From positions 159,295-223,294 of the forward strand of contig JAVZCO010000001.1 in the NCBI GenBank assembly GCA_038874355.1: DNA of 64,000 nt, written 5' to 3'. The notes below the pieces were generated by a model that worked only from the letters and a program-made list of their open reading frames with translations, was not told where the DNA came from and made no database searches. Both the position numbers and the translations under genes were made by a program. Shown here in pieces: positions 1 to 64,000 of this stretch (positions within the stretch are counted from its first letter, which is position 1; every line of letters begins with the position of its first letter). Origin of the DNA: Candidatus Pacearchaeota archaeon (GTDB lineage Archaea; Nanobdellota; Nanobdellia; Pacearchaeales; GW2011-AR1).

Positions 1-579
1 GAATTCTTCTTGCGATTCTTCTTGTGTTTCTCGTGTTGATTCTTCATTTTTAATAGGCGATTCTTTTGTTTTTTCTTTTATTTTTAGTGTAAAACTAATC
101 TCTGGGTATATCTCTTTTGTTCCATAAAAACCATATCCTTCTCCAAAACCTTCTATATTTGTGTTTTCTATATAGTAATTTCCTTCTTTAGGTTCTTCTT
201 TTATTAGTTCGCTTATTGGTATTATTTTTTCTTGTTCATTAAGCTTTATTTTTATAAAAGAATCTTTTGGAATTAATTCTCCTTCTTTTAAAATAATCTT
301 CAGATTTCCTTCAATTGTTTCATTTTCTTTATAAATTGGTTCTAATTTAACTATTGCTTTTCCGCTAATTTTAGGATGATATATAAAAGAATATATCATA
401 AATGAAATAAATAAAAATCCAAATAAGAAAAGAAGATAATTTTTTATTCTTTTTATTTTTTTTAAATCTTCTTTTTTTCCAATATATTTTTTCTTTATAT
501 CTTCTCCTTTTCTATAGCTTTCGTAATAATAAGGACCAAATACTTTATTCCCTCTTTTTATATATTTTTTATAAACCAT
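1..579 (-). CDS. partial CDS: N-terminal 193 codons of a membrane-anchored hypothetical protein, running off the window start
   Basis: My own minus-strand translation from the ATG at 579-577 stays open to position 1 (MVYKKYIKRGNKVFGPYYYESYRKGEDIKKKYIG...). One hydrophobic helix (YLLFLFGFLFISFMIYSFI). Absent from the ORF track because no stop lies in the window. Confidence 0.45.
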   Translation of the reverse strand, partial: MVYKKYIKRGNKVFGPYYYESYRKGEDIKKKYIGKKEDLKKIKRIKNYLLFLFGFLFISFMIYSFIYHPKISGKAIVKLEPIYKENETIEGNLKIILKEGELIPKDSFIKIKLNEQEKIIPISELIKEEPKEGNYYIENTNIEGFGEGYGFYGTKEIYPEISFTLKIKEKTKESPIKNEESTRETQEESQEEF

Positions 580-746
580 TCTATTTCTACTTATTAAATA
601 AATTGTATTTAAATATCTTTCTTTAGTTACTCTACAAAAATAAGATAAAGATCATAAAATAATTTATAACAATTATATTTTTATTTCCTTTTCAAAAAAG
701 AATTTTTAGTTACTCCACATTAATTATAATCTAAATTTATTATAAT

Positions 747-1973
747 CTAAAATAAAGTTTTTTGCTCTCCTTTCAATATAGCTTTTCCATAAACACCATC
801 ATAACCTGGAATAACTTTTATGTTTCCTATTCTATTATCAATTATAGCGTTAATTAATTTTTCTTCAAATTTATTTCTTAATAATTCTTCTTTGCTAACA
901 TTTAAAAGAACATTAAACTCATTTTCAAATTTATCTATTATCTCATTATAAATTTTCCAAACCTTATTAGAATTCATTTTAATTTCATATACTAGAGATA
1001 TTATTTCATGCAATGGCAAAACTTTAAAAAAAGGTTTTTTACTATGAAACATATAGCTATCTTGGTCTGCTAATTGCAAAGTTCTGTTTTCTACTCCTAT
1101 AGTTAGTTCTTTATTGCATTTAGGGCATATATTATTTAATTCTTTTGTTATCTCTGGGTTACAAGAAAAATTACAAAACCTATGACCATCATAATGATAT
1201 TTTCCATAAGCTGGATTAACTTCTATAGTTGCATATATATTATTATTTCTTATTTGTTCAATTAAATCTTTATAATTACTAATAGGATTAAAAATAGTAG
1301 CTTCTCTTCCTAAGCGCCAAGGCCAATAACTATGACTATCAGAAAAACTTAAAATTGTTTTTTTGTTTAAAAAAGAAAATTTCCATAACATCTCTGGATC
1401 AGCAGACATTCCTGTTTCAACTGCATAAATTTTATCTTCTTGTTCTTCAAAAGCTTCTTTTAAAGAATTAAATCCAGATTTGCTTCCAAAAATTCCAAAC
1501 CAAGGAGTCATACAATGTGCAGGAATTATTTCTATATCTTCAGATATACTTTTTATATCTTTAACAAAATCCTTACAAGAAATATTAAAAATCGGCCTTC
1601 CATCATAATCTCTTCTTCCTTTTTTATCTAAATACTTATTAATTTTATTAACTATTTCAAAATCAGGAGCTAATAAAACAAGATGGACTCTTCTTCCTTT
1701 ATTATCTTTACTATATACTAAAGAAATTTCTCCTGAGAATATAAATTTTATATTGCTATTTTTATCTTCCTTAGGAATTAAAAAACCATTTTCTTCATAT
1801 AGCTCATTTCTTATTTCTTCTAACCATTTATCATGTGTAAAATCTCCTGTTCCTAACAAATTTATTCCTTTTATTTTAGCCCATTTTACTAAGTTTTTAA
1901 TTGTTAAATCTTTACTTGTTGCTCTGCTATAACGTGAATGGATATGCAAGTCTGCTATTATTTTATCTTTCAT
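747..1973 (-). CDS. PHP-domain nuclease, endonuclease Q-like
   Basis: N-terminal PHP motifs DLHIHSRYSRA and GTGDFTH, plus a later zinc-ribbon CPKCNK. Size and architecture match the archaeal/Bacillus EndoQ family as I recall it. Confidence 0.55.
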   Translation of the reverse strand: MKDKIIADLHIHSRYSRATSKDLTIKNLVKWAKIKGINLLGTGDFTHDKWLEEIRNELYEENGFLIPKEDKNSNIKFIFSGEISLVYSKDNKGRRVHLVLLAPDFEIVNKINKYLDKKGRRDYDGRPIFNISCKDFVKDIKSISEDIEIIPAHCMTPWFGIFGSKSGFNSLKEAFEEQEDKIYAVETGMSADPEMLWKFSFLNKKTILSFSDSHSYWPWRLGREATIFNPISNYKDLIEQIRNNNIYATIEVNPAYGKYHYDGHRFCNFSCNPEITKELNNICPKCNKELTIGVENRTLQLADQDSYMFHSKKPFFKVLPLHEIISLVYEIKMNSNKVWKIYNEIIDKFENEFNVLLNVSKEELLRNKFEEKLINAIIDNRIGNIKVIPGYDGVYGKAILKGEQKTLF

Positions 1974-1988
1974 TTTTATCTCAAGAAG

Positions 1989-2002
1989 AAAAGATTTAAA
2001 AA
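1989..2002 (+). promoter_or_regulatory. BRE/TATA-like box for ndk
   Basis: AAAAGATTTAAAAA centred about 26 nt upstream of the ATG at 2023. The same consensus recurs at the same spacing before many genes in the window. Confidence 0.5.
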
Positions 2003-2022
2003 TGTAATCGATAATTTCTTAT

Positions 2023-2535
2023 ATGGCAATACAGCAATGTTTAGTTATAATAAAACCAGACGGATTAGTTAAAAGCTTAACAGGAAATATTCTTACTGCT
2101 TTATCTGAAACAAAATTAATTATTGTTGGAGCAAAAGTAATGAAAGTTTCTAAAGAACTAGCAGAAGAACATTATAAAAACTTAAAAGAAAAAAAACCAA
2201 ATGTCTTTGAACAAGCTGTTAAGTATTTAATGGGAGAATTTCATACAAAAAGAGTTTTAGCTCTTGTTTATCATGGAGAGAATGCAATAGAGAAAATAAG
2301 AAAAATCTGTGGTTCTACTAATCCAGAAGAAGCATCTCCTGATTCTATAAGAGGAAGATATGGAAGAATAAACAGTAAAACAGGTGTTTATGAAAATGTT
2401 ATTCATGCTTCTGAATCTGAAAAAGATGCAGAAAAAGAAATAAAATTATGGTTTAAACCAGAAGAACTTGTAGAAATAATTTATCCTGTTAAAGAAATAG
2501 AAATAAAAAATAGAAAAGAACTTATTTGGGCTTAA
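2023..2535 (+). CDS. ndk: nucleoside diphosphate kinase
   Basis: LVIIKPDG start, NPEEASPDSIRGRYG, and active-site region NVIHASES followed by EIKLWF. Confidence 0.85.
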   Translation: MAIQQCLVIIKPDGLVKSLTGNILTALSETKLIIVGAKVMKVSKELAEEHYKNLKEKKPNVFEQAVKYLMGEFHTKRVLALVYHGENAIEKIRKICGSTNPEEASPDSIRGRYGRINSKTGVYENVIHASESEKDAEKEIKLWFKPEELVEIIYPVKEIEIKNRKELIWA

Positions 2536-2726
2536 TAATATAAAAAAATTTATTTTTATTTTCTTTATAAAGATTTAATCATGATTGAATTTTTTTGGTT
2601 AGATGAGATAAAATTTAAATTCTTTAAAATAATTTTTTATTTTTGTTAGAGTTTAAAGATATTTTTATCATTGAAATAAATTTGTTATCGCATTTTTTAT
2701 TTTTTTAATGTATAATTAAAATATAC

Positions 2727-2743
2727 AAAGATTAAATTTATAA
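2727..2743 (+). promoter_or_regulatory. BRE/TATA-like box for the tRNA gene
   Basis: AAAGATTAAATTTATAA; the TATA centre lies about 32 nt upstream of the mature tRNA 5' end at 2771. Confidence 0.5.
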
Positions 2744-2770
2744 TAAATAATTTTATATTATAATAGAATA

Positions 2771-2876
2771 GCCCCTATAGTTTAATGGATAGAATACAAC
2801 CTTGCGGTGAGCGAGTTCAAAGAAAAGGAGAGCTCGCGAATAGGTTGGGATCGAGGTTCGACTCCTCGTAGGGGCA
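2771..2876 (+). tRNA. tRNA-Arg(GCG) with a roughly 34-nt intron at the canonical 37/38 position
   Basis: Hand-folded cloverleaf. Acceptor GCCCCTA/TAGGGGC, D-arm with GG, anticodon stem CAACC/GGTTG, loop TT-GCG-G...A, T-arm CGAGG-TTCGACT-CCTCG. The loop is interrupted at 2808-2841 by TGAGCGAG...CTCGCGAAT, which contains a GCGAG/CTCGC helix. No encoded CCA. A T-run follows. Confidence 0.8.
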
Positions 2877-2924
2877 TTTTTAGTTCATTTTTTAAAGTAA
2901 TTTTCTTTCTTCTTTAGTTATATT

Positions 2925-3206
2925 TTAAAACCATAAAATAAAAATTAACCAAAAGCTCTTCTATAATCAATTATATCAACAGAAGAAACATTCTTTATTT
3001 TCTTTATCATTTCTTCTACTAAATTTGTATCTTGTGACTCTGGCCAACTTATTGTAACAATTAAAGCTTTTAAACCAAAAGCAATCGGTTCTTCTTCAAA
3101 TTTTTCTAATTTCCCATTATTTTTTTTTATATTTTTTTCTATCTCTGATTTTATTAATTTTAGATCTACACTAGGATTCTCTGGCAAAACTTTAATTTTT
3201 AATAAT
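2925..3206. repeat. segmental duplication copy 1 (EF-1beta gene plus about 20 nt of 3' flank)
   Basis: 282 nt that match 6323-6604 except for about 3 substitutions. Aligned by eye. Confidence 0.85.
2945..3187 (-). CDS. elongation factor 1-beta paralog, 5'-truncated copy without an ATG (possible pseudogene)
   Basis: Protein almost identical to ORF 6343-6615 but lacks the MALT start. The only candidate start is TTG at 3187. The frame is preceded in phase by the radA stop codon. Confidence 0.45.
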   Translation of the reverse strand: MPENPSVDLKLIKSEIEKNIKKNNGKLEKFEEEPIAFGLKALIVTISWPESQDTNLVEEMIKKIKNVSSVDIIDYRRAFG

Positions 3207-3208
3207 TT

Positions 3209-4219
3209 TCAATCTTCTTCTTTTCCTGTATCGCTTATTCCGCTTTCTGATAAAAAGAAAATTGTTTCATTTTCTGGCAAATTAGGAGAATCTATCATTT
3301 TTGCTACTCTGCTTCCTCCTTTACCTCTTCTTAAATATATTCTGTAAGTAGAAGCGTGCCCTACAATATTACCACCAACAGCTGTTGTTGGGTCTCCAAA
3401 CATCATAGCAGGATTTGCCATTACCTGATTTGTAACATAAATCGCTATATTTGCTTGCTCTGCTAATTTCATTAAATTATGTAAGTATTTATTTAATTTT
3501 TGTTGTCTGTCTGCTAACATTCCTCTTCCAGAAAATTCTGCTCTAAAATGAGCTGTTAAGGAATCAATAACAATTAATTTTATTGGTTCTCCTTCTTTTA
3601 TCATTTCTCCTATTTTATCTAAAAGTAATATTTGATGATCACTATTAAAAGCTCTTGCAACAAAAATATTTTTTAAAACCTTATTTTCATCTGCATTAAT
3701 TGATTTTGCTAATTGTTTTATTCTTTCTGGCCTGAATGTTCCTTCTGTATCTATCCATACAGCTTTTCCATTAGCACCTCCTTTTTCTTTTGGCAGTTGG
3801 ACATTAACAGCTAATTGTAAACCTAACTGCGTTTTGCCAGAACCATAAGCTCCATAAGCTTCTGTTATTGCTTTTGTTTCTATTCCTTTACCTCCAAATA
3901 AGTTATCTAAATTCTTACTTCCGGTTGTTATATAACTTATATTTTCTCTTTTTTTAGCAAATTCTAATCCATCAACAAAACTTAAATTCATCATTTTTCT
4001 TGCTGCTTGAATTGCTTTTCTTGCAACAGCTTCTCCTATACCTGCTAATTCTGATAACTCTGATGGGGACATTACAGCCAAACCCATTAAGTCGTATATT
4101 CCAGCACTTTCTAATTTAGAAGCAACTGCCGGTCCAATTCCAGGTAAATCTGTAAGTTTTAATTCCTCTTTTTCCTCAGAAGAAATATTTTCTTTTTCCT
4201 CTTTTGATTCTTTAACCAT
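3209..4219 (-). CDS. radA: DNA repair and recombination protein RadA
   Basis: N-terminal HhH (LTDLPGIGPAVASKL), Walker A GAYGSGKTQ, Walker B LIVIDS, 336 aa. Confidence 0.95.
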   Translation of the reverse strand: MVKESKEEKENISSEEKEELKLTDLPGIGPAVASKLESAGIYDLMGLAVMSPSELSELAGIGEAVARKAIQAARKMMNLSFVDGLEFAKKRENISYITTGSKNLDNLFGGKGIETKAITEAYGAYGSGKTQLGLQLAVNVQLPKEKGGANGKAVWIDTEGTFRPERIKQLAKSINADENKVLKNIFVARAFNSDHQILLLDKIGEMIKEGEPIKLIVIDSLTAHFRAEFSGRGMLADRQQKLNKYLHNLMKLAEQANIAIYVTNQVMANPAMMFGDPTTAVGGNIVGHASTYRIYLRRGKGGSRVAKMIDSPNLPENETIFFLSESGISDTGKEED

Positions 4220-4237
4220 TTTTATACAAAAAAGATC

Positions 4238-4253
4238 TTTATTTATAAATATT
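4238..4253 (-). promoter_or_regulatory. BRE/TATA-like box for radA
   Basis: The minus strand reads ATATTTATAAATAAAG, centred about 27 nt upstream of the ATG at 4219. Confidence 0.45.
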
Positions 4254-4360
4254 ACTTATTTGCAAGATATATTTTACTTTATATCTAAAATAAGTTTTTT
4301 TATTTTATTACTTTTACAAAAAATTAAAATTCTTTTTTAGAATTCAATAATCTTTAATTA

Positions 4361-4375
4361 AAAAGATTTATATAA
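4361..4375 (+). promoter_or_regulatory. BRE/TATA-like box
   Basis: AAAAGATTTATATAA centred about 27 nt upstream of the ATG at 4396. Confidence 0.45.
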
Positions 4376-4395
4376 TAAAAAAAACATATAATTAT

Positions 4396-4734
4396 ATGGA
4401 AAAAAAAGAAAAAAATTTATTAGAAACTATTAATACAATTTCCTTTATTATATCCTTAATTTTTTTTATTATAATATTTGTAAGTTTGTTAGTTCCATTT
4501 TTTTATCCTAAAAGTTATATGTTCTTTAATAAAACTTTTCATAAAAATTTTCCTATTTTTTTTGTTATATTTATTATATCTTGTATTTTTTCTATAACTT
4601 TATGTAAAATTCAAATGAAAGAAATTAATTTAAGAAAAAAAATGAATAAGAAAAAGAATAAAATAATCCTAAAAATTTCTATTACAGAAATAATTTTGTT
4701 TATAATTCTTATTCTGCTATACTTTTTAAAATAA
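4396..4734 (+). CDS. small membrane protein, hypothetical
   Basis: Three hydrophobic helices. A consensus promoter lies at the right distance. No recognisable family. Confidence 0.4.
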   Translation: MEKKEKNLLETINTISFIISLIFFIIIFVSLLVPFFYPKSYMFFNKTFHKNFPIFFVIFIISCIFSITLCKIQMKEINLRKKMNKKKNKIILKISITEIILFIILILLYFLK

Positions 4735-4735
4735 A

Positions 4736-5206
4736 TTAATTAAAAAGGATAATAATTTTGAATATTACAATTAATATATCAAAAAATAAGAATATGAAAA
4801 ATAAAGATTTATCTATTAAAGAACCTGTTCTTATTTTCCATGAAGATTTTATTTTAGATGGCCAAAAGAATTTTATTCCTTCTGGTGTAAAAGAATCTAT
4901 TAATAAATGTATAGAATAACCAACAAAAAAAGATAATGCCAAAATTGGAAAAATAAAAATTAAAATAATAGTAACAAGCAAACAAAAAGTAAAACTATGT
5001 ATAAAATCCCTATGCTTAGTAAAAAATTGTATTGGTCTTGCCATCTTATTTTTTCCTATGATAGAATATCTTATGTCAATATCTGGTAAAATGCTTGAAA
5101 TTAAAGTAAAAAAGAAAAATATAAATTTATTAATATTATTTGAAATACTTCCTAATAACAATAATATAAAAAAAAGAGTTATTGTTAAATGAGTTTTAAA
5201 CATCAT
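4736..5206 (-). CDS. membrane-bound metal-dependent hydrolase-like protein (YdjM/DUF457-like)
   Basis: Polytopic, with LPDIDIR, HRDFIHS and HLLIDSFT motifs typical of that family as I recall it. Confidence 0.55.
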   Translation of the reverse strand: MMFKTHLTITLFFILLLLGSISNNINKFIFFFFTLISSILPDIDIRYSIIGKNKMARPIQFFTKHRDFIHSFTFCLLVTIILIFIFPILALSFFVGYSIHLLIDSFTPEGIKFFWPSKIKSSWKIRTGSLIDKSLFFIFLFFDILIVIFKIIILFN

Positions 5207-5318
5207 TTTTATAATAAAAGAAAGTGGTTTTTATAAAACTAACTAATAAGAAATGTGTTATAAAACAAGTATCTTTTATTTAAGATTTTTCTTAAGATAC
5301 AGTAAATTTATTTATTTC

Positions 5319-6272
5319 TTAAACGATTTCTTTACTTGATTCTAATTCTTGGATTAATAATTCGTTATCTATTTCTTTTAAGTCATTAATAATAAATTCT
5401 ATATTATTAAATAGTTTATTTTGTCTTACATTACCAAAAAAGATAAATTCTTTTCCTAATAAGATCTCTCTTTGATATAAAAAAGAAGATTCTAAATCTT
5501 TTAGGTTAGTCCCTAATTTTTCTATGTTGTCAGAAAAAACAATTGCTCTTATAACTTCTGTTCCATCATCTAAAATAATAGATAACAAAATTTTCTTTTC
5601 TGGTATAACTCTGCCATGTTCTTCACACATATATATCTCACCAGTAGATATAACCTTCTTTTTACATTCAGGGCATACTTCAAAAAATTTCGGTTCAAAT
5701 ATCTGAACTATAAATGCCCTAATCATAACATTTTCCCCTATTCTTAAATCAGATATATTTTTATTAACATATTGAACTTCTGTTCTTATATTTTCTATAT
5801 AATTATTACTCAGTTTTATTTCTGAAAAACCTGTAAGATGAATTTCGTTATTTCTTAAAGAAGCATTATTTATCTCTACAAAATCTCCTTCTTTTATTTC
5901 TCCTTTTTCTATTAAAGATATATGGTTTGTGTCCCATAAAACAACTTTTATATTAGACGTCTCGTCAGCTAAAACAAAATTAACAACTTTCCCTTCTCTA
6001 TTATTTTTTTTATATTCTTTTACAGGGAATAACTTAATAATCTTACCAAAAGTGTTTATTTTTTTCATTCCGGGTATTATTTCATTAATTTTGTATTTTT
6101 GTTTTTCAAAATTTACTCCAAGTTCTGCGCAAATTATTTGTAAAGCTCCTTCTCTAGAAATCAGACCAGATAATTTTGCTCTTTTTGCCTCTACTAATCT
6201 ATTAATTTCTTCTTCGCTTTTTCCACTTATTTCAGAAACTTTTTTTAAAATTCTGTAATAATCATTTATCAT
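5319..6272 (-). CDS. replication protein A-like ssDNA-binding protein (OB folds plus zinc ribbon)
   Basis: OB-fold signature VVNFVLADETSNIKVVLWD, a second OB region, and zinc ribbon CPECKKKV...CEEHG. Confidence 0.65.
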   Translation of the reverse strand: MINDYYRILKKVSEISGKSEEEINRLVEAKRAKLSGLISREGALQIICAELGVNFEKQKYKINEIIPGMKKINTFGKIIKLFPVKEYKKNNREGKVVNFVLADETSNIKVVLWDTNHISLIEKGEIKEGDFVEINNASLRNNEIHLTGFSEIKLSNNYIENIRTEVQYVNKNISDLRIGENVMIRAFIVQIFEPKFFEVCPECKKKVISTGEIYMCEEHGRVIPEKKILLSIILDDGTEVIRAIVFSDNIEKLGTNLKDLESSFLYQREILLGKEFIFFGNVRQNKLFNNIEFIINDLKEIDNELLIQELESSKEIV

Positions 6273-6322
6273 TAAACAAAAAAATTAATATAGTTTAAAA
6301 GTATTACTATATTATAAAAATA

Positions 6323-6604
6323 TTAAAACCATAAAATAAAAATTAACCAAAAGCTCTTCTATAATCAATTATATCAACAGAAGAAACATTCTTTATTTTC
6401 TTTATCATTTCTTCTACTAAATTTGTATCTTGTGACTCTGGCCAACTTATTGTAACAATTAAAGCTTTTAAACCAAAAGCAATCGGTTCTTCTTCAAATT
6501 TTTCTAATTTCCCATTATTTTTTTTTATATTTTTTTCTATCTCTAATTTTATTAATTTTAGATCTACACTAGGACTTTCTGGCAAAACTTTAATTTTTAA
6601 TAAT
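6323..6604. repeat. segmental duplication copy 2 (intact EF-1beta gene)
   Basis: See 2925-3206. Confidence 0.85.
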
Positions 6605-6615
6605 GTTAAGGCCAT
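6343..6615 (-). CDS. ef1b: translation elongation factor 1-beta (aEF-1beta)
   Basis: 90 aa. LPESPSVDL...EEEPIAFGLKAL...IIDYRRAFG is typical of archaeal EF-1beta. Has a proper ATG. Confidence 0.85.
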   Translation of the reverse strand: MALTLLKIKVLPESPSVDLKLIKLEIEKNIKKNNGKLEKFEEEPIAFGLKALIVTISWPESQDTNLVEEMIKKIKNVSSVDIIDYRRAFG

Positions 6616-6632
6616 ATTCTTTTATTATAAGC

Positions 6633-6645
6633 AGGATTTAAAAAG
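6633..6645 (+). promoter_or_regulatory. TATA-like box
   Basis: AGGATTTAAAAAG centred about 26 nt upstream of the ATG at 6666. Confidence 0.4.
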
Positions 6646-6665
6646 TTATTCATCTTATCTTTTTT

Positions 6666-7355
6666 ATGCTGAATAAGGAACAAGCACAACAAATAAAAAA
6701 ACAACTTTTCTCGCAAATAGAAAATTTAGATATTAATAAAGAAGATAAAGAGAAACTAAAGAATTATATCCTAAGTTTAGATGAAAAGGGTCTTGAAGAA
6801 TTTCTTATTCAAAATAATATGATAAAAAATGAAAATTTTGAAAAAAAGGGAGAGGAAAAGGAAATAAGAAGTATAAATAAAGAAATAAAAAAAGATTGTG
6901 TTTTTTGTTTAATTGTTGATAATTTAATTCCTTCTTATAAAATTGGGGAAAATAGATTAAGTTTAGCAACTTTAGAAATAAAACCAATTTCAAAAGGGCA
7001 TGTTATAATAATACCAAAAAAACATTTGAATGTGGATAAAATTCCAATTTCTGCTTTTTCTCTTGCAAAAGAAATAGCAAAAAGGATAAAGAAAAGACTA
7101 AAACCAAAAGAGATATCTATAAATACCTCCTCTTTTTCTAATCATGGAATAATAAATATTGTTCCTTTTTACGGAAATGAAACTGGTAAAAGATATGAAG
7201 CAAAAAAAGAAGAATTAGAAGAATTACAGAAAGTATTAACTCAATATAAAAATAAAGAGAAAACAAAAAGAGAAGACAAAAAGGAAGACAAAAAACTAGA
7301 AAAAGAAAAAAAATCAGAAAAAGAAATTTATAAATTTCCTAGAAGAATACCATAA
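6666..7355 (+). CDS. HIT-like domain protein with a degenerate histidine triad
   Basis: CVFCLIV...ISKGHVIIIPKKHL resembles the HIT fold. The position of HxHxH reads NHGIINIVP, which has only one His. K/E-rich N- and C-terminal extensions. Confidence 0.5.
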   Translation: MLNKEQAQQIKKQLFSQIENLDINKEDKEKLKNYILSLDEKGLEEFLIQNNMIKNENFEKKGEEKEIRSINKEIKKDCVFCLIVDNLIPSYKIGENRLSLATLEIKPISKGHVIIIPKKHLNVDKIPISAFSLAKEIAKRIKKRLKPKEISINTSSFSNHGIINIVPFYGNETGKRYEAKKEELEELQKVLTQYKNKEKTKREDKKEDKKLEKEKKSEKEIYKFPRRIP

Positions 7356-8159
7356 TATTAATGTAAAAATAAAAGCAAATAAGAAAGAGGGTGTAAATGG
7401 TATCCCTTGTTTTATTTTTACTTTCTTTTTATGTTTCTTTAATAATTCTATTTCTTCTTTTGTTAAACCTTCCCAATTCGGTTTTATTATTTTTTTATTT
7501 ATACTTATTTCTTCATAAAGCCAATCTCCTTCTGTTAAATTTTTTGTTTCTATTTCCTTTACCATAAGTTCTTCTAGAGATTTTGAATAAATATAAATTA
7601 AAGGAAAAATTATAAATAAAAAAGAAAAAAAAGAAAAGAATATTTCATTTATAAATAAAGAAAAAATGAAGAGAATTAAAGCAAGAATAATTGAAAAAAT
7701 AAAAATAAACTTTCTTTTTTCCAAGTCTTTTTTGAAAAAGAAAAAAAATTTTTTCTTATTGCTATAAATTATAAAAAAACTATAAATAAATCCGTAAATT
7801 CCTCCAAAAAGTAATAAAGACAGAATAAAAATAGAAAATATTTTTATGTTTTCTTTAAAGTATAAAGAAAATGGTAAAATTGTTCCTAGTGCTATAAGCA
7901 ATTTAGCATCACCGCCAGCAAATATTCTTGAATAATAAAAAATATTTCCTAAAACTAAAAATATAAATAAACCAATTACCCCATATAAAAAAAATCTCCA
8001 TTCATCAAAAAATAAAGAATAAAATAACCTATAAGTAAGAGCAAAAATTATTAAAGAAAAATTAATCCAATTTTCTACTTCTCTTTTTTTAATATCTTGT
8101 ATTATAGCCAAAATAATCCAAATGAATGCTAACAATATTAAAAAAAAATTCTTATCCAT
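7314..8159 (-). CDS. A24-family prepilin/preflagellin peptidase (PibD/FlaK-like)
   Basis: Polytopic. First catalytic Asp in IQDIKKREV, second in AGGDAKLLIALG (GxGD-type). GIPFTPSF near the C-terminus. Confidence 0.75.
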   Translation of the reverse strand: MDKNFFLILLAFIWIILAIIQDIKKREVENWINFSLIIFALTYRLFYSLFFDEWRFFLYGVIGLFIFLVLGNIFYYSRIFAGGDAKLLIALGTILPFSLYFKENIKIFSIFILSLLLFGGIYGFIYSFFIIYSNKKKFFFFFKKDLEKRKFIFIFSIILALILFIFSLFINEIFFSFFSFLFIIFPLIYIYSKSLEELMVKEIETKNLTEGDWLYEEISINKKIIKPNWEGLTKEEIELLKKHKKKVKIKQGIPFTPSFLFAFIFTLILWYSSRKFINFFF

Positions 8160-8581
8160 ATTTTATTTAATTTTGAATAATTTATAAATTATTCTGATTA
8201 TCTTTTGTTGCAAAAAAATGTTATTTATTCTTTAAGTTTTCTACTTTTTTCAAATACAATTTAATTAACAAAATAAAAAAATTTATTTTTTAAATAAGTT
8301 TTAAAATTTTTATTTTCCTTGTTCTTTTAATTTTTTATTTGAGAAAAAATATTTTTATTTATAAACGTATATTTCTTAAAGAAGTTATTATGTCTTATTT
8401 TATTAATTAATTTTTTCTCTTGTTCTTTCTTTTCCACCTCTTTTGTAAGGATGTCTCTTTTTTTCTTTGAATTTATCCTTTTTCTTTTTTCTTTTTTCAT
8501 AATAGCCATATTCCATTTTTTAAATTTTTATATAGAAAATTTATAAGAATCCCATTTTTAATTTATTTTTTAATGATCTTT

Positions 8582-9004
8582 TTAAGTAGGACAACTAATT
8601 ATATTTGGGCATTCTGTTAGAAGATTCATTAATTCGTCATCAATATTAACAAGTTGTTTATTTTCTATTTTTTTATTTTTACTCCAAGATTCACAAGTAA
8701 CTATAACAGATTTCATATTTCCTTCTTTTTCCCCTTCTTCTGGGGTTAATATTTTAAAATTTATTTTTCTTTCTTGTTTACACCATCCGTTTATGTTCCC
8801 TAAGGAATTACATGCAATTTCACATCCACTTTTTACATTATTTATGTTTTCGCTATAAAAAATATTTTTAAACCAATCACCTAAATTAAGAGTCCCTTTA
8901 CCTAAATATATTATAACAATGGCAACTATTACTAAAGCAAGAATTAATCCGATCACAATCCAAATCATATTTGCATCTGCTTTCTTTTTTCCTCTTTTTA
9001 TCAT
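8582..9004 (-). CDS. pilin-like secreted Cys-rich protein (class III signal peptide-like)
   Basis: N-terminus MIKRGKKKA/DANMIWIVIGLILALVIVAIVII (basic, K-A-D-A, then about 20 hydrophobic residues). Confidence 0.5.
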   Translation of the reverse strand: MIKRGKKKADANMIWIVIGLILALVIVAIVIIYLGKGTLNLGDWFKNIFYSENINNVKSGCEIACNSLGNINGWCKQERKINFKILTPEEGEKEGNMKSVIVTCESWSKNKKIENKQLVNIDDELMNLLTECPNIISCPT

Positions 9005-9053
9005 AAGATAATAATATTTTTTTTATTTATAAATGTTATGTTTTTATCTTTCA

Positions 9054-9072
9054 AAAAGATTAAATTTATAAA
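9054..9072 (+). promoter_or_regulatory. BRE/TATA-like box
   Basis: AAAAGATTAAATTTATAAA; the TATA centre lies about 25 nt upstream of the ATG at 9094. Confidence 0.45.
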
Positions 9073-9093
9073 TTATTATTAGTTTTTTAAACC

Positions 9094-9939
9094 ATGAATC
9101 AAAAATTAAAAACAACTCTTTTTATTTTAACCTCTTTTATTACTGGTGTATATTTTGGAAATAATTTTTCTATTGATATTAAAATGAAACATAAATCAGA
9201 AGATATAACTAAGAAGGAAGATAGTAAAAGAAATAAATTAATAAATATTATTAAAGAAAATTATAATAATAAAAAAGAAGTTATTAAAACTTTTTCAGAA
9301 GAAAAAAAAGAAGAATTAATCAAAAAGTATGATAAAATTCCTTCTTATTTCCAAGAAGTATTTTTCAGTCCTAATGAAATCCCTAAAGGTTTCTATTTAA
9401 TAGGGTTTGATTACCTTAATCCAAAAGAAGTGGAAACAGAATTTGGAAAGAATACGAAACTTCCTCTTTATATAGAAGATATTATTGAAATAATTTACCA
9501 TAGTGAAAATGAAAATAGAGATATTGGAATCCGCGCATGGAGATATGATAATGATATAAGTCCATCAAAGGGTCTTGACGAGTATGGAGAATTTTTAAGT
9601 GGTGGATCAACTTTTTCTACACTACATTTTTTTAAATATAATAAAGATAAAGATGGGAATAATAAAAATAATATTTCAATAGCACTTCATGATAGAAGAT
9701 TAGAATCTTATTTAGTAAATATGTCTCTTATTTTAAAAGGAATTTCTTCATACCCGCCTGGAGTTGAAGGTGAAGAAGAAAAAAATAGAAGAAAGGATCT
9801 AGTAAAAGAAGTCCAAGAATACATACTTAATATAAAAAATTACTCAAAAAGATTAAATTTATATTTTCCTAACGGGAATAAAGCATATGATGAATTAGAA
9901 AAATATTTAGATGAAATTGGAAAATTAAAATTTGATTAA
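9094..9939 (+). CDS. hypothetical membrane-anchored protein
   Basis: Long ORF with an N-terminal hydrophobic helix and a consensus promoter. No family recognised. Confidence 0.45.
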   Translation: MNQKLKTTLFILTSFITGVYFGNNFSIDIKMKHKSEDITKKEDSKRNKLINIIKENYNNKKEVIKTFSEEKKEELIKKYDKIPSYFQEVFFSPNEIPKGFYLIGFDYLNPKEVETEFGKNTKLPLYIEDIIEIIYHSENENRDIGIRAWRYDNDISPSKGLDEYGEFLSGGSTFSTLHFFKYNKDKDGNNKNNISIALHDRRLESYLVNMSLILKGISSYPPGVEGEEEKNRRKDLVKEVQEYILNIKNYSKRLNLYFPNGNKAYDELEKYLDEIGKLKFD

Positions 9940-10001
9940 AATTCTTTTTTAATTAATTTTAAGGATAAAAAAATGTAAGAATTTTATTAATTGAAATAAG
10001 A

Positions 10002-10589
10002 TTATAATTTTTTTATAATCTTTATATCTTTTATTTTTTCTATTCCGATAGGTTTTATCATTTTTTCTTTATATAAGTTGTATGGTAATGCTCTTATTAT
10101 CTTAGTTTCTTTGCCCCTTTTTTCTATAAACTCTTTTTCAATTTTTTCTATTTCTTTATTTTGTACTTCATAAGATATCAATAAGATCATTCTATAATTT
10201 TTCACTATAACTTCTATTTCTTTATTTTCTTGATTATAACTAACTTCTATTTCGTCATTCCTATATTTATTATTTAATTTATTAACATAATCTATATAAG
10301 AATATTTTTCTAATTGAATTTTAAAATTTTTTTCAAAAATATTTTCAAAATTTTCGTTTTCTTTTTCTTCTAAACTTATATTTTTTATTGTTTCTTCTAC
10401 TAAATCTGAAAGATAAAATTTTATCAAATTTTCTTCTTGTTTTATAAAATTATTTAAATCATAATCCTCTAAAATATTTCTTTCTATTTTATTTTTAGAA
10501 ATGATAAAAATAAATAACATGCTTAAAAATAATGTAATCACGAAAAAAACTATTAAAGTAACATTAATGTCTGCTTTTTTATTTTTCAT
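10002..10589 (-). CDS. pilin-like protein (class III signal peptide-like)
   Basis: MKNKKA/DINVTLIVFFVITLFLSMLFIFII. Overlaps the upstream gene by 11 nt, which suggests an operon. Confidence 0.55.
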   Translation of the reverse strand: MKNKKADINVTLIVFFVITLFLSMLFIFIISKNKIERNILEDYDLNNFIKQEENLIKFYLSDLVEETIKNISLEEKENENFENIFEKNFKIQLEKYSYIDYVNKLNNKYRNDEIEVSYNQENKEIEVIVKNYRMILLISYEVQNKEIEKIEKEFIEKRGKETKIIRALPYNLYKEKMIKPIGIEKIKDIKIIKKL

Positions 10590-11088
10590 TTTTTAAATAA
10601 AAACTTATTTTTATTTTTTCTTTTCCAATAATATATATTTCATTTTTCTTTTCTAAATCAGGATATTCAACTTTAGAATAATAATAACCAGAACCTCTAT
10701 AAGGAAGACTAGATTCGAGGTAAATTTTTTTATTGTCTTCTTCTCCTTTTTTTATTTCAATTTTATAATTATATTCTTTTAAATTTTCTTTTAATGTATT
10801 TTCTATAAACCTCTTTTTATCTTCATCTAATTTATCAGAAGAATAATATTCTTTTATTAAATCTTTAAAAACTAACTCTTCACTTTTATAATTTACTTTT
10901 AAATTTAATATAGAAATTATTTTTTCATAATTTAAAGATTCTGTTTTTAATTTTTCTATATTTTCTTCTACATTCTTTAAAGATAAAGCAATAGTAACAA
11001 TAGTGAAAATAATTATGATAAAAAATATGATGATGAATGCTATAAACCATGTTAAAGTTTCTCCTATTTGTGCTTTTTTATTTTTCAT
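10579..11088 (-). CDS. pilin-like protein (class III signal peptide-like)
   Basis: MKNKKA/QIGETLTWFIAFIIIFFIIIIF. ATGA overlap with the upstream gene. Confidence 0.55.
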   Translation of the reverse strand: MKNKKAQIGETLTWFIAFIIIFFIIIIFTIVTIALSLKNVEENIEKLKTESLNYEKIISILNLKVNYKSEELVFKDLIKEYYSSDKLDEDKKRFIENTLKENLKEYNYKIEIKKGEEDNKKIYLESSLPYRGSGYYYSKVEYPDLEKKNEIYIIGKEKIKISFYLKNEK

Positions 11089-11573
11089 TTTATATCGCTT
11101 AGTAAAATTCTTTTTCCTTTAGCATTAGAAGATGTTAATATTATTAAATTATATAATTTATTTTCTTTGGATACATTTATTTCGCTTTTTACGCAAATTG
11201 GATAATTAATAGCATTTGCTTCTTCTTTTATTTCGCATTGTATAAACATAGATTCTGGTCCTAATATAATTTTTTTATTTTCTTGTACGACTTCGATTTT
11301 AGCACTAAAAAGTTCGCTGTTTAAAGTATTATTATTCAAATTACAAATTTCTAAAATATCTTTTTTTATTTCTTCTTCGCTCTTAGAAAAATTGAAATAA
11401 TTATTTTGCAAACAATGAGAAATTTTTTTATTTAATATTTTACTATCTAAACTCCTATAATCAATTTCTTTATTTGTAAAAATATAAATATTACTTATAA
11501 CTCCAACTATAACAATTATCCATATAAAAAACCACCATATTGTCATTATTTTTTCTATAGCAGTTTTATTCAT
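11085..11573 (-). CDS. hypothetical protein with an N-terminal hydrophobic anchor, possibly a minor pilin
   Basis: MNKTAIEKIMTIWWFFIWIIVIVGVISNIYIF. No clear K-[AG] cleavage motif. Sits in the same operon. Confidence 0.45.
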   Translation of the reverse strand: MNKTAIEKIMTIWWFFIWIIVIVGVISNIYIFTNKEIDYRSLDSKILNKKISHCLQNNYFNFSKSEEEIKKDILEICNLNNNTLNSELFSAKIEVVQENKKIILGPESMFIQCEIKEEANAINYPICVKSEINVSKENKLYNLIILTSSNAKGKRILLSDIK

Positions 11574-11590
11574 TTTATTTTAAATTTGTT

Positions 11591-11998
11591 TTATTTTTTA
11601 TCATAACTTTCTATTTTTAATATAAGATGATTATCTTCAAAGTATGTATTAATCTTAACATTATTAAAAAAATAATATGAATAATATGTTTGTGGATTTA
11701 AAGAAAAATAAACTATTCCTTTTTCATTGTTTATTTTTATTAAATTTTCTTTTTTTAATATACCTTTTTCAATTTCTTTTTCATATTTTTTATATAAATA
11801 ACTTAAATCAAAATAAATTGTTGTATTGGGTTCTGCCGAATTAATTAACAAAGCAATTTCTTTTGCATAATATTGTTCATCTATTAATTTACCATTTGAA
11901 GAATTATAAACAAAAATTAATAACGTGACAAAAATTATCATATTCAAAATTAAAAAGATAATATTTTCTTCTAATAATTGTTGACCTTTTTTATTCAT
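11591..11998 (-). CDS. pilin-like protein (class III signal peptide-like)
   Basis: MNKKG/QQLLEENIIFLILNMIIFVTLLIFV. Confidence 0.5.
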   Translation of the reverse strand: MNKKGQQLLEENIIFLILNMIIFVTLLIFVYNSSNGKLIDEQYYAKEIALLINSAEPNTTIYFDLSYLYKKYEKEIEKGILKKENLIKINNEKGIVYFSLNPQTYYSYYFFNNVKINTYFEDNHLILKIESYDKK

Positions 11999-12315
11999 AG
12001 AGTAATAAAAAATCTATAATTAATAAATATTTCTTAAAAAATCAAAATAAAAAAATTTAATTAATCTATAAAAAGATTCTTTTTTATTTCGAATCGTCTT
12101 GATTTTTATCAATCTTATTTCTCTCCTTATTACTTTGTTATACAGATATAATTTTAAATTTCTCTACTGCTTAAATTCCATAAATTTTTTTATATCCTTT
12201 AAATTGATTTTATTTTTAATTTTTTTTAAACTATTTTTATTAGATCTTCTACCTTCTACTTATTTTTTAAGTGTGCCTCTAATTTTTTTCAAATCTTTAT
12301 TCATAATATAAAAAT

Positions 12316-13524
12316 TTAAGGAATGCTTTCTATATTTCCAGAGCAATAAGTATTTATTGCTTGTGGTTCATATTTTACAACTCTTACAACACTGCAACCA
12401 CTTCTTGCATTTTTTGAAGATGAAGAAACGTCTCCGCAATAACCCATTGATACATGCCTATTATATGCTACATTAACTTGTTGAGCTCCTGCTATTACTC
12501 CTCCTAAAACAAAAGCTATTTTTAAACAATAAGGATTTGTTAAACAAGATTTAGTAAAACTAATTGTATTTCTAGGAGATAAAACAAAAGAACCTCCATA
12601 CATTAATCCTCCTAATTTAGCTAAATTCATTAAAGAATCTGCTACTTTAGGAGCACTAATCTGCATAAAAACAATTGCCAATTGTTCTCCATTCCATTCT
12701 GGTAATTCTCCACCAAAAGAGTATTTAATTTGATCTATTGCTAAAGAGGATTCTTTTTCTGAATTAGTGTCTTCTGATAATTCTGATACATACAAAAAAG
12801 AATTATTTATTATATTGTTTTTAGTTTCATTTGAAACAAATTCTATTTCAACCTGCTCTTCCTCTTCTTTAGTTATCTTTTCTATATCTTTTTTGTAATT
12901 TATATTATTTAAAACATCAAATGATATTTTTGCGAAATCTTCTCCTGCGGAAATATCATTTCCTAACATATAGGTATAATAAGAAACGCTCTTTCCAGGG
13001 ACAGCATGTGTTGCCATGTATTCTTGTACATTCACTTTTTTTATTTCATCCAAACTTATTCTTTCATCTATTGCGATTCTCGAACAAATAATACATGAAG
13101 GATACACCAATCCAAAACCATATCTTGTTGCAATAAACTGAGAAAATAAATCTAATCTTCCTTGCCCCATCATATTCCAGCATTCTAAAATTTCTTGAGA
13201 AATAACTTTTTCAATTCCTTCTTTATCTTTAACAATAACTTTTTCTACTCCTTTTTCTCCAGTAAATTCTTCACAATTACCAAAAACACTATTTGTAATA
13301 CAAACTTTTTTTTCTTTACATTGTAAAGGGGCATAAGATTTGCCAGCATCTAATACAGGAAGGCTAGCAATAGTTCCCCTCATTATAACACTTTGTTTAC
13401 ATGCTTCTCTATCTGTTCTTTGACTTAAGTTCAAATTTATAATAAAGAATAAAAGAATACCAAAAGCTAAGATTAATAAAATTATTGCTACTAATGTAGA
13501 CAAAGTAATTCCTCTTTTATTCAT
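12316..13524 (-). CDS. large pilin-like protein (class III signal peptide-like), Cys-rich
   Basis: MNKRG/ITLSTLVAIILLILAFGILLFFI. 402 aa. Confidence 0.55.
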   Translation of the reverse strand: MNKRGITLSTLVAIILLILAFGILLFFIINLNLSQRTDREACKQSVIMRGTIASLPVLDAGKSYAPLQCKEKKVCITNSVFGNCEEFTGEKGVEKVIVKDKEGIEKVISQEILECWNMMGQGRLDLFSQFIATRYGFGLVYPSCIICSRIAIDERISLDEIKKVNVQEYMATHAVPGKSVSYYTYMLGNDISAGEDFAKISFDVLNNINYKKDIEKITKEEEEQVEIEFVSNETKNNIINNSFLYVSELSEDTNSEKESSLAIDQIKYSFGGELPEWNGEQLAIVFMQISAPKVADSLMNLAKLGGLMYGGSFVLSPRNTISFTKSCLTNPYCLKIAFVLGGVIAGAQQVNVAYNRHVSMGYCGDVSSSSKNARSGCSVVRVVKYEPQAINTYCSGNIESIP

Positions 13525-13716
13525 ATTAAATTCAATAGTATTATAGTTATAAATTTAACTTTTCTATTTTTTATTCTTAAATAGAAATAAAGATTAATTA
13601 ACTTAAAGGAATTCTAAAATATCAAGTCAAATTATTATCTTTTCGATGAGTTGATTTTTAATATTCTACTTAATAAAAAATCTATTTTTTTATCTTAATT
13701 ACTAGTAAATAGGAAT

Positions 13717-14268
13717 TTATTTTTTATTTATTAATAAATTATTAAAAAATCTTTGAAGTTCTGATGTTGGACCTGTATCACAAACAATAGAAATATGCCC
13801 TTCCTTATTTTTATTTATTGTGCAGGGTGTTGATTGATAAATTGCAATAACATTCTCTTCATAATTTTTATTTTTTATTACTAAGTAGTCATCTACAACT
13901 TTACATACCGCTTTAGATTCGTCTAAATAACCATTTAAAGCATTCCAAGGGTTCTTTACAGCAGAAGAATGTGGAGCCAAACATAAACAATATTTTCCAT
14001 TGCAAATATTTGTTGTATTAAAATAAAAATAATAATCTTTTGGTGCGCTAATAATAAAACTTATTGATTGATTTTTTTCTTTATATACTTTAATCTTCCC
14101 CTCTATAATTTCTAAAGTAGACTTTGCTTGTTGAATTTTTGTATTCTGTATAAACATATTAAAAATTAAAATTGATAAAATAACAAGAAAAACTATACAT
14201 ATAATTGCAATTATTATTTTAAGAGTTTCTTCTGGCAATAATGTAGAACTTGCTTTTTTATTTTTCAT
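13717..14268 (-). CDS. pilin-like protein (class III signal peptide-like), Cys-rich
   Basis: MKNKKA/SSTLLPEETLKIIIAIICIVFLVILSILIF. Confidence 0.5.
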   Translation of the reverse strand: MKNKKASSTLLPEETLKIIIAIICIVFLVILSILIFNMFIQNTKIQQAKSTLEIIEGKIKVYKEKNQSISFIISAPKDYYFYFNTTNICNGKYCLCLAPHSSAVKNPWNALNGYLDESKAVCKVVDDYLVIKNKNYEENVIAIYQSTPCTINKNKEGHISIVCDTGPTSELQRFFNNLLINKK

Positions 14269-14615
14269 TTTATTATTAATCTTATTGCAATTATAAATTT
14301 ATTCTTTTTAATAAATTAAATAAAGAATATAAACAATAAGAATAAAAAGAGATAATTTTAAATTACTAAATAAAAAAGAAGATAAAAAATTCGTATACAT
14401 ATTTATTAGGGTTTAAACCGCAAAAATTTATACAACCAATAAAAAAGTAAAGATAGTAATCATTAAAAATATAAATATTATGTTAGTAATTTCATTTATT
14501 AGTAAAATTCTTATAATTTTTAAAAAATAAAATAATACAAATTAAAATAAGAATAAATGAAATAATGTATTTTAAGTATAATAAAATTTAAAAGATTCTT
14601 TTTATTTTATTTTTT

Positions 14616-15956
14616 ATGAATTTTAATAAAAAAATAAATAAATGGATAGCAACTTTGGGATTAGCAACAACATTTTTATTTCCTAATCCTGCTGCTTATC
14701 CTCAACAAAAAAGATATTTGCATTTAGAAAAACCAATTTTAAGAAAAGCAGAAATAAAAGACTCTATTTTTAATAAAGTTAAAGGAACTCTAGAGTTAAA
14801 ATTAGATTATAATCCAGAAAATAAAGAAATTTGTTTTGAAATCTATACTCCTGATTGGAATAAAAAGAAAGAAAATGTTGCTGATTTGGACAAAGAATAC
14901 ATAAATATAAGAGACGATTCTAAATTTTATATGATATGTAAAAGAGAAAATTTCGAATTTGATTATATAACATCAGAAGGTTATTTTATAGAATTAGATA
15001 AGAATAGAAACTCTTTTGGGGAATGGAAAAAATTAATAGATTTCGAAAAAAATCCTGATGCAAAATTAAAAATTCTTATAAGAAAAAAAGCATTATCTAA
15101 TTTCATAAAAGAAACAAAAATTCCTAATTTTATACCTATAATAACAGAAATTTTGGAATATTCTGAACTAAAAAAAGAAGTTGAATTAGAAAAGATAGCA
15201 TATACTATAGGAAAGGATTATGAAGTCAGAGAAATTGAAATAGGAACAGCAGAAGGATTATTTGCTACAAGAAATACTGCTGTAAAGATAAATATAAAAT
15301 TAAGAACAAATCCAGAAACAGAGAAAAAAACTATTTTATTTTATGATATAAAAATGGGCTCTTCAGGAAGTCCAATAGCTTCTTTATCTGCAAATGGAGA
15401 AATTAGTTTTATTGTTCCGGGTGAAAGAGAAAGAAAAGTACAAGAGCAAACACTTGATGATAAAATATTAGCAACTTTGACTGATTATGAAGATAAAGAA
15501 GAATGGCGTAAGTATTTGGGAAGAATTCCATTATCCATAAAAAAATATTTTTTTCAAAAAGAAGATATACCAAATAATTATAGATTAATAAGTTTGTGGT
15601 ATTCTTCTGGACTGGGAATGAAAAGATATTCTGAATTAAAAGAAATTTTTAATAAAGAATTTGATGTGATTATGATTTATGAAGATATAAAAAATAATAA
15701 AAAGGAAATGTCAAAAGAATCTATTTTTATGGTTAGAATGATAAAATATTATAAAGATTTAAAAGAATCAACTTTTTATGAAGATGTTGATATTAGAGAT
15801 GAAATATATGAAAATAAAGAAGATGGAATTGTTATAGAACTTTTAAATAGTTGGGGTAAAGATGTTGAACACATAAAAGTTTCTCCAGAATATTTGAAAA
15901 GATTAAGATTAGAAGAAAATAAAGAGAAATACTCTATAAAGAGAAAATTAGATTAA
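14616..15956 (+). CDS. secreted hypothetical protein
   Basis: Sec-type signal-like N-terminus KWIATLGLATTFLFPNPAAYPQQ. 446 aa. No family recognised. Confidence 0.55.
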   Translation: MNFNKKINKWIATLGLATTFLFPNPAAYPQQKRYLHLEKPILRKAEIKDSIFNKVKGTLELKLDYNPENKEICFEIYTPDWNKKKENVADLDKEYINIRDDSKFYMICKRENFEFDYITSEGYFIELDKNRNSFGEWKKLIDFEKNPDAKLKILIRKKALSNFIKETKIPNFIPIITEILEYSELKKEVELEKIAYTIGKDYEVREIEIGTAEGLFATRNTAVKINIKLRTNPETEKKTILFYDIKMGSSGSPIASLSANGEISFIVPGERERKVQEQTLDDKILATLTDYEDKEEWRKYLGRIPLSIKKYFFQKEDIPNNYRLISLWYSSGLGMKRYSELKEIFNKEFDVIMIYEDIKNNKKEMSKESIFMVRMIKYYKDLKESTFYEDVDIRDEIYENKEDGIVIELLNSWGKDVEHIKVSPEYLKRLRLEENKEKYSIKRKLD

Positions 15957-15961
15957 TAATT

Positions 15962-16558
15962 TTAAGTTATATCATTTTTTTTATTTCTTAAAATTCTATC
16001 ATAGACAGCTTTTGCATAAGATATTCTTTTTTCAGTAGAGCAATAATCAGGATGGCACCTTTCAAATTTATCTTGAAAGGAAATTGTAGCATCTCTAACA
16101 TTATTTTGGTATTTTAAATGATAATAAGCTTCTTTTTCAGTTCCTAGAAGTTCTTTTACTAAAAAGTTTAATTGACATAATAATACTTCCTTCTCTATTT
16201 CATTTGTTCTTTGACCTTCTGGAGTTTTTGTTTTCGGACAATCTTTTAATAATGCATCTTTTCTCTCGTTGTGCCATTGTGCTAATCCAATAGAAGTACA
16301 TTTATTATTTTTACAATCCCCTTCTAAAAAAGGGTCTAAATTTGATTCTTGGATTAAATTTCCTATTATACCCGCTATTTGTTCATCTGTTAAGGTTATA
16401 TTCTTTATATTCTTAAAATATTCATAAATGAGATCTACTTTATTTTCATAGTTAATATTTACACGCGTTGTTTCCACAGGATGCTCTAAAAAGTTTTTTA
16501 TATCGTTTTGTAAACTATATTTTTCTCCTTCTCTTGTTTTTTCTTCATTCTCTCCCAT
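15962..16558 (-). CDS. stand-alone lysozyme-like domain protein (phage-tail-lysozyme / lytic-transglycosylase-like), no signal peptide
   Basis: DEQIAGIIGNLIQESNLDPF...SIGLAQWHNERKDAL...CQLNFLVKEL...ISFQDKFERC...RISYAKAVY. Paralog of the central domain of ORF 16902-18956. Its own TATA-like box lies about 25 nt upstream. Confidence 0.7.
   Translation of the reverse strand: MGENEEKTREGEKYSLQNDIKNFLEHPVETTRVNINYENKVDLIYEYFKNIKNITLTDEQIAGIIGNLIQESNLDPFLEGDCKNNKCTSIGLAQWHNERKDALLKDCPKTKTPEGQRTNEIEKEVLLCQLNFLVKELLGTEKEAYYHLKYQNNVRDATISFQDKFERCHPDYCSTEKRISYAKAVYDRILRNKKNDIT
16197..16388. repeat. 192-nt block identical to 17701-17892
   Basis: Exact identity by eye across the lysozyme-like catalytic core, flanked by strongly diverged sequence. 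Confidence 0.85.
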
Positions 16559-16567
16559 ACAAAATTG
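16523..16567. repeat. 45-nt block identical to 18027-18071
   Basis: Covers MGENEEKTREGE plus 9 nt upstream of the small gene's ATG. The matching stretch is internal coding sequence in the large gene. Confidence 0.85.
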
Positions 16568-16901
16568 ATAGATTTAACTTATATTTTTATGATTGGCCCA
16601 AACTTTAGTAATAAAGAATTTTCTATTTCTAGATCCTTTTAATAAAGATGGCTTATTTTTAATAATTTATAAAGATACTGAAAAAGAACAGATTTATAAT
16701 AAACATTCTATTATAAAAATAATTAAATATTCTAAAGAAATTGATGAAAAATTTATAATAGATGATATTGAAGATTTTGGAAGTAGTGTATTAATAAATA
16801 AAAAAGAAAGAATGATAGTAGAATTGATTAATCGAGAAGAAGAAATAATAACAAAAAATTATTTAAAAAAATTTGATCTAGAAAAAATTAGATAATATAA
16901 A

Positions 16902-18956
16902 TTAAGTTATTTTATAAACAGCTCTTAATTTCTTTATACTTTCGCTACCAAAATTTACAGGTTTTTTATAACCAGAATCATGAATAAATAAAACTTTTTT
17001 TGTTTTTGGATCGTAACCATTCAAGATAACAATATGATAACCGCTATTAGAAACCTCACTTCTAAAAACACCTATATAACCTGATTTTAATATTTCATTA
17101 ATTTGTTCTTTATTGTTTGTATTTATTTCTCCATTTATCAAATAATCATAAATTTTTACCCCTCCATTTTTTAATATCTCTTTTTCTAATAGAGGAACAG
17201 AATCCCTTATCTCTATATTAATTCCAGCTTCTCTTAAAATATTACTCACAAATCTAGCGCAAACAAAATCTTTACAATTCCTTGCTTTATCCTTACAACC
17301 ATATCTTATAGTATCTTTACCAATATAACTATTCGCTATTCTAAGAATATCTCTACTCTTTCCTTCTCCTATATTAGAAGCAAGATAATCGTAAGAAGAG
17401 GGATCAATTTTATAGTTTCTATCCTGAAAAAAAGTGAATAGATTTAATAAAACATTTCTTATTCCACTTATTTCTCTTTCTTTGTGTCTTATTATATTAT
17501 AGAAAGCTTCTGCATATTCTATTCTTTTATTTGTGTTACAAAGTTTCGAATTACATTTTTCATATTCATTTTGGAATAGAATTGTTATATCTCTAACATT
17601 CTTCAATTTTTCCATTCTCTTTAAAACTCTACTTTTATATGGTTCTTTATTTAACTCTTTATTCAAAAAATCAAGTTGACAAAAGATCATTTTTAATTTT
17701 ATTTCATTTGTTCTTTGACCTTCTGGAGTTTTTGTTTTCGGACAATCTTTTAATAATGCATCTTTTCTCTCGTTGTGCCATTGTGCTAATCCAATAGAAG
17801 TACATTTATTATTTTTACAATCCCCTTCTAAAAAAGGGTCTAAATTTGATTCTTGGATTAAATTTCCTATTATACCCGCTATTTGTTCATCTTCATATCC
17901 CAAATCTTTTAAGTAGTAGTAAATAATTAAAGTTTCTTCTTTCAAAACTGTATTTTCTTTAAGTGAAGAAATAAAATTTTTTAAAAAATTTATATAATAT
18001 TCTACTTCACTTATTTCTTTTTCTGTTTCTCCTTCTCTTGTTTTTTCTTCATTCTCTCCCATACAAAATTGGTATTGCCATTTTCTATAAATCATTTTTA
18101 TTTTTTGTGAATATTCATGCCCTATACTCTTTAAAGTTTCTTCTGTTTCTCGATTATGATAATTTTTTCCTGTTTTATATATAGAAAGAATACAAGTGAA
18201 TTTTTCTTCTTCTGTTATTGAATTATAACATTCTTCATATTTTTCATTTTTGTTGTCAAATGCATTCCTTAATTCTTCTCCTAAATTTTTTATTTCTTCT
18301 TCATTCGTATTAAAATTTTTTTCATTGATTATGGAAATTAAAAGTGCTTTAAAAGATTCTTTATTCATAATTCTTGGATATTCTTTAACAATATTTTCTA
18401 CTAAAAACTTTAAAGATTCATTTTCGTAATATTTTTCTATTTCTGAAGGAGATTCTCTTATAATGTATCTATCATCACAAATAAAAGTTATCAATGGTCT
18501 ACATAATTTATTATCTAAAGAAAAATAAGAATTATGTATTCTTCTTAAAATATCTACTTCTGTATAATCGAGTTTATTGTTATAAGATAAATAATAATTA
18601 TCTATTTTTATTTGTTTTTGATTTGAAAGATATCCTACATATAATTCTCTAAGAAACTTTCCACCTGCTTTATAAATTTTATTATCTTTTATATAAAAAT
18701 CTGTTTTTATTTCTTTATTATTATCATAGATATAAATAAAATCTAACTTAATATTTCCAACATAATCCTCTCCAATACAAATTCCTAATTTTGCATATTC
18801 ATCTTTCGTAACATTTATTAAATGATCACTTTCGTTATAAGGTAAATTTTTAAAAAAATCTATTATTTGTGGTCTTGTTAAAAGTATTATAACAAAAACA
18901 ATTACTAAAATTATTAAAACTAAATAAATAGTTTTTTCCATTGATTGCTGAACCAT
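16902..18956 (-). CDS. membrane-anchored two-domain peptidoglycan hydrolase-like protein (lysozyme-like domain plus NlpC/P60- or CHAP-like cysteine peptidase domain)
   Basis: Signal-anchor IYLVLIILVIVFVIILL. Central GIIGNLIQES...GLAQW...R motif set. C-terminal ANSYIGKD...DFVCARFVSNILREAGINI...GYIGVFRS...GYHIVILNGY...FIHDSG (Cys/His pattern). Confidence 0.8.
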   Translation of the reverse strand: MVQQSMEKTIYLVLIILVIVFVIILLTRPQIIDFFKNLPYNESDHLINVTKDEYAKLGICIGEDYVGNIKLDFIYIYDNNKEIKTDFYIKDNKIYKAGGKFLRELYVGYLSNQKQIKIDNYYLSYNNKLDYTEVDILRRIHNSYFSLDNKLCRPLITFICDDRYIIRESPSEIEKYYENESLKFLVENIVKEYPRIMNKESFKALLISIINEKNFNTNEEEIKNLGEELRNAFDNKNEKYEECYNSITEEEKFTCILSIYKTGKNYHNRETEETLKSIGHEYSQKIKMIYRKWQYQFCMGENEEKTREGETEKEISEVEYYINFLKNFISSLKENTVLKEETLIIYYYLKDLGYEDEQIAGIIGNLIQESNLDPFLEGDCKNNKCTSIGLAQWHNERKDALLKDCPKTKTPEGQRTNEIKLKMIFCQLDFLNKELNKEPYKSRVLKRMEKLKNVRDITILFQNEYEKCNSKLCNTNKRIEYAEAFYNIIRHKEREISGIRNVLLNLFTFFQDRNYKIDPSSYDYLASNIGEGKSRDILRIANSYIGKDTIRYGCKDKARNCKDFVCARFVSNILREAGINIEIRDSVPLLEKEILKNGGVKIYDYLINGEINTNNKEQINEILKSGYIGVFRSEVSNSGYHIVILNGYDPKTKKVLFIHDSGYKKPVNFGSESIKKLRAVYKIT
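17701..17892. repeat. 192-nt block identical to 16197-16388
   Basis: See the partner block. Confidence 0.85.
18027..18071. repeat. 45-nt block identical to 16523-16567
   Basis: See the partner block. Confidence 0.85.
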
Positions 18957-18959
18957 TTT

Positions 18960-19118
18960 TTAACCAAATCTAAATAAATTTTTTAAATTTATAACCATCC
19001 CTTTTAGTTTTCCGCTTAATATTCCATAAGCAACAAGTACTAAAAACAAAAATATTAAAATTAAGATTATCTTTCCTAAAAAATCCATCTCTAAATCTGC
19101 TTTTTTTATTTTTTTCAT
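18960..19118 (-). CDS. 52-aa pilin-like mini-protein (start revised to an internal ATG)
   Basis: MKKIKKA/DLEMDFLGKIILILIFLFLVLVAYGIL. The track's longer 73-aa version would overlap the neighbouring small ORF. Lies 3 nt upstream of the hydrolase gene. Confidence 0.45.
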   Translation of the reverse strand: MKKIKKADLEMDFLGKIILILIFLFLVLVAYGILSGKLKGMVINLKNLFRFG

Positions 19119-19240
19119 TTTATAATATTTGAAAATATTTTTTTTATTGCAAAAAAAGCGATCCCAAATAAGATTATCCATAATAATATAATCAATATTT
19201 TTTTTAATCCTTGACTTTCTTCTTCTGCTCTTTTTTTCAT
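19115..19240 (-). CDS. 41-aa single-TM mini-protein (below the ORF-track cutoff)
   Basis: My own translation: MKKRAEEESQGLKKILIILLWIILFGIAFFAIKKIFSNIIK. Its stop overlaps the next ATG (ATGA). A TATA-like box lies about 28 nt upstream. Confidence 0.35.
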   Translation of the reverse strand: MKKRAEEESQGLKKILIILLWIILFGIAFFAIKKIFSNIIK

Positions 19241-19261
19241 TAGATCATTAAATTTTTTAAT

Positions 19262-19275
19262 ATTATAAATTTATC
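19262..19275 (-). promoter_or_regulatory. TATA-like box for the mini-ORF/hydrolase transcription unit
   Basis: The minus strand reads GATAAATTTATAAT, centred about 28 nt upstream of the ATG at 19240. Confidence 0.4.
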
Positions 19276-19357
19276 TTTTTATCTTATTATTTAATAAGAA
19301 AGTTATAAAATAAATTAAATAAACTTAATAAATTAGAAATAATTTTTATAATTTAGA

Positions 19358-21526
19358 TTATCCTAAATTCATCGCTGAAAGTGCAAATGAAGACAATAAT
19401 GATAAAATTAATATCGCCATAAAAGCTATAATAAAATACATTATTATTCCTCTTTTTAAATTCTTTCCAGTTTCATTAACAATTCTTAACTTATCATATC
19501 CATTTTCTATTGTTACTAAAGAATATGACAAAATAAAAGTAATTTCAATAATATATATTCCTATTACTATTTGTAAAAAATAAGGTGGAATCATAGCTTG
19601 TAAATTAAATATACTTAAGATATTTCCAAACCCTCCAATTGCTTCAGAAACTTCTTCGGCTCCTATGCCAGAAATTGAAATATTTAATTTTGTTAATATA
19701 TTTGTTATCATTCCTGTTAGCCCAATAATAATTCCTGCTAATAATGGTGCTAAAAATGTCATATTACTTCTCATGTCACTTGTTATTTCTGCTAATAAAT
19801 CCTTTAATCTTTCTTCTATTTTTTTTACATTTTTTGTATACTCACTTATAGACATTAATGAAGAGGCTGCTATTTTTAATCCTTTTTTTACAGATTCTAT
19901 TAAAATCATCATAGATGTTGCGATTAAAGCTGATGGATAATAAATTATAGCACCCCTTCTTTTATTAAATATGGCTTCTTCTAAATTCATACCTAACTGA
20001 TGCATATTTTGATTTACTATATTAAAAAATCCTTCTGTTGTTTGTCCTTTAACTGATTTAGCAACGTGTGAAAAAGCAATTTCTGCCGGCATTCCATCTC
20101 CTAATCTATTACCTAACTGGAATAAAGAAGAAGCAAATTCATCTTCTAATTTTTTACTTTTCTCTTTTGCAATAATTAAATCTTTTGTTTTTCTATTATA
20201 AGCAAAAGAAAAAAATATCCCTATTGATAAAGGAATAAATAAACTTAAAATTAAAGCGATAATACCAAATGGTCCTGTTTTTGTTTTCCCAACATTTTTA
20301 AAATCAAAAATCTTTAGATCTTCAAATCCAACTAACCTAAAACCAATTTCTCTAAAAGTGTAATCATTTTTTAAACCTAAATTATTAATAAAATTAGTTT
20401 GAAAAATAAATGGTAAAAAACCAATCATTAACAGAGGAAGAATAAGGAAAAAAGAAATTAGAAAAGGTTTTTTATCTATAAATTTTTTATAATCTTTATT
20501 TAATTCTAAAAGTTCTGTTTCTCCATAGCCACCTGGTCTTTTATAAAGAATTTCATTAGACATAAAAAAAACAAAAAAAGGAACTATAACATTAAAAATA
20601 AAAAACACATGATACCATTTTATTATTCCTGCTAACATAGTAGAAGCTAAAGGTAGCAAAGCAATTGCTAATGTAGGAAGTATTATACCTAACATATAAA
20701 TATTTGTTAAAGGACTTCTAATATCTCTACTATACTTCAACATTTTATCATAAATACCATCTAAAACAACTTGTAGAGCTTTTTCTAAAATAGTAATTCT
20801 TCTTGTTTCTTCTATCTCATATAGACTTGATTCAATTAAATGAAAAGCTTCTACAAATTCTATATTATCATCTTTCCAGGTTTCTAAATAAGCTTCTAAA
20901 CTTTCCTTAAGATTAGAATATTTTCCTATTTCAACATCCCAAAAAACTTTTTTTAAATCTAAAGATAAAGGAGGTTGTAAATGTTTAGCTGCGAAAGAAA
21001 TTGCTCTTTCTAAATTACTTGTATGTTTCATATAAGCAATTATGTACAAAATACATGGAACCATTTGAGAAGAAGTTTTTAATCTTCTTTGATTTGCTAA
21101 TCTATTTGGAGTTGTATAAAAATAATAAAACAAAAATATAGAAAAAAGTAAAAAGAAAAATAATAAAATAAATGGAAAGACATCTGTTAATAAAAAAATC
21201 AAAATGCTTAATAAAGTACCGAAAAAAAAAGTTAAAAATAAAGAGACAACAGATAAAGAAGCAACTTGTTCTGGTGTTATGTCTAATCTTGCTTTTTCTA
21301 TTTCTTTTTTTATTTTTTCATAATCTTTTTTTGAAGGTTTAATTTTGACACTATTACCAATTCCTTTACAAAGTTTCTCAAACCAATTTAATTCATAATA
21401 CATCTCTTCTTTAAATTTTTTGTAATCTCTACTAAAATCCTTATAAGGTATAATATCTGATCTTATCTCTTTTTCTATTTTTGCTCCATATTTTTTTAAT
21501 ATATCCTCTACCTTTATTTTTTCCAT
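19358..21526 (-). CDS. polytopic pilus/archaellum platform protein (FlaJ/TadC/PilC-like)
   Basis: About 720 aa with many TM helices arranged in two halves, immediately downstream of the secretion ATPase. Start revised from GTG at 21532 to ATG at 21526, which is preceded by the SD-like AGAGGTGA. Confidence 0.65.
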   Translation of the reverse strand: MEKIKVEDILKKYGAKIEKEIRSDIIPYKDFSRDYKKFKEEMYYELNWFEKLCKGIGNSVKIKPSKKDYEKIKKEIEKARLDITPEQVASLSVVSLFLTFFFGTLLSILIFLLTDVFPFILLFFFLLFSIFLFYYFYTTPNRLANQRRLKTSSQMVPCILYIIAYMKHTSNLERAISFAAKHLQPPLSLDLKKVFWDVEIGKYSNLKESLEAYLETWKDDNIEFVEAFHLIESSLYEIEETRRITILEKALQVVLDGIYDKMLKYSRDIRSPLTNIYMLGIILPTLAIALLPLASTMLAGIIKWYHVFFIFNVIVPFFVFFMSNEILYKRPGGYGETELLELNKDYKKFIDKKPFLISFFLILPLLMIGFLPFIFQTNFINNLGLKNDYTFREIGFRLVGFEDLKIFDFKNVGKTKTGPFGIIALILSLFIPLSIGIFFSFAYNRKTKDLIIAKEKSKKLEDEFASSLFQLGNRLGDGMPAEIAFSHVAKSVKGQTTEGFFNIVNQNMHQLGMNLEEAIFNKRRGAIIYYPSALIATSMMILIESVKKGLKIAASSLMSISEYTKNVKKIEERLKDLLAEITSDMRSNMTFLAPLLAGIIIGLTGMITNILTKLNISISGIGAEEVSEAIGGFGNILSIFNLQAMIPPYFLQIVIGIYIIEITFILSYSLVTIENGYDKLRIVNETGKNLKRGIIMYFIIAFMAILILSLLSSFALSAMNLG

Positions 21527-21554
21527 TTTCACCTCTTTTTTTATTTAATTTTAT

Positions 21555-23837
21555 TTATTTTTTCATTTTTTTAATTTCTTTTTTCATCCATTCTTTAACT
21601 AAAGGTAAGACTCTTTTTGATTCTGGTAATCCTATTTCTTCTTTTATTTTTTCTGAAATTTCATGAAAAATTGTATTACATTTAAAATTAAATTCTGCTT
21701 CTAATAAATCTTGTATAGAAGTTTTTTTATACATATTTAATATTTCTTCTTTTATTTTTGCCCTTAATAAAATATTATCATAAACCGCATCCCAATTTCC
21801 TGCCCATCCCTTAACATTAGCCGCTATACTTTTTATTATTTCTGAATCACCATTTATTAATTCGTCTGTAGCTTGTAATTCGTCTTTATCTGGGTTATAT
21901 TTAAATAAATCTACAAAACCTTTTTCTTCTAACGGATCTTTAATCCAATGTTTTCTAACCTCACTTATTTGTGTTATTCTTCTCCAAGACCTTATTCCAG
22001 AAGGAGATTTAATTAAATTAGCCACAACTATTAAATCCGTTGCTTTAAAACTTGTTACAGGAACTTGTAGATCATTAACTACTCTATCAAAAACTCCATA
22101 AGGAGAAGCTCCATGAATTGTTCCTGCAACTACATTTGCTAAAGCACCAACTCTCATAGCTTCATATAATGCTTTTGCTTCTATGCTTCTTACCTCTCCA
22201 ACTATTAAACAAGAATCTCCTAATCTTAAACTAGTTCTTATTCCTTCATCTGCTGCAACCTCATTACTAGATTGTAATAAAGCTGATCTAACTTTCATTC
22301 TTAAAATATCGTACCCTAATTTTCTTAATGAATCTACAGGTAATTCTAAAGTATCTTCAACAACAATAATTCTGTATTTAGGTACTATTTCAAGCATTAA
22401 ACTACCTAACAAAGAAGTTTTTCCTGCGCTTCTAGTTCCTGCTACAAGTAAAGTTCTTGCCCCATCAATACAAAAACTTAATAATCCGGCTGATAAAGAA
22501 TTTATCATTTTGTTTTTCATAAATAATGTTAAAGTCCATGGTTTGTCTCTATGCCTTCTTATAGAATATGCTAATCCATATGGTGATAAAGGTTGTTGTA
22601 TAACAGCTATTCTAGCTCTAGTTTCTCCTAAAAGTAATTCTGTATCTAATATAGGATTTGCTTCATCTAATGGTCTGCCAGATAGCATTCTAAATTTTGC
22701 TGCCCAGCTATCTGCATCTTCTTGGCTAGGAATTATATTTGTTAAACATTCGTCATATTCTTGATGCCTAACAAAAATATTATTTTGAGATATAGGAGCA
22801 TTTAAAACAATATCTTGCAAATTTTCATCTTGTAAAAGAACTTCTATTAAACCAAAACCTATAGTATGTCTTATTAATATCTTCGCTAATTTATTTAATT
22901 CCAGATAACTTAAATTTATATTTTTAGAATTAGCTAATTCCTGAATTAAATCTTTAGCAATATTAAAAAAAGTTTGTCTTGTTCTTTCTAAATCAATAAA
23001 TTCTTCTGCTTTTGGTTGATGCTCAATTAAAACGTTTCTAGCTAAATTTAAAAGCATTTGATGATCTTCATTAAGAATATATTCTGGAGGTGTTATATGA
23101 TAAATGTATTTTGGTTCGTTTATTTTTTTTAATATTGTAACATGAGCTTTATCTTTTTCTTCTCCTATTTCATATTCATCTATTATTTCTGCATCTTCTG
23201 GAAGTTTTAAGATTAGTCTTGTAAATGTAAAATTTGGTATTATTTCTGGTCTAAAGAATCTTTTATATATCTCCCTATTATTAAAAGAATATTCTTCTAT
23301 ATATTTTTGTGCCTCTTTTATTAAATTTGTTCCTTCTAAAAGAAGAGTTATTTTTTCTAATAATCTTATATAATTCATCAAACAAAATTTACATTGATAT
23401 GTTTTTTCTAAATTATTTCTTTGTTCTGACAGGATTTTTTTAATAAAAATATAAGCTCCTATTGGATCTTGTTTTAATAAATTAATAAAATTATTAACTA
23501 CATCATATCTTTTTCCTAAACATTGCTGACAATTAAGAACTAATCTTCCTGGAGATAAAATCCTTTCTTGTTTTACTAAATGTATATAGATTCTTGCTAT
23601 CTCATTTAATAAGGATATTTGATTAAAATCATAAACATAGTTTCTTTGTTGAACAAAAACTATTCTTGAAATTTTTGGATTTTCTATTAATAAACTTATT
23701 GCTTTTTCCATAGACTCTTTATTTTCAGAAATATTTGGAATAAGAGAAGAACCCATATAGTTTACATAAGCTACATCTATTCCAGTCTCTCTTACAATTT
23801 CATAAGAATATAACGGAGTACCTTTTTTAAATAACAT
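21555..23837 (-). CDS. type II/IV secretion-family ATPase (FlaI/PilB/VirB11-like)
   Basis: Walker A GTRSAGKTS, Asp box VVEDTLEL, Walker B CLIVGEVR, His box AGTIHGASP. Start revised from TTG at 23852 to ATG at 23837, which has a TATA-like box about 25 nt upstream. Confidence 0.9.
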   Translation of the reverse strand: MLFKKGTPLYSYEIVRETGIDVAYVNYMGSSLIPNISENKESMEKAISLLIENPKISRIVFVQQRNYVYDFNQISLLNEIARIYIHLVKQERILSPGRLVLNCQQCLGKRYDVVNNFINLLKQDPIGAYIFIKKILSEQRNNLEKTYQCKFCLMNYIRLLEKITLLLEGTNLIKEAQKYIEEYSFNNREIYKRFFRPEIIPNFTFTRLILKLPEDAEIIDEYEIGEEKDKAHVTILKKINEPKYIYHITPPEYILNEDHQMLLNLARNVLIEHQPKAEEFIDLERTRQTFFNIAKDLIQELANSKNINLSYLELNKLAKILIRHTIGFGLIEVLLQDENLQDIVLNAPISQNNIFVRHQEYDECLTNIIPSQEDADSWAAKFRMLSGRPLDEANPILDTELLLGETRARIAVIQQPLSPYGLAYSIRRHRDKPWTLTLFMKNKMINSLSAGLLSFCIDGARTLLVAGTRSAGKTSLLGSLMLEIVPKYRIIVVEDTLELPVDSLRKLGYDILRMKVRSALLQSSNEVAADEGIRTSLRLGDSCLIVGEVRSIEAKALYEAMRVGALANVVAGTIHGASPYGVFDRVVNDLQVPVTSFKATDLIVVANLIKSPSGIRSWRRITQISEVRKHWIKDPLEEKGFVDLFKYNPDKDELQATDELINGDSEIIKSIAANVKGWAGNWDAVYDNILLRAKIKEEILNMYKKTSIQDLLEAEFNFKCNTIFHEISEKIKEEIGLPESKRVLPLVKEWMKKEIKKMKK

Positions 23838-24068
23838 CTTAATTTTTAACAATTTTTTTATAAAAAAATAAGAAAATTGAGTATTAAATATCTTTCTAAA
23901 TTTATACTTATTAGATAAAATTTTTATATTTAAGACATCTTATATTTAAAAAAATTTTATCATCTTATAAATTGAAATTTATTTTGATTAAATAAAATGA
24001 AAAGAATTTAAAAGATAAATATTTTAAACCCATTTGTATATTATACTTTTATAAAAGGGGATTAAAAA

Positions 24069-24392
24069 ATGGAAGAAAAGACTAATAATTTTATAACTTC
24101 TATAATTTCTGATTTTAACTTAAGAATATCTGATATAGAAGAAAAGCAAAGATTATTAAGAGATAGAATTATATTAGTAGGTAAAAATATTATTGAATTA
24201 AGAGAAGAACAATCAAAAGAAATGACCGAAATAAAATTAAGATTAGAAGAAATAGAAAAATCTGTAGAAAAAATAAAATCTGCTTTGCTAACATTAAGTA
24301 ATGAATTAGAAAAAAAAGCTAGAAAATCTGAACTTGAAATAATAAAAAAGCAAATAAAAATGTTTGAGCCTTTAAAATCAAAAGAAGAATAA
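24069..24392 (+). CDS. coiled-coil protein, hypothetical
   Basis: Heptad-rich K/E/L sequence. Preferred over the antisense S/F/I-rich ORF 24062-24400. Its C-terminal half resembles that of the next gene. Confidence 0.5.
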   Translation: MEEKTNNFITSIISDFNLRISDIEEKQRLLRDRIILVGKNIIELREEQSKEMTEIKLRLEEIEKSVEKIKSALLTLSNELEKKARKSELEIIKKQIKMFEPLKSKEE

Positions 24393-24393
24393 A

Positions 24394-25101
24394 ATGACAA
24401 TAATAGATCAAATAAAAAAAATGAGAGAAAATGGGATGACAGAAATGGATATTATAAAAAAATTACAAGAAGCGGGTTATTCTCCATTAGAAATAAATCA
24501 AGCTATAGAGCAATCTAAAATAAAAGCAGCAATTTCTGATTTAAATTCAGATTTACCTCAAGAAGATAATTTTGATACAGAATTGATAAAAAATATGCAA
24601 CAAAGTATAATGGAGCAATCAAATGAAAATAATTTACCTCTTTTACCACAACCGGATCAGCAATTACAAATTTCAGAAAATATCCCAGAAGAACAATATG
24701 AACAACAATATCCTATAGAATCTATACAACAACAAGAATACTATCCTCCTCAAAACTATTATCAAGAGCAATATCCTATTTACCAGCCATCTTATAACGA
24801 AAATGTTAATGAAATAATAGATCAGATAGTAGAGGAAAAAATAAACAAAACCAGAAAAAAAGTTATAGAATTAAATTCTTTTAAAATACTAGTTGAAAAA
24901 AAAATAAGAAATATAGATGTAAGGTTAAGAAAAATAGAAAATTTTATTCAGGAATTAGAAATAAAAATTCTTGGCAAAGTAAGTAGTTATGGGGAAAATT
25001 TACAAGACATCAAAAAAGAAATGGAAATGATGCAAGATTCTTTCAGTAGTGTTTTGGAAAGTATCAAAAATTCTTTAGGTAAGGAAAAGAAGAAGAAATA
25101 G
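24394..25101 (+). CDS. hypothetical protein: small helical N-domain, Q/P/Y-rich linker, C-terminal coiled coil
   Basis: N-terminus QIKKMRENGMTEMDIIKKLQEAGYSPLEINQAIEQ, then a Q-rich low-complexity stretch, then a coiled coil. 2-nt gap to the upstream gene. Confidence 0.55.
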   Translation: MTIIDQIKKMRENGMTEMDIIKKLQEAGYSPLEINQAIEQSKIKAAISDLNSDLPQEDNFDTELIKNMQQSIMEQSNENNLPLLPQPDQQLQISENIPEEQYEQQYPIESIQQQEYYPPQNYYQEQYPIYQPSYNENVNEIIDQIVEEKINKTRKKVIELNSFKILVEKKIRNIDVRLRKIENFIQELEIKILGKVSSYGENLQDIKKEMEMMQDSFSSVLESIKNSLGKEKKKK

Positions 25102-25102
25102 A

Positions 25103-25579
25103 TTATTTTTTTGTTAAAATCCAAGAGACTACCACTACTACTATAACTAAAATTATAAAATCAAAAATTTTTGTATTTTCACTTATTGTTGATTTAAGTT
25201 TATCTAAAAACATAAAATTAGAAAAGACCATATTTGCTGAAATTAAAAAAATTATTATTAAAACTATAACTATAAACCAAACAATAGATGGTTTAAAAAC
25301 AATTTCTGCTTTTTGTTGACTCATTCCTATAACTAAGAGTATAAAAAATATACAGATAACAAAAACAACTACCCATGGAGTTATAGTTTGAATATATTCT
25401 TTCGGCTTTGTTGTTGTTGAAAATATAATTGATATGATAAAACTAATTAAAAGATGGGCAAACTTATTTTCTCCAACAATTTTTATTTTTTCTAATATAA
25501 GAAAGATTATTATAAAAACAAATAGAAACATAAATAAAGGCATAAAATATTCAGCAAAGGAAATTTCAAATACCATCAT
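25103..25579 (-). CDS. 4-TM membrane protein, paralog family member 1
   Basis: Shares the pattern F..(L/M)P(L/F)...F....IL......G/F.E.K....L with the next two genes. Confidence 0.5.
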   Translation of the reverse strand: MMVFEISFAEYFMPLFMFLFVFIIIFLILEKIKIVGENKFAHLLISFIISIIFSTTTKPKEYIQTITPWVVVFVICIFFILLVIGMSQQKAEIVFKPSIVWFIVIVLIIIFLISANMVFSNFMFLDKLKSTISENTKIFDFIILVIVVVVVSWILTKK

Positions 25580-25636
25580 ATAAGATAATTTTTTTTTATT
25601 TAAAAGTTTTTTGTTTTCAAAAATATCTTAAATTAA

Positions 25637-25698
25637 TTGTAAGGCAACATTCCTCTTATTGTTCTTTTCATTATTTTTTCTGCACTAGAAGGAAAAGA
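25637..25698 (-). pseudogene. intergenic fragment of the ribosomal protein L13 gene
   Basis: 38 nt identical, and about 58 of 62 nt overall, to 60000-60060 inside rpl13. Would encode ...EKIMKRTIRGMLPY. Confidence 0.6.
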
Positions 25699-25704
25699 AC
25701 ATTT

Positions 25705-26223
25705 TTATTTTTCATCTTTTTTTCTAATAACAAGAACAATAGCAAAAATTAATATACCAGCAACAAGAGTAACAGCTCCATATCTTTCCCACCAAGATTC
25801 AAATTCAGAATAACCCATATAACCTGTATCTCTAAAAGCATTTATTATAACAATTAGAAATATTACACCACCTATAATTAAAAATAAAGATTTTTGCCAT
25901 TTGCTCCCTGTTTCAACAAAAGCTCCCAATAAAATTAAAGCAACTATTAAAACTCCAAGGCCTTTTCCTAAGTAAGGAAATAATTTAGAAAAAAAGATTG
26001 GAACTGCATCATATAACAAAGATAATAAACCTATAGCTAAAGATATAATTAAAGCAGCTCCTTTATTTTCTTTAAATAAGGACAAATTTGATAATATAGT
26101 GTATACTAAAGCAAATATTAATAAAAATGGCAAAACATAAGAGAAAAATCCTAAATCTGCTAAATCATTTAAAACATCTGCAATAGATGTGCTACCTGCC
26201 CATTGCAATAAGATTCCTAACAT
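25705..26223 (-). CDS. 4-TM membrane protein, paralog family member 2
   Basis: FFSYVLPFLLIFALVYTILSNLSLFKENKGAALIISLAIGLL. Confidence 0.55.
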   Translation of the reverse strand: MLGILLQWAGSTSIADVLNDLADLGFFSYVLPFLLIFALVYTILSNLSLFKENKGAALIISLAIGLLSLLYDAVPIFFSKLFPYLGKGLGVLIVALILLGAFVETGSKWQKSLFLIIGGVIFLIVIINAFRDTGYMGYSEFESWWERYGAVTLVAGILIFAIVLVIRKKDEK

Positions 26224-26433
26224 ATTCCAAATAATATTTTTTAATTTAAATATCTTTCGTTTATTAGTTTTGTAAATTTAAGAATTTATTTTTCATTTAT
26301 TTTTTTAATCTTATTTTATTAATAAATTAGTAATTATCTTTAATTTAAAGTATTAAAGGAATAAATTTATATTCTATTTTTTCTCAAGAAAGATTTTCTA
26401 TTTTAAATTTTATACCAAGAAATGTTTTTTATT

Positions 26434-26925
26434 TCATTCCTTTCCTTTCATTTTCCAAACACTTATCATAGCAACAATTATTGCTATAATGAAAATAAGA
26501 TTTGTTAAAACTTTTTTCCCTTTTTCTTTACTAAAAAAATCTATAAAATTATCCCAGCTATTTGTTATTTTTAATAAACTTATAGCAACAACAATTATTG
26601 AAATAAAAACAATAACAGAAATAGCACCTCTTGGTAATTTTATTTCTTTTTCTTGCTTTGCAAAACCATAAATTATTAAAAAAACTAATAAAATAACAAC
26701 CATAACAGCTAAAATTGGCATTAATTTTACTACAATAATTCTAGATTCAGGAAAAGATACTAATAATAAACCAATTACTAAACCTACCAAAGCATTTACT
26801 TGTTTTTTTCCCTCACCTAGAATATTTGATCTATCTAGTATAGCAAAAACAACAGAAAAAACAAGTATAAAAGGTAGAATAAAATCTTGAAAAATAGGGG
26901 AACTTAAAATTGTTTCTGATGCCAT
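26434..26925 (-). CDS. 4-TM membrane protein, paralog family member 3
   Basis: FQDFILPFILVFSVVFAILDRSNILGEGKKQVNALVGLVIGLL. Confidence 0.55.
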   Translation of the reverse strand: MASETILSSPIFQDFILPFILVFSVVFAILDRSNILGEGKKQVNALVGLVIGLLLVSFPESRIIVVKLMPILAVMVVILLVFLIIYGFAKQEKEIKLPRGAISVIVFISIIVVAISLLKITNSWDNFIDFFSKEKGKKVLTNLIFIIAIIVAMISVWKMKGKE

Positions 26926-26951
26926 TATTTAGATTAAAAAGATTTTATTTT

Positions 26952-27239
26952 TTAATAGGTTTCTGATAATTCTTCATTAGATGGTATGTCTATTTCTTCT
27001 CTTATAGGTAATACTGTTTTACTCATAACAAAAACATCTCCAATTGACTTAACAAAACTATGAGGTGCTATCAAACCTCTTGCTCCTCCAATCATCCTTG
27101 AAATTTGGCTGTTAACTCTAACTTTCCACCCATCAATTTTATTATCTACTAAATTTGCTTCTTCTATTTGGCCAATAAAATCTCCTGCATCAGTAAATAC
27201 ATTCTTTCCTAAAACTTCTGAAATTCTTTTTATTTTCAT
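26952..27239 (-). CDS. PRC-barrel domain protein
   Basis: 95 aa. ISEVLGKNVFTDAGDFIGQIEEANLVDNKIDGWKV is a typical PRC-barrel N-terminal pattern. Confidence 0.65.
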   Translation of the reverse strand: MKIKRISEVLGKNVFTDAGDFIGQIEEANLVDNKIDGWKVRVNSQISRMIGGARGLIAPHSFVKSIGDVFVMSKTVLPIREEIDIPSNEELSETY

Positions 27240-27436
27240 TTTATATCTATTTAATTTTATATAATCCTAGTTTATATAGTTTTCTATTCTGAGTTTTTAA
27301 ATTTATTGTTTTTCTTTTTTATTTTTTCGGTATTTATTATAATAATGTTTTTTATTAATTTATAATTTTTTATTTTAAGATTTTTTTCTATTTATTATTT
27401 CTTATTATTTAATATTACAGTTTATATTTTTTAAAG

Positions 27437-27449
27437 AAAAGATTTATAA
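27437..27449 (+). promoter_or_regulatory. BRE/TATA-like box
   Basis: AAAAGATTTATAA centred about 27 nt upstream of the ATG at 27472. Confidence 0.5.
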
Positions 27450-27471
27450 GAAATAAATTATTAATTGAATT

Positions 27472-28107
27472 ATGTTTAGATTAAAGGAAATAATAGTAAT
27501 ATTAATATCCTCTTTATTAATTGCTTTTCCATATTTTTTAAGCAAAAACTTATCCTTTATCTTATCCTTTGTTTTTGCCTTAATTGTTTTATTTGTTTAT
27601 TTTTTAACAGAAAAAATAGCAGCATATTATTTTGAAACAGCATCAGAAATAAAATTTTGGGAAGAAAAAAGATATGGTTTTTATGAAAAATCTTATTTTA
27701 AATTTGGTGTTCCTTATGGAGTAATCTTATCTTTTATACTGCCTTTAATAAGTTCTGGCTACTTTAAATGGTTTGCTTTAACTCAAACTGAATTAAAAGA
27801 AAAAAAGTCAAGAGTAGCAAGAAAACACTTTTTTTATAGTTATCCCAAGCTTACAGAATGGAATATTAGTTTAATATGTGGCATACCAATAATTTCTTTA
27901 TTTTTTTTGTCCATTATAATAAAAGTCATATCTAATTTCTTTCCAATTCTAACTATTTTACCAAAGATAAGTTGTTATTTTGCTTTATTTAATTTATTAC
28001 CAATAGGAAATTTAAATGGAATGAAAATTCTTGCAGGTTCTTTTAAATTTTGGTTATTTTTAGTTTGTTTAACTTTTTTTAGTTTAGCTTTTGTTATTTT
28101 GTTATAA
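27472..28107 (+). CDS. polytopic membrane protein, site-2-protease (M50)-like but lacking HExxH
   Basis: The C-terminal FNLLPIGNLNGMKIL resembles the M50 NxxPxxxLDG motif with D replaced by N. Where HExxH is expected the sequence reads LTEKIAAYY. Confidence 0.45.
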   Translation: MFRLKEIIVILISSLLIAFPYFLSKNLSFILSFVFALIVLFVYFLTEKIAAYYFETASEIKFWEEKRYGFYEKSYFKFGVPYGVILSFILPLISSGYFKWFALTQTELKEKKSRVARKHFFYSYPKLTEWNISLICGIPIISLFFLSIIIKVISNFFPILTILPKISCYFALFNLLPIGNLNGMKILAGSFKFWLFLVCLTFFSLAFVILL

Positions 28108-28174
28108 TTATCAGATTATATTTCCTAAAAATTTTAATTATAAAAAATTTTTAAATAAACTTTTTAATTTATAA

Positions 28175-28840
28175 CTATCTATATCTTTTAACATTAATTC
28201 TTTTACAATATTTTTTCACAGGGCATATGTTACACTTGGGTAAAATTGGCAAACAAATCTCTTTTCCAAATAAAATGATTATTGTATTAAATTCTTTCCA
28301 ATATTTTTTCGGCAAAATTTTCATTATTTCTTTTTCTGTTTCTTCTGGATTTTTAGTTTTTATCCATCCCAATCTATTGGGAATTCTATGACAATGCGTA
28401 TCTATAGGAATATAATCCTTGTTATAAGCAAATGATAAAACTATATTTGCTGTTTTTTGCCCTATTCCCTTTATACTTAACAATTCTTCTTTTGTTTCTG
28501 GAACTTTTCCTTTAAATCTTCTTAAAATTTCTTTAGAAACTTCTTTTATAGTTTTTGCTTTTTTTCTATAATAACCAGAAGAATAAATTAATTTTTCTAA
28601 TTTTTTTATATCCATTTTTAAAAATTGTTTTGGAGTTTTTGCTATTTTAAATAACTTTTCTGTAACTTTTTCTGTATTTTTATCTTGTGTTCTTAAAGAA
28701 ATTAAGCATGCTATTAAAACCTGAAATGGTGTTAAATTTTTTGATGTTCTCCTCAATGTTGGTTGTCTTTTATTTTTATATCTTTTAAGAAGAATATTCA
28801 TAACTTTACTTATATCTTTTTTATTATGACTTAACATCAT
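28175..28840 (-). CDS. nth: endonuclease III (HhH-GPD DNA glycosylase with a 4Fe-4S cluster)
   Basis: LISLRTQD, HhH IKGIGQKTANIV, IPIDTHCHRI, and C-terminal CLPILPKCNICPVKKYC. Confidence 0.85.
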   Translation of the reverse strand: MMLSHNKKDISKVMNILLKRYKNKRQPTLRRTSKNLTPFQVLIACLISLRTQDKNTEKVTEKLFKIAKTPKQFLKMDIKKLEKLIYSSGYYRKKAKTIKEVSKEILRRFKGKVPETKEELLSIKGIGQKTANIVLSFAYNKDYIPIDTHCHRIPNRLGWIKTKNPEETEKEIMKILPKKYWKEFNTIIILFGKEICLPILPKCNICPVKKYCKRINVKRYR

Positions 28841-28917
28841 TTATTATATAATAAATTATGATTTAAATTATTATTGAAAAATAAATGTTTAAACTAAAAT
28901 AAGAAATAAGATAGTTT

Positions 28918-28932
28918 AAAGTATTTAAATAT
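28918..28932 (+). promoter_or_regulatory. TATA-like box
   Basis: AAAGTATTTAAATAT centred about 26 nt upstream of the ATG at 28952. Confidence 0.4.
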
Positions 28933-28951
28933 AAAATCATTTATAAGTTAA

Positions 28952-29905
28952 ATGAAAAAATCAAAAAAATATAATATTGGTTTGTTTTGGAAAGGAAAAA
29001 AGCAACCTTTATCTGTAAGACTTAAAAATTCTCTTTCTTTAAAAAAAGCTTATCTTGAAGGAAGGCATAAGAAAGTATGGTCAGGAAAGCATTTTTCTAA
29101 AGAACATAAAGAAAAATTAAAAAGAAGTAATATAAAAACATGGAAAAATAAAGAATTAATTAACAAACATAAAAAAATAATGAAAAAAAGATGGAAAAAC
29201 AAAAAAGAAAGAAAAAAACATTCTAAGATAATGAAAAAAGTTTATGAAAATCAGGAATTAAGAGCAAAAATTGCTTTGAAGTTAATAAAAATAAAAAGAA
29301 ATCTAGAAGAGATAAAAAAAGCGAAACAGAAAGCAAAAGAGATTTGGAAACAAAAACCTTATTTAAAAGAAAGATGTAAAAAAGCTTTGGAACTTTATTT
29401 ATTAAATTATAATTTAAAAAAACTTCTAGGAAAAAAAGAAAATATAGAGAGACTAAAAACTCTTTCTGGATATGTAGTCAAAAGCAAGTATGAAAAAAAT
29501 TTAGCAAATTTTCTCTATTTAAATAAAATAAACGCAAAATATGAGAGATATGCTTTATTTTTTCCTGAAATGTTCTGTGTTCCTGACTTTTATTTACCAA
29601 AATTTAATGTTTTTATAGAAGTTTATGGCCAACACCCAGATGCAGAAAGAAAAAAAAGAAAGAAAATTAAAGTTTATAAAAAATATAAAGTTCCGGTAAT
29701 AGAATTGACCCCAAGTGAATTTAGAAATTTAAATTATTTTGTTATATCAGAAATAAAATCAAAAGAAATGATTAAAAAAGCAAGAAATTTTAATCTTAAA
29801 ATTTGGACAAATCCTTTAAACAATGAAATAACAAAGGAATTTAAAAGAAAAAATCCTTCTTTATTTAAAGAATATCTAAATTCTTTAGTAAAAAATAAAT
29901 TATAA
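28952..29905 (+). CDS. NUMOD3-like repeat protein with a C-terminal PD-(D/E)xK (Vsr/DUF559-like) nuclease domain
   Basis: GKHFSKEHKEKLKRS-type repeats in the N-terminal half. C-terminal SKYEKNLANFL...VPDFYLPKFNVFIEVYG. Confidence 0.55.
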   Translation: MKKSKKYNIGLFWKGKKQPLSVRLKNSLSLKKAYLEGRHKKVWSGKHFSKEHKEKLKRSNIKTWKNKELINKHKKIMKKRWKNKKERKKHSKIMKKVYENQELRAKIALKLIKIKRNLEEIKKAKQKAKEIWKQKPYLKERCKKALELYLLNYNLKKLLGKKENIERLKTLSGYVVKSKYEKNLANFLYLNKINAKYERYALFFPEMFCVPDFYLPKFNVFIEVYGQHPDAERKKRKKIKVYKKYKVPVIELTPSEFRNLNYFVISEIKSKEMIKKARNFNLKIWTNPLNNEITKEFKRKNPSLFKEYLNSLVKNKL

Positions 29906-29915
29906 AAGATATAAG

Positions 29916-31502
29916 ATGGAAGAGGAAAATGAATTAAAAGAAGTGAGAAAGTATTTGGTTTCTATTACACCAAGAGATTATCAAGAAAAGATATTTTTAA
30001 CTGCTGTAAAAAATAATACTCTAGTTGTTCTGCCTACTGGATTAGGAAAAACTTTAATTGCTCTAATGCTATCTATACATAGATTAATAAAATTTCCTAA
30101 TTCAAAAATTTTGTTTTTAGCCCCAACAAGACCTTTAGCAGAACAACATTATAATTATTTTAAAAAATATCTTCCAGATTTATTTGCCGATATGATTTTA
30201 TTTACAGGAAAAATAAAAGCAGAAAAAAGAAAAGAGCAATGGCAAAATGCAAATATAATTTTTTCTACTCCACAATGTATTTCTAATGATATAAAAAATA
30301 ATTTGTATTCTTTACAAGAAGTTTCTTTATTAATAGAAGATGAATGTCATAGATGTATAAAAAATTATTCTTACACTTATATAGCAAAAAAATATAAAGA
30401 ACAGGCAAAAAATTTTAAAATTCTTGGTTTAACTGCGAGTCCAGGAAGCGAAAAAGAAAAAATAAGAACAATATGTCAAAATTTAGAAATAGAAAAAGTT
30501 GAATTAAGAAATAGAGAAAGTGAAGATGTTAAGCAATATTTACAAAAATTAAAATTTGAAGTTATAAAATTAGATTTCCCAGAAGAATTACAAAAATTAA
30601 GAAACATATTAAAAAAAGTATATGATAAGAAAATAGAAGAACTTATCAAAAGAAAATTATTGTTTGGCAAAGCTACAAAAAAGAATTTATTAGAAACCCA
30701 ACATAAAATTATGAAAGCAATATCTACCGGCAACAGACATTTCAATCTCCTTTCTGGGGCAAGCGCCTGTGCTGTTGCACTAAAAATACAACATGCTATA
30801 GAACTTATAGAAACACAAACTCTAGTTTCTGCTTTTGAATATTTGCAAGATTTATTTAGACAGTCAGAAAAAGAAAAAAGTAAAGCAGTAAAGCAAATAG
30901 TAAAAAGTAAAGAATTTAATCAAGCTTATAACTATTTAATTGAATTATTAACAAGAAAAAAAGAAAATCCAAAGTTAGAAAAACTTAAAGAAATAATAAT
31001 TGAAGAATTAAAAAACAAAAAAAATTCAAAAATAATAGTTTTTTCTCAATATAGAGATAGTGTTATTAAGATTTGTAAAGAATTAAATAACATAGAAAAT
31101 GTTAACGCTAAAATTTTTATTGGACAAACAATAAAAAAAGAAATTGGAATGACGCAAAAGGAGCAGCAAGAAATAATAAGAGAATTTTCTCTTGGAAAAG
31201 CAAATATTTTGGTATCTACTTCAATAGGAGAAGAAGGTTTAGATATTCCTGAAGTAGATATTGTAATTTTTTATGAACCCATACCTTCTGCAATAAGAAA
31301 AATACAAAGAGCCGGAAGAACGGCAAGATTAAGACCAGGAAAAATTATAATTTTAATGATAAAAAAAACAAGAGATGAATATTATTATTGGGCTTCTTTT
31401 CATAAAGAAAAAAAGATGTATAATGTAATAAATGATATAAATAAAGAAATAAATAATAAAAAAACAATAATAAAAAAAGAAAAGAATTTATTTGATTATT
31501 AA
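29916..31502 (+). CDS. hef: Hef/FANCM-family helicase (helicase half only)
   Basis: PTGLGKT, DECH box (IEDECHRC), TASPG, QRAGRTAR. Confidence 0.85.
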   Translation: MEEENELKEVRKYLVSITPRDYQEKIFLTAVKNNTLVVLPTGLGKTLIALMLSIHRLIKFPNSKILFLAPTRPLAEQHYNYFKKYLPDLFADMILFTGKIKAEKRKEQWQNANIIFSTPQCISNDIKNNLYSLQEVSLLIEDECHRCIKNYSYTYIAKKYKEQAKNFKILGLTASPGSEKEKIRTICQNLEIEKVELRNRESEDVKQYLQKLKFEVIKLDFPEELQKLRNILKKVYDKKIEELIKRKLLFGKATKKNLLETQHKIMKAISTGNRHFNLLSGASACAVALKIQHAIELIETQTLVSAFEYLQDLFRQSEKEKSKAVKQIVKSKEFNQAYNYLIELLTRKKENPKLEKLKEIIIEELKNKKNSKIIVFSQYRDSVIKICKELNNIENVNAKIFIGQTIKKEIGMTQKEQQEIIREFSLGKANILVSTSIGEEGLDIPEVDIVIFYEPIPSAIRKIQRAGRTARLRPGKIIILMIKKTRDEYYYWASFHKEKKMYNVINDINKEINNKKTIIKKEKNLFDY

Positions 31503-31504
31503 AA

Positions 31505-32161
31505 ATGTTAGATATATTTAAAAAAGATAAAGGAAAAAGCAAAGAAAAATTAAGAATAATTGTAGATTTTAGAGAAAAAAATTCTTTAGTAGTTGCAGAA
31601 TTAGTAAGTAAAGGAATTTTATTAGAATTAAAAAACCTTTGTGTCGGAGATTATATAGTAAATGATGTTATTATTGAGAGAAAAACTTATAACGATTTTA
31701 TCAACAGCATAATAAATAAAAGATTAATAGAGCAGTTAGAAAATTTAGAAAAATGCGAAAAAAAACTTTTAATTATTGAAGGATGTAAAGAAGAAATTTC
31801 AGAAAGAAAAATTAACCAAAACGCAATTAATGGATTTTTACTTTCTGTTTTAATAAATAGAAAAATTCCTATTCTTTTTACAGAAGATTATGAAGAAACT
31901 AGTAATTTTTTATATATTTTAGCAAAAAAGAAAAAAAGAAAAAATTTTTCTTTAAGATTCAAAAATAAAAATATGAACAGGAAAGAACTATTACAATTTA
32001 TATTAGAAGGATTTCCTACTATTGGCCCTATAACAGCAAAAAGATTATTAAAAAATTTCAAGACAATAAAAAATGTTATAAATGCAAATGAAGAAGAATT
32101 AAGAAAAATCCTTGGAAAAAAAACAGATTTATTCTTAAAAATTATAAATTCAGAATATTAA
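31505..32161 (+). CDS. Hef/XPF-type ERCC4 nuclease with a C-terminal HhH2
   Basis: IIVDFRE, GDYIV...IIERKTYNDFINSI, and C-terminal FPTIGPITAKRLLKNF. Starts 2 nt after the helicase ORF stop. Confidence 0.85.
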   Translation: MLDIFKKDKGKSKEKLRIIVDFREKNSLVVAELVSKGILLELKNLCVGDYIVNDVIIERKTYNDFINSIINKRLIEQLENLEKCEKKLLIIEGCKEEISERKINQNAINGFLLSVLINRKIPILFTEDYEETSNFLYILAKKKKRKNFSLRFKNKNMNRKELLQFILEGFPTIGPITAKRLLKNFKTIKNVINANEEELRKILGKKTDLFLKIINSEY

Positions 32162-32613
32162 AAATCCTTTATCTTTAGTTCTGATTTTAAAAATTTACTA
32201 TCACAATAATGGCAAGAAAAAATTCCTTTTTTATAATAAATTATAGGTTCTACTTGTTCTGTCGGATCATTTGTTATACAATTTGGATTATTACATAAAA
32301 CTATATTTTCTAATCTCTCTGGAATAACCGCTTTTGTCTTTTCTTTTACTTTTCCATTAATTATTTTATTTATTGTAGCGTCTGGAGCAATTAATGCAAC
32401 GAGATTAATTTCATATGGTGTTAAAGATCTTCCTTCTATTTTAATAAAACTCTTTTTTCCCATTCTAGTACTAAAATAATGGTCTCCTAAAGAGATTCTT
32501 CCTTCTTTTTGATTTTCAATTTTTAAAATTCTTGCAACTTTCCAAACTATACTTGGAGGTAAATGATCTATCACAATTCCATTTTCTATATACCCTATTA
32601 ATTCTTTCGCCAT
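32158..32613 (-). CDS. pyrI: aspartate carbamoyltransferase regulatory subunit
   Basis: IENGIVIDHLPP, and zinc domain CNNPNCIT...CHYC. Adjacent to pyrB. Confidence 0.85.
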   Translation of the reverse strand: MAKELIGYIENGIVIDHLPPSIVWKVARILKIENQKEGRISLGDHYFSTRMGKKSFIKIEGRSLTPYEINLVALIAPDATINKIINGKVKEKTKAVIPERLENIVLCNNPNCITNDPTEQVEPIIYYKKGIFSCHYCDSKFLKSELKIKDF

Positions 32614-32614
32614 T

Positions 32615-33583
32615 TTAACATAAAAATTTATCTCCTGCGATTAAATTTATTAAACCCATTCTTACATAAAGTCCTGCTTTTTCTTGTTCTTTAATATATG
32701 CAGAATATGGTGTATTATCTAAAGATTTTGGTAATTCCTGTCTTCTTGGTCTAGGATGCAAAATAATAAAATTTTTCCTTAATTTAGCTCTATCAAGCAT
32801 ATCTTTTGTTAAACAGTATTGAGAAATAACTTTTTTATATTGAAATTCTCCTTCCACTCCTTCTGGAAATCTTTCTCTCTGAACTCTAGTCATATAAATA
32901 GCATCTATTTTTCCTAGAATATCTTCTAAATTCTTAATATCTAATTCTTCAAAATTTAATTTATCTTCTTTTAATTGATTAACAAAAGATTCTGTTAATT
33001 TAGTTTCTTGAGGAGAAATAAAATAAACTTTGCAATCTTTATATTTTTTTAAAGCGTTTGCAAGAGAATGCACTGTTCTTCCATATTTTAAATCTCCTAC
33101 TATTGCGATTTCTAAACCATCTATTCTCCCAATTTTTTTCTTTATTGTGTAAAGATCTAAAAAAGTTTGAGTTGGATGTTCATTAATTCCATCTCCAGCA
33201 TTAATAACAGGAGCTTCAATAATATCTGCAAATAATCTAGCAACACCATCTCTCCTTTCTCTAACAACAACAACATCAAAAGAGTAGTTGTTTATTGTAA
33301 TTGCTGTATCCCAAAGACTTTCTCCTTTACCTCTAGAACTTCTTTCTGGATCAAAATCAGAAACTTGTCCGCCTAATCTTCTCATAGCAACATCAAAACT
33401 TAAAGTTGTTCTAGAGCTGTTTTCAAAAAATGCTGGTAACATAATCTTATTTTTCATTAATTCTTCTACTCCTTCCTTCTTTAATTCAAATAAAGAAGAA
33501 TAGTCAAGAATAAAATCTATCTCGTCTCTTGAAAAATCATTAACAGATATTACATCTCTTCCTTTAAATTTAGATATCATCAA
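32615..33583 (-). CDS. pyrB: aspartate carbamoyltransferase catalytic subunit
   Basis: FENSSRTTLSF, EHPTQTFLD, ILHPRPR. Confidence 0.9.
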   Translation of the reverse strand: MMISKFKGRDVISVNDFSRDEIDFILDYSSLFELKKEGVEELMKNKIMLPAFFENSSRTTLSFDVAMRRLGGQVSDFDPERSSRGKGESLWDTAITINNYSFDVVVVRERRDGVARLFADIIEAPVINAGDGINEHPTQTFLDLYTIKKKIGRIDGLEIAIVGDLKYGRTVHSLANALKKYKDCKVYFISPQETKLTESFVNQLKEDKLNFEELDIKNLEDILGKIDAIYMTRVQRERFPEGVEGEFQYKKVISQYCLTKDMLDRAKLRKNFIILHPRPRRQELPKSLDNTPYSAYIKEQEKAGLYVRMGLINLIAGDKFLC

Positions 33584-33671
33584 AAAGAATATATAATTAA
33601 ATTGTTTATAAATACAATTGTAAATTAGAATATATTTTTAAAAATATACAAATAATTAAATAAATTAGTTT

Positions 33672-34193
33672 TTATTTTAAAAAATAAACTTCTAAATCTT
33701 TATATTCTGCTCTTTCTCTTTTTAAAATAGATTCTTTTAACTTAAAATTCTTTACTAAAAATTCTTTTTCTGTTATTTTTATTTTTTTTAATTCTTCTAA
33801 AAATTTTTCTTTATTTTCTATGTTCTTTACTCTTGCTATTGTTATATGTGACATAAATCTTTTTTCTTTTTCGAATAAATCTTCTAATTTATAATCAATT
33901 TCTTTTTGTAATCCATCACAATTTTCTAATTTTATCCATATTATTTTTACAAAATTTTCATCAAAAACTCCTAAATTAGATAATTTCGCTTTAAATTTTT
34001 TAAAATTGATTTCTCTTAACCTTTTTTTTACATTATCTAATGTTTCTTTATCAATCTCTCCTAAAAATTTCAAAGTCAAATGTAAATTTTCTAATTCTGT
34101 TTTTTTTCCTTTAAAATCTGGTAAATCGCCTTGTATTTTTTCTATTTCTTTTTTTATTTCTTCTGGTAAATCCAAAGCAATAAAAACTCTCAT
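33672..34193 (-). CDS. thpR: RNA 2',3'-cyclic phosphodiesterase / 2'-5' RNA ligase family (2H phosphoesterase)
   Basis: MRVFIALDLP, with two HxT motifs (HLTLKFLG and HITIAR). Confidence 0.8.
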   Translation of the reverse strand: MRVFIALDLPEEIKKEIEKIQGDLPDFKGKKTELENLHLTLKFLGEIDKETLDNVKKRLREINFKKFKAKLSNLGVFDENFVKIIWIKLENCDGLQKEIDYKLEDLFEKEKRFMSHITIARVKNIENKEKFLEELKKIKITEKEFLVKNFKLKESILKRERAEYKDLEVYFLK

Positions 34194-34195
34194 TT

Positions 34196-35410
34196 TTATT
34201 CGGGAAGTAAAGTAAAAATTGAAAGTTTTTTTATTTTTATATTTCTTATATCTTGCAATTTTAAATTCTGTAATCTAGATTCGTAATTATAAAATTCTTC
34301 TGCCCCAAAACCTTCTTCTTCTATTAATAAACGATTCATAACTTCTGTGGAATCTTCTTCTAATAATCTTCTGGAACCTATTAATTGCTCTCTGGTTTCT
34401 TCTAAGTCTTTTTGTTTGAAATTTTTTAAATTTTTTAATTCTCTTATTACTATTTTATTTACTTCTTCTATCTTTTCTTTTCTAGTTCCTACATAAATTG
34501 TAGCATAGGAATAATTTTTCCCGATATTTATTCCTCCTTTAACAGAATATGCTATTCCACGTTTTTCTCTTATTTTGTTAAAAAGTACAGAGGACATTCC
34601 TTCTGTTAAGTGTGTTAGGGCTAATTCATATGCATATCTTCTTATATCATTTAATAAAGGTGTATGAAAACCAAAAACAAGGTGTGTTTGTTCAAGTCCT
34701 TTTCTTTTTTCTTTTTGTTTTTTGTTTATACATTCTATTTTTATTTTTTTTGTTTTAATAATTTCTCTTATATTTTTTTTTACAAAAATCTTTTCTAATT
34801 GTTCTTTTATATCATAAAATTCTGCTTTTCCAACAATAGATAAAATAATATTATTTGCTGAATAGTGATTTTTATAAAACTTTATTAATTCTTGTCTTTT
34901 GATATTCTGTATATTAGGAATATTTCCTATTATGCTTAAACCGAATGGTTTTCCATACAACAATTCTTTTATTTTATCCATAGAATAAAAAATAGGATTA
35001 TCTTTATACATTTTAATTTCCTCTATAATGACTCCTTTTTCTTTTTCAAATTCTTTTTCCTTAAAAGCGGGATTAGATATTATTTGTATCGGATTTTCTA
35101 AGCTAGTAATTAAATATTTAGAAGGTAGTTTATTCCAAAATACTGTTCTTTCTTCATCTGTATATCCATTTAGAATACCTCCTTTTTTTTCAATTTCTCT
35201 AGAAATTACCTCATAGTTTTTTTTCTTGGTCCCTTTAAAAAGCATATGTTCAACAAAATGCGCAATTCCTTTATTTTTTTCATTTTCATTTATTGCTCCT
35301 GTTCTTATAGCAGCCGCTGTACTAATAACAGGGGTACTTCTTTTTTCAAAAAGTATTGTAATTCCATTCTTTAATTTTTCTCTATAAAAATTAAATATTT
35401 TTGATTTCAT
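34196..35410 (-). CDS. M16-family zinc peptidase (pitrilysin-like)
   Basis: Inverted zinc motif GIAHFVEHMLFKGT. Confidence 0.8.
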   Translation of the reverse strand: MKSKIFNFYREKLKNGITILFEKRSTPVISTAAAIRTGAINENEKNKGIAHFVEHMLFKGTKKKNYEVISREIEKKGGILNGYTDEERTVFWNKLPSKYLITSLENPIQIISNPAFKEKEFEKEKGVIIEEIKMYKDNPIFYSMDKIKELLYGKPFGLSIIGNIPNIQNIKRQELIKFYKNHYSANNIILSIVGKAEFYDIKEQLEKIFVKKNIREIIKTKKIKIECINKKQKEKRKGLEQTHLVFGFHTPLLNDIRRYAYELALTHLTEGMSSVLFNKIREKRGIAYSVKGGINIGKNYSYATIYVGTRKEKIEEVNKIVIRELKNLKNFKQKDLEETREQLIGSRRLLEEDSTEVMNRLLIEEEGFGAEEFYNYESRLQNLKLQDIRNIKIKKLSIFTLLPE

Positions 35411-35964
35411 TTTAAATTTACAAAATTTATTATTATTTCTTTTTGATTTACTTCTGGATGGAATAAAGTAACGTAAAATTCTTTATTTTTATGCTTTAAT
35501 GCATCTATACTACCTTGAGAAAAAATTTCAAATTCTCTTTCTAATACGCTACTAAAAGAAATTTCATAATTATGTAATTCATAAACTTCTTTCCATCCTT
35601 CTATCCCTAAAAAATTTTTTTTAAAATTTACCAATTTTAATCCTATATCTAAATTTTTTTCTATATTACAATTAAATATTTTACATAGTATCTGCATCCC
35701 TGCACATATACCTAATATCTTTCCATTATAATTTTTTATCCATTCAAAATTTTTTATATTTTCAAAATATTCGTTATCTTTTAAAGAAGTGCCGCAAAGG
35801 ATTATTTTTTTAAATCTTTTTATTGTATTTTGATTTAATTTTTTGTAATAAATTGTTTTATATTTTTTGTTTGTAATTTTTATTATATCTTCTACAGGTT
35901 TAACAAATTCATAATAATGTAAATTATTATAACATAAATTTATTATTAAAATTTTTTCTTCCAT
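35407..35964 (-). CDS. class I glutamine amidotransferase (GMP synthase subunit A-like)
   Basis: ILGICAGMQIL nucleophile elbow and LFHPE. Start revised to the internal ATG (MEEKILIINL) to remove the overlap with the upstream gene. Confidence 0.65.
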   Translation of the reverse strand: MEEKILIINLCYNNLHYYEFVKPVEDIIKITNKKYKTIYYKKLNQNTIKRFKKIILCGTSLKDNEYFENIKNFEWIKNYNGKILGICAGMQILCKIFNCNIEKNLDIGLKLVNFKKNFLGIEGWKEVYELHNYEISFSSVLEREFEIFSQGSIDALKHKNKEFYVTLFHPEVNQKEIIINFVNLK

Positions 35965-35968
35965 TTTT

Positions 35969-36682
35969 TTATTTCTTTTTATCTTTCTCTTTATTAATAA
36001 GATATACATCCTTTATTTTCATTATTATCTCCCCCTTATAATCATCAAAAATCCCAAAATCTTTTATTATAATTTTCTTTTTAAAAAAATTTGTATCTAA
36101 AACAAAACTTTCTAGTTCTCCTCCTTCTCCTGCCGGATTTATTTTATACTTTTCTTGTAATTTTTTTATTTTTTCTATAAAAGAAATATCTATTTTCTTT
36201 CCTATAAGTTCTTCTAAACCTTCTGCATAAACTCCTGTTATTATAACATCAAAATTCTTTTCTACTATTTCATTTAATATCTCTATTTGGTTCCTTTGCC
36301 ATAAAGGATTAAAACATTCTATATTTAGTTTATTGCATATTTTTTGTATTCTTGAAGATTGATAAATACTTGCTATCGCTCCTGTTACAACTCCGTCTAT
36401 TTTATATATTTTTATTGCTCTAATTATAGCTTTTTCTAAATCAAAAAGTTCTTTTTCTTTTTCTCCTTCTGTATATTCTATAATTAAAGGTAATCCTATT
36501 GCTTGTGCTTGTTTTTCTACTAATCTTATATTTGGTGTATGAAACATATAACTATTTTTATTTTTTGAAATTATTGTTATTAAACAACAAACTTTTTCAT
36601 TTTTTAAAGCATAATCTAAAGCTAAACAAGAATCTTTACCACCAGAAAATAAAATTCCTAATCTTAACTTTTTTCTTGCCAT
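35969..36682 (-). CDS. PP-loop ATP pyrophosphatase, diphthine-ammonia ligase (Dph6/MJ0570)-like
   Basis: LFSGGKDS PP-loop and GEGGELESFVLD. Confidence 0.7.
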   Translation of the reverse strand: MARKKLRLGILFSGGKDSCLALDYALKNEKVCCLITIISKNKNSYMFHTPNIRLVEKQAQAIGLPLIIEYTEGEKEKELFDLEKAIIRAIKIYKIDGVVTGAIASIYQSSRIQKICNKLNIECFNPLWQRNQIEILNEIVEKNFDVIITGVYAEGLEELIGKKIDISFIEKIKKLQEKYKINPAGEGGELESFVLDTNFFKKKIIIKDFGIFDDYKGEIIMKIKDVYLINKEKDKKK

Positions 36683-36694
36683 AAATTTATAAAA
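36681..36694 (+). promoter_or_regulatory. TATA-like box
   Basis: ATAAATTTATAAAA centred about 27 nt upstream of the ATG at 36715. Confidence 0.45.
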
Positions 36695-36714
36695 TTTTAT
36701 TGCTTTAAAATGTT

Positions 36715-37629
36715 ATGGCAACAAATCAATCTCCTGAATTTATTGCTGCACAAAAAAAATACTTATCTGCTTTAACTGATGAAGAAAAAATTTATTGGCT
36801 AGAAGAGATGATAAGAAATGCTCCTAAACACAAAGGAGCAGAAGCTTTAAGAGCAGAATTAAGAAAAAGATATAAAAAATTAAAAGAAAAAATAGAATTT
36901 AAAAAGTTGAAAAAAAAGAAATCTGGAAAAAAGGAAGGGATAAAAAAAGAGGATATGCAAGCAGTTATAATAGGATTTACTAATTCTGGAAAATCTTCTT
37001 TACTTTCTTGTTTAACTAATGCTAATCCTTTAATATCTCCTATTGAATTCACGACAAAAGAACCTATAGTAGGTACATTAGTTTATAATGGAGCAAATAT
37101 ACAAATTATTGATATGCCTGCTATAAATTTTGAAAATTTTGATTATAGTATAGCAAATGTTACGGATTTGTTAATCATAGTAATAATAAATCCAAAAGAG
37201 ATACAAGAGATAGAATCTTACTTAACTAAATCCAAAGCAAAAAGATTAATTGTTTTAAATAAAATTGATTTATTAAGCAAAGAAGAATTAAGAAAGTACA
37301 CTTCTTTTTTACAAAGTAAAAAATATAATTTTATTGCTGTTTCTTGCAAAACACTAGAAGGAATTAATGAATTAAAAGAAAAAATTTTTCTTTCTTTTGA
37401 AAAAATAAGGATTTATACTAAAGAACCTGGAAAAGAACCTTCTAAAGATCCGATAATATTAAATGTTGGATCTAATGTTAAAGATGTGGCAGAAAAAATA
37501 AGAAATGGGCTATCTTTAAGCATAAAAGAAGCAAGAGTAACCGGACCATCAAGCAAATTTCCTAATCAATTGGTTTCTTTAGATCATGAATTAAAAGATA
37601 AAGATATTATTGAATTTAAATTTAAATAA
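36715..37629 (+). CDS. DRG/Obg-like GTP-binding protein with a C-terminal TGS-like domain
   Basis: P-loop GFTNSGKSS, NKIDL (G4), helical N-terminal extension, short beta-rich C-terminus. Confidence 0.65.
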   Translation: MATNQSPEFIAAQKKYLSALTDEEKIYWLEEMIRNAPKHKGAEALRAELRKRYKKLKEKIEFKKLKKKKSGKKEGIKKEDMQAVIIGFTNSGKSSLLSCLTNANPLISPIEFTTKEPIVGTLVYNGANIQIIDMPAINFENFDYSIANVTDLLIIVIINPKEIQEIESYLTKSKAKRLIVLNKIDLLSKEELRKYTSFLQSKKYNFIAVSCKTLEGINELKEKIFLSFEKIRIYTKEPGKEPSKDPIILNVGSNVKDVAEKIRNGLSLSIKEARVTGPSSKFPNQLVSLDHELKDKDIIEFKFK

Positions 37630-37723
37630 GTTTTTATTAAGCTTATTTTATCTTTGTCTATAAAATTCCGTATTTTTATTTTAGCTTAAGAACATAATAC
37701 AGGATTATAACGCAATTATAAAC

Positions 37724-38683
37724 TTATTTCCAATTCTTTCTTATAGGAGAAATAATCTCTTCTAAATAATCAGTTACAGTATTTTTTAAATCAAGAGGAT
37801 GTAAATTTCCTTTTATATATTCTTTTTCTAATTCTTCATAATTATTAAATTCTATATCGCTGCCAAATTTTTTATCTCTTTTTATTATAAATTTTTTTAC
37901 TCTTGGAAAAATTATTAATTTAGAAATTTCTAAAATAGGATTATTTTCTGATTTTTTTTCAGGACAATAAGCATTTTTTATTGTTCTTTTTATTTCTTCA
38001 TATGAATCTGTAACTGAAATTCCTGATCCTGGTATGCTTTTTGACATTTTTTCTCCAGGTCCTTTCAAACTAGTTATTAAAGGTGTGTGTATAGCAACAA
38101 AATTATAATTAATTATTTCTTTCATATCTTTACCTATCATATGAACTTTTCTTTGTTCTATTCCACCTTCTGCAACGTCTGCATTAAGATATTTTATATC
38201 TACAACTTGCATTAAAGGATATAAAAGTTGAGAAATAGCAGCATTTTCTATATCCCTTGCTATTTCTTGCATGCTTCTTAACCCTCTATTTATTGTAGAA
38301 GCTCTCGCTAATTTTATAACATCCAAAATATATTCTTTTTTAAATTGAAAAGAACTTCCTAAAATAATCTCTGCATCTATATTCAAAGCTTTAATAGTTT
38401 TTTTCCAGTTTTCAACTTCTTTTTTTATTTCTTCTTCGCTTCCTTTTTTATTTAGATAAGCATGAACATCTGCAAGCAATATTTTAATTTTAAATCCTAC
38501 TTTACTTAAATCCTGCAATTTAGTTATTGTTACTAAATGACCTAAATGTAATGGGCCAGAAGGTTCATAACCACAATATGCTATAGGATTTTTTTTCTTC
38601 TGGAGTAAATCTATCAACTCTTCTTCTGTTACAATTTCTACAGTATTCTTTTTGATTAATTCTAATTTTTCTCTTAATTCCAT
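37724..38683 (-). CDS. tyrS: tyrosyl-tRNA synthetase
   Basis: GYEPSGPLHLGHL (HIGH region) and KMSKS. 319 aa, archaeal type. Confidence 0.9.
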   Translation of the reverse strand: MELREKLELIKKNTVEIVTEEELIDLLQKKKNPIAYCGYEPSGPLHLGHLVTITKLQDLSKVGFKIKILLADVHAYLNKKGSEEEIKKEVENWKKTIKALNIDAEIILGSSFQFKKEYILDVIKLARASTINRGLRSMQEIARDIENAAISQLLYPLMQVVDIKYLNADVAEGGIEQRKVHMIGKDMKEIINYNFVAIHTPLITSLKGPGEKMSKSIPGSGISVTDSYEEIKRTIKNAYCPEKKSENNPILEISKLIIFPRVKKFIIKRDKKFGSDIEFNNYEELEKEYIKGNLHPLDLKNTVTDYLEEIISPIRKNWK

Positions 38684-38751
38684 TTTTAAAATAAATAATA
38701 AAGCTTAATAAATTTATCTTATATTTTATTTAAAATTAATTCACAATTAAG

Positions 38752-39102
38752 ATGATAAAAATGAAAAAAGAAAGAAAAGCAAAAATATTTTTATTATTAT
38801 GTATATTTGGATTATTAATTCTTTTTTATATACAGGAAAAAACTTTTCCGAAAGTAATAAATATCTGTGAAATAGAAAAATTGAAAGAAAATGAATACGT
38901 TTCTGTTTATGGTAAAGTAATAGAAGAAAGAGAACTTGCTAAAAATTTTTATTTGCTTATTTTAGAAAATTCTTCTTGTAAATTAGAAATAATTTGTAAT
39001 TGTAAAAATTTTACTAATAAAAATATTGAAGTTATTGGAAAAATTTCTTATTATAAAAATAAGACGCAGATAAATGCGGAAAAAATTATTGAAATAAAAT
39101 GA
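38752..39102 (+). CDS. membrane-anchored OB-fold protein, hypothetical
   Basis: N-terminal TM. VSVYGKVIEE...IEVIGKISYYKNKTQINAEKI resembles a tRNA_anti-type OB fold. Confidence 0.45.
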   Translation: MIKMKKERKAKIFLLLCIFGLLILFYIQEKTFPKVINICEIEKLKENEYVSVYGKVIEERELAKNFYLLILENSSCKLEIICNCKNFTNKNIEVIGKISYYKNKTQINAEKIIEIK

Positions 39103-40313
39103 TAGAAACAATATTAATTTTACAAATCTTTCTTGCTTTGCTTGTTGGTTGTGTAATAGGAACAATAACAGGCCTAACTCCAGGATTACATATAAACATG
39201 ATTTCTGTTTTAATAGTCAGTTTTTCTCCTTTATTGTTGCAGTATCTTCCTATAATAGCAATTATTTCTTTTATTGTTTCTATGTCTATAACACATACTT
39301 TTATTGATTTTATTCCTTCTATCTTTTTAGGTGCTCCAGATGAAGATACTTCATTATCTATTTTACCAGGGCATTCTTTACTTTTAAAAGGTAAAGGATA
39401 TGAAGCAGTAATGTGTACATTATATGGAAGTTTAATAGGTATTTTTACTATTCTCTTCTTTTCCCCAATTTTTATTTCTATTTTGCCAAAAATCTATACT
39501 TATCTAAAAAAAATTTTATTTTTTATTTTATTATTTTCTTCTTTATATCTAATCTTTAGAGAAAAAAATAAAATTAATTCATTAATTATTTTTTTAATGT
39601 CGGGTTTTATAGGATTAGTTGTTTTTAATTTAAACTCAAAAGAACCATTATTACCAATGCTTAGCGGATTTTTTGGTTCTTCTTCTCTTATAATAAGTAT
39701 TATAAAAAAACAAAAAATACCAAAACAAAAAGTTTCTAAAGTAAAAATTACAAAAGAAGAAATAAAAAATTCTGTTTTAGCTACTTCTTTAGCTTCTCCT
39801 TTATGTTCTTTTTTACCTGCTTTAGGTTCAGGACAAGCAGCTGTTATTTCTTCTGATTTAATAGAAGAAAAAGATAAAAAACAATTTTTAATAACTCTTG
39901 GAAGCATAAATACTATTATAATGGGTTTAAGTTTTATCTCTTTATATTCTTTAAATGTTAAAAGAAATGGCAGTGTTGTTGCTATTTCTAAAATATTAGA
40001 AAACTTTTCATTAAATTACTTATATATTATTATTTTAGTTATTATTTTTTCTGGAATAATAAGTTTTTTTATTGGTTGTAAATTAGCAAAATTTTTTTCT
40101 TTAAAAATTCATGAAATAAACTATAGAAAAATTTCTTTTTTTGTTTTATTTTTTATGTCTATTTTAGTTTTTTATTTTTCTTCTTTTATAGGTTTCTCAA
40201 TTTTTTTAACTTCTACTTTTCTTGGCTTATATACAATATTTAGTGGAGAAAGAAGAACTTTAATGATGGGTTGTTTAATGTTACCTTCTTTAGTTTTATA
40301 TTTTCCAATATAA
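39099..40313 (+). CDS. polytopic membrane protein, TctA/DUF112-like
   Basis: About 10 TM helices. GLTPGLHINM near the N-terminus. 4-nt overlap with the upstream gene. Confidence 0.55.
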   Translation: MIETILILQIFLALLVGCVIGTITGLTPGLHINMISVLIVSFSPLLLQYLPIIAIISFIVSMSITHTFIDFIPSIFLGAPDEDTSLSILPGHSLLLKGKGYEAVMCTLYGSLIGIFTILFFSPIFISILPKIYTYLKKILFFILLFSSLYLIFREKNKINSLIIFLMSGFIGLVVFNLNSKEPLLPMLSGFFGSSSLIISIIKKQKIPKQKVSKVKITKEEIKNSVLATSLASPLCSFLPALGSGQAAVISSDLIEEKDKKQFLITLGSINTIIMGLSFISLYSLNVKRNGSVVAISKILENFSLNYLYIIILVIIFSGIISFFIGCKLAKFFSLKIHEINYRKISFFVLFFMSILVFYFSSFIGFSIFLTSTFLGLYTIFSGERRTLMMGCLMLPSLVLYFPI

Positions 40314-40343
40314 AATATTAATGAAAGTTATAAATATATATTA

Positions 40344-40607
40344 TTAAATAAATTCTATTAAAAAATTCTTATTTTCTTTTAAGAGTTTTTCTATTCCATT
40401 TATAATTTCTTTTTTTTCTATATTATTGAACCCCTTCACAACTAAATCTACTCTTTTATCTCTATATTTCTCTTTTAAAAAAGATATCAGAGAATCTATA
40501 TTGTACCATCCAACAACAAAATTATTTTCTCTTAAAAGAATTTTATCTCCTAAAACATTTTTTCTTTCTGCTAATAAATTATATTTTTTTATATCTTCTA
40601 TTACCAT
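40344..40607 (-). CDS. hypothetical protein
   Basis: 87-aa ORF with normal composition. The antisense alternative is low-complexity. Confidence 0.35.
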   Translation of the reverse strand: MVIEDIKKYNLLAERKNVLGDKILLRENNFVVGWYNIDSLISFLKEKYRDKRVDLVVKGFNNIEKKEIINGIEKLLKENKNFLIEFI

Positions 40608-40664
40608 AATAAATAAAGGTTATTCTATTTTTTAAATATTATTACAAAAAAACATATATTTCAA

Positions 40665-43600
40665 TCAAAACCATCTTGTTATTGCTTGCTGTTTTTCTTT
40701 TTCTTTTCCAAAAATACTTTCTATATAACTTTTTGTTAAGTCTAGATTTTGTTTTATATAAGAAGGAACATCATACTTTTCTGCTAATTGCAAAGCCGGC
40801 TCTAAATATTTTATAATAAAACCCTCTGCTATTGTAAAAATTATATTCCCTTTACATCTCAAACATCTTCCAACTAAAGGGGGTCTTCTATATTTTGTAT
40901 TACATTTACTACACCTAAATTCTTGTTGAGAAAATTTTCTTAAATTTCCTTTTATATCTCTTATAAAGTGCCTATCTATTATTAATCTTGCTACATCACT
41001 TGTATTAACTGCTCTTATCTTTTCTGCTATTTCCATTTGTTTCATAACTTTATCTTGCATAGTTATTAATTTTTTATAACTGCTACATATTACTCCTTTA
41101 TTTATATCAGAAACTTCATATTCGTACCATAAATTATTGAATTCGTCTCTCCCTAATCTATCTTTAACTCTCGGTAAATTTATCTCATATGGTTGTTTAA
41201 ATTTTCTAGCTGCTTCATATAGCTCCAAAGGTAACTCCCTACTAATATCAAAATCAAATATCATATCATCTATTTCTCCTGCTTTTATTTTTATATTTAA
41301 TACCAAAGGTGCATCTTGTGTTGCTCCTCTATGTGCTGGTAAGAAATCTTTAGAAAAATTAATTAACATATCTAACAATAACATTATTGATGCTTCATCT
41401 CCATCACAGTCTCTTCTCATAGCGGCATGTAAATATGGATGAGCTATTAAAGCTTGTACTTTAGAAAAACCTATTATTCTACCAACTACACCTGCACAAT
41501 TATGTGGTGCTATACAAGCAACTAAATGTCCTATTAAATCTTCTCTTTTTCTTATATTGTAAAATGGTTTCATCTTATAGAATTTAATTAATAAAGTGTC
41601 TATAAAATTAGCAACTCTCATTAATATTTCGTCTGCTGGTTCGTCTTCACTTTCATAACAACAAGGTATAATTATGTCATGAGGCTTTAACTCAACTATT
41701 TGTTCATCATCAACTAAAGGATTATTATAAATATCTTTTGTATAACCTAATTCCTTTAATTTTTCTATAGAGATAGAAATTTCCTTAGGTTTAAAATGAG
41801 TCAAAGGCATTTCTGTAGCATCTATTCTTATAGTTCCATCTTTATTTACTTGTAAATTAAATAAAGCTCTTAAAATTCCTTTTTCTAACGGCTCTGGTAT
41901 ATGATCTTTATTACTAGTTCCTTTTACACCTTTAATTAAATTTGGAATTTCTTCCTGTAATAAGTCTAAATTTTTTACAGCATTTTCAAAATAATCTTTT
42001 ATTGGTATTTTTCTTTCATAAAAATTTAATGTTTGAATATTTGGATGCATAGGACATCTTTCAGAATGAACTTTCTGACCACATTCTTTGCAAATATAAA
42101 TTTTTTTGCATTCTTCTTTACATATTTCACATTTTCTGTATATTGTTTCTCTATTACATTTTTCACAAAAATAAATAGGAAAATCTGCTTTAACATAACC
42201 TACATTCATTGCTTCATTAATACTTCTTAATCTTCCTCCTTCTTCCCCTACCGGAAAAAGAACATTTATAGATCCTTCTAATTTTCTTATTTTTGCTTTT
42301 TCTGGTCTTCCCATTCTTGCCCCAATAAATGTACCTGCTTTATCTTTAATTTCACAAGAACATAATTTGTTTACTATTTCTAAAACATTTTCACTTTTTA
42401 TATATTGTATTTTTTCTTTAATATTCTTTATTTCATTTTCAAAATTTTCTAAATTTTCTATTCCTAAATTAAATAAAAAAGAAAATGTTTCTTTTTGTGA
42501 TAAAACAACATTTTCTATAGAGACATCATGTAAAACTCCTAATAATTCTAAAGCTCTTTTACCATCTTTAAATTTTGTTTTTTCTTCTTTATTATAAGGC
42601 ATTATTAATTTACTATTTGAAATTTTAGAAAAAGAGAGCCATTCTAATAAAGATAAAAATAAATGATAATCTATTTGCGACCAATAATAAATATAAGATG
42701 GATGTAAAGCTATATCCATTTCTTTAGAAAGAAAAATAGCTTCTTTCAAAGAAACATCATAAATATTTTCTATATCTAAAGATTTTTCTTTTTGTTTTGC
42801 TTTTAATTTTAATTCTTGCCACCACTCTTGCTCACAATATCCAGGTGGCATTAATTTATGATTTCTATTAAGAAAATCTCCATAAGGTATTAATAAATCT
42901 CCTAAATAAATTATTTCCTCTACATCCTTATAAAGAATTTTGGCTTCTTCTAAATCATATACTTTTTTTACACTTCCGTTCTTTAATTTTACTATTGGTG
43001 GTTCTATTGTATCGCAACTTGCAACAACCCCTCCTTTTGTTGGCAATTCTATTTTAATTTGAGTTCCAATAGCAATAAATTCTCCCAACATTATCATTGT
43101 TGCTGGATGAATTGCTAAACAACTATAACCACTATTTCTTGCTCTACCATATCTCAATCTAAATGCTCCTGAACGAGAAGGATGGCCTAAAACCGGTCTT
43201 CCAGCAACTAGATCTGTAATATATGTTGGCGAATTAGAAGAAATTCCTTTTTCTCTTTTTTCATGAATTTTTATATATTCTTCTAGAAAATCCCAGTCTT
43301 TTAATTTAAAACCTTTTTCTTTTAACTTTTTTATTATTCTATATATCTTTGGAGCTTTTTGTGCAAGTCCTTCTGCAAAAACTAAACAAAAACCACTTCT
43401 TATTAGATTAGTTTCGATTCTTTCTAAGTCTTTAAAATTAGAAACTTCTTTATCCTCCGAAGGGTCTCCATTTATTTGTATAGGTAAATGTTTAGCTAAA
43501 AATTCTATTTCTTCTTCTGTTGGTAAATATTGTAAATTAGTAATTTTTTCATGATAATCATAAATTTCTGTTATTGTTCTTTTTATTTCTTTTTCATTAG

Positions 43601-44135
43601 CATCATATTTCTCATAACCAAAAATTCCTCTTAGATAGTCTGCAATAACTAAAGAAAAAGCAGCTCCAGTGCCTCCAGCACTTCTTACAGGACCTGCATA
43701 ATATAAGATAAAATATTCTTTTCCATCTTTTCTTTTTCCTAATCTCAATTCTGTAAATCCTTCTATAGGAGAAGAAACTACACCTAAAGTGAAATATGCA
43801 AAAGCAATTCTTATTCCAGCATCAATTGCTTCTAAAAAAGATTTAAATTTACAAAATTTTTCTTTTGCAACCTCTTCTGCTATTTTTAAACAAACAGCCG
43901 GATCTAATATTCCATATTCTTTTTCTAATTCTTTAATTCTCTTAATAATAGTTTGATTATTTAATTGAGGATAAATAGTAGAAATTAAACCAGCAACTTT
44001 TCCTGCAAGACTTGTTGCTATTGGAATTTCAACTATTTCTTTAGGATCTAATCCTTTTTTTCTTGCTTCTTCTGCAACACTATAAATTACTTTTACTTTA
44101 TCTTCTATTTCCTTAAAATATTCCTCTATTCTCAT
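40665..44135 (-). CDS. polC: DNA polymerase II (PolD) large subunit DP2
   Basis: 1156 aa. Typical N-terminus MRIEEYF, zinc clusters CEKCNRETIYRKCEICKEEC...CKECG and CSKCNTKYRRPPLVGRCLRCKG. Adjacent to DP1. No intein-sized insertion evident. Confidence 0.95.
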   Translation of the reverse strand: MRIEEYFKEIEDKVKVIYSVAEEARKKGLDPKEIVEIPIATSLAGKVAGLISTIYPQLNNQTIIKRIKELEKEYGILDPAVCLKIAEEVAKEKFCKFKSFLEAIDAGIRIAFAYFTLGVVSSPIEGFTELRLGKRKDGKEYFILYYAGPVRSAGGTGAAFSLVIADYLRGIFGYEKYDANEKEIKRTITEIYDYHEKITNLQYLPTEEEIEFLAKHLPIQINGDPSEDKEVSNFKDLERIETNLIRSGFCLVFAEGLAQKAPKIYRIIKKLKEKGFKLKDWDFLEEYIKIHEKREKGISSNSPTYITDLVAGRPVLGHPSRSGAFRLRYGRARNSGYSCLAIHPATMIMLGEFIAIGTQIKIELPTKGGVVASCDTIEPPIVKLKNGSVKKVYDLEEAKILYKDVEEIIYLGDLLIPYGDFLNRNHKLMPPGYCEQEWWQELKLKAKQKEKSLDIENIYDVSLKEAIFLSKEMDIALHPSYIYYWSQIDYHLFLSLLEWLSFSKISNSKLIMPYNKEEKTKFKDGKRALELLGVLHDVSIENVVLSQKETFSFLFNLGIENLENFENEIKNIKEKIQYIKSENVLEIVNKLCSCEIKDKAGTFIGARMGRPEKAKIRKLEGSINVLFPVGEEGGRLRSINEAMNVGYVKADFPIYFCEKCNRETIYRKCEICKEECKKIYICKECGQKVHSERCPMHPNIQTLNFYERKIPIKDYFENAVKNLDLLQEEIPNLIKGVKGTSNKDHIPEPLEKGILRALFNLQVNKDGTIRIDATEMPLTHFKPKEISISIEKLKELGYTKDIYNNPLVDDEQIVELKPHDIIIPCCYESEDEPADEILMRVANFIDTLLIKFYKMKPFYNIRKREDLIGHLVACIAPHNCAGVVGRIIGFSKVQALIAHPYLHAAMRRDCDGDEASIMLLLDMLINFSKDFLPAHRGATQDAPLVLNIKIKAGEIDDMIFDFDISRELPLELYEAARKFKQPYEINLPRVKDRLGRDEFNNLWYEYEVSDINKGVICSSYKKLITMQDKVMKQMEIAEKIRAVNTSDVARLIIDRHFIRDIKGNLRKFSQQEFRCSKCNTKYRRPPLVGRCLRCKGNIIFTIAEGFIIKYLEPALQLAEKYDVPSYIKQNLDLTKSYIESIFGKEKEKQQAITRWF

Positions 44136-44201
44136 TTTTTATTATAATTTTAATAATATTAATTATTTTAATTTTTATTTGAATTCTTTTTGTAAATTTT
44201 A

Positions 44202-45785
44202 TTATTCTGAAAAATCTAATATCTTTAATTTTCTTGTCTTTAAATTTAGTAAAGGAACTTTACATGGATCTGGATGATTCCCAACCTTTTCTTCGAAAGG
44301 GGTTATTGATTGCCAACAGCTACAACAAATAATTTGTATATTATTATAATAATCATGATCTGCCTTATGAAAATCTCCAGTAACAATTACGTCTGGAATT
44401 TCTCTTATTATTAGAGGATCGTATTTTTCATTAGGTATATAAATAACAGAAGAATGTGAAGGAGCTAAATGTCTTCTTTTTAATAATTCTTTAACAACTC
44501 TTGCTGGATTATCATGAGCTTTAGATAATCTTAAATCTTCTATTTCATTAACAAAATAACTCATACTAGCTCCATGATAAGATAAAATTTTTATTCCCTG
44601 TTTAGAATTATTTTTTATTTCTATCATACAAGGATTACTTACTAAAATAACATTATCTAATTCATATAAACAATTTGCGTAATCTTTTCCTATAGGTGGT
44701 TGAGGTTCTGCAACTCTAACAGCATCATGTTGGCCTGGTAAAATAATTATAGTTATATCTTTTCTTATTTTTTTTAAATATCCCGCTAATTTATTGTATT
44801 GTTCTTTTATATCTTTTATTGATAATAAATCTTCTTGACCAGGATATACTCCTACACCATCAACAACATCCCCAACAATAAAAAGATATTTTACTTTATT
44901 TGCTTCTTCTTTCTGCTTTTCATCCCCTACTTTACCATTAATCCAATTTATAAATTTTAAAAAATTATTTTCTAAGAATAAAGAGCTACCAACATGAATA
45001 TCTGAAATAAAAGCTATAGATTCGTCTCTTTCCAAATAATTTTTTTCTATTAACATTATATCTGGATAATAAATTTCATTGGCAAATAAAATTTCATTAT
45101 TCCCAAAACCTTTTATAGCTATTATATCGTCTAAGAGTGCGTTTTTTGCTTTTTCATAAATTTCTTTTTTTTCATGATTAATTAAAACATTTATTTGTCC
45201 TGTTAGATCTTCTACAACTAAAATAATATTTTTATTTTTAGTTATTCTTTTTTCTAAAATAATTCCTATGATACTAATTGTTTGTCTTTTTCCATTAATT
45301 CTATTTATAGAAATTAAATTTTCAAGTTCTTTTCTTTCTTGTAAGTATTTTTTTATTTCAAGATATCTATTTCTGAAATGAACAACAAAATCTGTTGGCT
45401 TTATTTTTTTTGTTATGTTAATCAAAGAATATAATATTTTAACATTTTTATTTATAAATGATTCTTTTTTATTTTCTAAAGAAATTTTTTCTTTATTTTC
45501 TAATTCTTTATATTTCTCTTTGATTTCTAATTCTAAACCTAAAGTTAATTTTATCTTTTTTATTATTTCTTGATCGGATATTTTATTTTTTATAAGTTCT
45601 ACATTTTTTTCTAAAATTGTTTTAGTTATTAATTTTTCATTTAAACAAGAAATTAACTCGATAATTTTTTTTGCATCTTCTAAGTTTAAATTACATAATA
45701 TATTAAAAATTTCTGGTTCTAATAAAATTTTTTTCTCGAAACATAATTTTAGCAATTCTTTTTTTAATTCTGTATTTTGTTCCAT
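44202..45785 (-). CDS. polB: DNA polymerase II (PolD) small subunit DP1
   Basis: OB region, then calcineurin-like phosphoesterase motifs DIHVGS, GDVVDGVG, GQHD, YHGAS, GDFH. Confidence 0.9.
   Translation of the reverse strand: MEQNTELKKELLKLCFEKKILLEPEIFNILCNLNLEDAKKIIELISCLNEKLITKTILEKNVELIKNKISDQEIIKKIKLTLGLELEIKEKYKELENKEKISLENKKESFINKNVKILYSLINITKKIKPTDFVVHFRNRYLEIKKYLQERKELENLISINRINGKRQTISIIGIILEKRITKNKNIILVVEDLTGQINVLINHEKKEIYEKAKNALLDDIIAIKGFGNNEILFANEIYYPDIMLIEKNYLERDESIAFISDIHVGSSLFLENNFLKFINWINGKVGDEKQKEEANKVKYLFIVGDVVDGVGVYPGQEDLLSIKDIKEQYNKLAGYLKKIRKDITIIILPGQHDAVRVAEPQPPIGKDYANCLYELDNVILVSNPCMIEIKNNSKQGIKILSYHGASMSYFVNEIEDLRLSKAHDNPARVVKELLKRRHLAPSHSSVIYIPNEKYDPLIIREIPDVIVTGDFHKADHDYYNNIQIICCSCWQSITPFEEKVGNHPDPCKVPLLNLKTRKLKILDFSE
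45463..45505. repeat. 43-nt stretch identical to 59897-59939 (rpl13 3' region)
   Basis: TTCTTTTTTATTTTCTAAAGAAATTTTTTCTTTATTTTCTAAT in both places. Encodes ENKEKISLENKKE in both proteins. Confidence 0.8.
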
Positions 45786-45786
45786 T

Positions 45787-46992
45787 TTATAAATTTAAAG
45801 AATTATATATTATTTCTTTAATTTTTGGTATTATTTTTTCTGGAATAGATAATTTTATTTCACGGGTTCTTCCATGTCTGCCTTTACTTATAACTCTGGC
45901 ATTAATCAAACCTAACATATCAAATTCTGCTATTATATCAGATATTCTTCTTTGAGTTAAGATTTCGAATTTTGTTTTTTTACACAAATCATAATAAACA
46001 TTATACACATCTCCTGTAAAAATATTTTCTAATTGTTTTTTTTCTACTAAATTTATTATACTTAATAAAACAAGTTGAAATTGTTTAGGAGCAGCTTCTA
46101 TAATATCTATTATTTTATCTCTTTCTAATTTTTCTCTTGCCTCATCAACATGATCTAAAGTTACTTTTTTGCTTCCTTGTCTTTCTGCAATTTCTCCAGC
46201 AATCCTTAGTAAATCTAAAGCTCTTCTTGCATCCCCATGCTCTCTAGCAGCATAAGCAGCACATTTTGATAAAACACCTTCTCCTAAAACATTTTCATTA
46301 AAAGCATGTTCTGCTCTTTTTCTTAAAATTTCATAAAGTTGTTGTGCATTATATGGAGGAAAAACTATTTCTTCTTCAGATAAAGAACTTTTTACTCTTG
46401 GATCTATGTTATCTAAAAATTGTAAATCATTACTTATACCTATCAAACATAATTGGCTTTTTGTTAATTCAGAATTTAGTCTTGTCAAACTGTATAAAAA
46501 ATCGCTATTTATTTTTTTTACTGCTTGATCTATCTCATCTAAAATTAAAATTAATAACTGTTTTTCTTTTTCTAATATCTCAATAAATTTTGAGTATATC
46601 TGTTGTGTCGGCAAGCCAGTAATTGGAACTTCATATCCTAATTTTTTTATTATTTCTGCTAAAATCCTGTATTCTGTATCTGAAATTTTTTTTAATTTAC
46701 AATTCAGATATTCTATTTTTAAAGGAATATCTAATTTTTTTGCTCTTTCCATCATTTCTTTACTTATATATTGTATACATAATGTTTTACCAGTACCTGT
46801 TTGTCCATAAACAAATAAATTACTTGGTCTTTCTAATCTTAAAGCAGGTGCTAAGATAGAAGCAACTTGCTCTAGCTGTTTTTCTCTGTAAGGTATTTCT
46901 TCGGGATTATAATTGCTTTGTAGAATAAATTTATTTTTAAAAATAAAACTTTTAGAAACTGAATCAAAAATTTTATCTAAATTTATTGACAT
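45787..46992 (-). CDS. cdc6: Orc1/Cdc6 replication initiator
   Basis: Walker A GQTGTGKT, Walker B LILDEID, C-terminal winged helix. 1-nt gap to DP1. Confidence 0.9.
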   Translation of the reverse strand: MSINLDKIFDSVSKSFIFKNKFILQSNYNPEEIPYREKQLEQVASILAPALRLERPSNLFVYGQTGTGKTLCIQYISKEMMERAKKLDIPLKIEYLNCKLKKISDTEYRILAEIIKKLGYEVPITGLPTQQIYSKFIEILEKEKQLLILILDEIDQAVKKINSDFLYSLTRLNSELTKSQLCLIGISNDLQFLDNIDPRVKSSLSEEEIVFPPYNAQQLYEILRKRAEHAFNENVLGEGVLSKCAAYAAREHGDARRALDLLRIAGEIAERQGSKKVTLDHVDEAREKLERDKIIDIIEAAPKQFQLVLLSIINLVEKKQLENIFTGDVYNVYYDLCKKTKFEILTQRRISDIIAEFDMLGLINARVISKGRHGRTREIKLSIPEKIIPKIKEIIYNSLNL

Positions 46993-47096
46993 TTTTCTCT
47001 TTTTTATTTAATTTTAATTTTTAACAAAATGTAATATAAAATAAATATTTTTAAAGATTTGTTTCTTGTAAAATATATTTTCATTTCAAAAAATAA

Positions 47097-47124
47097 CACC
47101 AACACCTTTATTTCTCATAGAAAA
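47097..47124 (+). repeat. ORB-like element A
   Basis: CACCAACACCTTTATTTCTCATAGAAAA. 23 of 28 positions match the reverse complement of element B. Confidence 0.6.
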
Positions 47125-47204
47125 TTTCTAATAATAATTTTTCGTCGAATTTTTTTTATATAAAATATTTTTTATTATTTTAAAGTGACTTTTTTATAAA
47201 AAAC

Positions 47205-47218
47205 TTCTTATGGAAAAA
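47205..47218 (+). repeat. mini-ORB-like element
   Basis: TTCTTATGGAAAAA; compare the archaeal mini-ORB core TTCCAnTGGAAA. Confidence 0.4.
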
Positions 47219-47311
47219 ACAATAATTATACTATAAAATATATATTATACTATATTATATATTTTTAAATTAAATTAATATCACTCAATTTTTATATTTA
47301 TTTATAAATCT

Positions 47312-47339
47312 TTCTCCATAAGAAATAGAGGGGTTGGTG
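47312..47339 (-). repeat. ORB-like element B (inverted), with a G-string
   Basis: The plus strand reads TTCTCCATAAGAAATAGAGGGGTTGGTG. Its reverse complement is CACCAACCCCTCTATTTCTTATGGAGAA. Confidence 0.6.
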
Positions 47340-47428
47340 GTTTAAAAATAAAAAATTTATTATTCAAAACTTTAATAAACTTAAATATATTATTATATTT
47401 TTTAATAACTTCATAAAACCAATAAATA

Positions 47429-47442
47429 GAAAGATTTATAAA
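47429..47442 (+). promoter_or_regulatory. BRE/TATA-like box
   Basis: GAAAGATTTATAAA centred about 27 nt upstream of the ATG at 47464. Confidence 0.5.
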
Positions 47443-47463
47443 TAAAACACATTTTTAAATTTC

Positions 47464-47721
47464 ATGGTTGATAAAAGACCTTTTAATGAAATAATAGGAA
47501 AGCTTGTTGTGACAAAAGAAGGAAAAAGATTAGGTATAGCAAAAGATATAACTTTTGAAACAACTACAGGTGAATTAATTCAATTAATAATAAAAGAACC
47601 AACACCATATGCAAGAAGTTTAAATTTAGAACAAACAAAAAATAAAGAAATTTTAATTCCTTATACTTCTATAATAGCCATAGGAGACTTTATAGTTGTC
47701 AGTGAAGAAGATTTTATATAA
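47464..47721 (+). CDS. PRC-barrel domain protein
   Basis: 85 aa. FNEIIGKLVVTKEGKRLGIAKDITFETTTGELIQLII. Confidence 0.65.
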   Translation: MVDKRPFNEIIGKLVVTKEGKRLGIAKDITFETTTGELIQLIIKEPTPYARSLNLEQTKNKEILIPYTSIIAIGDFIVVSEEDFI

Positions 47722-47843
47722 AATAAACAAAAAATTCTAAATATAATTTTATTAATTTTTTTAAATAAATAATTCTTTTTTTATTTTTTAATTTAAAAAA
47801 TCTTTTTGAAAAAATTTAAAAACAATCATTTCTAAGAATTTTA

Positions 47844-48251
47844 ATGAAAATTATAGGTTTTGGTTTAACAAGAATAGAAGCAAAAAAATTAGATAATATA
47901 AAAGATGATTTAAAAATAAACACAAATGTAGAAATAAAAGAAATAGTAAAAGAAGAAATAGAATCTTTAAAAGATTTTTATCCTCTAAAAATATCTTTTT
48001 CTTTTTCAGTAAATTATCTAGAGAATATAGGATATGTAAATATTGATGGTTATCTTGTTATTTCAACAGACAAAAAAGAATTTAAAGAAATTTTAAAAGA
48101 CTGGGAAGATAAAAAAATAGAAGACTCTATAAAATTAATAATTTTAAATTTTATTATAACAAAAGTTAGTTTAAAAGCTTTACAATTAGAAGAAGAACTT
48201 AACTTACCTTATCACATTCCATTCCCAAGAATAAAAAAGCAAAAAGAATAA
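47844..48251 (+). CDS. hypothetical protein
   Basis: 135-aa ORF with normal composition. No family recognised. Confidence 0.45.
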   Translation: MKIIGFGLTRIEAKKLDNIKDDLKINTNVEIKEIVKEEIESLKDFYPLKISFSFSVNYLENIGYVNIDGYLVISTDKKEFKEILKDWEDKKIEDSIKLIILNFIITKVSLKALQLEEELNLPYHIPFPRIKKQKE

Positions 48252-48422
48252 AAGTAAAAAGATAAAAGCAAATTAAATTTTTATCTGTTAATTATTTTTT
48301 ATTTGATAACTATTTTAATTATTTTTAAATAATAAAACAAAAATTTATAAATTCTTTTTTCCATAAATTATTAAGATTTCTTCTGGGGAAAGAGGTGTTT
48401 AAATAAACTTTTATTAAATAGA

Positions 48423-48650
48423 ATGGAAGAACAAAAAATAAAAAATTATATAGAAAATAAGATTTGTGGTTGTTATAATCCAAATTTTCATTTTTGTGGA
48501 TTAGTAAATTTAAAAACAGGTTGCGAAGGAAATCTAGAAAGGTGTATTAAAGATGCAATAGAAATAAGAGAAAAAAGAAAAAATAATACTAATATAAGTT
48601 GTTATAAATTAAATAAAGGAGAATGCTACGGCTGTAAAAAGCAAATATAA
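48423..48650 (+). CDS. small Cys-rich hypothetical protein
   Basis: 75 aa with 8 Cys. Lies 6 nt upstream of the aminopeptidase gene. Confidence 0.4.
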   Translation: MEEQKIKNYIENKICGCYNPNFHFCGLVNLKTGCEGNLERCIKDAIEIREKRKNNTNISCYKLNKGECYGCKKQI

Positions 48651-48656
48651 ATTAAG

Positions 48657-49736
48657 ATGCCAACTGATTTAAGAGCGAGAGAATTAGCAAAATTAGCAGT
48701 AAAATTATGTACAAAAGTCAAAAAAGGAGAAAATGTAATTATATCAGGTTCAAGTGAATCAGAGCCTTTCATAATAGAACTTTATAAACAAGTTATTCTT
48801 GCAGGAGCTCATCCAATAATAAGAATGATTCCAAATAATATATCAGATTTCTTTTATAAATATGCTAATGAAGAACAATTAAAAAATTTTCCTAAATATT
48901 GGTTTGATACAGTTAAATCAGCACAAGTTTATATTGGAATCTATACAGATTTGAATACAAGAGAATTAACCTCTGTAAATTCAGAAAGAATCTCTATAAG
49001 AAAAAAAATATTAAATCCAATTTCTGATTATATAGTAAACAATAGAGACAAAATAAGAAGATTAACTATAGCTTATCCTTGTTTGGCTCATGCAATAGAA
49101 GCTGAAATGTCTTTAACAGAATGGGAAAATTTTGTATACTCTTCTTGTTTGCAAAACTGGCCTGTTTTAATAAGAAAGATGAAAAAAATAAGAAAATTAT
49201 TCAAAGAAGGTTCTTTTGTTCATTTAATTGGCCCTAATTTAGATTTAAAATTCAGGGTTCATGGAGAAAAAGCAGTATGTGATACAAATACTTTTGAAAA
49301 TATGCCTGCTGGAGAAATTTTTATGGCACCATTTAAAGAAAGTTTAAATGGATGGGTAAAATTTGACTATCCTGCAATAGAAGCTGGAAAAGAAGTTTCT
49401 GGTATTTATTTAGAATTCAAAGAAGGAAAAGTTGTAAATGCAAGAGCAGAAAAAAATCAAAATCATCTTTATTCTTTATTAAATATAGATGAAAATGCAA
49501 AATATGTAGGAGAATTTGGAATTGGATGTAATCCAAAAATAAATAAGTTTACTAAAAATTTATTATTTGACGAAAAAATTGAAGGAACAATACATCTTGC
49601 TTTAGGAATGTCTTATAAAGAAAATGGTTCATATAATAATTCTGCCTTACACTGGGATCTTGTAAAAGATATGAAAAATGGAAAGATAATTGTTGATAAT
49701 AAAGTTATTCAAAGTAAAGGGATTTGGAGAATATAG
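48657..49736 (+). CDS. M29-family aminopeptidase (AmpS/PepS-like)
   Basis: PAGEIFMAP, GEFGIGCNP, DEKIEGTIHLALG. Confidence 0.75.
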   Translation: MPTDLRARELAKLAVKLCTKVKKGENVIISGSSESEPFIIELYKQVILAGAHPIIRMIPNNISDFFYKYANEEQLKNFPKYWFDTVKSAQVYIGIYTDLNTRELTSVNSERISIRKKILNPISDYIVNNRDKIRRLTIAYPCLAHAIEAEMSLTEWENFVYSSCLQNWPVLIRKMKKIRKLFKEGSFVHLIGPNLDLKFRVHGEKAVCDTNTFENMPAGEIFMAPFKESLNGWVKFDYPAIEAGKEVSGIYLEFKEGKVVNARAEKNQNHLYSLLNIDENAKYVGEFGIGCNPKINKFTKNLLFDEKIEGTIHLALGMSYKENGSYNNSALHWDLVKDMKNGKIIVDNKVIQSKGIWRI

Positions 49737-50451
49737 ATTTTATATTTTTTAATTTTCCGAAATCATATAAATTATTATCATCACTTATAGCATAAATATT
49801 AAAATTTTCTTTATTAATTTTAAAATCTAAATTTAAATCTTCATTTTCAAATATATCAACTCCTTCTACTAAAGGAAAAAAGCTTGGAAGAATTATAACT
49901 TTTTTACTTTTATATTTCCCGATTAAAAAACACTTATATTTTTCTTTTTTTACATATTTTTTTATTGTTATTGCTGGATGATTATGCCCAACAATCCAGA
50001 ACTTTATTTTTTTATTAAATAATTCCTTAAAAATTTTATTTCCATGAAAAAAAGCATATTCTTTTTCGATATGAAAGTCTTTTATAATTACTTTTAACTT
50101 TTTTATTAGATATTCTAAAGAATTGTCATGATTTCCTTTAATCAAAATAATTTCTTTACAATTTTGTTTTAGTAAATATAAAATTTCTAAAATCTCCTCT
50201 TTTTCATTTTTATTTATTCTGCCAAAATCATGTTTTAAATCCCCTAATATTAAAATTTTATTTGGCTTTGTCTTATTTAAAATATAAAATATATCTTTTT
50301 TTATTTCTTCTTTAATAATTTTAGGTACAAAAAAACCATTTTTTAAAAAAATTTGTTCATATCCTACATGTAAATCACTAATAACTAAAATCTTCTCTTT
50401 TATTAAAAATAAAGATTTTCCAATAATTTTTATATTTTTATCTAATATCAT
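49705..50451 (-). CDS. binuclear metallophosphoesterase (SbcD/Mre11-related, Lhr-associated MPE type)
   Basis: ISDLHVGYE, ILGDLKHDF, GNHD, GHNHP. Downstream of lhr on the same strand. Confidence 0.75.
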   Translation of the reverse strand: MILDKNIKIIGKSLFLIKEKILVISDLHVGYEQIFLKNGFFVPKIIKEEIKKDIFYILNKTKPNKILILGDLKHDFGRINKNEKEEILEILYLLKQNCKEIILIKGNHDNSLEYLIKKLKVIIKDFHIEKEYAFFHGNKIFKELFNKKIKFWIVGHNHPAITIKKYVKKEKYKCFLIGKYKSKKVIILPSFFPLVEGVDIFENEDLNLDFKINKENFNIYAISDDNNLYDFGKLKNIKSIFSKSLYFE

Positions 50452-50488
50452 AATCCTATGAATATAGAAAACTTAATAAAAATAACTT

Positions 50489-50797
50489 TTATTTTTTATA
50501 AGAAATTATTATTTTTTTATTATTTCCTTCTTCTTCATAAATTGTAAATTCGTTCATAATTCCTATTTCTATTTCCAATTTACTTTGTTTAAATTGTATA
50601 TCTTTTATATTACTTCCATAAATATAGATTTTGTAATACCCAAAATTTAGATTTTCTTTTTTATCTTTTATATATGCATAACAAGAATAATCTCCATTCT
50701 TATTAAAATTTTTTATTATATTTTCTAATTTTTTCAATTTTCCATTTATACTTTCCTCACTATATTTTGTTATTAATAAAAAATTGTTTTTTTTCAT
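50489..50797 (-). CDS. hypothetical protein between lhr and the MPE gene
   Basis: 102-aa ORF on the operon strand. No family recognised. Confidence 0.4.
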   Translation of the reverse strand: MKKNNFLLITKYSEESINGKLKKLENIIKNFNKNGDYSCYAYIKDKKENLNFGYYKIYIYGSNIKDIQFKQSKLEIEIGIMNEFTIYEEEGNNKKIIISYKK

Positions 50798-50869
50798 AAT
50801 TTTAAAATAGAAAGATAGTTTAAAAATAAATCTATTTTATAAAAAATATATTATAAGCATTACAATTAT

Positions 50870-53470
50870 TTATAAATTTTTTATAGAGTTCTTTTTTATT
50901 TCTTCATAAACTCTCTTAATGAAATTTAATTTATCTTCTATTTTTATAATATCATAATAACTCTGTAAAATTAAATTTATAGCAAATGGACTACATATCC
51001 TTGTTTCCTTAAATTCTATTTTAATATCTTTATTTTTTATCCAATTAATAACTTTTTTTGCATTTTTTATATCCATAACATCTTCTAATATTTCTCTCCT
51101 TGTTTCTTTCAAAATAGGAAAATTATTATCTAATCTTCTCACGCTATCAATTAAAAAAGAAGATTTTAATTGTAATTTTGCAATAGATTTTTTATTACCT
51201 TTATAATTCCTTAATATCGTCAAAGCACGAGAAGCACAATGTCTAAATCTTCTTTTTAATATCTCTGATTTTTCAATCGCTTCTTTTAAAATTTCTTCTA
51301 AGTTATTTTCATTAATAAAATTTAAAGTTTTTTCAATTTTTTCCTTATTTATATTTTCCCCAATTAAATAAAAGCCATTATCATTTATTCCAATCTCAAT
51401 ATCCCTTACATTTTGTTTCGCTAAAATAAAAGCAATAGCTCTTGATAAAGCATCATTCACTCTTCTTCCAAATAAAGAATGAAAAATATAATAATTTTTT
51501 TCTACCTTATAATTTTCTATTATTATTTTATTTAAATGAGGAATACCAATATAATCATTTTGTAATAAAAAATAATTATAAATTTCCTCTGCTATTTCTT
51601 TTTTTATATAACAAAATTTTTCAATAAATTTAATAATATCTTCTTTTTCTTCTTTGTTTATTCTTTCATTAATTAATTTTCTGAATCTTTGTATGTCTAA
51701 AGCAAGGTCAAAAGATAAAGGTAAAATTTCTGAAAACCAAGAAGGAATCGTAGGAGGCCTATCAATAGTTTGGCTAACATATAATTTCATTCCTCTACTA
51801 AACATATATACATATTTATTACCACCCAAAACAAAAACGTCCCCTTTCTTCATTCTCTCAAAAAAACTTTCATCTATATTTCCTATTTTTATTTCTTTTC
51901 CATCTTTTCTTAAGATAACAGAAATAAAAGATTCTTCTGGTATTGTTCCTATATTTGTCATGTATATCATTCTTGCCAATTTTCCCTTTTTACCTATTTC
52001 TCCTGTTTTTTCATCATACCAAATTTTTGCATAAACTCTTTTATCTTCTAAAGCATATTCTCCAGCTAAATAAGATATAACAGAAAGAAAATCTTCATAA
52101 CTTAAGTATTTATAACAATAACTCCCTCTAATTATATTAAACATATCTTTTATATTATATTTTTTTGTTATAGCCATTCCATAGATATGTTGGGACAAAA
52201 CATCTAAGCAGTTTTTAGGAATTTCTACATTATCTATTTTTCTTTCTATTATATTCTTTAACATTATACTACATTCTACTAAATCATCTTTATCTAAAAC
52301 AATAAATCTTCCTTTGATAGTGTCATGTAATTTATGACCGGCCCTTCCTATTCTTTGTAATGCTCTTGCAACAGATTTTGGGCTTCCTAATAAAATCACC
52401 ATATCTATATAGCCTATATCTATTCCTAACTCTAAACTTGTAGAAGACACAATAACTTTTAATTTTCCTTCTCTTAATTTCTTTTCAATATCAAATCTAT
52501 ACTCTCTACTTAAACTTCCATGATGAGCACCTATATCATCTAAATATTTATTTGGAAAAATTTCTTTTAAGTGATTTACAACTCTTTCGGTAGCACTTCT
52601 TGTATTTGTAAATATTAAGGTAGTCTTATTTTGTTGTATTAAATTATCAATTACCTCATAAAGATATTTATTTATTTCTTTATTTTCATTAAAAATATCA
52701 CCAATATATAAAACATTAACATCCAATTTTTTTTCAAAATTAACATTTGCTATTACACATTCGTTAGAGCTTCCAATTAAAAATTTAGCTATTTCTTCTA
52801 AAGGAGATATTGTAGCAGATAACCCTATTCTAACAAAATCATAACTTATTTCCTTTAATCTTTCTAAGCTCAATGATAAATGTGTGCCTCTTTTATTAGC
52901 TAAAGAATGAATCTCGTCTATAATTACATATTCTACATTATCTAATTTTTCAATAAACTTTTTTGAAGTTATTATTATAGAAAGAGTTTCTGGAGTGGTT
53001 ATTAATATATGTGGAGGTTTTTTTAACTGCTCTTGTCTTTCCTTTATTGTTGTGTCTCCTGTTCTTAACGAAATTCTTATTTTTTGCAGTTTTATATTTC
53101 TTTTTTTTGCTATTTCTTCTATTTCATTTAAAGGAGTTATTAAATTTACATATATATCATTACTTAATGCTCTTAAAGGAGAAGTATATATGACATAAAC
53201 TTTATCTTCCAATTCATTTTTTTCAGCAAGAATAATAAGATAATTTAAAATGCTTAAAAAAGCAGTAAGAGTTTTTGTTCCACCAGTAGGAGCAGAAATC
53301 AAAGTATTTTTTCTTTTCCATATAGGAATAACACCATATAGTTGCGTTTTACTAAAATTTTCAAATTTTGAAAAAAACCATTCTTTAACTAAAGGGTGTA
53401 AAATTTCATTTATTTTTTCTTTGCTTACCTCTTTGGCATATTCTATTTTATATTCTTCCATTTTAATCAA
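50870..53470 (-). CDS. lhr: Lhr-family ATP-dependent DEAD/DEAH helicase
   Basis: HPLVKEWF, APTGGTKT, IIDEIHSL, SAT, QRIGRAGH, and a long C-terminal DEAD-associated region. Confidence 0.85.
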   Translation of the reverse strand: MIKMEEYKIEYAKEVSKEKINEILHPLVKEWFFSKFENFSKTQLYGVIPIWKRKNTLISAPTGGTKTLTAFLSILNYLIILAEKNELEDKVYVIYTSPLRALSNDIYVNLITPLNEIEEIAKKRNIKLQKIRISLRTGDTTIKERQEQLKKPPHILITTPETLSIIITSKKFIEKLDNVEYVIIDEIHSLANKRGTHLSLSLERLKEISYDFVRIGLSATISPLEEIAKFLIGSSNECVIANVNFEKKLDVNVLYIGDIFNENKEINKYLYEVIDNLIQQNKTTLIFTNTRSATERVVNHLKEIFPNKYLDDIGAHHGSLSREYRFDIEKKLREGKLKVIVSSTSLELGIDIGYIDMVILLGSPKSVARALQRIGRAGHKLHDTIKGRFIVLDKDDLVECSIMLKNIIERKIDNVEIPKNCLDVLSQHIYGMAITKKYNIKDMFNIIRGSYCYKYLSYEDFLSVISYLAGEYALEDKRVYAKIWYDEKTGEIGKKGKLARMIYMTNIGTIPEESFISVILRKDGKEIKIGNIDESFFERMKKGDVFVLGGNKYVYMFSRGMKLYVSQTIDRPPTIPSWFSEILPLSFDLALDIQRFRKLINERINKEEKEDIIKFIEKFCYIKKEIAEEIYNYFLLQNDYIGIPHLNKIIIENYKVEKNYYIFHSLFGRRVNDALSRAIAFILAKQNVRDIEIGINDNGFYLIGENINKEKIEKTLNFINENNLEEILKEAIEKSEILKRRFRHCASRALTILRNYKGNKKSIAKLQLKSSFLIDSVRRLDNNFPILKETRREILEDVMDIKNAKKVINWIKNKDIKIEFKETRICSPFAINLILQSYYDIIKIEDKLNFIKRVYEEIKKNSIKNL

Positions 53471-53547
53471 AAAATTAAATGATAGTTATATTTAAATTTA
53501 ATTTTATACTCTTTAAAGATATAAATTTCAAAATAATAACTTATGAT

Positions 53548-53560
53548 AAAATATATAAAT
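53548..53560 (+). promoter_or_regulatory. TATA-like box
   Basis: AAAATATATAAAT centred about 26 nt upstream of the ATG at 53581. Confidence 0.45.
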
Positions 53561-53580
53561 TATTAAAAAATAGTTCTTCT

Positions 53581-53841
53581 ATGAAACTTTCTCAAAACAA
53601 AAAAGAAAAAATACAAGAACAAATAATATCTTATTTATTAACTATTTACCCTTCTTCTAAATTTACCGCAGAAATTGCAAGAGAAATTGCAAGAGACGAA
53701 GAATTTACACTAAAATTATTAAAAGATTTAGAAGAAAAAAGAATAGTTTCAAAAATAGTAAAAAATCCAAAAGGAAAGCCTTATTCAAAAAGAATTAGAT
53801 GGTGTTTATCTAAACAAGCTTATTTTGCTTATCAGAGTTAA
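53581..53841 (+). CDS. small winged-helix DNA-binding protein (start revised)
   Basis: MKLSQNKKEKIQEQIISYLL...FTAEIAREIARDEEFTLKLLKDLEEKRIV...PYSKRIRW. The track's upstream extension is F/I-rich and overlaps the lhr 5' region. Confidence 0.55.
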   Translation: MKLSQNKKEKIQEQIISYLLTIYPSSKFTAEIAREIARDEEFTLKLLKDLEEKRIVSKIVKNPKGKPYSKRIRWCLSKQAYFAYQS

Positions 53842-53861
53842 AAAAATATTTTATAATAAAT

Positions 53862-53875
53862 AAATATTTATAAAA
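53862..53875 (+). promoter_or_regulatory. TATA-like box
   Basis: AAATATTTATAAAA centred about 26 nt upstream of the ATG at 53896. Confidence 0.45.
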
Positions 53876-53895
53876 CTATATTGTTAATTTTTTTT

Positions 53896-54750
53896 ATGGA
53901 TAAAATAAAAAAATCTTTTCAAAAAGTAAAAGAGGATATCTTTTTTTTAGGAGAAAAAATCTCAAAATTAGAAGAATCTATTTCTAAAATTAATTCGTTT
54001 TTAGAAATAATAAATAAGGAGATAACAGAATTAAAACTAAATATATTAGAAAATAATTCAAAAATAAAAAATAAAAATAATAATTTATTTATTCCAACAC
54101 AAAAAGAAAAAATACAGACAAATAACAGTGATATAAAGACAAATAAAGAAGATTCGGCAGATAAAATATATTTTAAAGGCTTAAAAAAAGAAAATTATAA
54201 TGTTTCCATAGGAAATAATGGGGTTCCAACAGACAGACAGACAGACAGACAGACAAACGAACAAACAAAAAATATAGAAGAAAATAATAAAAAAATAAAT
54301 AAAATAGATAATAAAAATAATATTAGTGAAATATCAGTAGTGCCTAATTACTATAAAGAAAAATATAAAAATTTAAATGTAGTGGATAAAAATAAAGAAA
54401 ACATAACAATAAAAAATGATTTTGAAGAAATATTAAAAATATTAAATAGTTTAGATATCATAAAAAAAGAAATAAGAAACAAATTTAAAAGATTAACAGA
54501 ACAAGAATTTAAGGTTTTTTCTTATATTTATGATTTAGAGGAAAAAGGATTTTTAGTAGATTATAAATTACTTTCAGAAAAATTAAATTTGACAGAATCT
54601 TCCGTAAGAGATTACGTAGGAAAATTAATAAAAAAAGGAATTCCTATAATAAAAGAAAAAATAAATAATAAACAGGTCATTCTTCATATAAGTAAAGAAC
54701 TAAAGGAAGTAACACCTTTAGAAACAATAATTAAATTAAGAAATATTTAA
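53896..54750 (+). CDS. coiled-coil / low-complexity linker / C-terminal winged-helix protein (start revised to ATG)
   Basis: N-terminus KSFQKVKEDIFFLGEKISKLEE, linker PTDRQTDRQTNEQT, C-terminus LTEQEFKVFSYIYDLEEKGFLVDYKLLSEKLNLTESSVRDYVGKLIKKG. Confidence 0.6.
   Translation: MDKIKKSFQKVKEDIFFLGEKISKLEESISKINSFLEIINKEITELKLNILENNSKIKNKNNNLFIPTQKEKIQTNNSDIKTNKEDSADKIYFKGLKKENYNVSIGNNGVPTDRQTDRQTNEQTKNIEENNKKINKIDNKNNISEISVVPNYYKEKYKNLNVVDKNKENITIKNDFEEILKILNSLDIIKKEIRNKFKRLTEQEFKVFSYIYDLEEKGFLVDYKLLSEKLNLTESSVRDYVGKLIKKGIPIIKEKINNKQVILHISKELKEVTPLETIIKLRNI
54229..54252 (+). repeat. (ACAG)x6 tetranucleotide repeat inside a CDS
   Basis: Six perfect ACAG units followed by the degenerate ACAAACGAACAAACA. 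Confidence 0.9.
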
Positions 54751-55072
54751 AAAATTAATTATAATTATTAAAAGTTCGTTTTAAATTTATTAATATTATT
54801 AATATAAATTATAAATTATGATAATATATTTATGTTAATATTATTCGTTGTAACGATTATTTAATTATTAATATCTTATATTATAAAATGATCTATATAT
54901 ATTTCTATTATTAAGCCTTATAAATAAAAAATTTTTACATTTTATTTAATTCTCTAACTTTCTTAATATCTAAATTTTTAAATAACACAATTATTAATTA
55001 ATTTAATTTTTTATTTTTTAAGCTTTAAAAAGCTATTTTTTTATTTCACACTTTTTATTTTTTTATTAATTA

Positions 55073-55708
55073 TCACTCAATTTCCTCTATTTTTTCACTT
55101 TTTTTCTTTTTATTATCTCTCACTTTTACGTTTTTTAATATTCTTTCTTTTATACTATCCTCTATAAATATCCTTTTTTTACCATTTTTTTCAATTATCT
55201 CTTGAATTAAACCCTCACTTTTCTGTTTTATTGAGTTTATTTGCCCTCTTATAGTAGCTCTTGTTTTTCCCATCATTGCAGCAAGATCATCATAACTTAA
55301 TTTTAGGTCTGTATTTAACAATACCCAAATTATTGCTCTTTCCATAGCACTAAAATTCTTAAAAATGCCATAAACACCTGTTTGAACAGGTGTTTGAACA
55401 CCTAAACAAACACCTTCAACAGCTGTTTGTTTTTCAATTTTTTGAACAGGTGTTTTAAACAGCTGTTTAAACAGCTCTTTATCAATAGTATCAACAATAT
55501 TTTTTAATCCTTCTATTTCATTTTTTATCGACGATATTTGCTGTTTTATATCAGAAATATCATTTTCTATTTTTTCATCCTTCTTATTCAAATGTTCAAC
55601 CCACAAACCAAGGTTGTTTATATCCTTTTTTACAGCTTCAAAGCTTCTTTTTATCTCCTCTTTCTTTATTTCTTCATCTTTTTTTCTTTTAAATATCCAT
55701 CTAAACAT
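55073..55708 (-). CDS. coiled-coil / QT-rich linker / C-terminal winged-helix protein, paralog of 53896-54750
   Basis: N-terminus IKRSFEAVKKDINNLGLWVEHL, linker FKTPVQKIEKQTAVEGVCLGVQTPVQTGV, C-terminus FSAMERAIIWVLLNTDLKLSYDDLAAMMGKTRATIRGQINSI. Confidence 0.6.
   Translation of the reverse strand: MFRWIFKRKKDEEIKKEEIKRSFEAVKKDINNLGLWVEHLNKKDEKIENDISDIKQQISSIKNEIEGLKNIVDTIDKELFKQLFKTPVQKIEKQTAVEGVCLGVQTPVQTGVYGIFKNFSAMERAIIWVLLNTDLKLSYDDLAAMMGKTRATIRGQINSIKQKSEGLIQEIIEKNGKKRIFIEDSIKERILKNVKVRDNKKKKSEKIEEIE
55372..55395. repeat. inverted repeat inside a CDS (11-bp arms, 2-nt spacer)
   Basis: AAACACCTGTT-TG-AACAGGTGTTT. Confidence 0.8.
55454..55471. repeat. 18-bp perfect palindrome TTTAAACAGCTGTTTAAA inside a CDS
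   Basis: Identical to 55885-55902 in the upstream tandem repeat. Confidence 0.85.
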
Positions 55709-55730
55709 AATTTAATCACATAAATATTAT

Positions 55731-55744
55731 TTATAAATCTTTTT
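55731..55744 (-). promoter_or_regulatory. BRE/TATA-like box
   Basis: The minus strand reads AAAAAGATTTATAA, centred about 27 nt upstream of the ATG at 55708. Confidence 0.5.
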
Positions 55745-55848
55745 ATTTTTCAATTTTTCGTCGTATTTATTATAAAATTTTATTTAAAAAATATTTAATT
55801 TTTTATAAAAAAGATAAATGTTTATTCTTATAATCGATATATATAAAA

Positions 55849-55948
55849 AGCTGTTTAAACACCCTTAAACACCATAAAATTTTATTTAAACAGCTGTTTA
55901 AACACCCTTAAACACCATAAAATTTTATTTAAACACCTTTAAACACCC
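55849..55948. repeat. 43-bp tandem direct repeat, about 2.3 copies
   Basis: Units at 55849-55891 and 55892-55934 are identical (AGCTGTTTAAACACCCTTAAACACCATAAAATTTTATTTAAAC), followed by a partial third unit. Rich in TAAACACC half-sites. Confidence 0.85.
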
Positions 55949-56243
55949 TATATTATAAAATAAATTAAAAAATCTTTTAAATTTTATTAAAAATAGGTTA
56001 AAATTAATAAAAATATTATTTTTAAGAATAATTGATAAGTGTATTAAAAAATATTTTTTTAATAAAAAGATTTTTAAATTAAAATTAATTATTATAAGTA
56101 AAGTAATTAATTAAATAAAATAATATAAATTTGATAAATAAAAAAAGATTTGATAAGTTTTGATTATTTACTGATAATAAGATTATTAAATAATAGGGTT
56201 ATTAATTTATTTATAATAAAAAGATTTAATGATAAAATTGAAA

Positions 56244-56251
56244 GGAGGTGA
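56244..56251 (+). promoter_or_regulatory. Shine-Dalgarno-like site
   Basis: GGAGGTGA, 11 nt upstream of the ATG at 56263. Confidence 0.5.
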
Positions 56252-56262
56252 GAAAATAAAAA

Positions 56263-56478
56263 ATGAAAAAAACAAAAGCAATAAAAATATTTGGATGGAT
56301 AATTGCTATTTTATCTTTGCTTAATTTATTAAGAATAAACATAACAGAAACATCTAATCCTTTGTTTCAACTAATAATCTCTTTAGTTGTTTTGGTTTTA
56401 GCAATAGTCCTTTTGACATTCAATCAAAAAAATAATAAAAAACAAGAAAAAGAAGTTAAAAATAAAAGAAAAAAATAA
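56263..56478 (+). CDS. small 2-TM membrane protein
   Basis: 71 aa with two hydrophobic helices, a K-rich tail and a strong SD. Confidence 0.5.
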   Translation: MKKTKAIKIFGWIIAILSLLNLLRINITETSNPLFQLIISLVVLVLAIVLLTFNQKNNKKQEKEVKNKRKK

Positions 56479-56519
56479 ATTTTATTGACTTTAGATTAGT
56501 TTATTTAAATTTTTATTTT

Positions 56520-56542
56520 CACTTAGGTGACCTTAGTTAAAA
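56520..56542. repeat. inverted repeat, left copy (contains the near-palindrome CTTAGGTGACCTTAG)
   Basis: CACTTAGGTGACCTTAGTTAAAA. 20 of 23 positions match the reverse complement of 56762-56784. Confidence 0.7.
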
Positions 56543-56761
56543 AATAATAAAGAAAATAAAAATTTTAAATAAGTAACTTATACAATTTTTAAAAAATAAG
56601 ATCCATATTATAATTTTTTTAATAAAAATAGCAAAAAATAAAAAATGAAAAACAAAACAAAAATAAAAAAATAATATTTAAGAATAAAATAAAAATTAAA
56701 AAAATTTATATTAGAAAGATTATAAAAAAATAATAGAATAATTAAATAATAAATATAATGA

Positions 56762-56784
56762 TTTTAACTAAGTTAACCTTAGTG
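56762..56784. repeat. inverted repeat, right copy (contains the near-palindrome CTAAGTTAACCTTAG)
   Basis: TTTTAACTAAGTTAACCTTAGTG. Confidence 0.7.
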
Positions 56785-56889
56785 CAAAAAAATAAAAATA
56801 TTAATAACCTATAGTAGAAAAAATTAGAAAAATAATAAAAAGTTCGCACAAGAGTTATTAAACGAACCATTATTTATAATAAAATTTGA

Positions 56890-56903
56890 AAAAATTTATA
56901 AAG
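56890..56903 (+). promoter_or_regulatory. TATA-like box
   Basis: AAAAATTTATAAAG centred about 26 nt upstream of the ATG at 56924. Confidence 0.45.
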
Positions 56904-56923
56904 AAGTTCGTTTTATTTTTTTT

Positions 56924-57739
56924 ATGAAAAAAGAGGAATTCATAGAAAAATTAGAAGTTGAATTAAAATTAACTAAAAAATCTGAACTAACAATAAGAAA
57001 CTACAAATATTTTAATTTAAAATTTTTAGAATATTGTAATAAAGATATAGAGCAATTAACAAAAGATGATGTAAAAAAATTTTTAGCTTATATTTCTGAA
57101 AAAAGCCCAAATTCCATACTTCTAGCAATATCAGCAATAAAATTTTCAACATTAAAAATTTTAGGTAAAGACTTAACAGAAAATATAGAAAGGCCTAAAA
57201 AAGAAAAATCTTTGCCAAAAGTATTAACAAAAGAAGAAATAAAAAAATTGATAGAAACTATAGAAACAAAAAAATCAAAATTAATAGTAAAATTCCTTTA
57301 TAGTACTGGCTTGCGAGTTTCAGAATTAGTTAATCTTAAAAAAGAAGATATAAACTTTCAAGAAAGAATAGGAATAGTTAAAAAAGGAAAGGGAAAAAAA
57401 GATAGAATCTTTATACTTTCAGAAAAACTTGCTAATGATTTACAAGAATACCTTAATAATAATCAAGAAAATCTTTATCTTTTTTCTAAAGAAAAACCAT
57501 TAACAACAAGAAACATACAGAAGATTATAAAAAAGACAGCAGAAAAAGCACAAATAAACAAAAAAGTAACTCCTCATGTACTAAGACATAGTTTTGCCAC
57601 TCATTTATTAGAATCAGGAACAGATATAAGATTTATTCAGACTTTATTAGGGCATGAAAATCTTAATACAACCCAAATTTATACTCATGTAAATACCCAA
57701 GAACTTAAAAAAATAAAAAATCCATTAGATGATTTATAA
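56924..57739 (+). CDS. tyrosine recombinase (XerA/integrase family)
   Basis: SAM-like N-domain. GLRVSELVNL (Arg I) and HVLRHSFATHLLESGTDIRFIQTLLGHENLNTTQIYTHV (H-x-x-R ... Y). Confidence 0.85.
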   Translation: MKKEEFIEKLEVELKLTKKSELTIRNYKYFNLKFLEYCNKDIEQLTKDDVKKFLAYISEKSPNSILLAISAIKFSTLKILGKDLTENIERPKKEKSLPKVLTKEEIKKLIETIETKKSKLIVKFLYSTGLRVSELVNLKKEDINFQERIGIVKKGKGKKDRIFILSEKLANDLQEYLNNNQENLYLFSKEKPLTTRNIQKIIKKTAEKAQINKKVTPHVLRHSFATHLLESGTDIRFIQTLLGHENLNTTQIYTHVNTQELKKIKNPLDDL

Positions 57740-57741
57740 AA

Positions 57742-58341
57742 ATGTATATATCAAATTCATTAAAAAAAGAGATTTTAGAAAGAGACAACTTTAGTTGCCA
57801 AAAATGTTTTTATAAAGGTGATGAAGAAAATCTAAAAATTCACATAATAAATAAAGAAAAAAAGCCATCTAAAGAAAATCTAATTACTTTATGTGAAATA
57901 TGTAATAATTATGCTCCAACAAAAGAAGAAGAATTTAAAGAATATATAAGAGAAAAGATAAATTCTGATATTTTAGAAACATTTAGGAAATATAGAAAAA
58001 ATAACCCAAATATTGAAGGAATGAATAAAAAATTTGAAGATGGAAATATAATAACAAGACCACCATTAGGATATAAAATAATTGATAAAAAACTTGTTGT
58101 TGATGAAGAAAAAAAATTGATTGTCCAGGAAATATTTCAAACCTTCTTAAATGAAAATATAAGCTTAAATAAATTAGCGAAAAAATATAATTTATCTGTT
58201 AATGGATTAAAAAAAATATTGAAAAATTTTGTTTATGTTGGAAAGATAAAATTTAAAGGAAATTTAATAGACGGAAAACATCCACTTTTAATTTCTCATG
58301 AAATTTTTAATAGAGTTCAAAAAAAATTAGAAGAAAAATAA
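57742..58341 (+). CDS. HNH-like zinc-finger plus serine-recombinase 'Recombinase' domain protein, with no resolvase catalytic domain
   Basis: N-terminus RDNFSCQKC...NLITLCEICNN. C-terminus PPLGYKIIDKKLVVDEEKKLIVQEIFQTFLNENISLNKLAKKYN...VGKIKFKG...HPLLISHEIFNRVQ. Confidence 0.55.
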   Translation: MYISNSLKKEILERDNFSCQKCFYKGDEENLKIHIINKEKKPSKENLITLCEICNNYAPTKEEEFKEYIREKINSDILETFRKYRKNNPNIEGMNKKFEDGNIITRPPLGYKIIDKKLVVDEEKKLIVQEIFQTFLNENISLNKLAKKYNLSVNGLKKILKNFVYVGKIKFKGNLIDGKHPLLISHEIFNRVQKKLEEK

Positions 58342-58368
58342 TAATATAAAATATTTTTCTTATTTCAT

Positions 58369-58382
58369 ATATTTTTATAAAC
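58369..58382 (+). promoter_or_regulatory. TATA-like box
   Basis: ATATTTTTATAAAC centred about 26 nt upstream of the ATG at 58402. Confidence 0.45.
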
Positions 58383-58401
58383 AACTATTATTTTTATTTT
58401 T

Positions 58402-58965
58402 ATGCTTATATCAAAAAGAAAACTATTTGTAGGAATAGACGAATCAAATCACGGAAAATATCCTGAAATTTTTGTTGCAGCTTATTCTAATAAAGAAGAA
58501 TATTCCATTTATTTACAAAATCCTATTAAAAAAGATAGAAAACATTTAGAATTAAATGAAAAACTTAGAAAAGTACGTTATAATTTTCTAATTTTACAAG
58601 AATATGATATAAATAGGATGAAGGAAGTAATAAAAAAAGATAAAAGAATAAATTTAAGTGTAAGAAGTATAGTTTTCTCTAGTTTATTAAAAGGAATTAC
58701 TCGTTATTATAAAGATTATTCTTTAGAAATCTTAATTGACGGAGATTTAAAGATAGAAGAATTAAAATCTACAAAGAGTTTAATTTCTAAAATAGAAAGA
58801 ATACCCGAAGAAAACATTTTTTTATATTCTGGAATTAAATTTGATGAACATATTTTAATAGTAAATTATGCAGATGAAATAGCGCATTTTCTTTTTAGAA
58901 AAAAAACTTTAGAAGATATTATTTCAGAAAAATATTGTTCAATTAGAAAAGAATTAATTCTTTAA
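58402..58965 (+). CDS. hypothetical protein with a GIDES N-terminal motif (DUF3800-like or a divergent RNase HII-like fold)
   Basis: LFVGIDESNHGKYPEIFVAAYS at the N-terminus and VNYADEIAHFLF near the C-terminus. The RNase HII GRGP motif is absent. Confidence 0.45.
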   Translation: MLISKRKLFVGIDESNHGKYPEIFVAAYSNKEEYSIYLQNPIKKDRKHLELNEKLRKVRYNFLILQEYDINRMKEVIKKDKRINLSVRSIVFSSLLKGITRYYKDYSLEILIDGDLKIEELKSTKSLISKIERIPEENIFLYSGIKFDEHILIVNYADEIAHFLFRKKTLEDIISEKYCSIRKELIL

Positions 58966-59430
58966 TTAAGGATCTCTGTCTTCCCAAGTTACTGGTTTTA
59001 CTACATTTATATTATAAAAATAATCTTCAAATGCAATTCTGTACCCAAAATATAAAGAAACTAATTTTCTTTCTTTAAGTTTTTCTATTACTTCGGAATA
59101 TTTTTTTATAAGGTCTTCTTTTTCTTTTATAAAAGAATTTAAAATCTTATATAATTTAATTTCAGCTTCGCGATAAGATTTTCCATAACCATTAGATTTA
59201 ACTTCTACAATTAATAATTTGTATAATCCTTCTTTTTCTGTTTTATTTGTTTTACAAAGAAAAGCTAAATCAGGAACATAATTTCCTATTTTTGGATATT
59301 TTTCAAAATAAACAAAATTATCAATTTTGTCTTTTATTAAATCTATATTAGAATAAATCTTTTCTACTAATCTGTCGTGAATATCTTTTTTTATTTTTTT
59401 ATAATAGACATGATGCTTTTTCCTATTCAT
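58966..59430 (-). CDS. PD-(D/E)xK nuclease-fold hypothetical protein
   Basis: VPDLAF...(about 20 aa)...LLIVEVKS gives a D...ExK pattern. Lies 9 nt downstream of rps9 on the same strand. Confidence 0.45.
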   Translation of the reverse strand: MNRKKHHVYYKKIKKDIHDRLVEKIYSNIDLIKDKIDNFVYFEKYPKIGNYVPDLAFLCKTNKTEKEGLYKLLIVEVKSNGYGKSYREAEIKLYKILNSFIKEKEDLIKKYSEVIEKLKERKLVSLYFGYRIAFEDYFYNINVVKPVTWEDRDP

Positions 59431-59439
59431 TTTTTAGAA

Positions 59440-59850
59440 TTATCTATATGACTTTTGTCTTTTCGCTCTCGCTTTGCTATCATTAGGTTTATAAGCTTCT
59501 TTTCTCCTAACATCCGCTACTAATAAATTTCTATCATAAGATAAGAACGCTTTTTTTAATTCATTATTTTTTGTTTTTTCTACTAAAGCTTTAGCAATTG
59601 CTAACCTAGCAGCCTCTATTCTAGAATTAGAACCGCCACCTTTAACTAAAACTTCAATATCATAATTTAATTTACCTAATTTTTCTTTTGCTATTTCTAA
59701 TGGTTCTTCTATCATTAACCTTTTTATTAAAGGTAATAATTCATAAGGTTGTTTATTTATTATTATCTTGCCTGTTCCATCTTTTATTGTTGCTCTTGCT
59801 ATACTTCTTTTTCTTTTCCCAGAAACAACTATAGATTGTTCTTTATTCAT
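59440..59850 (-). CDS. rps9: 30S ribosomal protein S9 (uS9)
   Basis: GKRKRSIARA, VKGGG, C-terminal ARAKRQKSYR. Confidence 0.9.
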   Translation of the reverse strand: MNKEQSIVVSGKRKRSIARATIKDGTGKIIINKQPYELLPLIKRLMIEEPLEIAKEKLGKLNYDIEVLVKGGGSNSRIEAARLAIAKALVEKTKNNELKKAFLSYDRNLLVADVRRKEAYKPNDSKARAKRQKSYR

Positions 59851-60259
59851 TTTTTCCTTTTAATAATTTAGTTAGTTGCAATAAAGTTATTCCTTTTTCT
59901 TTTTTATTTTCTAAAGAAATTTTTTCTTTATTTTCTAATCCCTTCGGAACACTTTCATAACATTTTATTTTTTTTAAAGCTTCCCTTCCTCTATACTGTT
60001 TGTAAGGCAACATTCCTCTTATTGTTCTTTTCATTATCTTTTCTACATTAGAAGGAAAAAATGGGCCTTTTTGAATATCACCTCCCTTTCTTCTTTTTTT
60101 TAAATATTCCTCTAATACAGATTCTTTCTTTCCTGTTATAATTGCTTTTTCTGTATTTACTATGATAACTTTATTTCCCAATAAAGCTTTTTTTGCAGCA
60201 AAACTTGCTATTCTTCCTAAAGGAGAGTTAGTTGCATCAATTATTATTTCTTCTTCCAT
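59843..60259 (-). CDS. rpl13: 50S ribosomal protein L13 (uL13)
   Basis: IIDATNSPLGRIAS, RTIRGMLPYK. Conserved L18e-L13-S9 order. Confidence 0.9.
   Translation of the reverse strand: MEEEIIIDATNSPLGRIASFAAKKALLGNKVIIVNTEKAIITGKKESVLEEYLKKRRKGGDIQKGPFFPSNVEKIMKRTIRGMLPYKQYRGREALKKIKCYESVPKGLENKEKISLENKKEKGITLLQLTKLLKGKNE
59897..59939. repeat. 43-nt stretch identical to 45463-45505 (inside the DP1 gene)
   Basis: See the partner repeat. Confidence 0.8.
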
Positions 60260-60261
60260 TT

Positions 60262-60624
60262 TTAAGTTATTATTTTACCTTTAATTTCTTTATTTTTTTT
60301 AATTTCATCTCCTATAAAAGATATTTCACATCCAGCTTTTTTCAATTTTGTAATTGCTTTTTCCGAAAAAGATAAAGCAATTATTTTTACTTTTTTAGTT
60401 ATATCTCCAGAAGATAAAACTTTCCCAGGAACTATAATAATATCTCCTTCTTTAGCTTTTTTTTCTATTTCACTAATATTAATTTCTATTTTTTTTCTTC
60501 TTGGTTTTGATAATAATTCTGCTATCTCTTTATTTTTTCCTTTTATTAATTCTTTTACACTATCAACTAAAAAAATATTTGTTTTTCTCTTTATTTGTTT
60601 TTTTATTTTTGTCTTACTTTTCAT
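60262..60624 (-). CDS. rpl18e: 50S ribosomal protein L18e
   Basis: 120 aa. ISEIEKKAKEGDIIIVPGKVLSSG...KVKIIALSFSEKA. Position between the tRNA and L13. Confidence 0.85.
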   Translation of the reverse strand: MKSKTKIKKQIKRKTNIFLVDSVKELIKGKNKEIAELLSKPRRKKIEINISEIEKKAKEGDIIIVPGKVLSSGDITKKVKIIALSFSEKAITKLKKAGCEISFIGDEIKKNKEIKGKIIT

Positions 60625-60629
60625 TTTTA

Positions 60630-60713
60630 TGCAGGGAAGAGGATTCGAACCTCTGAAGGCACTAAGCCACAGCGTCTTGAGCGCTGCCCGTTTGACCGCT
60701 TCGGTATCCCTGC
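60630..60713 (-). tRNA. tRNA-Leu(CAA), class II with a long variable arm
   Basis: Hand-folded. Acceptor GCAGGGA/TCCCTGC, anticodon stem CAGCG/CGCTG with loop CT-CAA-GA, variable arm GGC-TTAGT-GCC, T-arm AGAGG-TTCGAAT-CCTCT. Confidence 0.85.
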
Positions 60714-60754
60714 TTACATTTATTTATATAGGGATACAAAAGCAGTTTTAAATT

Positions 60755-61483
60755 TTACTTAATTTCTTTTAAATTATCTTTTAATATTTGAATAGATTTA
60801 ATCATAATTTCTTTTGCTTCTATTTGGCCGAATGATTCTATAGTAAATAAAATTTCTTTTTCATTTGGTTTAACGTAAACTATTTCTTCATTAAATTTTA
60901 CATATTCATCTAAAAAATCAAATGCTATTTTATCTTTATTTTTTATTTTCTCAAAAGTTTCTTTATCAACTTCAATTATTTTTTCTTTTTCAATTTTATC
61001 TTTACTAACTTTCTCTATTATTGGTGTATAAGAATAATAAACTAAACCAGGAGAAAATTTTGTATGCTGTATTCCCTTTCCAAATCTTGCTATTGCTAAA
61101 AAATTTAATTGTTGATCTTTTGCTAATTCTACAATAGGAATTTTATCATATACTACTTCTGCCTTTCCTTTTAAATCAGAAGAATAAACAATACATGGAC
61201 CTTTAGCGTTTAATTTTAATTCTATTTCACATAAACTACATCCTTTACCTTTACATTTACATTCTCCTTTTAATTCCATATCTTTAGGAGTCTTTAATGG
61301 TATTAAACCCAACCTTAGTGCTAATACTTCATCATATAAAACAGAATCATTATTATAAAATTCAACCTCATCTATTGCTAATATAGGAATTTCTAAAGAA
61401 GATCTTCTTATAGCATTTGCTAAACTATCTTCTATTTCTAATAAAAAAGATATTTTTTCTTTTTTATTTTCTAATACTTTCAT
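60755..61483 (-). CDS. rpoD: DNA-directed RNA polymerase subunit D (Rpo3)
   Basis: LANAIRRS, Cys cluster CKCKGKGCSLC. Position after S11. Confidence 0.85.
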   Translation of the reverse strand: MKVLENKKEKISFLLEIEDSLANAIRRSSLEIPILAIDEVEFYNNDSVLYDEVLALRLGLIPLKTPKDMELKGECKCKGKGCSLCEIELKLNAKGPCIVYSSDLKGKAEVVYDKIPIVELAKDQQLNFLAIARFGKGIQHTKFSPGLVYYSYTPIIEKVSKDKIEKEKIIEVDKETFEKIKNKDKIAFDFLDEYVKFNEEIVYVKPNEKEILFTIESFGQIEAKEIMIKSIQILKDNLKEIK

Positions 61484-61517
61484 TTTTTTCTTTATTTTTC
61501 TTTGTTTTTAAATTTAA

Positions 61518-61904
61518 TTAAACTCTTCTTCCCCTTCTTCCACCTTTTTTCTTAGGACCACCTCTTGGTACTTTAGTAATATCAATTACATTTAATATTT
61601 TAAATCCTTCTTTTCCGAAAGTTTTGACAGCAGAATATGCTCCTGGACCTGGACTTGTCATTCCTGTTTGTGCTTTTATTTTAATAAAAAGAGAATTTAT
61701 TCCTAAATCTTTAGCTATTTCTGCTACCCTTTTTGCTACAAACATTGCTATAGTAGGATTTGCTTTTAATCTATCCTGCTTTGTGACTTGCCCTCCAGAT
61801 ATTCTAGCTATAGTTTTACCTGTTAAGTCAGTTAAGTTAATTATTGTATTATTAAAAGATGTATAAATATATACCACACCAATTATTTCTTCTTTTTCTT
61901 TCAT
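61518..61904 (-). CDS. rps11: 30S ribosomal protein S11 (uS11)
   Basis: GVVYIYTSFNNTII, and C-terminal PRGGPKKKGGRRGRRV. Confidence 0.9.
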   Translation of the reverse strand: MKEKEEIIGVVYIYTSFNNTIINLTDLTGKTIARISGGQVTKQDRLKANPTIAMFVAKRVAEIAKDLGINSLFIKIKAQTGMTSPGPGAYSAVKTFGKEGFKILNVIDITKVPRGGPKKKGGRRGRRV

Positions 61905-62404
61905 TTTTCTTCTATAAAAATATTTTCATTTAGTTTTTTATTATTTTCTTCTGAAATTTTCTTTTTTAAAGTAATTTCAATTTTTTCTTCTTCTCCTTTT
62001 TTCACTATGTAACTAGGAGAATTTACTCTAACACCTCCTACTTTAACATGTTTATGAACTATAAGCTGTCTTGCTAATTTAGGAGTAATATTATATTTTT
62101 TACTTAAAATTGTTTGTAACCTTCTTTTTAACCAATCTTCTTTATTTAATGCTAAAACATCAGAAATACTCTTTACATTTAAACCTATCTTATTTAATTT
62201 TTCTATAAATTTTTTTTGTTCTTCGTATGATGCTGTTAATATTTTTTTTGCTTTTTCTCTTATTTTATTAATTTTATATTCTGCTTTCCATATTTCTCTT
62301 TTGTTTTTTAATCCATATTTTTCTTTTATTTTATTTTCTTCTTCAATTCTTAATTTATCAAAAGGTTTTTTTGGTCTTGAATATTTTTTCTTTTTTCTTA
62401 TCAT
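61901..62404 (-). CDS. rps4: 30S ribosomal protein S4 (uS4)
   Basis: KKYSRPKKPFD, and S4 domain RRLQTILSKK...ARQLIVHKHVKVGG. Confidence 0.9.
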   Translation of the reverse strand: MIRKKKKYSRPKKPFDKLRIEEENKIKEKYGLKNKREIWKAEYKINKIREKAKKILTASYEEQKKFIEKLNKIGLNVKSISDVLALNKEDWLKRRLQTILSKKYNITPKLARQLIVHKHVKVGGVRVNSPSYIVKKGEEEKIEITLKKKISEENNKKLNENIFIEEK

Positions 62405-62410
62405 TTTTTA

Positions 62411-62911
62411 TTATTTTTTTGATTTAGTTGGTTGTTGTTTTTTTCTTTGAACTCCAACTACCTTATTCTTTCTAAAATGAGATTTTGTTCTCTGTCCTCT
62501 TACAGGTTGACCTGTAGCATGTCTTAATCCTCTGTAAGATCTTATCTTCTTTAATCTTTTTATATCAAATTCTTTTCTTAAATCTAAATCAGAACCAATT
62601 AAATGAATATCTTCTTTACTTTCTCTCTCATTTCTTCTGTTAAATAAATGAGAAGGCAAATCTGGATTTTGAATAAAATTTGATATTTTATCTATCTCTT
62701 CTTTTGTTAATTCAGAAATTCTTTTATTTTTATCTATATCTAAAATATTACATACAGCATTAGAAAAACTCCATGAAACTCCCTTTATCTTTGTTAAAGC
62801 AGGATAAACTCTCATATTAGATGGTATATCAACAGATAGAATTCTAATTAAGTTTTCTTCTTTTTCTTCTTTATTTTGTTTTATTATCTTATCCATTTTT
62901 TTATTTAGCAA
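62411..62911 (-). CDS. rps13: 30S ribosomal protein S13 (uS13); the true start may be the internal ATG at 62896
   Basis: IRILSVDIP, YRGLRHATGQPVRGQRTKS. Confidence 0.9.
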   Translation of the reverse strand: MLNKKMDKIIKQNKEEKEENLIRILSVDIPSNMRVYPALTKIKGVSWSFSNAVCNILDIDKNKRISELTKEEIDKISNFIQNPDLPSHLFNRRNERESKEDIHLIGSDLDLRKEFDIKRLKKIRSYRGLRHATGQPVRGQRTKSHFRKNKVVGVQRKKQQPTKSKK

Positions 62912-63437
62912 ATAAATTATGCCTTTGTAATTCTGTTAATTCTTCAAATATCCTTTTTTCTACAGCTTTTTTTGGATCTGGTAAGCTAGGTATTCTTTTT
63001 TTTATATCTTCAAAACTTTCAAATGGTTTTTCTTCTCTTGCTCTTATTATATCTTCTTTATGTTTTTTTCCAAAACCCGGAAGTAACTCTAATTGATGAA
63101 TTCTCGTATTTATTGGTTGAGCTTTATTAAAAAATTCAACAAATTTTTTTTCTTTTTTTTCTACCATCTCCTTTATAAATTCTTCTAAATTTTTTTTTGC
63201 GGTTTCTGTTAATTTTTCTCTTAATAGTCTTCCTTTTATAAAATGAATTTTATCTCTTTTCCCTTCTCCTATATAAACTCTTTCTTTTAATTCTAATGTT
63301 ATTCCTCTTCTTGGTATTAATTCTAATAATATTAATTCATTTTCACATATAGCCTGAGCTACAGCCATTCCCCTTCTTTCTAAAGGATAACCATATGGTA
63401 AAAAATCTAATATAATTGCATATTCTTCTTTTATCAT
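62901..63437 (-). CDS. DUF655/COG1491-type HhH nucleic-acid-binding protein
   Basis: EEYAIILDFLPYGYP start. Conserved archaeal neighbourhood L21e-Rpo4-COG1491. Confidence 0.7.
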   Translation of the reverse strand: MIKEEYAIILDFLPYGYPLERRGMAVAQAICENELILLELIPRRGITLELKERVYIGEGKRDKIHFIKGRLLREKLTETAKKNLEEFIKEMVEKKEKKFVEFFNKAQPINTRIHQLELLPGFGKKHKEDIIRAREEKPFESFEDIKKRIPSLPDPKKAVEKRIFEELTELQRHNLFAK

Positions 63438-63442
63438 TTTCT

Positions 63443-63760
63443 TTATTTGTATTTCTTGACAATGTCAAGAATTTTATTTGTTTCCTCTTCATTTAAAACA
63501 ACATCTACTAATATTTTATTTAATTCTGAAACATTTTCAGGTAAGAAATCTATTATTTTTGAAATATGCTCTGATTTAATTTTTATTAAATCTAAACTTT
63601 CTAATTCTTTTCTTAAACTTATTGCATCTTCATTTTTTAATTTAATAAATTTTTTTATAAAACCCTTTAATTCCTTTCTTTTTTCCTCATCCATTTCTAT
63701 ATTTTCAATTAAATTCAAACTTTCTGCCATGCTTAAACTTTTCATTTCTTTTATTTTCAT
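63443..63760 (-). CDS. RNA polymerase subunit Rpo4 (RpoF)-like
   Basis: 105-aa helical protein between L21e and the DUF655 gene. The call rests mainly on conserved gene order. Confidence 0.6.
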   Translation of the reverse strand: MKIKEMKSLSMAESLNLIENIEMDEEKRKELKGFIKKFIKLKNEDAISLRKELESLDLIKIKSEHISKIIDFLPENVSELNKILVDVVLNEEETNKILDIVKKYK

Positions 63761-63761
63761 T

Positions 63762-64000
63762 TTAATATTTTAAATGAATCGGGTTGATTAATAATTTTTT
63801 TATTCTATTAAAATCCTTTATTTCTACAATATAAATCTTTCCTTTTTTTCCAATTATTTTTCCAGATTTTCCATTAAATCTTTTTGGGAAATTTATAGGA
63901 TGACTTATATCTATTTTTATTACTACTTTATCCCCCTCTTTATAATTATATAATATTTTAGATGTCTTTATCTTTCCACTTTCTCTAGTAGCTTTTTTTA
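63762..64000 (-). CDS. rpl21e: 50S ribosomal protein L21e, partial (5' end beyond the window)
   Basis: My own translation: ...YNYKEGDKVVIKIDISHPINFPKRFNGKSGKIIGKKGKIYIVEIKDFNRIKKLLINPIHLKY*, with the stop at 63762-63764. Confidence 0.75.
   Translation of the reverse strand, partial: KKATRESGKIKTSKILYNYKEGDKVVIKIDISHPINFPKRFNGKSGKIIGKKGKIYIVEIKDFNRIKKLLINPIHLKY

Follow-up and report, generated by a model that had tools for sequence, protein, structure and literature searches.

What kind of machine is encoded between positions 7314 and 23852 of this 64,000-nt stretch of DNA (the window) from Candidatus Pacearchaeota archaeon (GCA_038874355.1, JAVZCO010000001.1, 159,295-223,294 of the forward strand)? 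A preliminary description had pictured a type IV pilus-like locus with at least eight class III-like proteins and had placed three machinery genes in it. All three are there: an A24 prepilin peptidase, an ATPase of the T2SSE/FlaI/TadA family, and a platform protein with 9-13 transmembrane (TM) segments. They and the pilin-like genes all lie on the minus strand (Table 1), and the overlaps claimed between neighbors are present as well, with lengths of 4-11 nt (10579-10589, 11085-11088, 19115-19118). The count of eight was slightly understated: besides nine genes with a canonical class III-like start, there is one with a degenerate leader and one that is leaderless. The pilus genes are interspersed with non-pilus insertions: three ORFs run on the plus strand, and two genes encode lysozymes. 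Very probably, this tiny DPANN archaeon carries at the locus a type IV filament operon, similar to those for archaeal type IV pili, that is confined to the Pacearchaeota/Woesearchaeota and kept throughout them.

Table 1. Features of the locus, in window coordinates
Coordinates	Strand	Feature	Family
7314..8159	minus	A24 aspartic prepilin (class III signal) peptidase	PF01478
8582..9004	minus	140-aa pilin-like protein (MIKRGKKKA/DANMIWIVIG...), 6 Cys	
9094..9939	plus	281-aa ORF, not conserved	
10002..10589	minus	195-aa pilin-like protein (MKNKKA/DINVTLIVFF...)	
10579..11088	minus	169-aa pilin-like protein (MKNKKA/QIGETLTWF...)	
11085..11573	minus	162-aa pilin-like protein, degenerate leader (MNKTA/IEKIMTIWWFFIW), 4 Cys	
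11591..11998	minus	135-aa pilin-like protein (MNKKG/QQLLEEN...)	
12316..13524	minus	402-aa Cys-rich pilin-like protein (MNKRG/ITLS...), 12 Cys	
13717..14268	minus	183-aa pilin-like protein (MKNKKA/SSTLLPEETLKIII...), 7 Cys	
14616..15956	plus	446-aa ORF, Sec-type signal-like N terminus	
15962..16558	minus	198-aa stand-alone lysozyme module, no TM segment or leader	
16902..18956	minus	684-aa long form with lysozyme domain	Leaderless pilin-like "protein B"
18960..19118	minus	Tiny pilin A, 52 aa (MKKIKKA/DLEMDFLGK...NLKNLFRFG)	
19115..19240	minus	Class III-like mini-protein, 41 aa (MKKRA/EEESQGLKKILIILLW...)	
19358..21532	minus	Polytopic platform, divergent and two-domain	T2SSF (PilC/TadC/FlaJ)
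21555..23852	minus	Secretion/assembly ATPase	Pfam T2SSE match

The assembly machinery

The peptidase bears out its A24 assignment. It matches Pfam Peptidase_A24 at 47.2 bits (cut-off, 26.5) and, weakly, Arc_PepC, and both aspartate motifs, D22 and G82-G83-D84, are kept in 95% or more of the 22 orthologs compared. It has at least five TM segments and no methyltransferase domain. The ATPase, described earlier as a FlaI/PilB-type enzyme at 21555-23837, scores 42 bits against T2SSE (PF00437; cut-off, 24.9) in the Pfam search. Its ORF runs to 765 aa from a TTG, with a probable ATG start at 23837 that agrees with the MLFKKGT... of its relatives. The Walker A motif, GTRSAGKT, occupies residues 472-479, and an N-terminal extension accounts for about 290 aa. 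At least 550 genome stretches encode this ATPase at 64-71% identity. Hexameric-type ATPases of the PilB/GspE/FlaI/TadA family are a feature of the machines of the TFF superfamily, and the locus thus contains one.

Might the machine be an archaellum, dedicated to motility? The top NCBIfam models are indeed FlaI for the ATPase (NF058587, 137 bits) and FlaK for the peptidase (46.5 bits), but both scores fall far under the equivalog cut-offs of 550 and 330. Among solved structures in the PDB, the ATPase is closest to Archaeoglobus fulgidus GspE2 (2oap, 2e-29), followed by CpaF of Tad systems (1e-23) and only then by FlaI (4e-15). The roughly ten subunits are heterogeneous, unlike archaellins, and no ORF in 7314-25101 matches an archaellin, FlaF/G/H/X, or FlaCDE family in Pfam or NCBIfam. 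The grouping with archaellum genes that the preliminary description had named as potential counterevidence is therefore not seen at this locus, and the archaellum reading, largely refuted, keeps a minimal probability.

The platform protein was originally a guess from topology: its 724 aa contain about 9-13 hydrophobic segments, and the sequence itself has no direct match in Pfam or NCBIfam searches. That guess has since gained indirect support from relatives. The family numbers 1,068 representatives at an E value of ≤1e-3, with which the window's protein aligns from end to end at 25-55% identity. T2SSF (PF00482) is matched by 25 of 50 diverse members, and two of the ten that were scanned one by one score above the gathering threshold of 25.2 (P0251, 32.8 bits; P0240, 30.4 bits). 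These matches point to membership in the T2SSF family. In relatives the T2SSF domains lie at about 140-280 and 485-618, that is, in both halves of the protein. The internal-repeat test gave a weak signal, and the best PDB match of the family profile, GspF/EpsF, is weak to marginal (E = 0.42).

Class III-like N termini

The pilin-like genes were sought with a six-frame scan of the whole window from every ATG for a net-basic leader ending in K/R-G/A and followed by a hydrophobic 14-mer. Nine ORFs emerged, every one on the minus strand and between 8582 and 19240. They include all seven N termini quoted in the preliminary description, which had listed KKA/DLEM (18960-19118) but missed the tiny ORF beside it at 19115-19240. 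In the remaining 53 kb, a single match turned up, at 38752-39102 (KA/KIFL). This ORF overlaps the gene for a TctA transporter, and its N terminus is probably a conventional membrane anchor. Five of the nine fit the FlaFind-type pattern in the form given by the preliminary description. Its claim of Cys-richness stands for the 402-, 183-, 140-, and 162-aa proteins (Table 1), but the rest have no Cys at all.

Are these simply ordinary membrane or secreted proteins with an N-terminal anchor, unrelated to the peptidase, with Lys-rich starts that follow from a GC content of 23%? AT-rich genomes do favor codons for Lys (AAA) and for Ile, Phe, and Leu, and the window's pilin-like proteins match no archaeal pilin family in Pfam (e.g., Pilin_N or Class_IIIsignal) at an E value of ≤0.1; nor is such a family among the 25 most-matched Pfam families for 139 pilin-like proteins. 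Against this, 60 dinucleotide shuffles yielded a mean of 0.03 motif matches per window (maximum, 1), versus the nine observed, and the remainder of the window is nearly devoid of the motif. Among orthologs defined by BLAST without use of the motif, 189 of 200 have K/R-G/A immediately before the hydrophobic core, with a leader consensus of N-K-K/R-G/A, and the G/A at -1 persists at 30-40% identity. Such retention argues against generic TM anchors, the outcome that the preliminary description had named as refuting. The genes also keep strict company and orientation with those for the ATPase, platform, and A24 peptidase in many species: in 32 fully flanked related loci, 235 class III-like N termini lie downstream of the ATPase on the operon strand, 26 lie in the 10 kb upstream, and none is on the opposite strand. 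Ordinary anchors are accordingly very improbable.

In every pilin-like protein, the N terminus contains the sole hydrophobic segment. The most conserved of these genes encodes Tiny pilin A, which is Flp-sized (45 aa when mature). Its mature length is 43-45 aa in 32 of 33 orthologs, whose consensus is i..eYLPWllIa.avLvI....lk.kG.slID.IKnlF, and it is the best candidate for a bulk, Flp-like major subunit. The mini-protein next to it, reading MKKRA/EEES, has a 47-aa ortholog at the same position in the related locus L081. The motif is also well kept among orthologs of the larger proteins: in 31 of 31 for the 183-aa protein (found in 35 loci), 45 of 48 for the 135-aa protein (43 loci), 22 of 23 for the 140-aa protein, and 28 of 32 for the 162-aa protein, the L081 ortholog of which has the canonical leader MINNKKG/IEKIMTIWWFFIW. 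The 402-aa protein belongs to a family of at least 243 homologs that lack any known domain, and 10 of its Cys are invariant. It is the one pilin-like protein with a confident structure model (AF2; pLDDT, 77.5; pTM, 0.75), in which an N-terminal helix (residues 3-54) precedes an alpha/beta globular domain and residues 196-271 are disordered. Foldseek found no PDB match to this model, a fold unlike any solved pilin, and the protein may be a minor pilin or an adhesin.

The operon is syntenic in Pacearchaeota and Woesearchaeota genomes, with the order ATPase, platform, tiny pilins, and, at the far end, A24 peptidase recurring in many species; the conservation in relatives on which the preliminary description had depended is thus borne out.

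Murein hydrolases and other insertions

What are lysozyme genes doing in such an operon? The 684-aa protein consists of an N-terminal TM helix with DFFKNLP, a conserved middle, a lysozyme domain at about 344-488 (Phage_lysozyme2 in Pfam, 94 bits), and a C-terminal Cys/His domain. The lysozyme is of the phi29 gp13 type (PDB 3csr, E = 0.033; the alignment includes the ES motif), and it aligns with the lysozyme domains of phage tape-measure proteins too. Residues 8-260 align to long forms in relatives that do bear a class III motif (L004, 7e-8; L006, 3e-7; L002, 8e-6). Because the protein has no K/R-G/A leader of its own (MVQQSMEK...), it is uncertain whether a filament would incorporate it. The same slot is filled in L081 and L082, where the C-terminal module is Amidase_2 or missing, and modules are swapped among protein B relatives (lysozyme plus Cys/His domain, lysozyme plus Amidase_2, or lysozyme alone). 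The 198-aa protein (Phage_lysozyme2, 88 bits) is a recent partial duplicate of the longer gene; the two have a pair of direct repeats in common (237 nt, 92%; 49 nt, 98%), with a spacing of 1,504 nt.

Fusion of Amidase_2, SLT, or lysozyme to pilin-like N termini is recurrent in the operons of relatives, affecting four different families and 8 of 27 informative related loci in addition to the window's own clade. Among the relatives are proteins that join a canonical class III leader to an Amidase_2 or SLT domain scoring above its gathering threshold. The family of the 162-aa protein is frequently fused to one or the other, that of the 169-aa protein bears Amidase_2 in L021, and SLT occurs in L060 and L062 on proteins with the N-terminal type of the 195-aa protein. 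As for the plus-strand ORFs, the 446-aa one has no Pfam or PHROG match and is an insertion present in the closest relatives only (L081 and L082; absent from L001-L080), and the 281-aa one shows a single weak local similarity to it.

Hydrolases attached to class III-like N termini raise the question of whether a long filament is made at all. The system could be bindosome-like or akin to type II secretion, with class III proteins that are processed and then exposed on the membrane or slightly above it or, in a variant, with a short piston exporting murein hydrolases and no long adhesive pilus. Many class III proteins of other archaea are not filament subunits (preprint 10.64898/2026.04.22.720090), and the locus has no retraction ATPase. 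Set against this are the 66 bits of the ATPase with the NCBIfam BasE model (NF053672; cut-off, 1,000), the lack of substrate-binding protein domains among the 139 pilin-like proteins scanned, and the helix-only subunit of 43-45 aa, typical of a polymerizing Flp-like pilin. We regard a nonfilament or short-pseudopilus system as unlikely and favor the type IV filament.

A probable, divergent archaeal filament system

How does the operon compare with known systems? A census of archaeal type IV systems (Makarova et al. 2016, PMC4858521) did not cover the Pacearchaeota; archaeal adhesive pili are also treated in a preprint by Sivabalasarma and Albers (2026). With adhesive pili such as Epd of Methanococcus and Aap/Ups of Sulfolobales the operon has a core set in common: a FlaI/TadA-family ATPase, a polytopic platform, an A24 peptidase that lacks a methyltransferase domain, several subunits whose class III signals have K/R at position -2 and G/A at -1, and no retraction ATPase. 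Unlike them, it has an ATPase with a lineage-specific N-terminal region, a platform too divergent for Pfam and NCBIfam, subunits that match no archaeal pilin family, one of them Flp-sized, a leaderless pilin-like family, and murein-hydrolase modules fused to subunits.

Tad/Flp (type IVc) pili offer another comparison: the operon's ATPase resembles CpaF/TadA almost as much as it does archaeal GspE, and its peptidase, like TadV, lacks a methylase domain. Flp pilins have the motif G/XXXXEY, which is resembled by a pair of one acidic and one aromatic residue ([DE][YF]) in Tiny pilin A, shortly past the cleavage site and at D5-F6 (+5/+6) in the window; in most orthologs, however, the pair is E-Y at +4/+5 rather than +5/+6. 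Further differences are a single fused two-domain platform in place of TadB plus TadC, the absence of secretin and Rcp components, and a TadA equivalog score (TIGR03819) of 122 bits against a cut-off of 373.

Murein hydrolases accompany other machines: the phi29 tail has the gp13 lysozyme, conjugation systems have VirB1/CwlT, and bundle-forming pili have BfpH. Here, too, a wall-cutting enzyme sits within the operon of an envelope-spanning machine, but the producer is an archaeon. The layout also recalls bacterial modular pilins, in which a pilin-type N-terminal module precedes a C-terminal functional one. In Streptococcus sanguinis PilB and PilC, the functional module is presumed to sit at the filament tip (Raynaud et al. 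2021, PMC8179133, whose main text does not contain the word "hydrolase"). The modules here are archaeal and are murein hydrolases rather than adhesion domains, and the window's carrier protein lacks the basic leader.

The gene identities, motif enrichment, conservation, and synteny are direct observations, and the machine that they suggest would work as follows. Some ten small proteins would be inserted in the membrane by an N-terminal hydrophobic helix behind a short basic leader, which the A24 peptidase (D22/D84) would cut off after G/A. A hexameric ATPase docked on the two-domain platform would then pull the mature subunits from the membrane and polymerize them via their N-terminal helices into an extracellular filament. 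Tiny pilin A could supply the bulk of it, and the larger, variable, often Cys-rich proteins may be minor, priming, or tip subunits and adhesins. The leaderless 684-aa product with its phage-type lysozyme, together with the fusions in relatives, suggests that the filament or its base displays murein hydrolases to bacterial walls; as archaea are not known to make murein themselves, it must be another organism's wall that is targeted.

Overall, the operon is a divergent, largely unannotated archaeal type IV filament system. The tiny conserved subunit, the leaderless pilin-like family with its lysozyme member, and the recurrent hydrolase fusions are the new points. The fusions hint at a filament used against bacterial hosts, and a presumably adhesive machine of this kind would fit an attachment-dependent lifestyle for the archaeon that carries it.

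Machinery of the locus

All of the genes named in the preliminary description, which placed a type IV pilus-like locus at 7314-23852, are present where it put them, on the minus strand. The window has 22.8% GC, and its archaeal housekeeping genes encode PolD DP1/DP2, Orc1/Cdc6, an RPA-like OB-fold protein, and EF-1beta. The 16.5-kb locus makes up about 3% of the 575,629-bp contig on which the exact platform protein is recorded. The PolD large and small subunits adjoin Orc1/Cdc6 (40665-46992, minus strand), beside which an 850-bp noncoding stretch (46993-47843) is a candidate replication origin. Rfam also reports a 106-nt tRNA (2771-2876, plus strand, 52 bits), not reported by ARAGORN, that is probably an intron-containing archaeal tRNA.

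Features of the locus and of related loci. L001 to L080 are 80 related loci from other genomes; scores are followed by their cut-offs where available.
Feature	Position	Strand	Basis or remark
A24 peptidase	7314-8159	-	Pfam Peptidase_A24, 47.2 bits (26.5)
Secretion/assembly ATPase	21555-23852	-	T2SSE, 42 bits (24.9); Walker A box
Platform protein, 724 aa, polytopic	19358-21532	-	T2SSF by transitive homology
Tiny gene, 52 aa, KKA/DLEM	18960-19118	-	N-terminus scan
Tiny gene, 41 aa	19115-19240	-	N-terminus scan
Pilin-like protein, 162 aa, degenerate leader MNKTA/IEKIM...	11085-11573	-	Ortholog comparison
684-aa protein	16902-18956	-	Absent from L001-L080; Phage_lysozyme2, 94 bits
Stand-alone lysozyme, 198 aa	15962-16558	-	Absent from L001-L080; Phage_lysozyme2, 88 bits
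Extra ORF	16593-16895	+	Absent from L001-L080
Extra ORF, 446 aa	14616-15956	+	Absent from L001-L080
Extra ORF, 281 aa	9094-9939	+	Absent from L001-L080
Amidase_2 on 162-family proteins	L020:18096-19316, L047:17387-18640, L071:17270-18505, L034:8159-9417		Above Pfam threshold
Amidase_2 on 169-like protein	L021:17563-18795		Above Pfam threshold
SLT on 195-like proteins	L060:18485-19300, L062:18799-19599		Above Pfam threshold
SLT on 162-family proteins	L043:11813-12940, L005:19014-20117		Above Pfam threshold

The proposed A24 prepilin peptidase and FlaI/PilB-type ATPase both score above the cut-offs of their Pfam models. D22 and the G-G-D84 motif of the peptidase are kept in at least 95% of orthologs (n = 22). 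In the species-representative genome set, at least 550 stretches encode full-length relatives of the ATPase (64-71% identity), and nearly all of these records are titled Pacearchaeota, Woesearchaeota, or Nanoarchaeota. A zinc ribbon in the ATPase N-terminal region (two CxxC pairs, 108 and 154) was considered and rejected, being kept in only 6-21% of 80 orthologs.

What about the platform? The protein is polytopic, as had been claimed, but it has no direct Pfam or NCBIfam match, and T2SSF is reached only through its family. That family has 1068 representatives at E<=1e-3; the members listed are all "hypothetical protein" or unnamed, none with a precomputed Pfam domain. When 50 diverse members were scanned singly, 25 matched T2SSF (best, 3.2e-10), and 2 of 10 passed the gathering score in individual scans, with matches at ~140-280 and ~485-618, the two-domain layout of PilC/TadC/FlaJ proteins. 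The best PDB match of the family profile, a marginal one, was the GspF/EpsF cytoplasmic domain (E=0.42), and an internal-duplication test with hhalign aligned the N- and C-terminal halves in register but too weakly to count as support (probability 2.7%, E=0.0057). We accept the protein as a putative T2SSF-type platform by transitive homology.

Could the locus instead encode an archaellum, the alternative allowed for in the preliminary description? The equivalog models argue against it, the ATPase scoring 137 on FlaI against a cut-off of 550 and the peptidase 46.5 on FlaK against 330. By sequence, the ATPase is nearest to Archaeoglobus fulgidus GspE2 (2e-29) and the Tad ATPase CpaF (1e-23), followed by FlaI (4e-15), and no match to the archaellin, FlaF/G/H, or FlaCDE families lies in or beside the locus. 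On these grounds, with Pfam searches covering the locus and its upstream neighbors (24069-25101), an archaellum is very unlikely. The locus very probably specifies type IV filament machinery that acts on class III substrates. In function it belongs with the archaeal type IV filament systems and shows Tad-like traits. It differs from known archaeal systems in having components so divergent that general libraries recognize only the ATPase and the peptidase. A 2026 preprint on archaeal filaments mentions DPANN only in general terms, and Pacearchaeota and Woesearchaeota fall outside the coverage of a 2016 census.

Pilin-like genes and candidate subunits

The window was scanned in six frames, from each ATG, for a net-basic leader ending in K/R-G/A and followed by a hydrophobic 14-mer, the signature of class III-like N-termini. 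Nine ORFs in the locus match, every one of them within the minus-strand interval 8582-19240, including the 52-aa gene, which starts within a mechanically called 73-aa ORF. The one match elsewhere (38752-39102) overlaps a TctA gene and probably encodes an ordinary membrane protein; dinucleotide-shuffled sequence gives an expectation of 0.03 per window. With the 162-aa protein as a tenth, its closest-relative ortholog reading MINNKKG/IEKIM..., the tally surpasses the at least eight first proposed.

The operon order recurs among the 80 related loci. ATPase and platform come first, then one or two tiny pilin-like genes and a gene that varies, next the orthologs of the 183-, 402-, 135-, 162-, 169-, 195-, and 140-aa proteins (named by length), and last the A24 peptidase. 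Many of these loci also have the HIT, EF-1beta, and RPA genes in their flanks. In the 32 loci with full flanks, the 10 kb downstream of the ATPase contain 235 class III-like N-termini on the operon strand and none antisense to it, versus 26 on both strands in the 10 kb upstream; their leader consensus is N-K-K/R-G/A. Are these merely ordinary TM anchors? Because orthologs were defined by BLAST alone, without use of the motif, leader conservation could be assessed without circularity: 189 of 200 keep K/R-G/A directly upstream of the hydrophobic core, which argues against simple anchors, and most exceptions still keep the G at -1. Only one hydrophobic segment, the N-terminal one, is present in each pilin-like protein. 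The 140-, 195-, and 169-aa proteins evolve fast: few of their orthologs are found by BLAST at 1e-4, and they were recognized by position and N-terminus instead.

At the peptidase end, the A24 peptidase and HIT-family genes converge with 3' ends overlapping by 42 nt (7314-7355), as in relatives such as L020 and L081 (one of the two closest). At the other end, 40-67 of the 80 related loci keep genes divergently upstream of the ATPase (24069-25101, plus strand, and 25103-26223, minus strand, in the window). These encode a 107-aa coiled-coil protein, two small multi-TM proteins, and a 235-aa protein with a helical N-terminal domain, a Q/P-rich linker, and a coiled-coil C terminus; they may be pilus accessories or mere neighbors. 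Within the locus, two 48-nt stretches (14261-14308 and 19233-19280), 77% identical, precede the minus-strand ATGAAAAA starts of the 183-aa and 41-aa genes, each with a TTTATAAT box ~30 nt upstream of the start. An insertion scar was considered, but similar 5' regions, comprising the TTTATAAT box and ATGAAAAA start, were judged more likely; the stretches may be two archaeal promoters.

Which protein builds the filament? The most conserved pilin-like gene is the 52-aa one, right after the platform region, with a mature length of 43-45 aa in 32 of 33 orthologs and a near-invariant pattern, YLPW...IKNLF. Its size, and an acidic-aromatic pair close to the mature N terminus, are reminiscent of Flp pilins. 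It is our candidate for the bulk subunit. For the 402-aa protein there are at least 243 homologs, none of which has a known domain, and ten Cys are invariant. Its AF2 model (pLDDT 77.5, pTM 0.75) shows an N-terminal helix at residues 3-54, a globular domain of alpha/beta type, and a variable insert predicted to be disordered. Foldseek found no solved analogue of the model in PDB, with nothing better than E=1.6; beyond the helix, the canonical pilin beta-sandwich anticipated earlier did not emerge from this comparison. No archaeal pilin family is among the matches listed for 139 pilin-like proteins of these loci.

Murein hydrolases in the operon

The platform and peptidase lie 11.2 kb apart in the window versus 3.9-7.0 kb in relatives, because extra genes absent from L001-L080 lie between them. 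The two longer plus-strand ORFs are marginally similar (E=0.001 over 46 aa). Opposite-strand genes like the 446-aa one have repeatedly been inserted, at varying positions, into the pilus operons of other species (L003, L007, L011, L020, L030, L033, and L043); their signal-peptide or lipobox-like N-termini suggest secreted or lipoprotein-like products, with no known domains.

The Phage_lysozyme2 domain aligns with phi29 gp13, ES motif included; phage tape-measure proteins contain lysozyme domains that align with it too. The two lysozyme genes share repeats of 237 nt (92% identity) and 49 nt (98%), spaced 1504 nt, and the 198-aa ORF is a recent partial duplicate of the 684-aa gene's lysozyme module. 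It begins exactly at that gene's internal MGENEEKTREGE, without signal or anchor. Is the 684-aa gene itself foreign? The N terminus of its product, a TM helix with DFFKNLP, matches a leaderless protein of 42-56 aa that most relatives have at the same slot, and residues 8-260 align with leader-bearing long forms of this "protein B" family (L004, 7e-8; L006, 3e-7; L002, 8e-6). On this evidence it belongs to that family and is not a foreign insertion. The two closest relatives have lysozyme in this slot, one of them together with Amidase_2; in L075 (12216-12950) a TPM-phosphatase domain (90 bits) takes the place of the hydrolase on the long form, and the slot therefore accepts different C-terminal modules. 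The C-terminal Cys/His domain of the 684-aa protein (~520-684) gives sub-threshold papain-clan hints (Peptidase_C39_2, E=0.21; Guanylate_cyc_2, E=0.13) and no sequence match in PDB; an NlpC/P60-like identity is a guess. An AF2 model of the whole protein from four sequences (pLDDT 52) was set aside, its Foldseek matches being meaningless.

Leader-bearing members of three further pilin-like families carry murein hydrolase domains, and such fusions occur in 8 of 27 informative related loci plus the window's own clade. Across Pacearchaeota species, Amidase_2, SLT, or Phage_lysozyme2 is thus fused to pilin-like N-termini of four different families, pointing to repeated independent events. Archaea are not known to have murein; operon-encoded murein hydrolases must therefore act on bacterial walls. 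Murein hydrolases, including giant lytic-transglycosylase proteins, were already reported from Woesearchaeota and Pacearchaeota (PMC8204110, PMC9723730); we found no literature linking them to pilin-type N-termini or this operon.

Proposed role of the putative filament and its meaning for the lineage

The Pacearchaeota and Woesearchaeota comprise ultra-small archaea that are abundant and uncultivated. We are about evenly divided on whether the main role of the filament is host or surface adhesion. Filament-associated breaching of bacterial walls by the Pacearchaeota pilus is a more speculative and rather unlikely proposal. Modular pilin-like subunits would each deliver a lysozyme, amidase, or lytic-transglycosylase module to the tip or base of the filament, and bacterial hosts or prey would have their murein digested locally there, permitting attachment, penetration, or scavenging of nutrients and DNA. 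If this is true, the partners of these DPANN lineages are bacteria, not archaea, and "piliated ultra-small cells" in cryo-EM cannot safely be assigned to CPR bacteria. An influential groundwater study described type IV pilus components as "missing in DPANN genomes" and, on the strength of their pili, took attached nano-cells to be CPR bacteria (10.1101/2020.05.14.094862). The complete operon is present in groundwater MAGs "NC_groundwater_...Ag" (L005, L018, L031), apparently from the aquifer of that study; annotation missed it because the platform and all subunits are labeled "hypothetical."

Recognition of the operon gives the lineage a concrete, testable candidate for an attachment machine and offers antibody or cryo-EM studies a candidate major subunit. 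The recurrent murein-hydrolase fusions, for their part, provide independent genomic evidence for bacterial targets, complementing the lytic-transglycosylase reports (PMC8204110, PMC9723730).

Follow-up and report, generated by a model that had tools for sequence, protein, structure and literature searches.

A type IV filament locus of a DPANN archaeon with a predicted modular murein hydrolase carrying variable catalytic cassettes

In this work we describe a pilus locus of a DPANN archaeon in which the genes for filament assembly are followed, at a fixed position, by a modular murein hydrolase. This linkage between pilus and murein hydrolase is strongly supported. We document the gene content and synteny of the locus, the homology between the N-terminus of the hydrolase and a stand-alone mini-protein (small2), the diversity and phylogenetic incongruence of the catalytic cassettes, and the anatomy of a local duplication. 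The account that we favour, and hold to be rather probable as a whole, is of a pilus-linked carrier of swappable murein hydrolases that would be directed against a bacterial wall, with a nearby 198-aa lysozyme ORF left as a remnant of cassette exchange. The first-pass annotation of this DNA had likewise proposed a pilus-coupled module acting on the bacterial cell wall; synteny, small2 homology and repeated fusions uphold that headline, while the reasoning by which the 198-aa protein would leave through the pilus is not supported.

The window, by which we mean the whole 64,000-nt stretch of DNA analysed, has a GC content of 23% and derives from an archaeal genome, as supported by its PolD, Cdc6 and RadA genes; its closest database relatives are genome bins labelled Woesearchaeota (DPANN). 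Positions 7314-23852 are a Tad/Epd-like type IV filament (pilus) locus, larger than the 15962-23852 considered at first, where every gene previously listed was found in its place with exact coordinates. Seven genes for pilin-like proteins and a prepilin peptidase of family A24 also belong to it; with the ATPase, these are among the components by which type IV filament (TFF) systems are recognised. A secretion ATPase of the FlaI/TadA/PilB family (765 aa, FlaI/TadA-like; 21555-23852, - strand) matches Pfam T2SSE (E 6e-11) and, below their equivalog cut-offs, the NCBIfam FlaI (E 1e-39) and TadA-family (E 3e-35) models, and is 80-85% identical in relatives. Directly downstream of the ATPase in every case is the gene for a polytopic membrane protein of 724 aa (19358-21532, - strand), a putative platform protein by position, size and synteny, which is 73-75% identical among close relatives, against 51-63% for L022 and the Woesearchaeota MAGs. 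Its context and at least eight predicted TM segments, together with large soluble loops, agree with its earlier designation as a platform protein, whereas searches of Pfam, NCBIfam and PDB sequences matched it to no family. The class III signal peptidase is a prepilin/preflagellin peptidase of family A24 (281 aa; 7314-8159, - strand; Peptidase_A24 E 3e-12, NCBIfam FlaK E 3e-12), and relatives have it at this end of the locus too.

The seven pilin-like genes (8582-14268), identified by motif and TM helix, lie on the - strand at 13717-14268, 12316-13524, 11591-11998, 11085-11573, 10579-11088, 10002-10589 and 8582-9004, the run being interrupted by a + strand gene at 9094-9939, and their order is kept in relatives and Woesearchaeota MAGs. 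In six of them a [KR][GA] motif precedes a single N-terminal TM helix, and a 162-aa member has MNKTA in place of the motif. Counting all small or pilin-like genes, eight of nine show this class III signal arrangement; these are calls by motif alone, and pilin models match none of the genes in the locus.

Downstream of the platform gene, and beyond a 117-nt AT-rich gap (19241-19357) in which TATA-like strings are expected by chance at 23% GC and are not diagnostic of a promoter, two mini-protein genes precede the hydrolase on the - strand. The first encodes 41 aa (19115-19240; KKRA leader, one TM helix) and overlaps by ATGA the gene for the 52-aa small1 (18960-19118; KKA leader, TM helix, C-terminal IKNLFRFG motif), which begins at an internal ATG of a 73-aa ORF, a start shared by its homologues, and is separated by 3 nt from the 684-aa hydrolase gene. 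Both, first read as pilin-like, represent conserved families with a K-K-[GA] leader and then one TM helix. Homologues of small1, which has only a weak DUF7554 match in Pfam, occupy the equivalent position in 13 loci. The 41-aa family is present in every locus with a carrier-type hydrolase (HMM E 5e-20 or better), and its HMM gives only chance-level matches (E ~0.007 or worse) in loci without one.

Gene order is identical in L001-L005 and L018-L020, with junctions of 1-4 nt, and all carrier-type homologues on contigs long enough to show their neighbours occupy one slot, behind the platform gene and a small pilin gene. Conserved adjacency of hydrolase, ATPase and platform genes in related MAGs, suggested from the outset as a check on the linkage, is thereby seen in eight loci, and the adjacency is not due to chance. 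A single narrow clade (ATPase 80-85% identical) supplies all carrier-type hydrolases, and shared ancestry accounts in part for their fixed slot. Nine Woesearchaeota MAG loci share the pilus backbone, and in eight of these the hydrolase slot holds small2, a protein of 51-54 aa. A further conserved partner of the slot is a convergent 446-aa gene (14616-15956, + strand) with, by eye, a putative signal-peptide-like N-terminus, which in all close relatives is found beside the hydrolase gene (33-39% identity); it has no match in Pfam or NCBIfam, and a hydropathy scan found no TM segment.

By domains and synteny, the 684-aa protein (16902-18956, - strand) is a modular hydrolase composed of a pilin-like carrier, a lysozyme and a papain-like peptidase. 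The carrier, or N-domain (aa 1-298; 18063-18956, - strand), comprises a leaderless pilin-like TM helix with a KNLP motif (aa 1-45), a beta-rich subdomain extending to about aa 160, and, closing with WQYQFC, a helical subdomain (about aa 175-298). The TM helix lies at aa 9-27, within a helix modelled by AF2 at 2-36 that is followed by strands at 67-118 (pLDDT 60-80). A profile search recovered 227 relatives of the carrier, the full carrier being found in only 6 clusters. Homology to the stand-alone, leaderless small2 covers its first ~45 aa (HMM E 4e-7 to 4e-5), and the carrier-helix family to which it belongs has [KR][GAS] leaders in 104 of 134 members, among them the SLT-bearing P0149. The hydrolase itself starts with MVQQSMEK and then the helix, and its homologues start with M[GA][QE]; Met-Val-Gln-Gln opens directly at the apparent mature pilin end, and the missing K/R-G/A leader makes cleavage by the A24 peptidase doubtful.

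These features bear on whether the hydrolase belongs to the filament at all. It could be a plain signal-anchored surface enzyme that never enters a filament and shares the operon only for joint production, the pilus pulling the cell onto a bacterium before the cell-surface enzyme acts. Such an anchor, which we consider possible though unlikely, is consistent with the lack of a class III leader in the window hydrolase and its close homologues and with the failure of Foldseek to find a similar solved pilin for the N-terminal module. Counting against our own reading, no pilin Pfam model matches the carrier family, and charge distribution in the short small2 proteins gives no clear preference for C-out topology. 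Against a plain anchor, the helix and its KNLPGY motif recur in a large and mostly leader-bearing family, stand-alone small2 is a fixed component of the locus, and the residues preceding the helix are constrained in a manner unusual for such anchors, K8 and T9 being invariant throughout the six carriers that were aligned, with Q4 and E7 shared by four. We therefore favour a pilin-like carrier over a simple anchor.

Downstream of the carrier, a PF18013 Phage_lysozyme2 domain occupies aa 344-488 (17493-17927, - strand; Pfam E 1e-26), scoring 94 bits, with 88 bits for the 198-aa copy, against a Pfam gathering cut-off of 28.2. Foldseek ranks the cell-wall-degrading enzyme of the phi29 tail, 3csq, first (prob 1.00, 154-160 aligned columns), and we infer that E369, within a QES motif and invariant in five aligned archaeal lysozyme sequences, is the catalytic acidic residue. 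The C-terminal domain (aa 513-684; 16905-17420, - strand) is predicted to adopt a papain-like Cys/His fold, NlpC/P60 or CHAP-like. Its AF2 model (pTM 0.79) retrieves only papain-like structures with Foldseek (E 1e-4 to 1e-2), including Alr0975, NlpC/P60 4xcm, the CHAP domains of LysGH15 and LysK, and the T6SS murein amidases Tse1 and Tae3, and a Cys (DFVCARFVSN) and a His (SGYHIV) are invariant in 3 homologues. By sequence, its sole family match is a sub-threshold Peptidase_C39_2 (E 0.23 in the window, 0.0023 in P0009) and PDB sequences give none; the peptidase half of the fusion named in the first-pass annotation is consequently retained as a predicted fold and not as a significant sequence match.

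Comparison across relatives revealed that the small2/hydrolase slot holds a murein hydrolase in eight distinct loci, and that the catalytic types include phi29-type lysozyme, Amidase_2, M23, SLT and papain-like peptidase. The lysozyme is combined with the papain-like domain in the window and with Amidase_2 in P0002 and P0003, and stands alone in P0004; P0008 has Amidase_2 alone, P0009 and P0005 the papain-like domain alone, P0010 an M23 domain, and P0149 an SLT domain on its leader-bearing family member. The carriers of P0008 and P0009 are 66% identical with different cassettes, while the amidases of P0002 and P0008 are 57% identical on carriers sharing only 30%. Similar carriers with different cassettes, and distant carriers with shared ones, indicate that cassettes have been exchanged by recombination. 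Independent fusions to other pilin-like genes were also identified (SLT in L009, Amidase_2 in L016), and among the 142 carrier-helix family members the Pfam domains present are Amidase_2, M23 and SLT only.

Murein is not to be expected in the producer itself, and the substrate is therefore most likely peptidoglycan belonging to a bacterial partner. DPANN genomes rely on external building blocks, and the enzymes might instead be scavengers, drawing amino sugars and amino acids from free peptidoglycan or from the debris of dead cells, with no living target. Recycling of cell material has been discussed for the murein hydrolases of Woesearchaeota (Vigneron et al. 2022, PMC9723730). We regard scavenging as distinctly unlikely here, as the pilin-like fusion and rapid cassette turnover fit a contact-dependent, target-specific role better than bulk digestion, and no genes for muropeptide uptake or catabolism were seen in the locus. 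It is very improbable that the hydrolases act on the envelope of the producer, or on pseudomurein in a methanogen serving as archaeal host, in the manner of the dedicated lytic transglycosylases of bacterial pilus and secretion systems. A dedicated wall hydrolase is indeed often encoded in bacterial loci for type IV pili, T3SS, T4SS and flagella, and Woesearchaeota have been proposed as methanogen partners, but Amidase_2, SLT, lysozyme and M23 domains attack murein-specific bonds (MurNAc-L-Ala, beta-1,4 MurNAc-GlcNAc and the peptide cross-links of murein), MurNAc is missing from pseudomurein, which resists lysozyme, murein synthesis is not known in DPANN archaea, and eight related loci have the same backbone and a 52-aa small2 with no hydrolase in the slot.

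A second lysozyme, of 198 aa (15962-16558, - strand; PF18013, Pfam E 9e-25), in which no TM segment or signal was found, had been proposed to leave the cell through the pilus machinery next to it. At an offset of 1504 nt from the parent lysozyme domain, it shares with the parent gene two blocks of 100% identity, 16196-16388 (193 nt) and 16522-16567 (46 nt); overall blastn identity is 73.6% with these blocks included, similarity being lower outside them. The 46-nt block spans the carrier/cassette junction, taking in 9 nt upstream of the ATG, and the start of the ORF corresponds to a Met inside the parent gene and coincides exactly with the carrier/cassette boundary. The tail of the protein matches relatives' lysozymes at 45-53%, compared with 50% for the neighbouring 684-aa copy. 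None of the syntenic relatives' loci contains a second lysozyme copy and the paralog occurs in the window genome only, the tandem arrangement being that of one metagenome-assembled contig. Furthermore, the opposite-strand spacer previously placed at 16593-16895 (+ strand) is correctly positioned, but its 100-aa ORF is here reread as a diverged remnant of the 3' part of another copy of the convergent gene, with 29% identity to aa 345-433 of the 446-aa protein (blastx, E 2e-5); relatives lack this fragment, and their hydrolase genes end ~12-50 nt from the convergent gene.

From this sequence anatomy, the 198-aa ORF appears best read as a displaced orphan cassette, a by-product of recombination and not a pilus-exported effector, because it is absent from relatives, starts at the domain boundary, shares identical blocks with its parent and has a gene fragment upstream. 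Its reading frame runs uninterrupted through 198 codons in DNA of 23% GC, its product keeps all residues invariant across the lysozyme domains, and a TATA-like AT-rich stretch lies ~25-35 nt before its ATG, which might speak for a soluble effector exported in a T2SS/Tad manner. Such strings are expected by chance, however, and the marks of recombination, together with the lack of conservation of this gene alongside the machinery as expected for a T2SS/Tad-type substrate, make export hardly credible. Substrates of the T2SS first cross the cytoplasmic membrane by Sec or Tat, type IV filament machines extract membrane-embedded pilins, and no type IV filament system is known to carry leaderless cytoplasmic proteins over the cytoplasmic membrane.

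Parts of this arrangement have counterparts in known systems. The tail cell-wall-degrading enzyme gp13 of phi29 (PDB 3csq) combines a PF18013 lysozyme with an M23 domain; the window hydrolase resembles it in lysozyme family and fold and in placing a glycosidase and a peptidase on a structure that would contact the target wall, but a pilin-like membrane helix encoded in a cellular pilus operon takes the place of the phage tail as carrier, and its second domain is papain-like instead of M23, a domain carried by its relative P0010. With the Rhs/CdiA polymorphic toxin loci it shares a constant N-terminal carrier, a sharp junction motif, variable C-terminal enzymatic cassettes with phylogenies incongruent with the carrier, and, in one genome, a downstream 5'-truncated orphan cassette that keeps a short stretch identical to the main-gene junction. 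The resemblance would be one of logic and not of ancestry: the carrier is unrelated, there is one orphan in one genome, and no small conserved gene that might confer immunity follows the cassettes in the syntenic loci, where the neighbour is the convergent ~440-aa protein; a murein-free producer would not need an immunity gene.

Bacterial modular type IV pilins, such as PilB and PilC of Streptococcus sanguinis (Raynaud et al. 2021, PMC8179133), similarly join a small pilin-like N-terminal module to a grafted functional module, are encoded in a pilus locus and present many alternative modules on one type of carrier. Unlike these, the DPANN carrier is archaeal, starts without a class III leader and is hit by none of the known pilin models, and its grafts are murein hydrolases, not adhesins or lectins, exchanged among close relatives. 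Peptidoglycan hydrolases that archaea use against bacteria (Strock et al. 2025, PMC12352652) and the GH23 murein transglycosylases reported from Woesearchaeota (PMC9723730) provide further cases of murein-free archaea with modular murein hydrolases presumed to target bacteria. Those enzymes are described as Sec/Tat-secreted or free, whereas the window hydrolase is joined to a pilus-locus protein and has a fixed place in the operon; the text of neither paper mentions pili or PF18013. Finally, type IV pili mediate the binding of episymbiotic Saccharibacteria (CPR) to their bacterial hosts (PMC9894109, PMC11623550), again an ultrasmall host-dependent organism whose pili contact a bacterial cell, as we propose here from genes. 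The Saccharibacteria pili are bacterial, and that work makes no mention of pilin-hydrolase fusions.

Together these comparisons suggest how the locus may have arisen and operated. Small2, a core leaderless pilin-like mini-protein, would have been extended in this clade into an extracellular carrier ending in a conserved W-Q-x-Y-F-C junction, at which interchangeable murein-hydrolase cassettes were grafted, in the window probably a phi29-gp13-type lysozyme and a papain-like peptidase. The 684-aa hydrolase would be co-expressed with the pilus genes and, given its own N-terminal pilin-like TM helix, needs no special export route; topology, processing and incorporation as we envisage them would keep it in the membrane or filament through that helix. 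An incoming segment comprising a lysozyme B, the peptidase domain and the 3' end of a convergent gene may then have recombined at the carrier/cassette junction, stranding the older lysozyme cassette without a carrier, such that the 198-aa ORF and the 100-aa + strand ORF would be displaced remains of the exchange. The hydrolases would presumably act on the peptidoglycan of a bacterial partner touched by the pilus, in attachment, penetration or feeding. If this proposal is correct, a tiny, symbiotic-type DPANN archaeon without a bacterial-type wall would possess a pilus-linked means of attacking or attaching to bacteria.

The minus-strand gene order described by the first-pass annotation, from the ATPase through the 198-aa protein, was exact, and the composition of the locus can be read directly from the window. 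The unit opens with a 765-aa secretion ATPase (T2SSE, 6e-11; FlaI- and TadA-like), followed by the putative platform, a polytopic membrane protein of 724 aa for which at least eight TM segments are predicted and which matched no family in Pfam, NCBIfam or PDB searches. An AT-rich gap of 117 nt separates the platform gene from ORFs of 41 and 52 aa that share an ATGA overlap, and the 684-aa hydrolase (16902-18956) starts 3 nt past the second of these. A plus-strand 'spacer' ORF (16593-16895) then intervenes before the 198-aa protein (15962-16558), here termed the orphan, which has neither a TM segment nor a signal. The 684-aa and 198-aa proteins each exceed the Pfam threshold for PF18013 (Phage_lysozyme2) by a wide margin. 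TATA-like strings, one of which had been annotated as a promoter within this unit, are abundant throughout DNA of 23% GC. Downstream of the unit originally described lie seven further genes on the same strand; six of their products have a [KR][GA] start followed by a single hydrophobic helix (e.g. MNKRG/ITLSTLV... and MKNKKA/QIGETLTW...), while the seventh, of 162 aa, carries MNKTA ahead of its helix. An A24 prepilin/preflagellin peptidase was recognized at 7314-8159 by family-model match. Given these seven pilin-like genes and the peptidase, the region 7314-23852 is a complete type IV filament locus, in which the platform and pilins are assigned by context and motif.

The window, which lies in a contig of 575 kb and has a GC content of 18-27%, is archaeal, since it encodes PolD DP1 and DP2, Cdc6/Orc1 and RadA. 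Cdc6/Orc1 and the small and large PolD subunits lie side by side at 40665-46992 (minus strand), a cluster that may mark the neighbourhood of a replication origin, and a single tRNA-Leu(CAA) occupies 60630-60713. Two sets of genes flanking the pilus locus are also kept in relatives: three paralogous small membrane proteins of 158, 172 and 163 aa with 4-5 TM segments each (25103-26925, minus strand, just upstream), which match no known family, and a pair of genes of 107 and 235 aa divergent from the ATPase (24069-25101, plus strand; kept in L010 and L012), which have no family assignment.

Word-indexed homologue searches performed poorly on this low-complexity, AT-rich proteome, returning only 4, 3 and 2 matches, and an exhaustive profile search was needed. 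The word-indexed search yielded three hydrolase homologues (34-37% identity), whose contigs each carry an ATPase, platform, 42-47-aa gene, 53-58-aa gene and hydrolase in that order, with junctions of 1-4 nt, followed past the hydrolase by a convergent gene of ~440 aa, pilin-like genes and the A24 peptidase. By tblastn against relatives, synteny is complete over 7314-27239, with identities of ~81% for the ATPase, 73% for the platform, 34-37% for the hydrolase and mostly 31-60% for the pilin-like genes. In that profile search, run with the first 300 aa of the hydrolase, the full carrier (the N-terminal domain, hydrolase residues 1-298) was confined to six 50%-identity clusters, all hydrolase-bearing members coming from one narrow clade and, like all the loci compared here, from metagenome assemblies; in the three newly found loci the hydrolase directly follows the platform gene and small genes. 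The first-pass annotation had argued from gene linkage for a pilus-coupled cell-wall attack or attachment module, and the adjacency of hydrolase and ATPase/platform pair on which it relied recurs in the same order on the contigs of carrier homologues. The hydrolase is likely an integral, conserved fusion protein of the pilus locus. Pattern scans for the carrier gave no matches among GTDB genomes, the patterns perhaps being too strict or the family under-sampled, and only one already known contig among JGI metagenomes. Scanning GTDB genomes with the platform protein retrieved nine loci (platform identity 53-63%), eight labelled 'Candidatus Woesearchaeota archaeon' and one 'uncultured archaeon'. 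The family of the 41-aa mini-protein (window 19115-19240; L001-L005 and L017-L020; HMM E 5e-20 or better) is present in all carrier-type hydrolase loci and only there, loci with a bare small2 gene (described below) giving chance-level matches; this restriction may reflect either shared clade ancestry or an accessory role specific to the hydrolase.

The GTDB loci also point to the origin of the carrier. In eight of the nine, the hydrolase slot is occupied by a leaderless stand-alone gene of 51-54 aa, small2 (MAELTIxQLIKII...FFKNxxIDFFKxLPG), which is preceded by small1, a homologue of the 52-aa ORF with a C-terminal IKNLFRFG motif. Since small2 sits in the same slot and is detected by the carrier HMM (E 4e-7 to 4e-5), the hydrolase is an extended form of this core mini-protein, which has grown in three steps, gaining a beta-rich portion, then a helical one that ends in W-Q-x-Y-F-C, and finally the catalytic cassettes. 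Carrier profile positions 1-160 match ~200 small proteins; the motif F-K-x-x-I-x-x-W-x-K-N-L-P-G-Y is conserved after the helix in the carrier family, and a [KR][GAS] leader is present in 104 of the 134 members having an N-terminal TM helix. The carrier family looks like a pilin-like family outside Pfam coverage. The window protein itself is leaderless, beginning at the expected mature end of its leader-bearing relatives, which makes processing by the A24 peptidase doubtful. Its N-terminal module found no pilin match in Foldseek, so that its pilin fold is putative and the protein is a candidate member of the pilins in the strict sense. Our searches bring to light a pilin-like family of considerable size (at least 227 clusters) as well as a helical domain, both absent from Pfam.

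The helical domain, subdomain 2 of the carrier (residues ~175-298; AQKES ... SIYNSG), is uncharacterised and is found repeatedly at the C-terminal ends of giant surface-type proteins of 1775-2788 aa (P0012, P0023, P0134, P0144 and P0135), with the signature FKALLVAIAQKES ... CILSIYNTG ... W..WK.YF; P0014 and P0047, grouped with them as subdomain entries, were unmatched by Pfam. The QKES motif is kept in some copies and its Glu is lost in others, and in P0012 the subdomain adjoins a canonical SLT domain. A degenerate SLT lytic transglycosylase was rejected as its identity, hhalign against the SLT alignment giving a probability of 0.3%, and PDB profile searches with the subdomain gave nothing.

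The hydrolase slot of the locus holds at least five catalytic families. The window protein carries a lysozyme and a Cys/His domain, P0002 and P0003 a lysozyme and Amidase_2, P0004 a lysozyme only, P0008 Amidase_2 only, P0009 and P0005 the Cys/His domain only, and P0010 an M23 domain; at a more distant locus (platform identity 51%), P0149 bears SLT on a leader-bearing family member. The lysozyme domain of the hydrolase matches the phi29 tail enzyme gp13 in Foldseek. For the C-terminal domain of the window protein, Pfam and PDB searches gave no significant sequence match, and its pLDDT was <50 in the full-length AF2 model; a separate AlphaFold model of the domain (pTM 0.79) matched papain-like enzymes only, including NlpC/P60, endolysin CHAP domains and two murein amidases of T6SS, Tse1 and Tae3, and its Cys and His are invariant across the three available sequences. 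Carrier and cassette histories disagree: P0008 and P0009 have carriers 66% identical but bear Amidase_2 and a papain-like domain, respectively, whereas P0002 and P0008 share 57% identity between their amidases and 30% between their carriers, and the window protein and P0009 58% between their papain-like domains and 35% between their carriers. These comparisons show exchange of cassettes at the W-Q-x-Y-F-C junction. In the pilin-like family (142 members scanned), Pfam recognised Amidase_2, M23 and SLT domains and no others.

Other pilin-like genes in loci of this type bear murein hydrolases as well, namely SLT at L009 15257-16093 (8e-15) and Amidase_2 at L016 10268-11488 (9e-20), in two further Woesearchaeota MAGs; these are independent fusions. 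The small2 slots of L008 (2956-4506) and L023 (325-1872, P0024) hold leader-bearing pilin-like proteins of ~515 aa whose C-terminal parts have no match among known domains and which may therefore carry other, unrecognised cargo modules. Two distant PF18013 relatives, P0006 and P0007, lie in a phage-like bacterial context, which bears on the origin of the domain and not on the archaeal locus.

The orphan, offset by 1504 nt from the parent lysozyme domain, is 73.6% identical to it overall (blastn), a figure that includes two 100% identical blocks (16196-16388 = 17700-17892 and 16522-16567 = 18026-18071), the remainder being far less similar. The carrier/cassette junction (...YQFC/MGENEEKTREGE) falls inside the 46-nt block, which also takes in 9 nt upstream of the orphan ATG; the orphan ORF thus begins at a Met internal to the parent reading frame. 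The spacer ORF duplicates, in diverged form, the final ~90 residues of the convergent gene of 446 aa (E 2e-5), and neither a second lysozyme copy nor the 945-bp insert was present in any relative compared. An assembly chimera is a possible source of the tandem copies: identical blocks could mislead an assembler within the lysozyme domain, though such blocks would not produce the junction between gene fragment and orphan. Beyond the identical block, the orphan tail is 45-53% identical to relatives' lysozymes versus 50% to its neighbour, whose own tail is more divergent (36-46% to those relatives), and the orphan adjoins the full convergent gene, like the lysozyme-only architecture of P0004. The simplest history would be that a segment with a second lysozyme, the papain-like domain and the convergent-gene 3' end recombined in at the junction and displaced the resident lysozyme cassette, gene conversion afterwards homogenising 193 nt. 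A CKNNKC insertion common to both copies, lying inside the 193-nt block and lacking from relatives' lysozymes, is consistent with recent conversion. The proposal that the pilus machinery exports this signal-less paralog found no support: nothing ties the orphan to such export, and relatives have no second copy.

The convergent gene itself (14616-15956, plus strand) has homologues in L001-L005, L019 and L020, with a possible counterpart at L010 12152-13489. Its product has a signal-peptide-like N-terminus and no known domain, is always encoded convergently on the hydrolase gene, and, at 33-39% identity versus 81% for the ATPase, has changed as quickly as the hydrolase. Since duplication of the cassette took in the 3' end of this gene as well, the protein may be a functional partner of the hydrolase.

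Lysozyme, Amidase_2, M23 and SLT enzymes cut bonds specific to bacterial murein. We lean towards reading the locus as encoding a pilus carrier with swappable murein hydrolases aimed at a bacterial partner: the helix would place the hydrolase in the filament or beside it, its catalytic part would face outward, and it would act on the murein of that partner. Actual incorporation into the filament is a tentative element that we rate as somewhat improbable. Eight related loci build the same pilus backbone although no hydrolase occupies their small2 slot, so the enzyme is dispensable for filament assembly. More speculative still, and on balance unlikely, is a broader scenario in which the type IV pilus of some Woesearchaeota-like DPANN archaea would be a contact-dependent delivery device against bacteria, with a tip or shaft pilin-like subunit bearing polymorphic cassettes swapped by recombination at a fixed junction, silent orphans serving as a reservoir, and the cassettes matching the wall chemistry of hosts or prey.

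Bacteria-killing murein hydrolases are known from archaea (PMC12352652) and GH23 enzymes have been reported for Woesearchaeota (PMC9723730), neither paper mentioning pili or PF18013. Bacterial modular pilins with grafted modules are established (PMC8179133), and a 2026 preprint on archaeal TFF systems covers substrate-binding proteins with class III signals and does not discuss hydrolases. Pilin-hydrolase fusions of DPANN archaea did not turn up in our literature searches. An unexpected extra is that the cassette and orphan logic of the window locus resembles that of polymorphic toxins.

Murein hydrolases of DPANN archaea have been noted previously and treated as free enzymes. The cultivated DPANN archaea all have archaeal hosts, to our knowledge; some members of the group may live on bacteria or prey upon them. 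Fusion of the hydrolases to a pilin-like part of a conserved pilus operon, together with at least five families in the slot and mobile cassettes, sharpens a vague genomic clue into a definite hypothesis, that of a fast-evolving, pilus-presented tool to breach bacterial walls. The work also carries the concept of modular pilins over to archaea and to cargo with enzymatic activity, and the small2/KNLPGY carrier ending in WQxYFC offers a signature with which to screen metagenomes for bacteria-interacting archaea. If true, the broader delivery-device scenario would supply a mechanism at the molecular level, together with a genomic marker, for archaea that live as episymbionts on bacteria or prey upon them.

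Follow-up and report, generated by a model that had tools for sequence, protein, structure and literature searches.

The window analysed here (a 64,000-nt stretch of the 576-kb contig JAVZCO010000001.1 from a Candidatus Pacearchaeota archaeon) encodes a 684-aa protein whose enzymatic activity, bacterial target and coupling to a pilus we infer, and which, taken as a whole, is probably best explained as a membrane-tethered bifunctional murein hydrolase of Pace-/Woesearchaeota-type DPANN that acts at pilus-mediated contacts with bacteria. The gene (16902..18956, minus strand, ATG start) is present as the first-pass annotation of this DNA had described it, and the chance of 684 stop-free codons at the local base composition is approximately 2e-26. 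All on the minus strand, four parts are encoded: a signal-anchor membrane helix (residues 9-27; 18876..18932), a conserved N-domain of about 270 amino acids delimited by homologue alignment and AlphaFold2 (AF2) modelling (residues 28-298; 18063..18875), a gp13-type muramidase domain matching PF18013 (residues 344-488; 17493..17927) and a CHAP-like domain of the cysteine peptidase/amidase type assigned by AF2 and Foldseek (residues 520-684; 16905..17399). The signal anchor claimed earlier was recovered by hydropathy as a single segment, residues 9-27 being the only hydrophobic segment of the protein. PF18013 was the sole Pfam detection, and no recognised cell-wall-binding domain was found in the 684 residues. 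Two features had been absent from the first-pass annotation, namely the N-domain and a neighbouring 198-aa, lysozyme-only paralogue.

The central segment had been read as lysozyme-like from a phage-lysozyme or lytic-transglycosylase pattern. Of these alternatives the phage lysozyme was supported by a strong profile match to PF18013 (Phage_lysozyme2) at residues 344-488 (E=1.2e-26; 94 bits versus a cut-off of 28.2), which covered profile positions 5-139 of 140, whereas the lytic transglycosylase was not, since SLT gave no Pfam match in the 684-aa protein. The putative catalytic residue Glu369 (codon 17850-17852, minus strand) pairs with Glu45 of phi29 gp13 in a phmmer alignment (GNLIQES versus GNMQSES; 3csr), so that the catalytic Glu expected within the QES motif falls on the proposed catalytic residue of gp13 (PMC10394673). 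The same motif recurs in the paralogue and in each of the three homologues that bear a lysozyme domain. The domain is about 35% identical to tail lysins of Bacillus and Staphylococcus myoviruses and matched 190 plasmids, 179 of them conjugative. Judged by its sequence, it is a muramidase of the gp13/PrgK type and not an SLT lytic transglycosylase. The paralogue (15962..16558, minus strand; PF18013 E=8.8e-25, 88 bits) consists of the muramidase only, has no hydrophobic segment and shares 57% amino acid identity with residues 299-497 of the 684-aa protein. The two genes have in common a 189-nt tract that is 100% identical in DNA between strongly diverged flanks, and the paralogue is missing from the two related loci L001 and L002.

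For the C-terminal domain, an NlpC/P60- or CHAP-type Cys/His peptidase had been proposed; here the fold was supported by structure prediction, whereas membership was not supported by sequence profiles. Searches of this domain against Pfam, NCBIfam, PHROG and PDB sequences, with the single sequence as well as with an eight-sequence profile, yielded nothing above threshold, and neither CHAP (PF05257) nor NLPC_P60 (PF00877) matched it even at E<=10. Peptidase_C39_2 remained below threshold, with E=0.22 in the window protein and 0.0013-0.015 in three homologues. Mdm4, spackle and proteasome entries returned by the PDB search were rejected as chance hits. The AF2 model of the domain (pLDDT 85.5, pTM 0.85), on the other hand, matched the CHAP domains of LysK, LysGH15 and PlyC in Foldseek with a probability of 1.00 (TM 0.50-0.62), with an identity to the structural CHAP matches of 8-21%, and retrieved 15 viral matches at E<=1e-3, mostly CHAP lysins (best E 4e-6, BFVD). 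Catalytic residues in CHAP domains follow the order Cys, His and then an acidic residue, and the same order occurs here: Cys566 (codon 17259-17261; model residue 47) lies near the N-terminus of helix 46-57, His641 (17034-17036; model residue 122) opens strand 121-130, and Asp660 (16977-16979; model residue 141) directly follows strand 135-140, all three being encoded on the minus strand. The Cys/His pair that the earlier proposal called for is conserved, Cys566 in seven of eight domain copies and His641 invariantly, as is Asp660; the sole exception for Cys566 is the first of two tandem CHAP-like copies in P0008, which is without the Cys. Cys566, His641 and Asp660 line up with the Cys, His and Glu of a genuine NlpC/CHAP domain; of the two alignments that show this, the one made with hhalign is weak (E=0.066). 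Only seven homologues of the domain were detectable among 1.84 billion representative proteins, and all of their readable contigs carry archaeal-type pilus or pilin-like gene clusters. On the strength of the model, the fold of the C-terminal domain is papain-like, of the CHAP kind, and the domain represents a highly divergent, previously undetected CHAP-like family.

The N-domain combines a beta-hairpin part with a helical bundle and contains six cysteines; in an alignment of six homologues C160, C243, C255, C298, W293 and Q294 are invariant. No match to this domain was found in Pfam or PHROG, and its AF2 model (pLDDT 76.8) had no Foldseek match in the PDB (best E=0.41), a result on which we also rejected its interpretation as a degenerate SLT domain, suggested by 'SIYNSG'-like motifs and weak HMM cross-matches. 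A protein search with the N-domain profile recovered P0004 only, a scan of GTDB genomes with N-domain patterns found nothing, and a metagenome scan returned only the L003 contig, already part of our comparison set. The whole protein contains 15 cysteines, a number compatible with seven pairs plus Cys566, and C554 and C561 are gained or lost as a pair across homologues. Both observations fit a protein that lies outside the cytoplasm and whose catalytic thiol is free, and an extracellular topology is presumed.

The gene lies in a locus with the hallmarks of an archaeal type IV pilus, i.e., a T2SSE-family ATPase, an A24 prepilin peptidase and class-III-like N-termini. The first gene of the unit (21555..23852, minus strand) encodes a 765-aa pilus assembly ATPase (T2SSE E=6e-11), for which the NCBIfam matches to FlaI (E=9.5e-40) and the TadA family (E=3e-35) were both far below their cut-offs. 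It is followed by a 724-aa polytopic membrane protein (19358..21532, minus strand) with approximately eight to nine hydrophobic segments, which comes after the ATPase in almost every related locus long enough to show it and which, from its position and topology, is presumed to be the pilus platform. Of the ATPase/platform pair named in the first-pass annotation, the ATPase matched the T2SSE family and is FlaI/TadA-like, while the presumed platform gave no match to T2SSF even at E<=10, nor any other Pfam or NCBIfam match. Two mini-ORFs follow on the same strand, encoding 41 aa (19115..19240; MKKRA.. and one TM helix) and 52 aa (18960..19118, ATG at 19118; MKKIKKA|DL.. and one TM helix). Their stop and start overlap as ATGA, and the hydrolase gene begins 3 nt past the stop of the second, exactly as had been noted before. 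The first has a counterpart in L036 (a 42-aa ORF, 67% identical, in the equivalent place), and ORFs of 42-47 aa occupy its place in L001 and L002; the second shows 50-56% identity across 48 aa to its counterparts in L001, L002 and L036, and has a [KR][KR][AG] N-terminus resembling the pilin-like genes of the locus as well as a weak DUF7554 match.

Further along the minus strand are seven pilin-like genes (8582..14268; individually 13717-14268, 12316-13524, 11591-11998, 11085-11573, 10579-11088, 10002-10589 and 8582-9004), whose products begin with an M-x-K-[KR]-[GA]-type N-terminus followed by one hydrophobic helix. None of the seven gave a family match, and their putative pilin status derives from the N-terminal motif, which we take to be of the archaeal prepilin (class III signal peptide) type. 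Six of the seven have counterparts, which are collinear in L001, collinear except for one inverted gene in L002, and partial in L040. A 281-aa type IV prepilin peptidase (7314..8159, minus strand; Peptidase_A24 E=3.2e-12, above the cut-off) shows an additional weak Arc_PepC match and has an equivalent gene at the equivalent place in L001 and L002. The convergent neighbour of the hydrolase region (14616..15956, plus strand) encodes a 446-aa protein with a hydrophobic, signal-peptide-like N-terminus; it adjoins the hydrolase gene also in L001, L002, L036 and L040 (33-39% identity) and had no match in Pfam, NCBIfam, PHROG or the PDB profile search. Neither VirB4 nor VirD4 was detected among the neighbours scanned, and no phage structural genes flank the hydrolase gene.

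In line with the earlier statement that the informational genes are archaeal, the 64-kb window encodes PolD DP1 and DP2, Cdc6/Orc1 and archaeal-type ribosomal proteins, and the closest relatives of the pilus ATPase are found in Pace- and Woesearchaeota MAGs. The hydrolase gene has native codon composition (GC 0.234, GC3 0.118, the values of the PolD, Cdc6, ATPase and platform genes), no composition step was found along the window, and independently assembled contigs from six or more other samples show the same gene order. The first-pass annotation had named a mis-assembled bacterial or phage fragment as an outcome that would overturn it, and this is contradicted by both the composition and the recurring gene order; the other outcomes it listed, a lack of significant profile or structure matches and catalytic residues out of alignment, did not come about either. 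Such an origin, or a recent acquisition, is extremely improbable, even though the lysozyme domain belongs to a family typical of phage tails and plasmids, the region contains a 189-nt perfect repeat, and both could be taken in its favor; the lack of flanking phage structural genes speaks against it as well.

A hydrolase gene occupies the equivalent slot in five further distinct loci (L001, L002, L036, L037 and L040). Four of these still have the ATPase-platform pair upstream, in whole or in part, while L036 retains only the mini-ORFs and the downstream neighbours. The domain content of the slot varies, with muramidase plus Amidase_2 (E=4.9e-29 for the Amidase_2 module), muramidase only, N-domain plus CHAP-like domain (two loci) and TM helix plus CHAP-like domain; every one of the variable modules is of a murein-cleaving type, and the N-terminal hydrophobic anchor is kept in all six family members. 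In another locus, L038, the CHAP-like domain belongs to a protein whose N-terminus is of the canonical pilin type and whose gene is the last of a 16-gene pilin-like cluster. Identity is 34-37% for the hydrolase, against 81% for the ATPase (L001, L002) and 73% for the platform, a faster divergence as expected for a surface protein meeting a partner; the positions of Glu369, Cys566, His641 and Asp660 are conserved in homologues as distant as 33-40% identity. More distant ATPases (44-72% identical) occur in 29 Woese-, Pace- and Nanoarchaeota MAGs, and no homologue of the lysozyme, N-domain or CHAP-like domain was found within flanks of up to 10 kb around these 29 pilus loci, several of the contigs being shorter. 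To judge from these flanks, the linkage between hydrolase and pilus is confined to a narrow clade and does not hold for such pili in general.

The assertion in the first-pass annotation that a glycosidase-peptidase fusion in such an operon is not a described system was too strong, because the combination of a TM helix, a gp13-like muramidase and a CHAP domain is well described in Gram-positive conjugation operons. PrgK of pCF10, TraG of pIP501 and the 'phage tail tip lysozyme' genes of Lactobacillales plasmids likewise combine a membrane anchor, a gp13-type muramidase and a CHAP/NlpC peptidase, and, like the window gene, are encoded inside the operon of a membrane-spanning machine. The window protein shares the order TM, gp13-like muramidase, CHAP with PrgK (PMC11323569) and is collinear with the hydrolase of a Lactobacillus plantarum conjugative-plasmid T4SS operon over the lysozyme domain, linker and catalytic-Cys motif (E=2e-13). 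However, the murein opened by proteins of this class for a T4SS with VirB4/VirD4 is that of the producer, and possibly that of the recipient as well, whereas the producer here is an archaeon expected to be without murein, and the machine is type IV pilus-like, its genes encoding a FlaI/TadA-like ATPase, a prepilin peptidase and pilin-like proteins in place of a conjugative T4SS. The window protein also differs from PrgK by the lack of LytM, by its novel N-domain of about 270 aa and by a peptidase domain too divergent for CHAP/NlpC profiles. With the phage tail lysins (phi29 gp13; Bacillus and Staphylococcus myoviruses) it shares the PF18013 muramidase family including the Glu, and a similar pairing of glycosidase and peptidase, with which these lysins pierce the wall locally from outside; gp13, in contrast, is a virion protein that joins its muramidase to a LytM metallopeptidase, while the window protein is chromosomal, membrane-anchored and cellular, with native codon usage. 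The CHAP endolysins (LysK CHAPK, LysGH15, PlyC) are the best structural matches of its C-terminal domain, which does not match the PF05257 profile.

Murein-degrading enzymes in some DPANN, which the first-pass annotation had mentioned, have indeed been reported for Pace- and Woesearchaeota (PMC8204110; PMC9723730; PMC12352652), and such genes have been regarded as a hint of bacterial hosts (PMC8204110; PMC9723730). The SLT/GH23 'murein transglycosylase' proteins of fam00969, of up to 3,000 aa (PMC8204110, Castelle 2021), come from similar organisms and share the proposed purpose of binding or degrading bacterial walls, but they belong to PF01464 and not to the gp13 type, and the texts of Castelle 2021 and Vigneron 2022 on proteins of this kind do not mention pili. 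Modular archaeal peptidoglycan hydrolases of patchy distribution, with domain shuffling and a proposed anti-bacterial role, were surveyed by Strock et al. (2025; PMC12352652). That survey required a Pfam cell-wall-binding domain beside the catalytic one, so that the window protein would go uncounted, and it describes secreted weapons as opposed to a membrane-anchored operon member. The enzyme type is thus known, but its occurrence within the pilus operon of an archaeon seems not to have been described.

According to the explanation we favor, the N-terminal helix would anchor the protein in the archaeal membrane, the Cys-rich N-domain could form a stalk or a module for docking, the gp13-type domain would cleave glycan strands as a muramidase via Glu369, and the CHAP-like domain would cleave stem peptides or cross-links via Cys566/His641/Asp660. 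The hydrolase may be translated together with the two tiny pilin-like proteins behind the pilus ATPase and platform, and from this cotranslation we propose that it is made with, and stays near, the type IV pilus machine. The pilus would bind a bacterium and perhaps draw the cells together, and the hydrolase would open a local hole in the wall through which the archaeon could dock to the bacterium, feed on it or kill it, in a role parallel to that of PrgK/TraG-type hydrolases for Gram-positive conjugation channels and of tail lysins for phages. Several points weigh against this explanation: a tethered enzyme must reach beyond the archaeon's own surface layer, no recognised cell-wall-binding domain would assist it, the platform protein is without a T2SSF match, and the 29 distant pilus loci have no homologue within their flanks of up to 10 kb. 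Moreover, a conserved triad is no guarantee of activity, since in PrgK the gp13-like domain alone was active (as a muramidase, not a lytic transglycosylase) and neither CHAP nor LytM showed hydrolytic activity in vitro (PMC11323569).

The most serious competitor, though an unlikely one, is a bacteriolysin or feeding enzyme acting at a distance, with the anchor cleaved or the protein shed and the place in the operon reflecting shared regulation of surface genes only; nearby bacteria would be lysed for competition or for scavenging of amino sugars and peptides. Bacteria-killing archaeal peptidoglycan hydrolases have been demonstrated, with genes prominent in Nanoarchaeota (PMC12352652), a 'vampiristic' way of life has been proposed for Woesearchaeota that carry murein-degrading genes (PMC9723730), and fast divergence together with module swapping would be compatible with an arms race against targets. 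A free enzyme, however, would have no cell-wall-binding domain to hold it on its target, and the anchor retained in six of six slot members, the tight coupling to pilus genes and the fusion of the domain to a pilin-like N-terminus in L038 are more readily reconciled with a tethered protein. Considerably less probable still is a structural or regulatory role of one or both 'catalytic' domains in wall binding, dimerisation or pilus docking. The CHAP domain of PrgK down-regulated its active gp13-like domain and formed disulfide dimers via the catalytic Cys (PMC11323569), and the first CHAP-like copy of P0008 is without this Cys, but the conservation of all four putative catalytic residues at 33-40% identity, and slot members consisting of TM helix and CHAP-like domain only, which suggest that the domain has a function of its own, argue against such a role.

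Somewhat better placed than a structural role, but improbable as well, is a substrate other than murein, such as the pseudomurein of a host methanogen, an S-layer carrying glycans, chitin-like material or the envelope of the archaeon itself, a layer that the hydrolase would help the pilus to traverse or remodel. Pseudomurein endoisopeptidases are Cys-His-Asp enzymes, which counts in favor of this possibility. Against it, an N-acetylmuramoyl-L-alanine amidase (Amidase_2) is swapped in among the closest homologues, and to our knowledge the bond it cleaves is found in murein and not in pseudomurein; in addition, both catalytic domains are most closely related to phage lysins and to conjugation hydrolases that act on Gram-positive murein. 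Also in its favor, folds of the lysozyme-like and papain-like types are able to cleave different bonds (PMC12352652), and every DPANN archaeon in culture so far depends on an archaeal host (PMC11291902), which weighs against the bacterial contacts that we favor as well.

Whether Pace- and Woesearchaeota live on bacteria has so far been argued only from murein-degrading genes. The locus described here ties a murein-hydrolase type to a specific contact organelle, in a slot conserved across several genomes with its modules swapped, and thereby provides a concrete candidate mechanism for attachment of an archaeon to, or predation on, a bacterium; the conserved N-domain and the slot position provide a marker for finding further cases, and the enzymes may be of practical interest as antibacterial lysins. 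A more far-reaching and rather doubtful interpretation is that the hydrolase is itself built into the type IV pilus apparatus of the archaeon and not just co-expressed with it, forming with it a wall-drilling device against bacteria. The family members P0009 and P0010, which share a homologous N-terminal helix with the hydrolase, bear a [KR][KR][GA] prepilin-like motif, and in one lineage the CHAP-like domain is located on a pilin-like subunit (P0007). If this were true, Pace-/Woesearchaeota-type DPANN would attach to bacteria and live on them as parasites, and no episymbiosis of this cross-domain kind has so far been demonstrated in culture. The interchangeable muramidase, Amidase_2 and CHAP-like modules would then be matched to the wall chemistry of the host, with the adjoining signal-less paralogue serving as a gene-conversion donor.

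The 684-aa open reading frame at 16902-18956 (-) was confirmed as real, with an ATG start; at the window's ~23% G+C, the probability that 684 codons without a stop arise by chance is ~2e-26. The gene sits on a contig of 575,629 bp, and its GC (0.234) and GC3 (0.118) equal those of the PolD, Cdc6, ATPase and platform genes. No compositional step was found along the window and no phage structural genes were found flanking the gene, while the same neighbourhood was seen again in independent assemblies from other samples. Together these observations contradict a mis-assembled bacterial or phage fragment, which the first-pass annotation had wanted checked, and we regard an artefact as very improbable. 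Consistent with the earlier description of the informational genes in the window as archaeal, both DNA polymerase D subunits, Cdc6/Orc1 and ribosomal proteins S9 and S13 (S16 and S18 in archaeal/eukaryotic naming) were found. A 106-nt tRNA at 2771-2876 (+) was matched by Rfam and absent from the ARAGORN output; its length suggested an intron-containing archaeal tRNA.

The protein had been described as consisting of an anchor, a lysozyme-like and a C-terminal peptidase-like part. All three were recovered, but the count rises to four, since a further domain (N-domain, residues 28-298) had been missed. Residues 9-27 form the sole membrane-spanning segment by hydropathy, in agreement with the proposed signal-anchor helix. 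The N-domain is alignable in six homologues, with invariant C160, C243, C255, C298, W293 and Q294, and its AlphaFold2 model (pLDDT 76.8) comprises a beta-hairpin part followed by a helical bundle, for which neither a family match nor a structural counterpart in the PDB (best E=0.41) was found. The 15 cysteines of the hydrolase are compatible with seven disulfide pairs plus Cys566, and among homologues C554 and C561 either both occur or are both missing, a count and a pattern that would fit an extracytoplasmic protein with a free catalytic thiol at Cys566.

The lysozyme-like nature of the central segment was borne out by a match of residues 344-488 to Phage_lysozyme2 (Pfam PF18013; E=1.2e-26, 94 bits versus a cut-off of 28.2). 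Glu369 falls on Glu45 of phi29 gp13, the proposed catalytic residue of that protein (PMC10394673), and the QES motif is kept in the neighbouring paralogue and in all lysozyme-bearing homologues. By analogy with the homologous domain of PrgK, which is a muramidase and not a lytic transglycosylase (PMC11323569), the domain is predicted to be a muramidase, in place of the lytic transglycosylase considered earlier. It shares ~35% identity with tail lysins from Bacillus and Staphylococcus myoviruses and matches 190 plasmids, chiefly of Lactobacillales and Enterococcus, of which 179 are conjugative.

The C-terminal segment (residues ~520-684), previously read as an NlpC/P60- or CHAP-type peptidase, has a CHAP-like fold in the model but gave no significant sequence-profile match; only consistent sub-threshold signals to Peptidase_C39_2 were obtained, in the hydrolase and three homologues. 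When 1.84 billion representative proteins were scanned exhaustively with HMMER, just seven real homologues of this domain emerged, and the AlphaFold2 model built with them is confident (pLDDT 85.5, pTM 0.85). Foldseek matched the model in the PDB to the CHAP domains of LysK, LysGH15, LysIME-EF1, Ly7917 and PlyC and also to other papain-like enzymes (probability up to 1.00, TM 0.50-0.58). Fifteen entries of a viral library also matched with E<=1e-3 (lowest E=4e-6, TM <=0.62), the majority being CHAP lysins or tail proteins of phages. Cys566 lies at a helix N-terminus, His641 is placed where a strand begins and Asp660 comes after the strand that follows, and a weak profile alignment (E=0.066) pairs these residues with Cys, His and Glu of a bona fide NlpC/CHAP domain. 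The Cys/His pair is conserved, His641 and Asp660 being invariant and Cys566 present in seven of the eight domain copies. One homologue, P0008 (524 aa), has a long charged Glu/Lys-rich N-terminal region followed by two tandem CHAP-like domains, the first lacking the catalytic Cys (SGNEF for VCAKF) and the second retaining it; judged from sequence, a degenerate binding copy may be paired with an active one.

The gene is embedded in a pilus locus. The pilus ATPase (T2SSE; FlaI/TadA-like) is encoded at 21555-23852 (-), and its nearest named relatives (44-72% identity) are from MAGs labelled Pacearchaeota, Woesearchaeota or Nanoarchaeota, which places the organism in this part of the DPANN archaea. 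It is followed by a 724-aa presumed platform protein (19358-21532 (-)) with ~8-9 TM segments, in which no T2SSF match was found, and, after an AT-rich spacer of 117 nt, by two mini-ORFs of 41 and 52 aa, the stop of the first overlapping the start of the second in ATGA. As described earlier, the hydrolase gene starts 3 nt past the second mini-ORF. The label pilin-like for the mini-ORFs is plausible, though unproven, because they share a [KR][KR][AG] N-terminal motif with the pilin-like genes of the locus. Downstream of the hydrolase gene lie the paralogue, a gene for a 446-aa protein in convergent orientation, seven genes whose products have prepilin-like N-termini, and an A24 prepilin peptidase. 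A 281-aa ORF without Pfam match (9094-9939 (+)), between the pilin-like genes and the peptidase, is possibly a local insertion, since L001 and L002, two related loci from other assemblies, have no gene in the same orientation there. The region immediately upstream of the ATPase gene encodes three paralogous membrane proteins of ~160 aa that lack a prepilin-like N-terminus (25103-26925 (-)) and a 235-aa protein (24394-25101 (+)). None has a Pfam match, and they are kept with the ATPase in many Woese-/Pacearchaeota loci, a much wider distribution than that of the hydrolase; they are possible core components of the machine. Among related Nanoarchaeota/Woesearchaeota MAGs, several have the orthologous ATPase gene interrupted by an intein, with Intein_splicing (E=2e-29 and 5e-31) and a LAGLIDADG homing-endonuclease domain in L027 (10001-13831) and L032 (9977-14359), and an intein indicated by ORF length in L029 and L031; the window's ATPase has none.

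Relatives of the hydrolase gene occupy the same slot behind the pilus genes at five further distinct loci. The slot protein of L001 (ATPase 81% and platform 73% identical to those of the window) combines N-domain and muramidase with Amidase_2 (PF01510, E=4.9e-29), and that of L002 (also 81% and 73%), found identically in L003 and L004, has N-domain and muramidase only. The N-domain is joined to the CHAP-like domain in L036, where ATPase and platform lie off the contig, and in shortened form in L037 (77% and 67%), while L040 (69% over a 71-aa fragment, and 68%) has TM and CHAP-like domain only. The hydrolase diverges far faster than the ATPase (34-37% versus 81% identity). In L038, the CHAP-like domain of the homologue P0007 is carried on a canonical pilin-type N-terminus (MKINNKKG|AVF...), and the gene is the last of a 16-gene pilin-like run (1445-11761). 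The proteins of this run are small or medium in size and nearly all begin with M-K-x-K-K-[GA] plus a hydrophobic helix; the run adjoins RPA, RadA and PolD genes belonging to a different archaeon of DPANN type. No hydrolase homologue was found in the flanks (<=10 kb, shorter at contig ends) of 29 more distant pilus loci of named MAGs, and the linkage to the pilus is thus clade-specific.

Taken together, we consider it probable that the protein is a bifunctional murein hydrolase, extracellular and tethered to the membrane. It would be produced alongside the type IV pilus machinery and would open the wall of a bacterium, as partner or prey, where the cells touch. Slot and anchor stay the same across the loci, as does the N-domain in most cases; release of the enzyme as a shed bacteriolysin, or its use in feeding, seems unlikely. 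All variable modules are of murein-cleaving type, which is the strongest, if indirect, argument for murein as substrate, and action on pseudomurein, the archaeon's own envelope or another non-murein substrate is rather improbable. Slightly more doubtful still are mainly non-catalytic roles, for which the CHAP domain of PrgK offers a precedent; the catalytic residues are conserved as described.

The kinds of enzyme combined in the hydrolase are already known, and comparable proteins make its architecture and placement in a machine operon a known design. A 389-aa 'phage tail tip lysozyme' from a Lactiplantibacillus plantarum plasmid, with Phage_lysozyme2 followed by an NlpC/CHAP/Amidase_5 domain, is collinear with the hydrolase through the catalytic-Cys motif (E=2e-13) and its gene belongs to a T4SS operon that also encodes a DUF87 ATPase of VirB4 type, a VirD4-like protein and a member of the TrbL family. 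Likewise, PrgK of pCF10 contains TM, LytM, gp13-like muramidase and CHAP in this order, and TraG of pIP501 contains SLT and CHAP (PMC11323569). The earlier claim that such a system had not been described therefore goes too far for architecture and operon placement; for archaeal pilus operons it may stand, our literature search having returned no paper tying a murein hydrolase to one, nor any naming DPANN together with a CHAP domain, although absence there is not proof. The earlier mention of murein-degrading enzymes in DPANN genomes was correct: large SLT/GH23 proteins are on record for Pace- and Woesearchaeota (PMC8204110, PMC9723730), and modular hydrolases occur in ~5% of archaeal genomes, prominently in Nanoarchaeota, in a survey that counted only hydrolases with a Pfam wall-binding domain (PMC12352652), which the present protein lacks. 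The novelty lies in the divergent CHAP-like family, in the N-domain and in the swapping of modules at a conserved slot of an archaeal pilus operon.

The 198-aa lysozyme-only paralogue (15962-16558 (-)), which has no signal or anchor segment and is absent in L001 and L002, is a mosaic of identical and diverged segments when compared with 17466-18074. A 189-nt tract covering the catalytic core (codons 356-418 of the main gene) and the initial 12 codons together with the 9 nt before them are 100% identical in DNA, while the segments between and beyond share only 20-60% amino acid identity, a pattern suggestive of recent gene conversion between paralogues that are themselves old. A 100-codon ORF with a TTG start (16593-16895 (+)) exactly spans the gap between the two genes on the opposite strand; it had no Pfam or PHROGs match and no counterpart in related loci, and an open frame of this length has a chance of ~2e-4 per start at the window's AT content. 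The ORF may be genuine, encoding a small cytoplasmic protein that came in together with the paralogue. The convergent gene (14616-15956 (+)) always lies directly after the hydrolase gene, in the window as in L001 (12032-13345), L002 (11462-12799), L036 (1880-3145) and L040 (3546-5165). Its products (421-539 aa, 30-39% identity) have a hydrophobic signal-peptide-like N-terminus, and no detectable family or solved relative was found for them; a role as partner, adhesin or inhibitor is conceivable.
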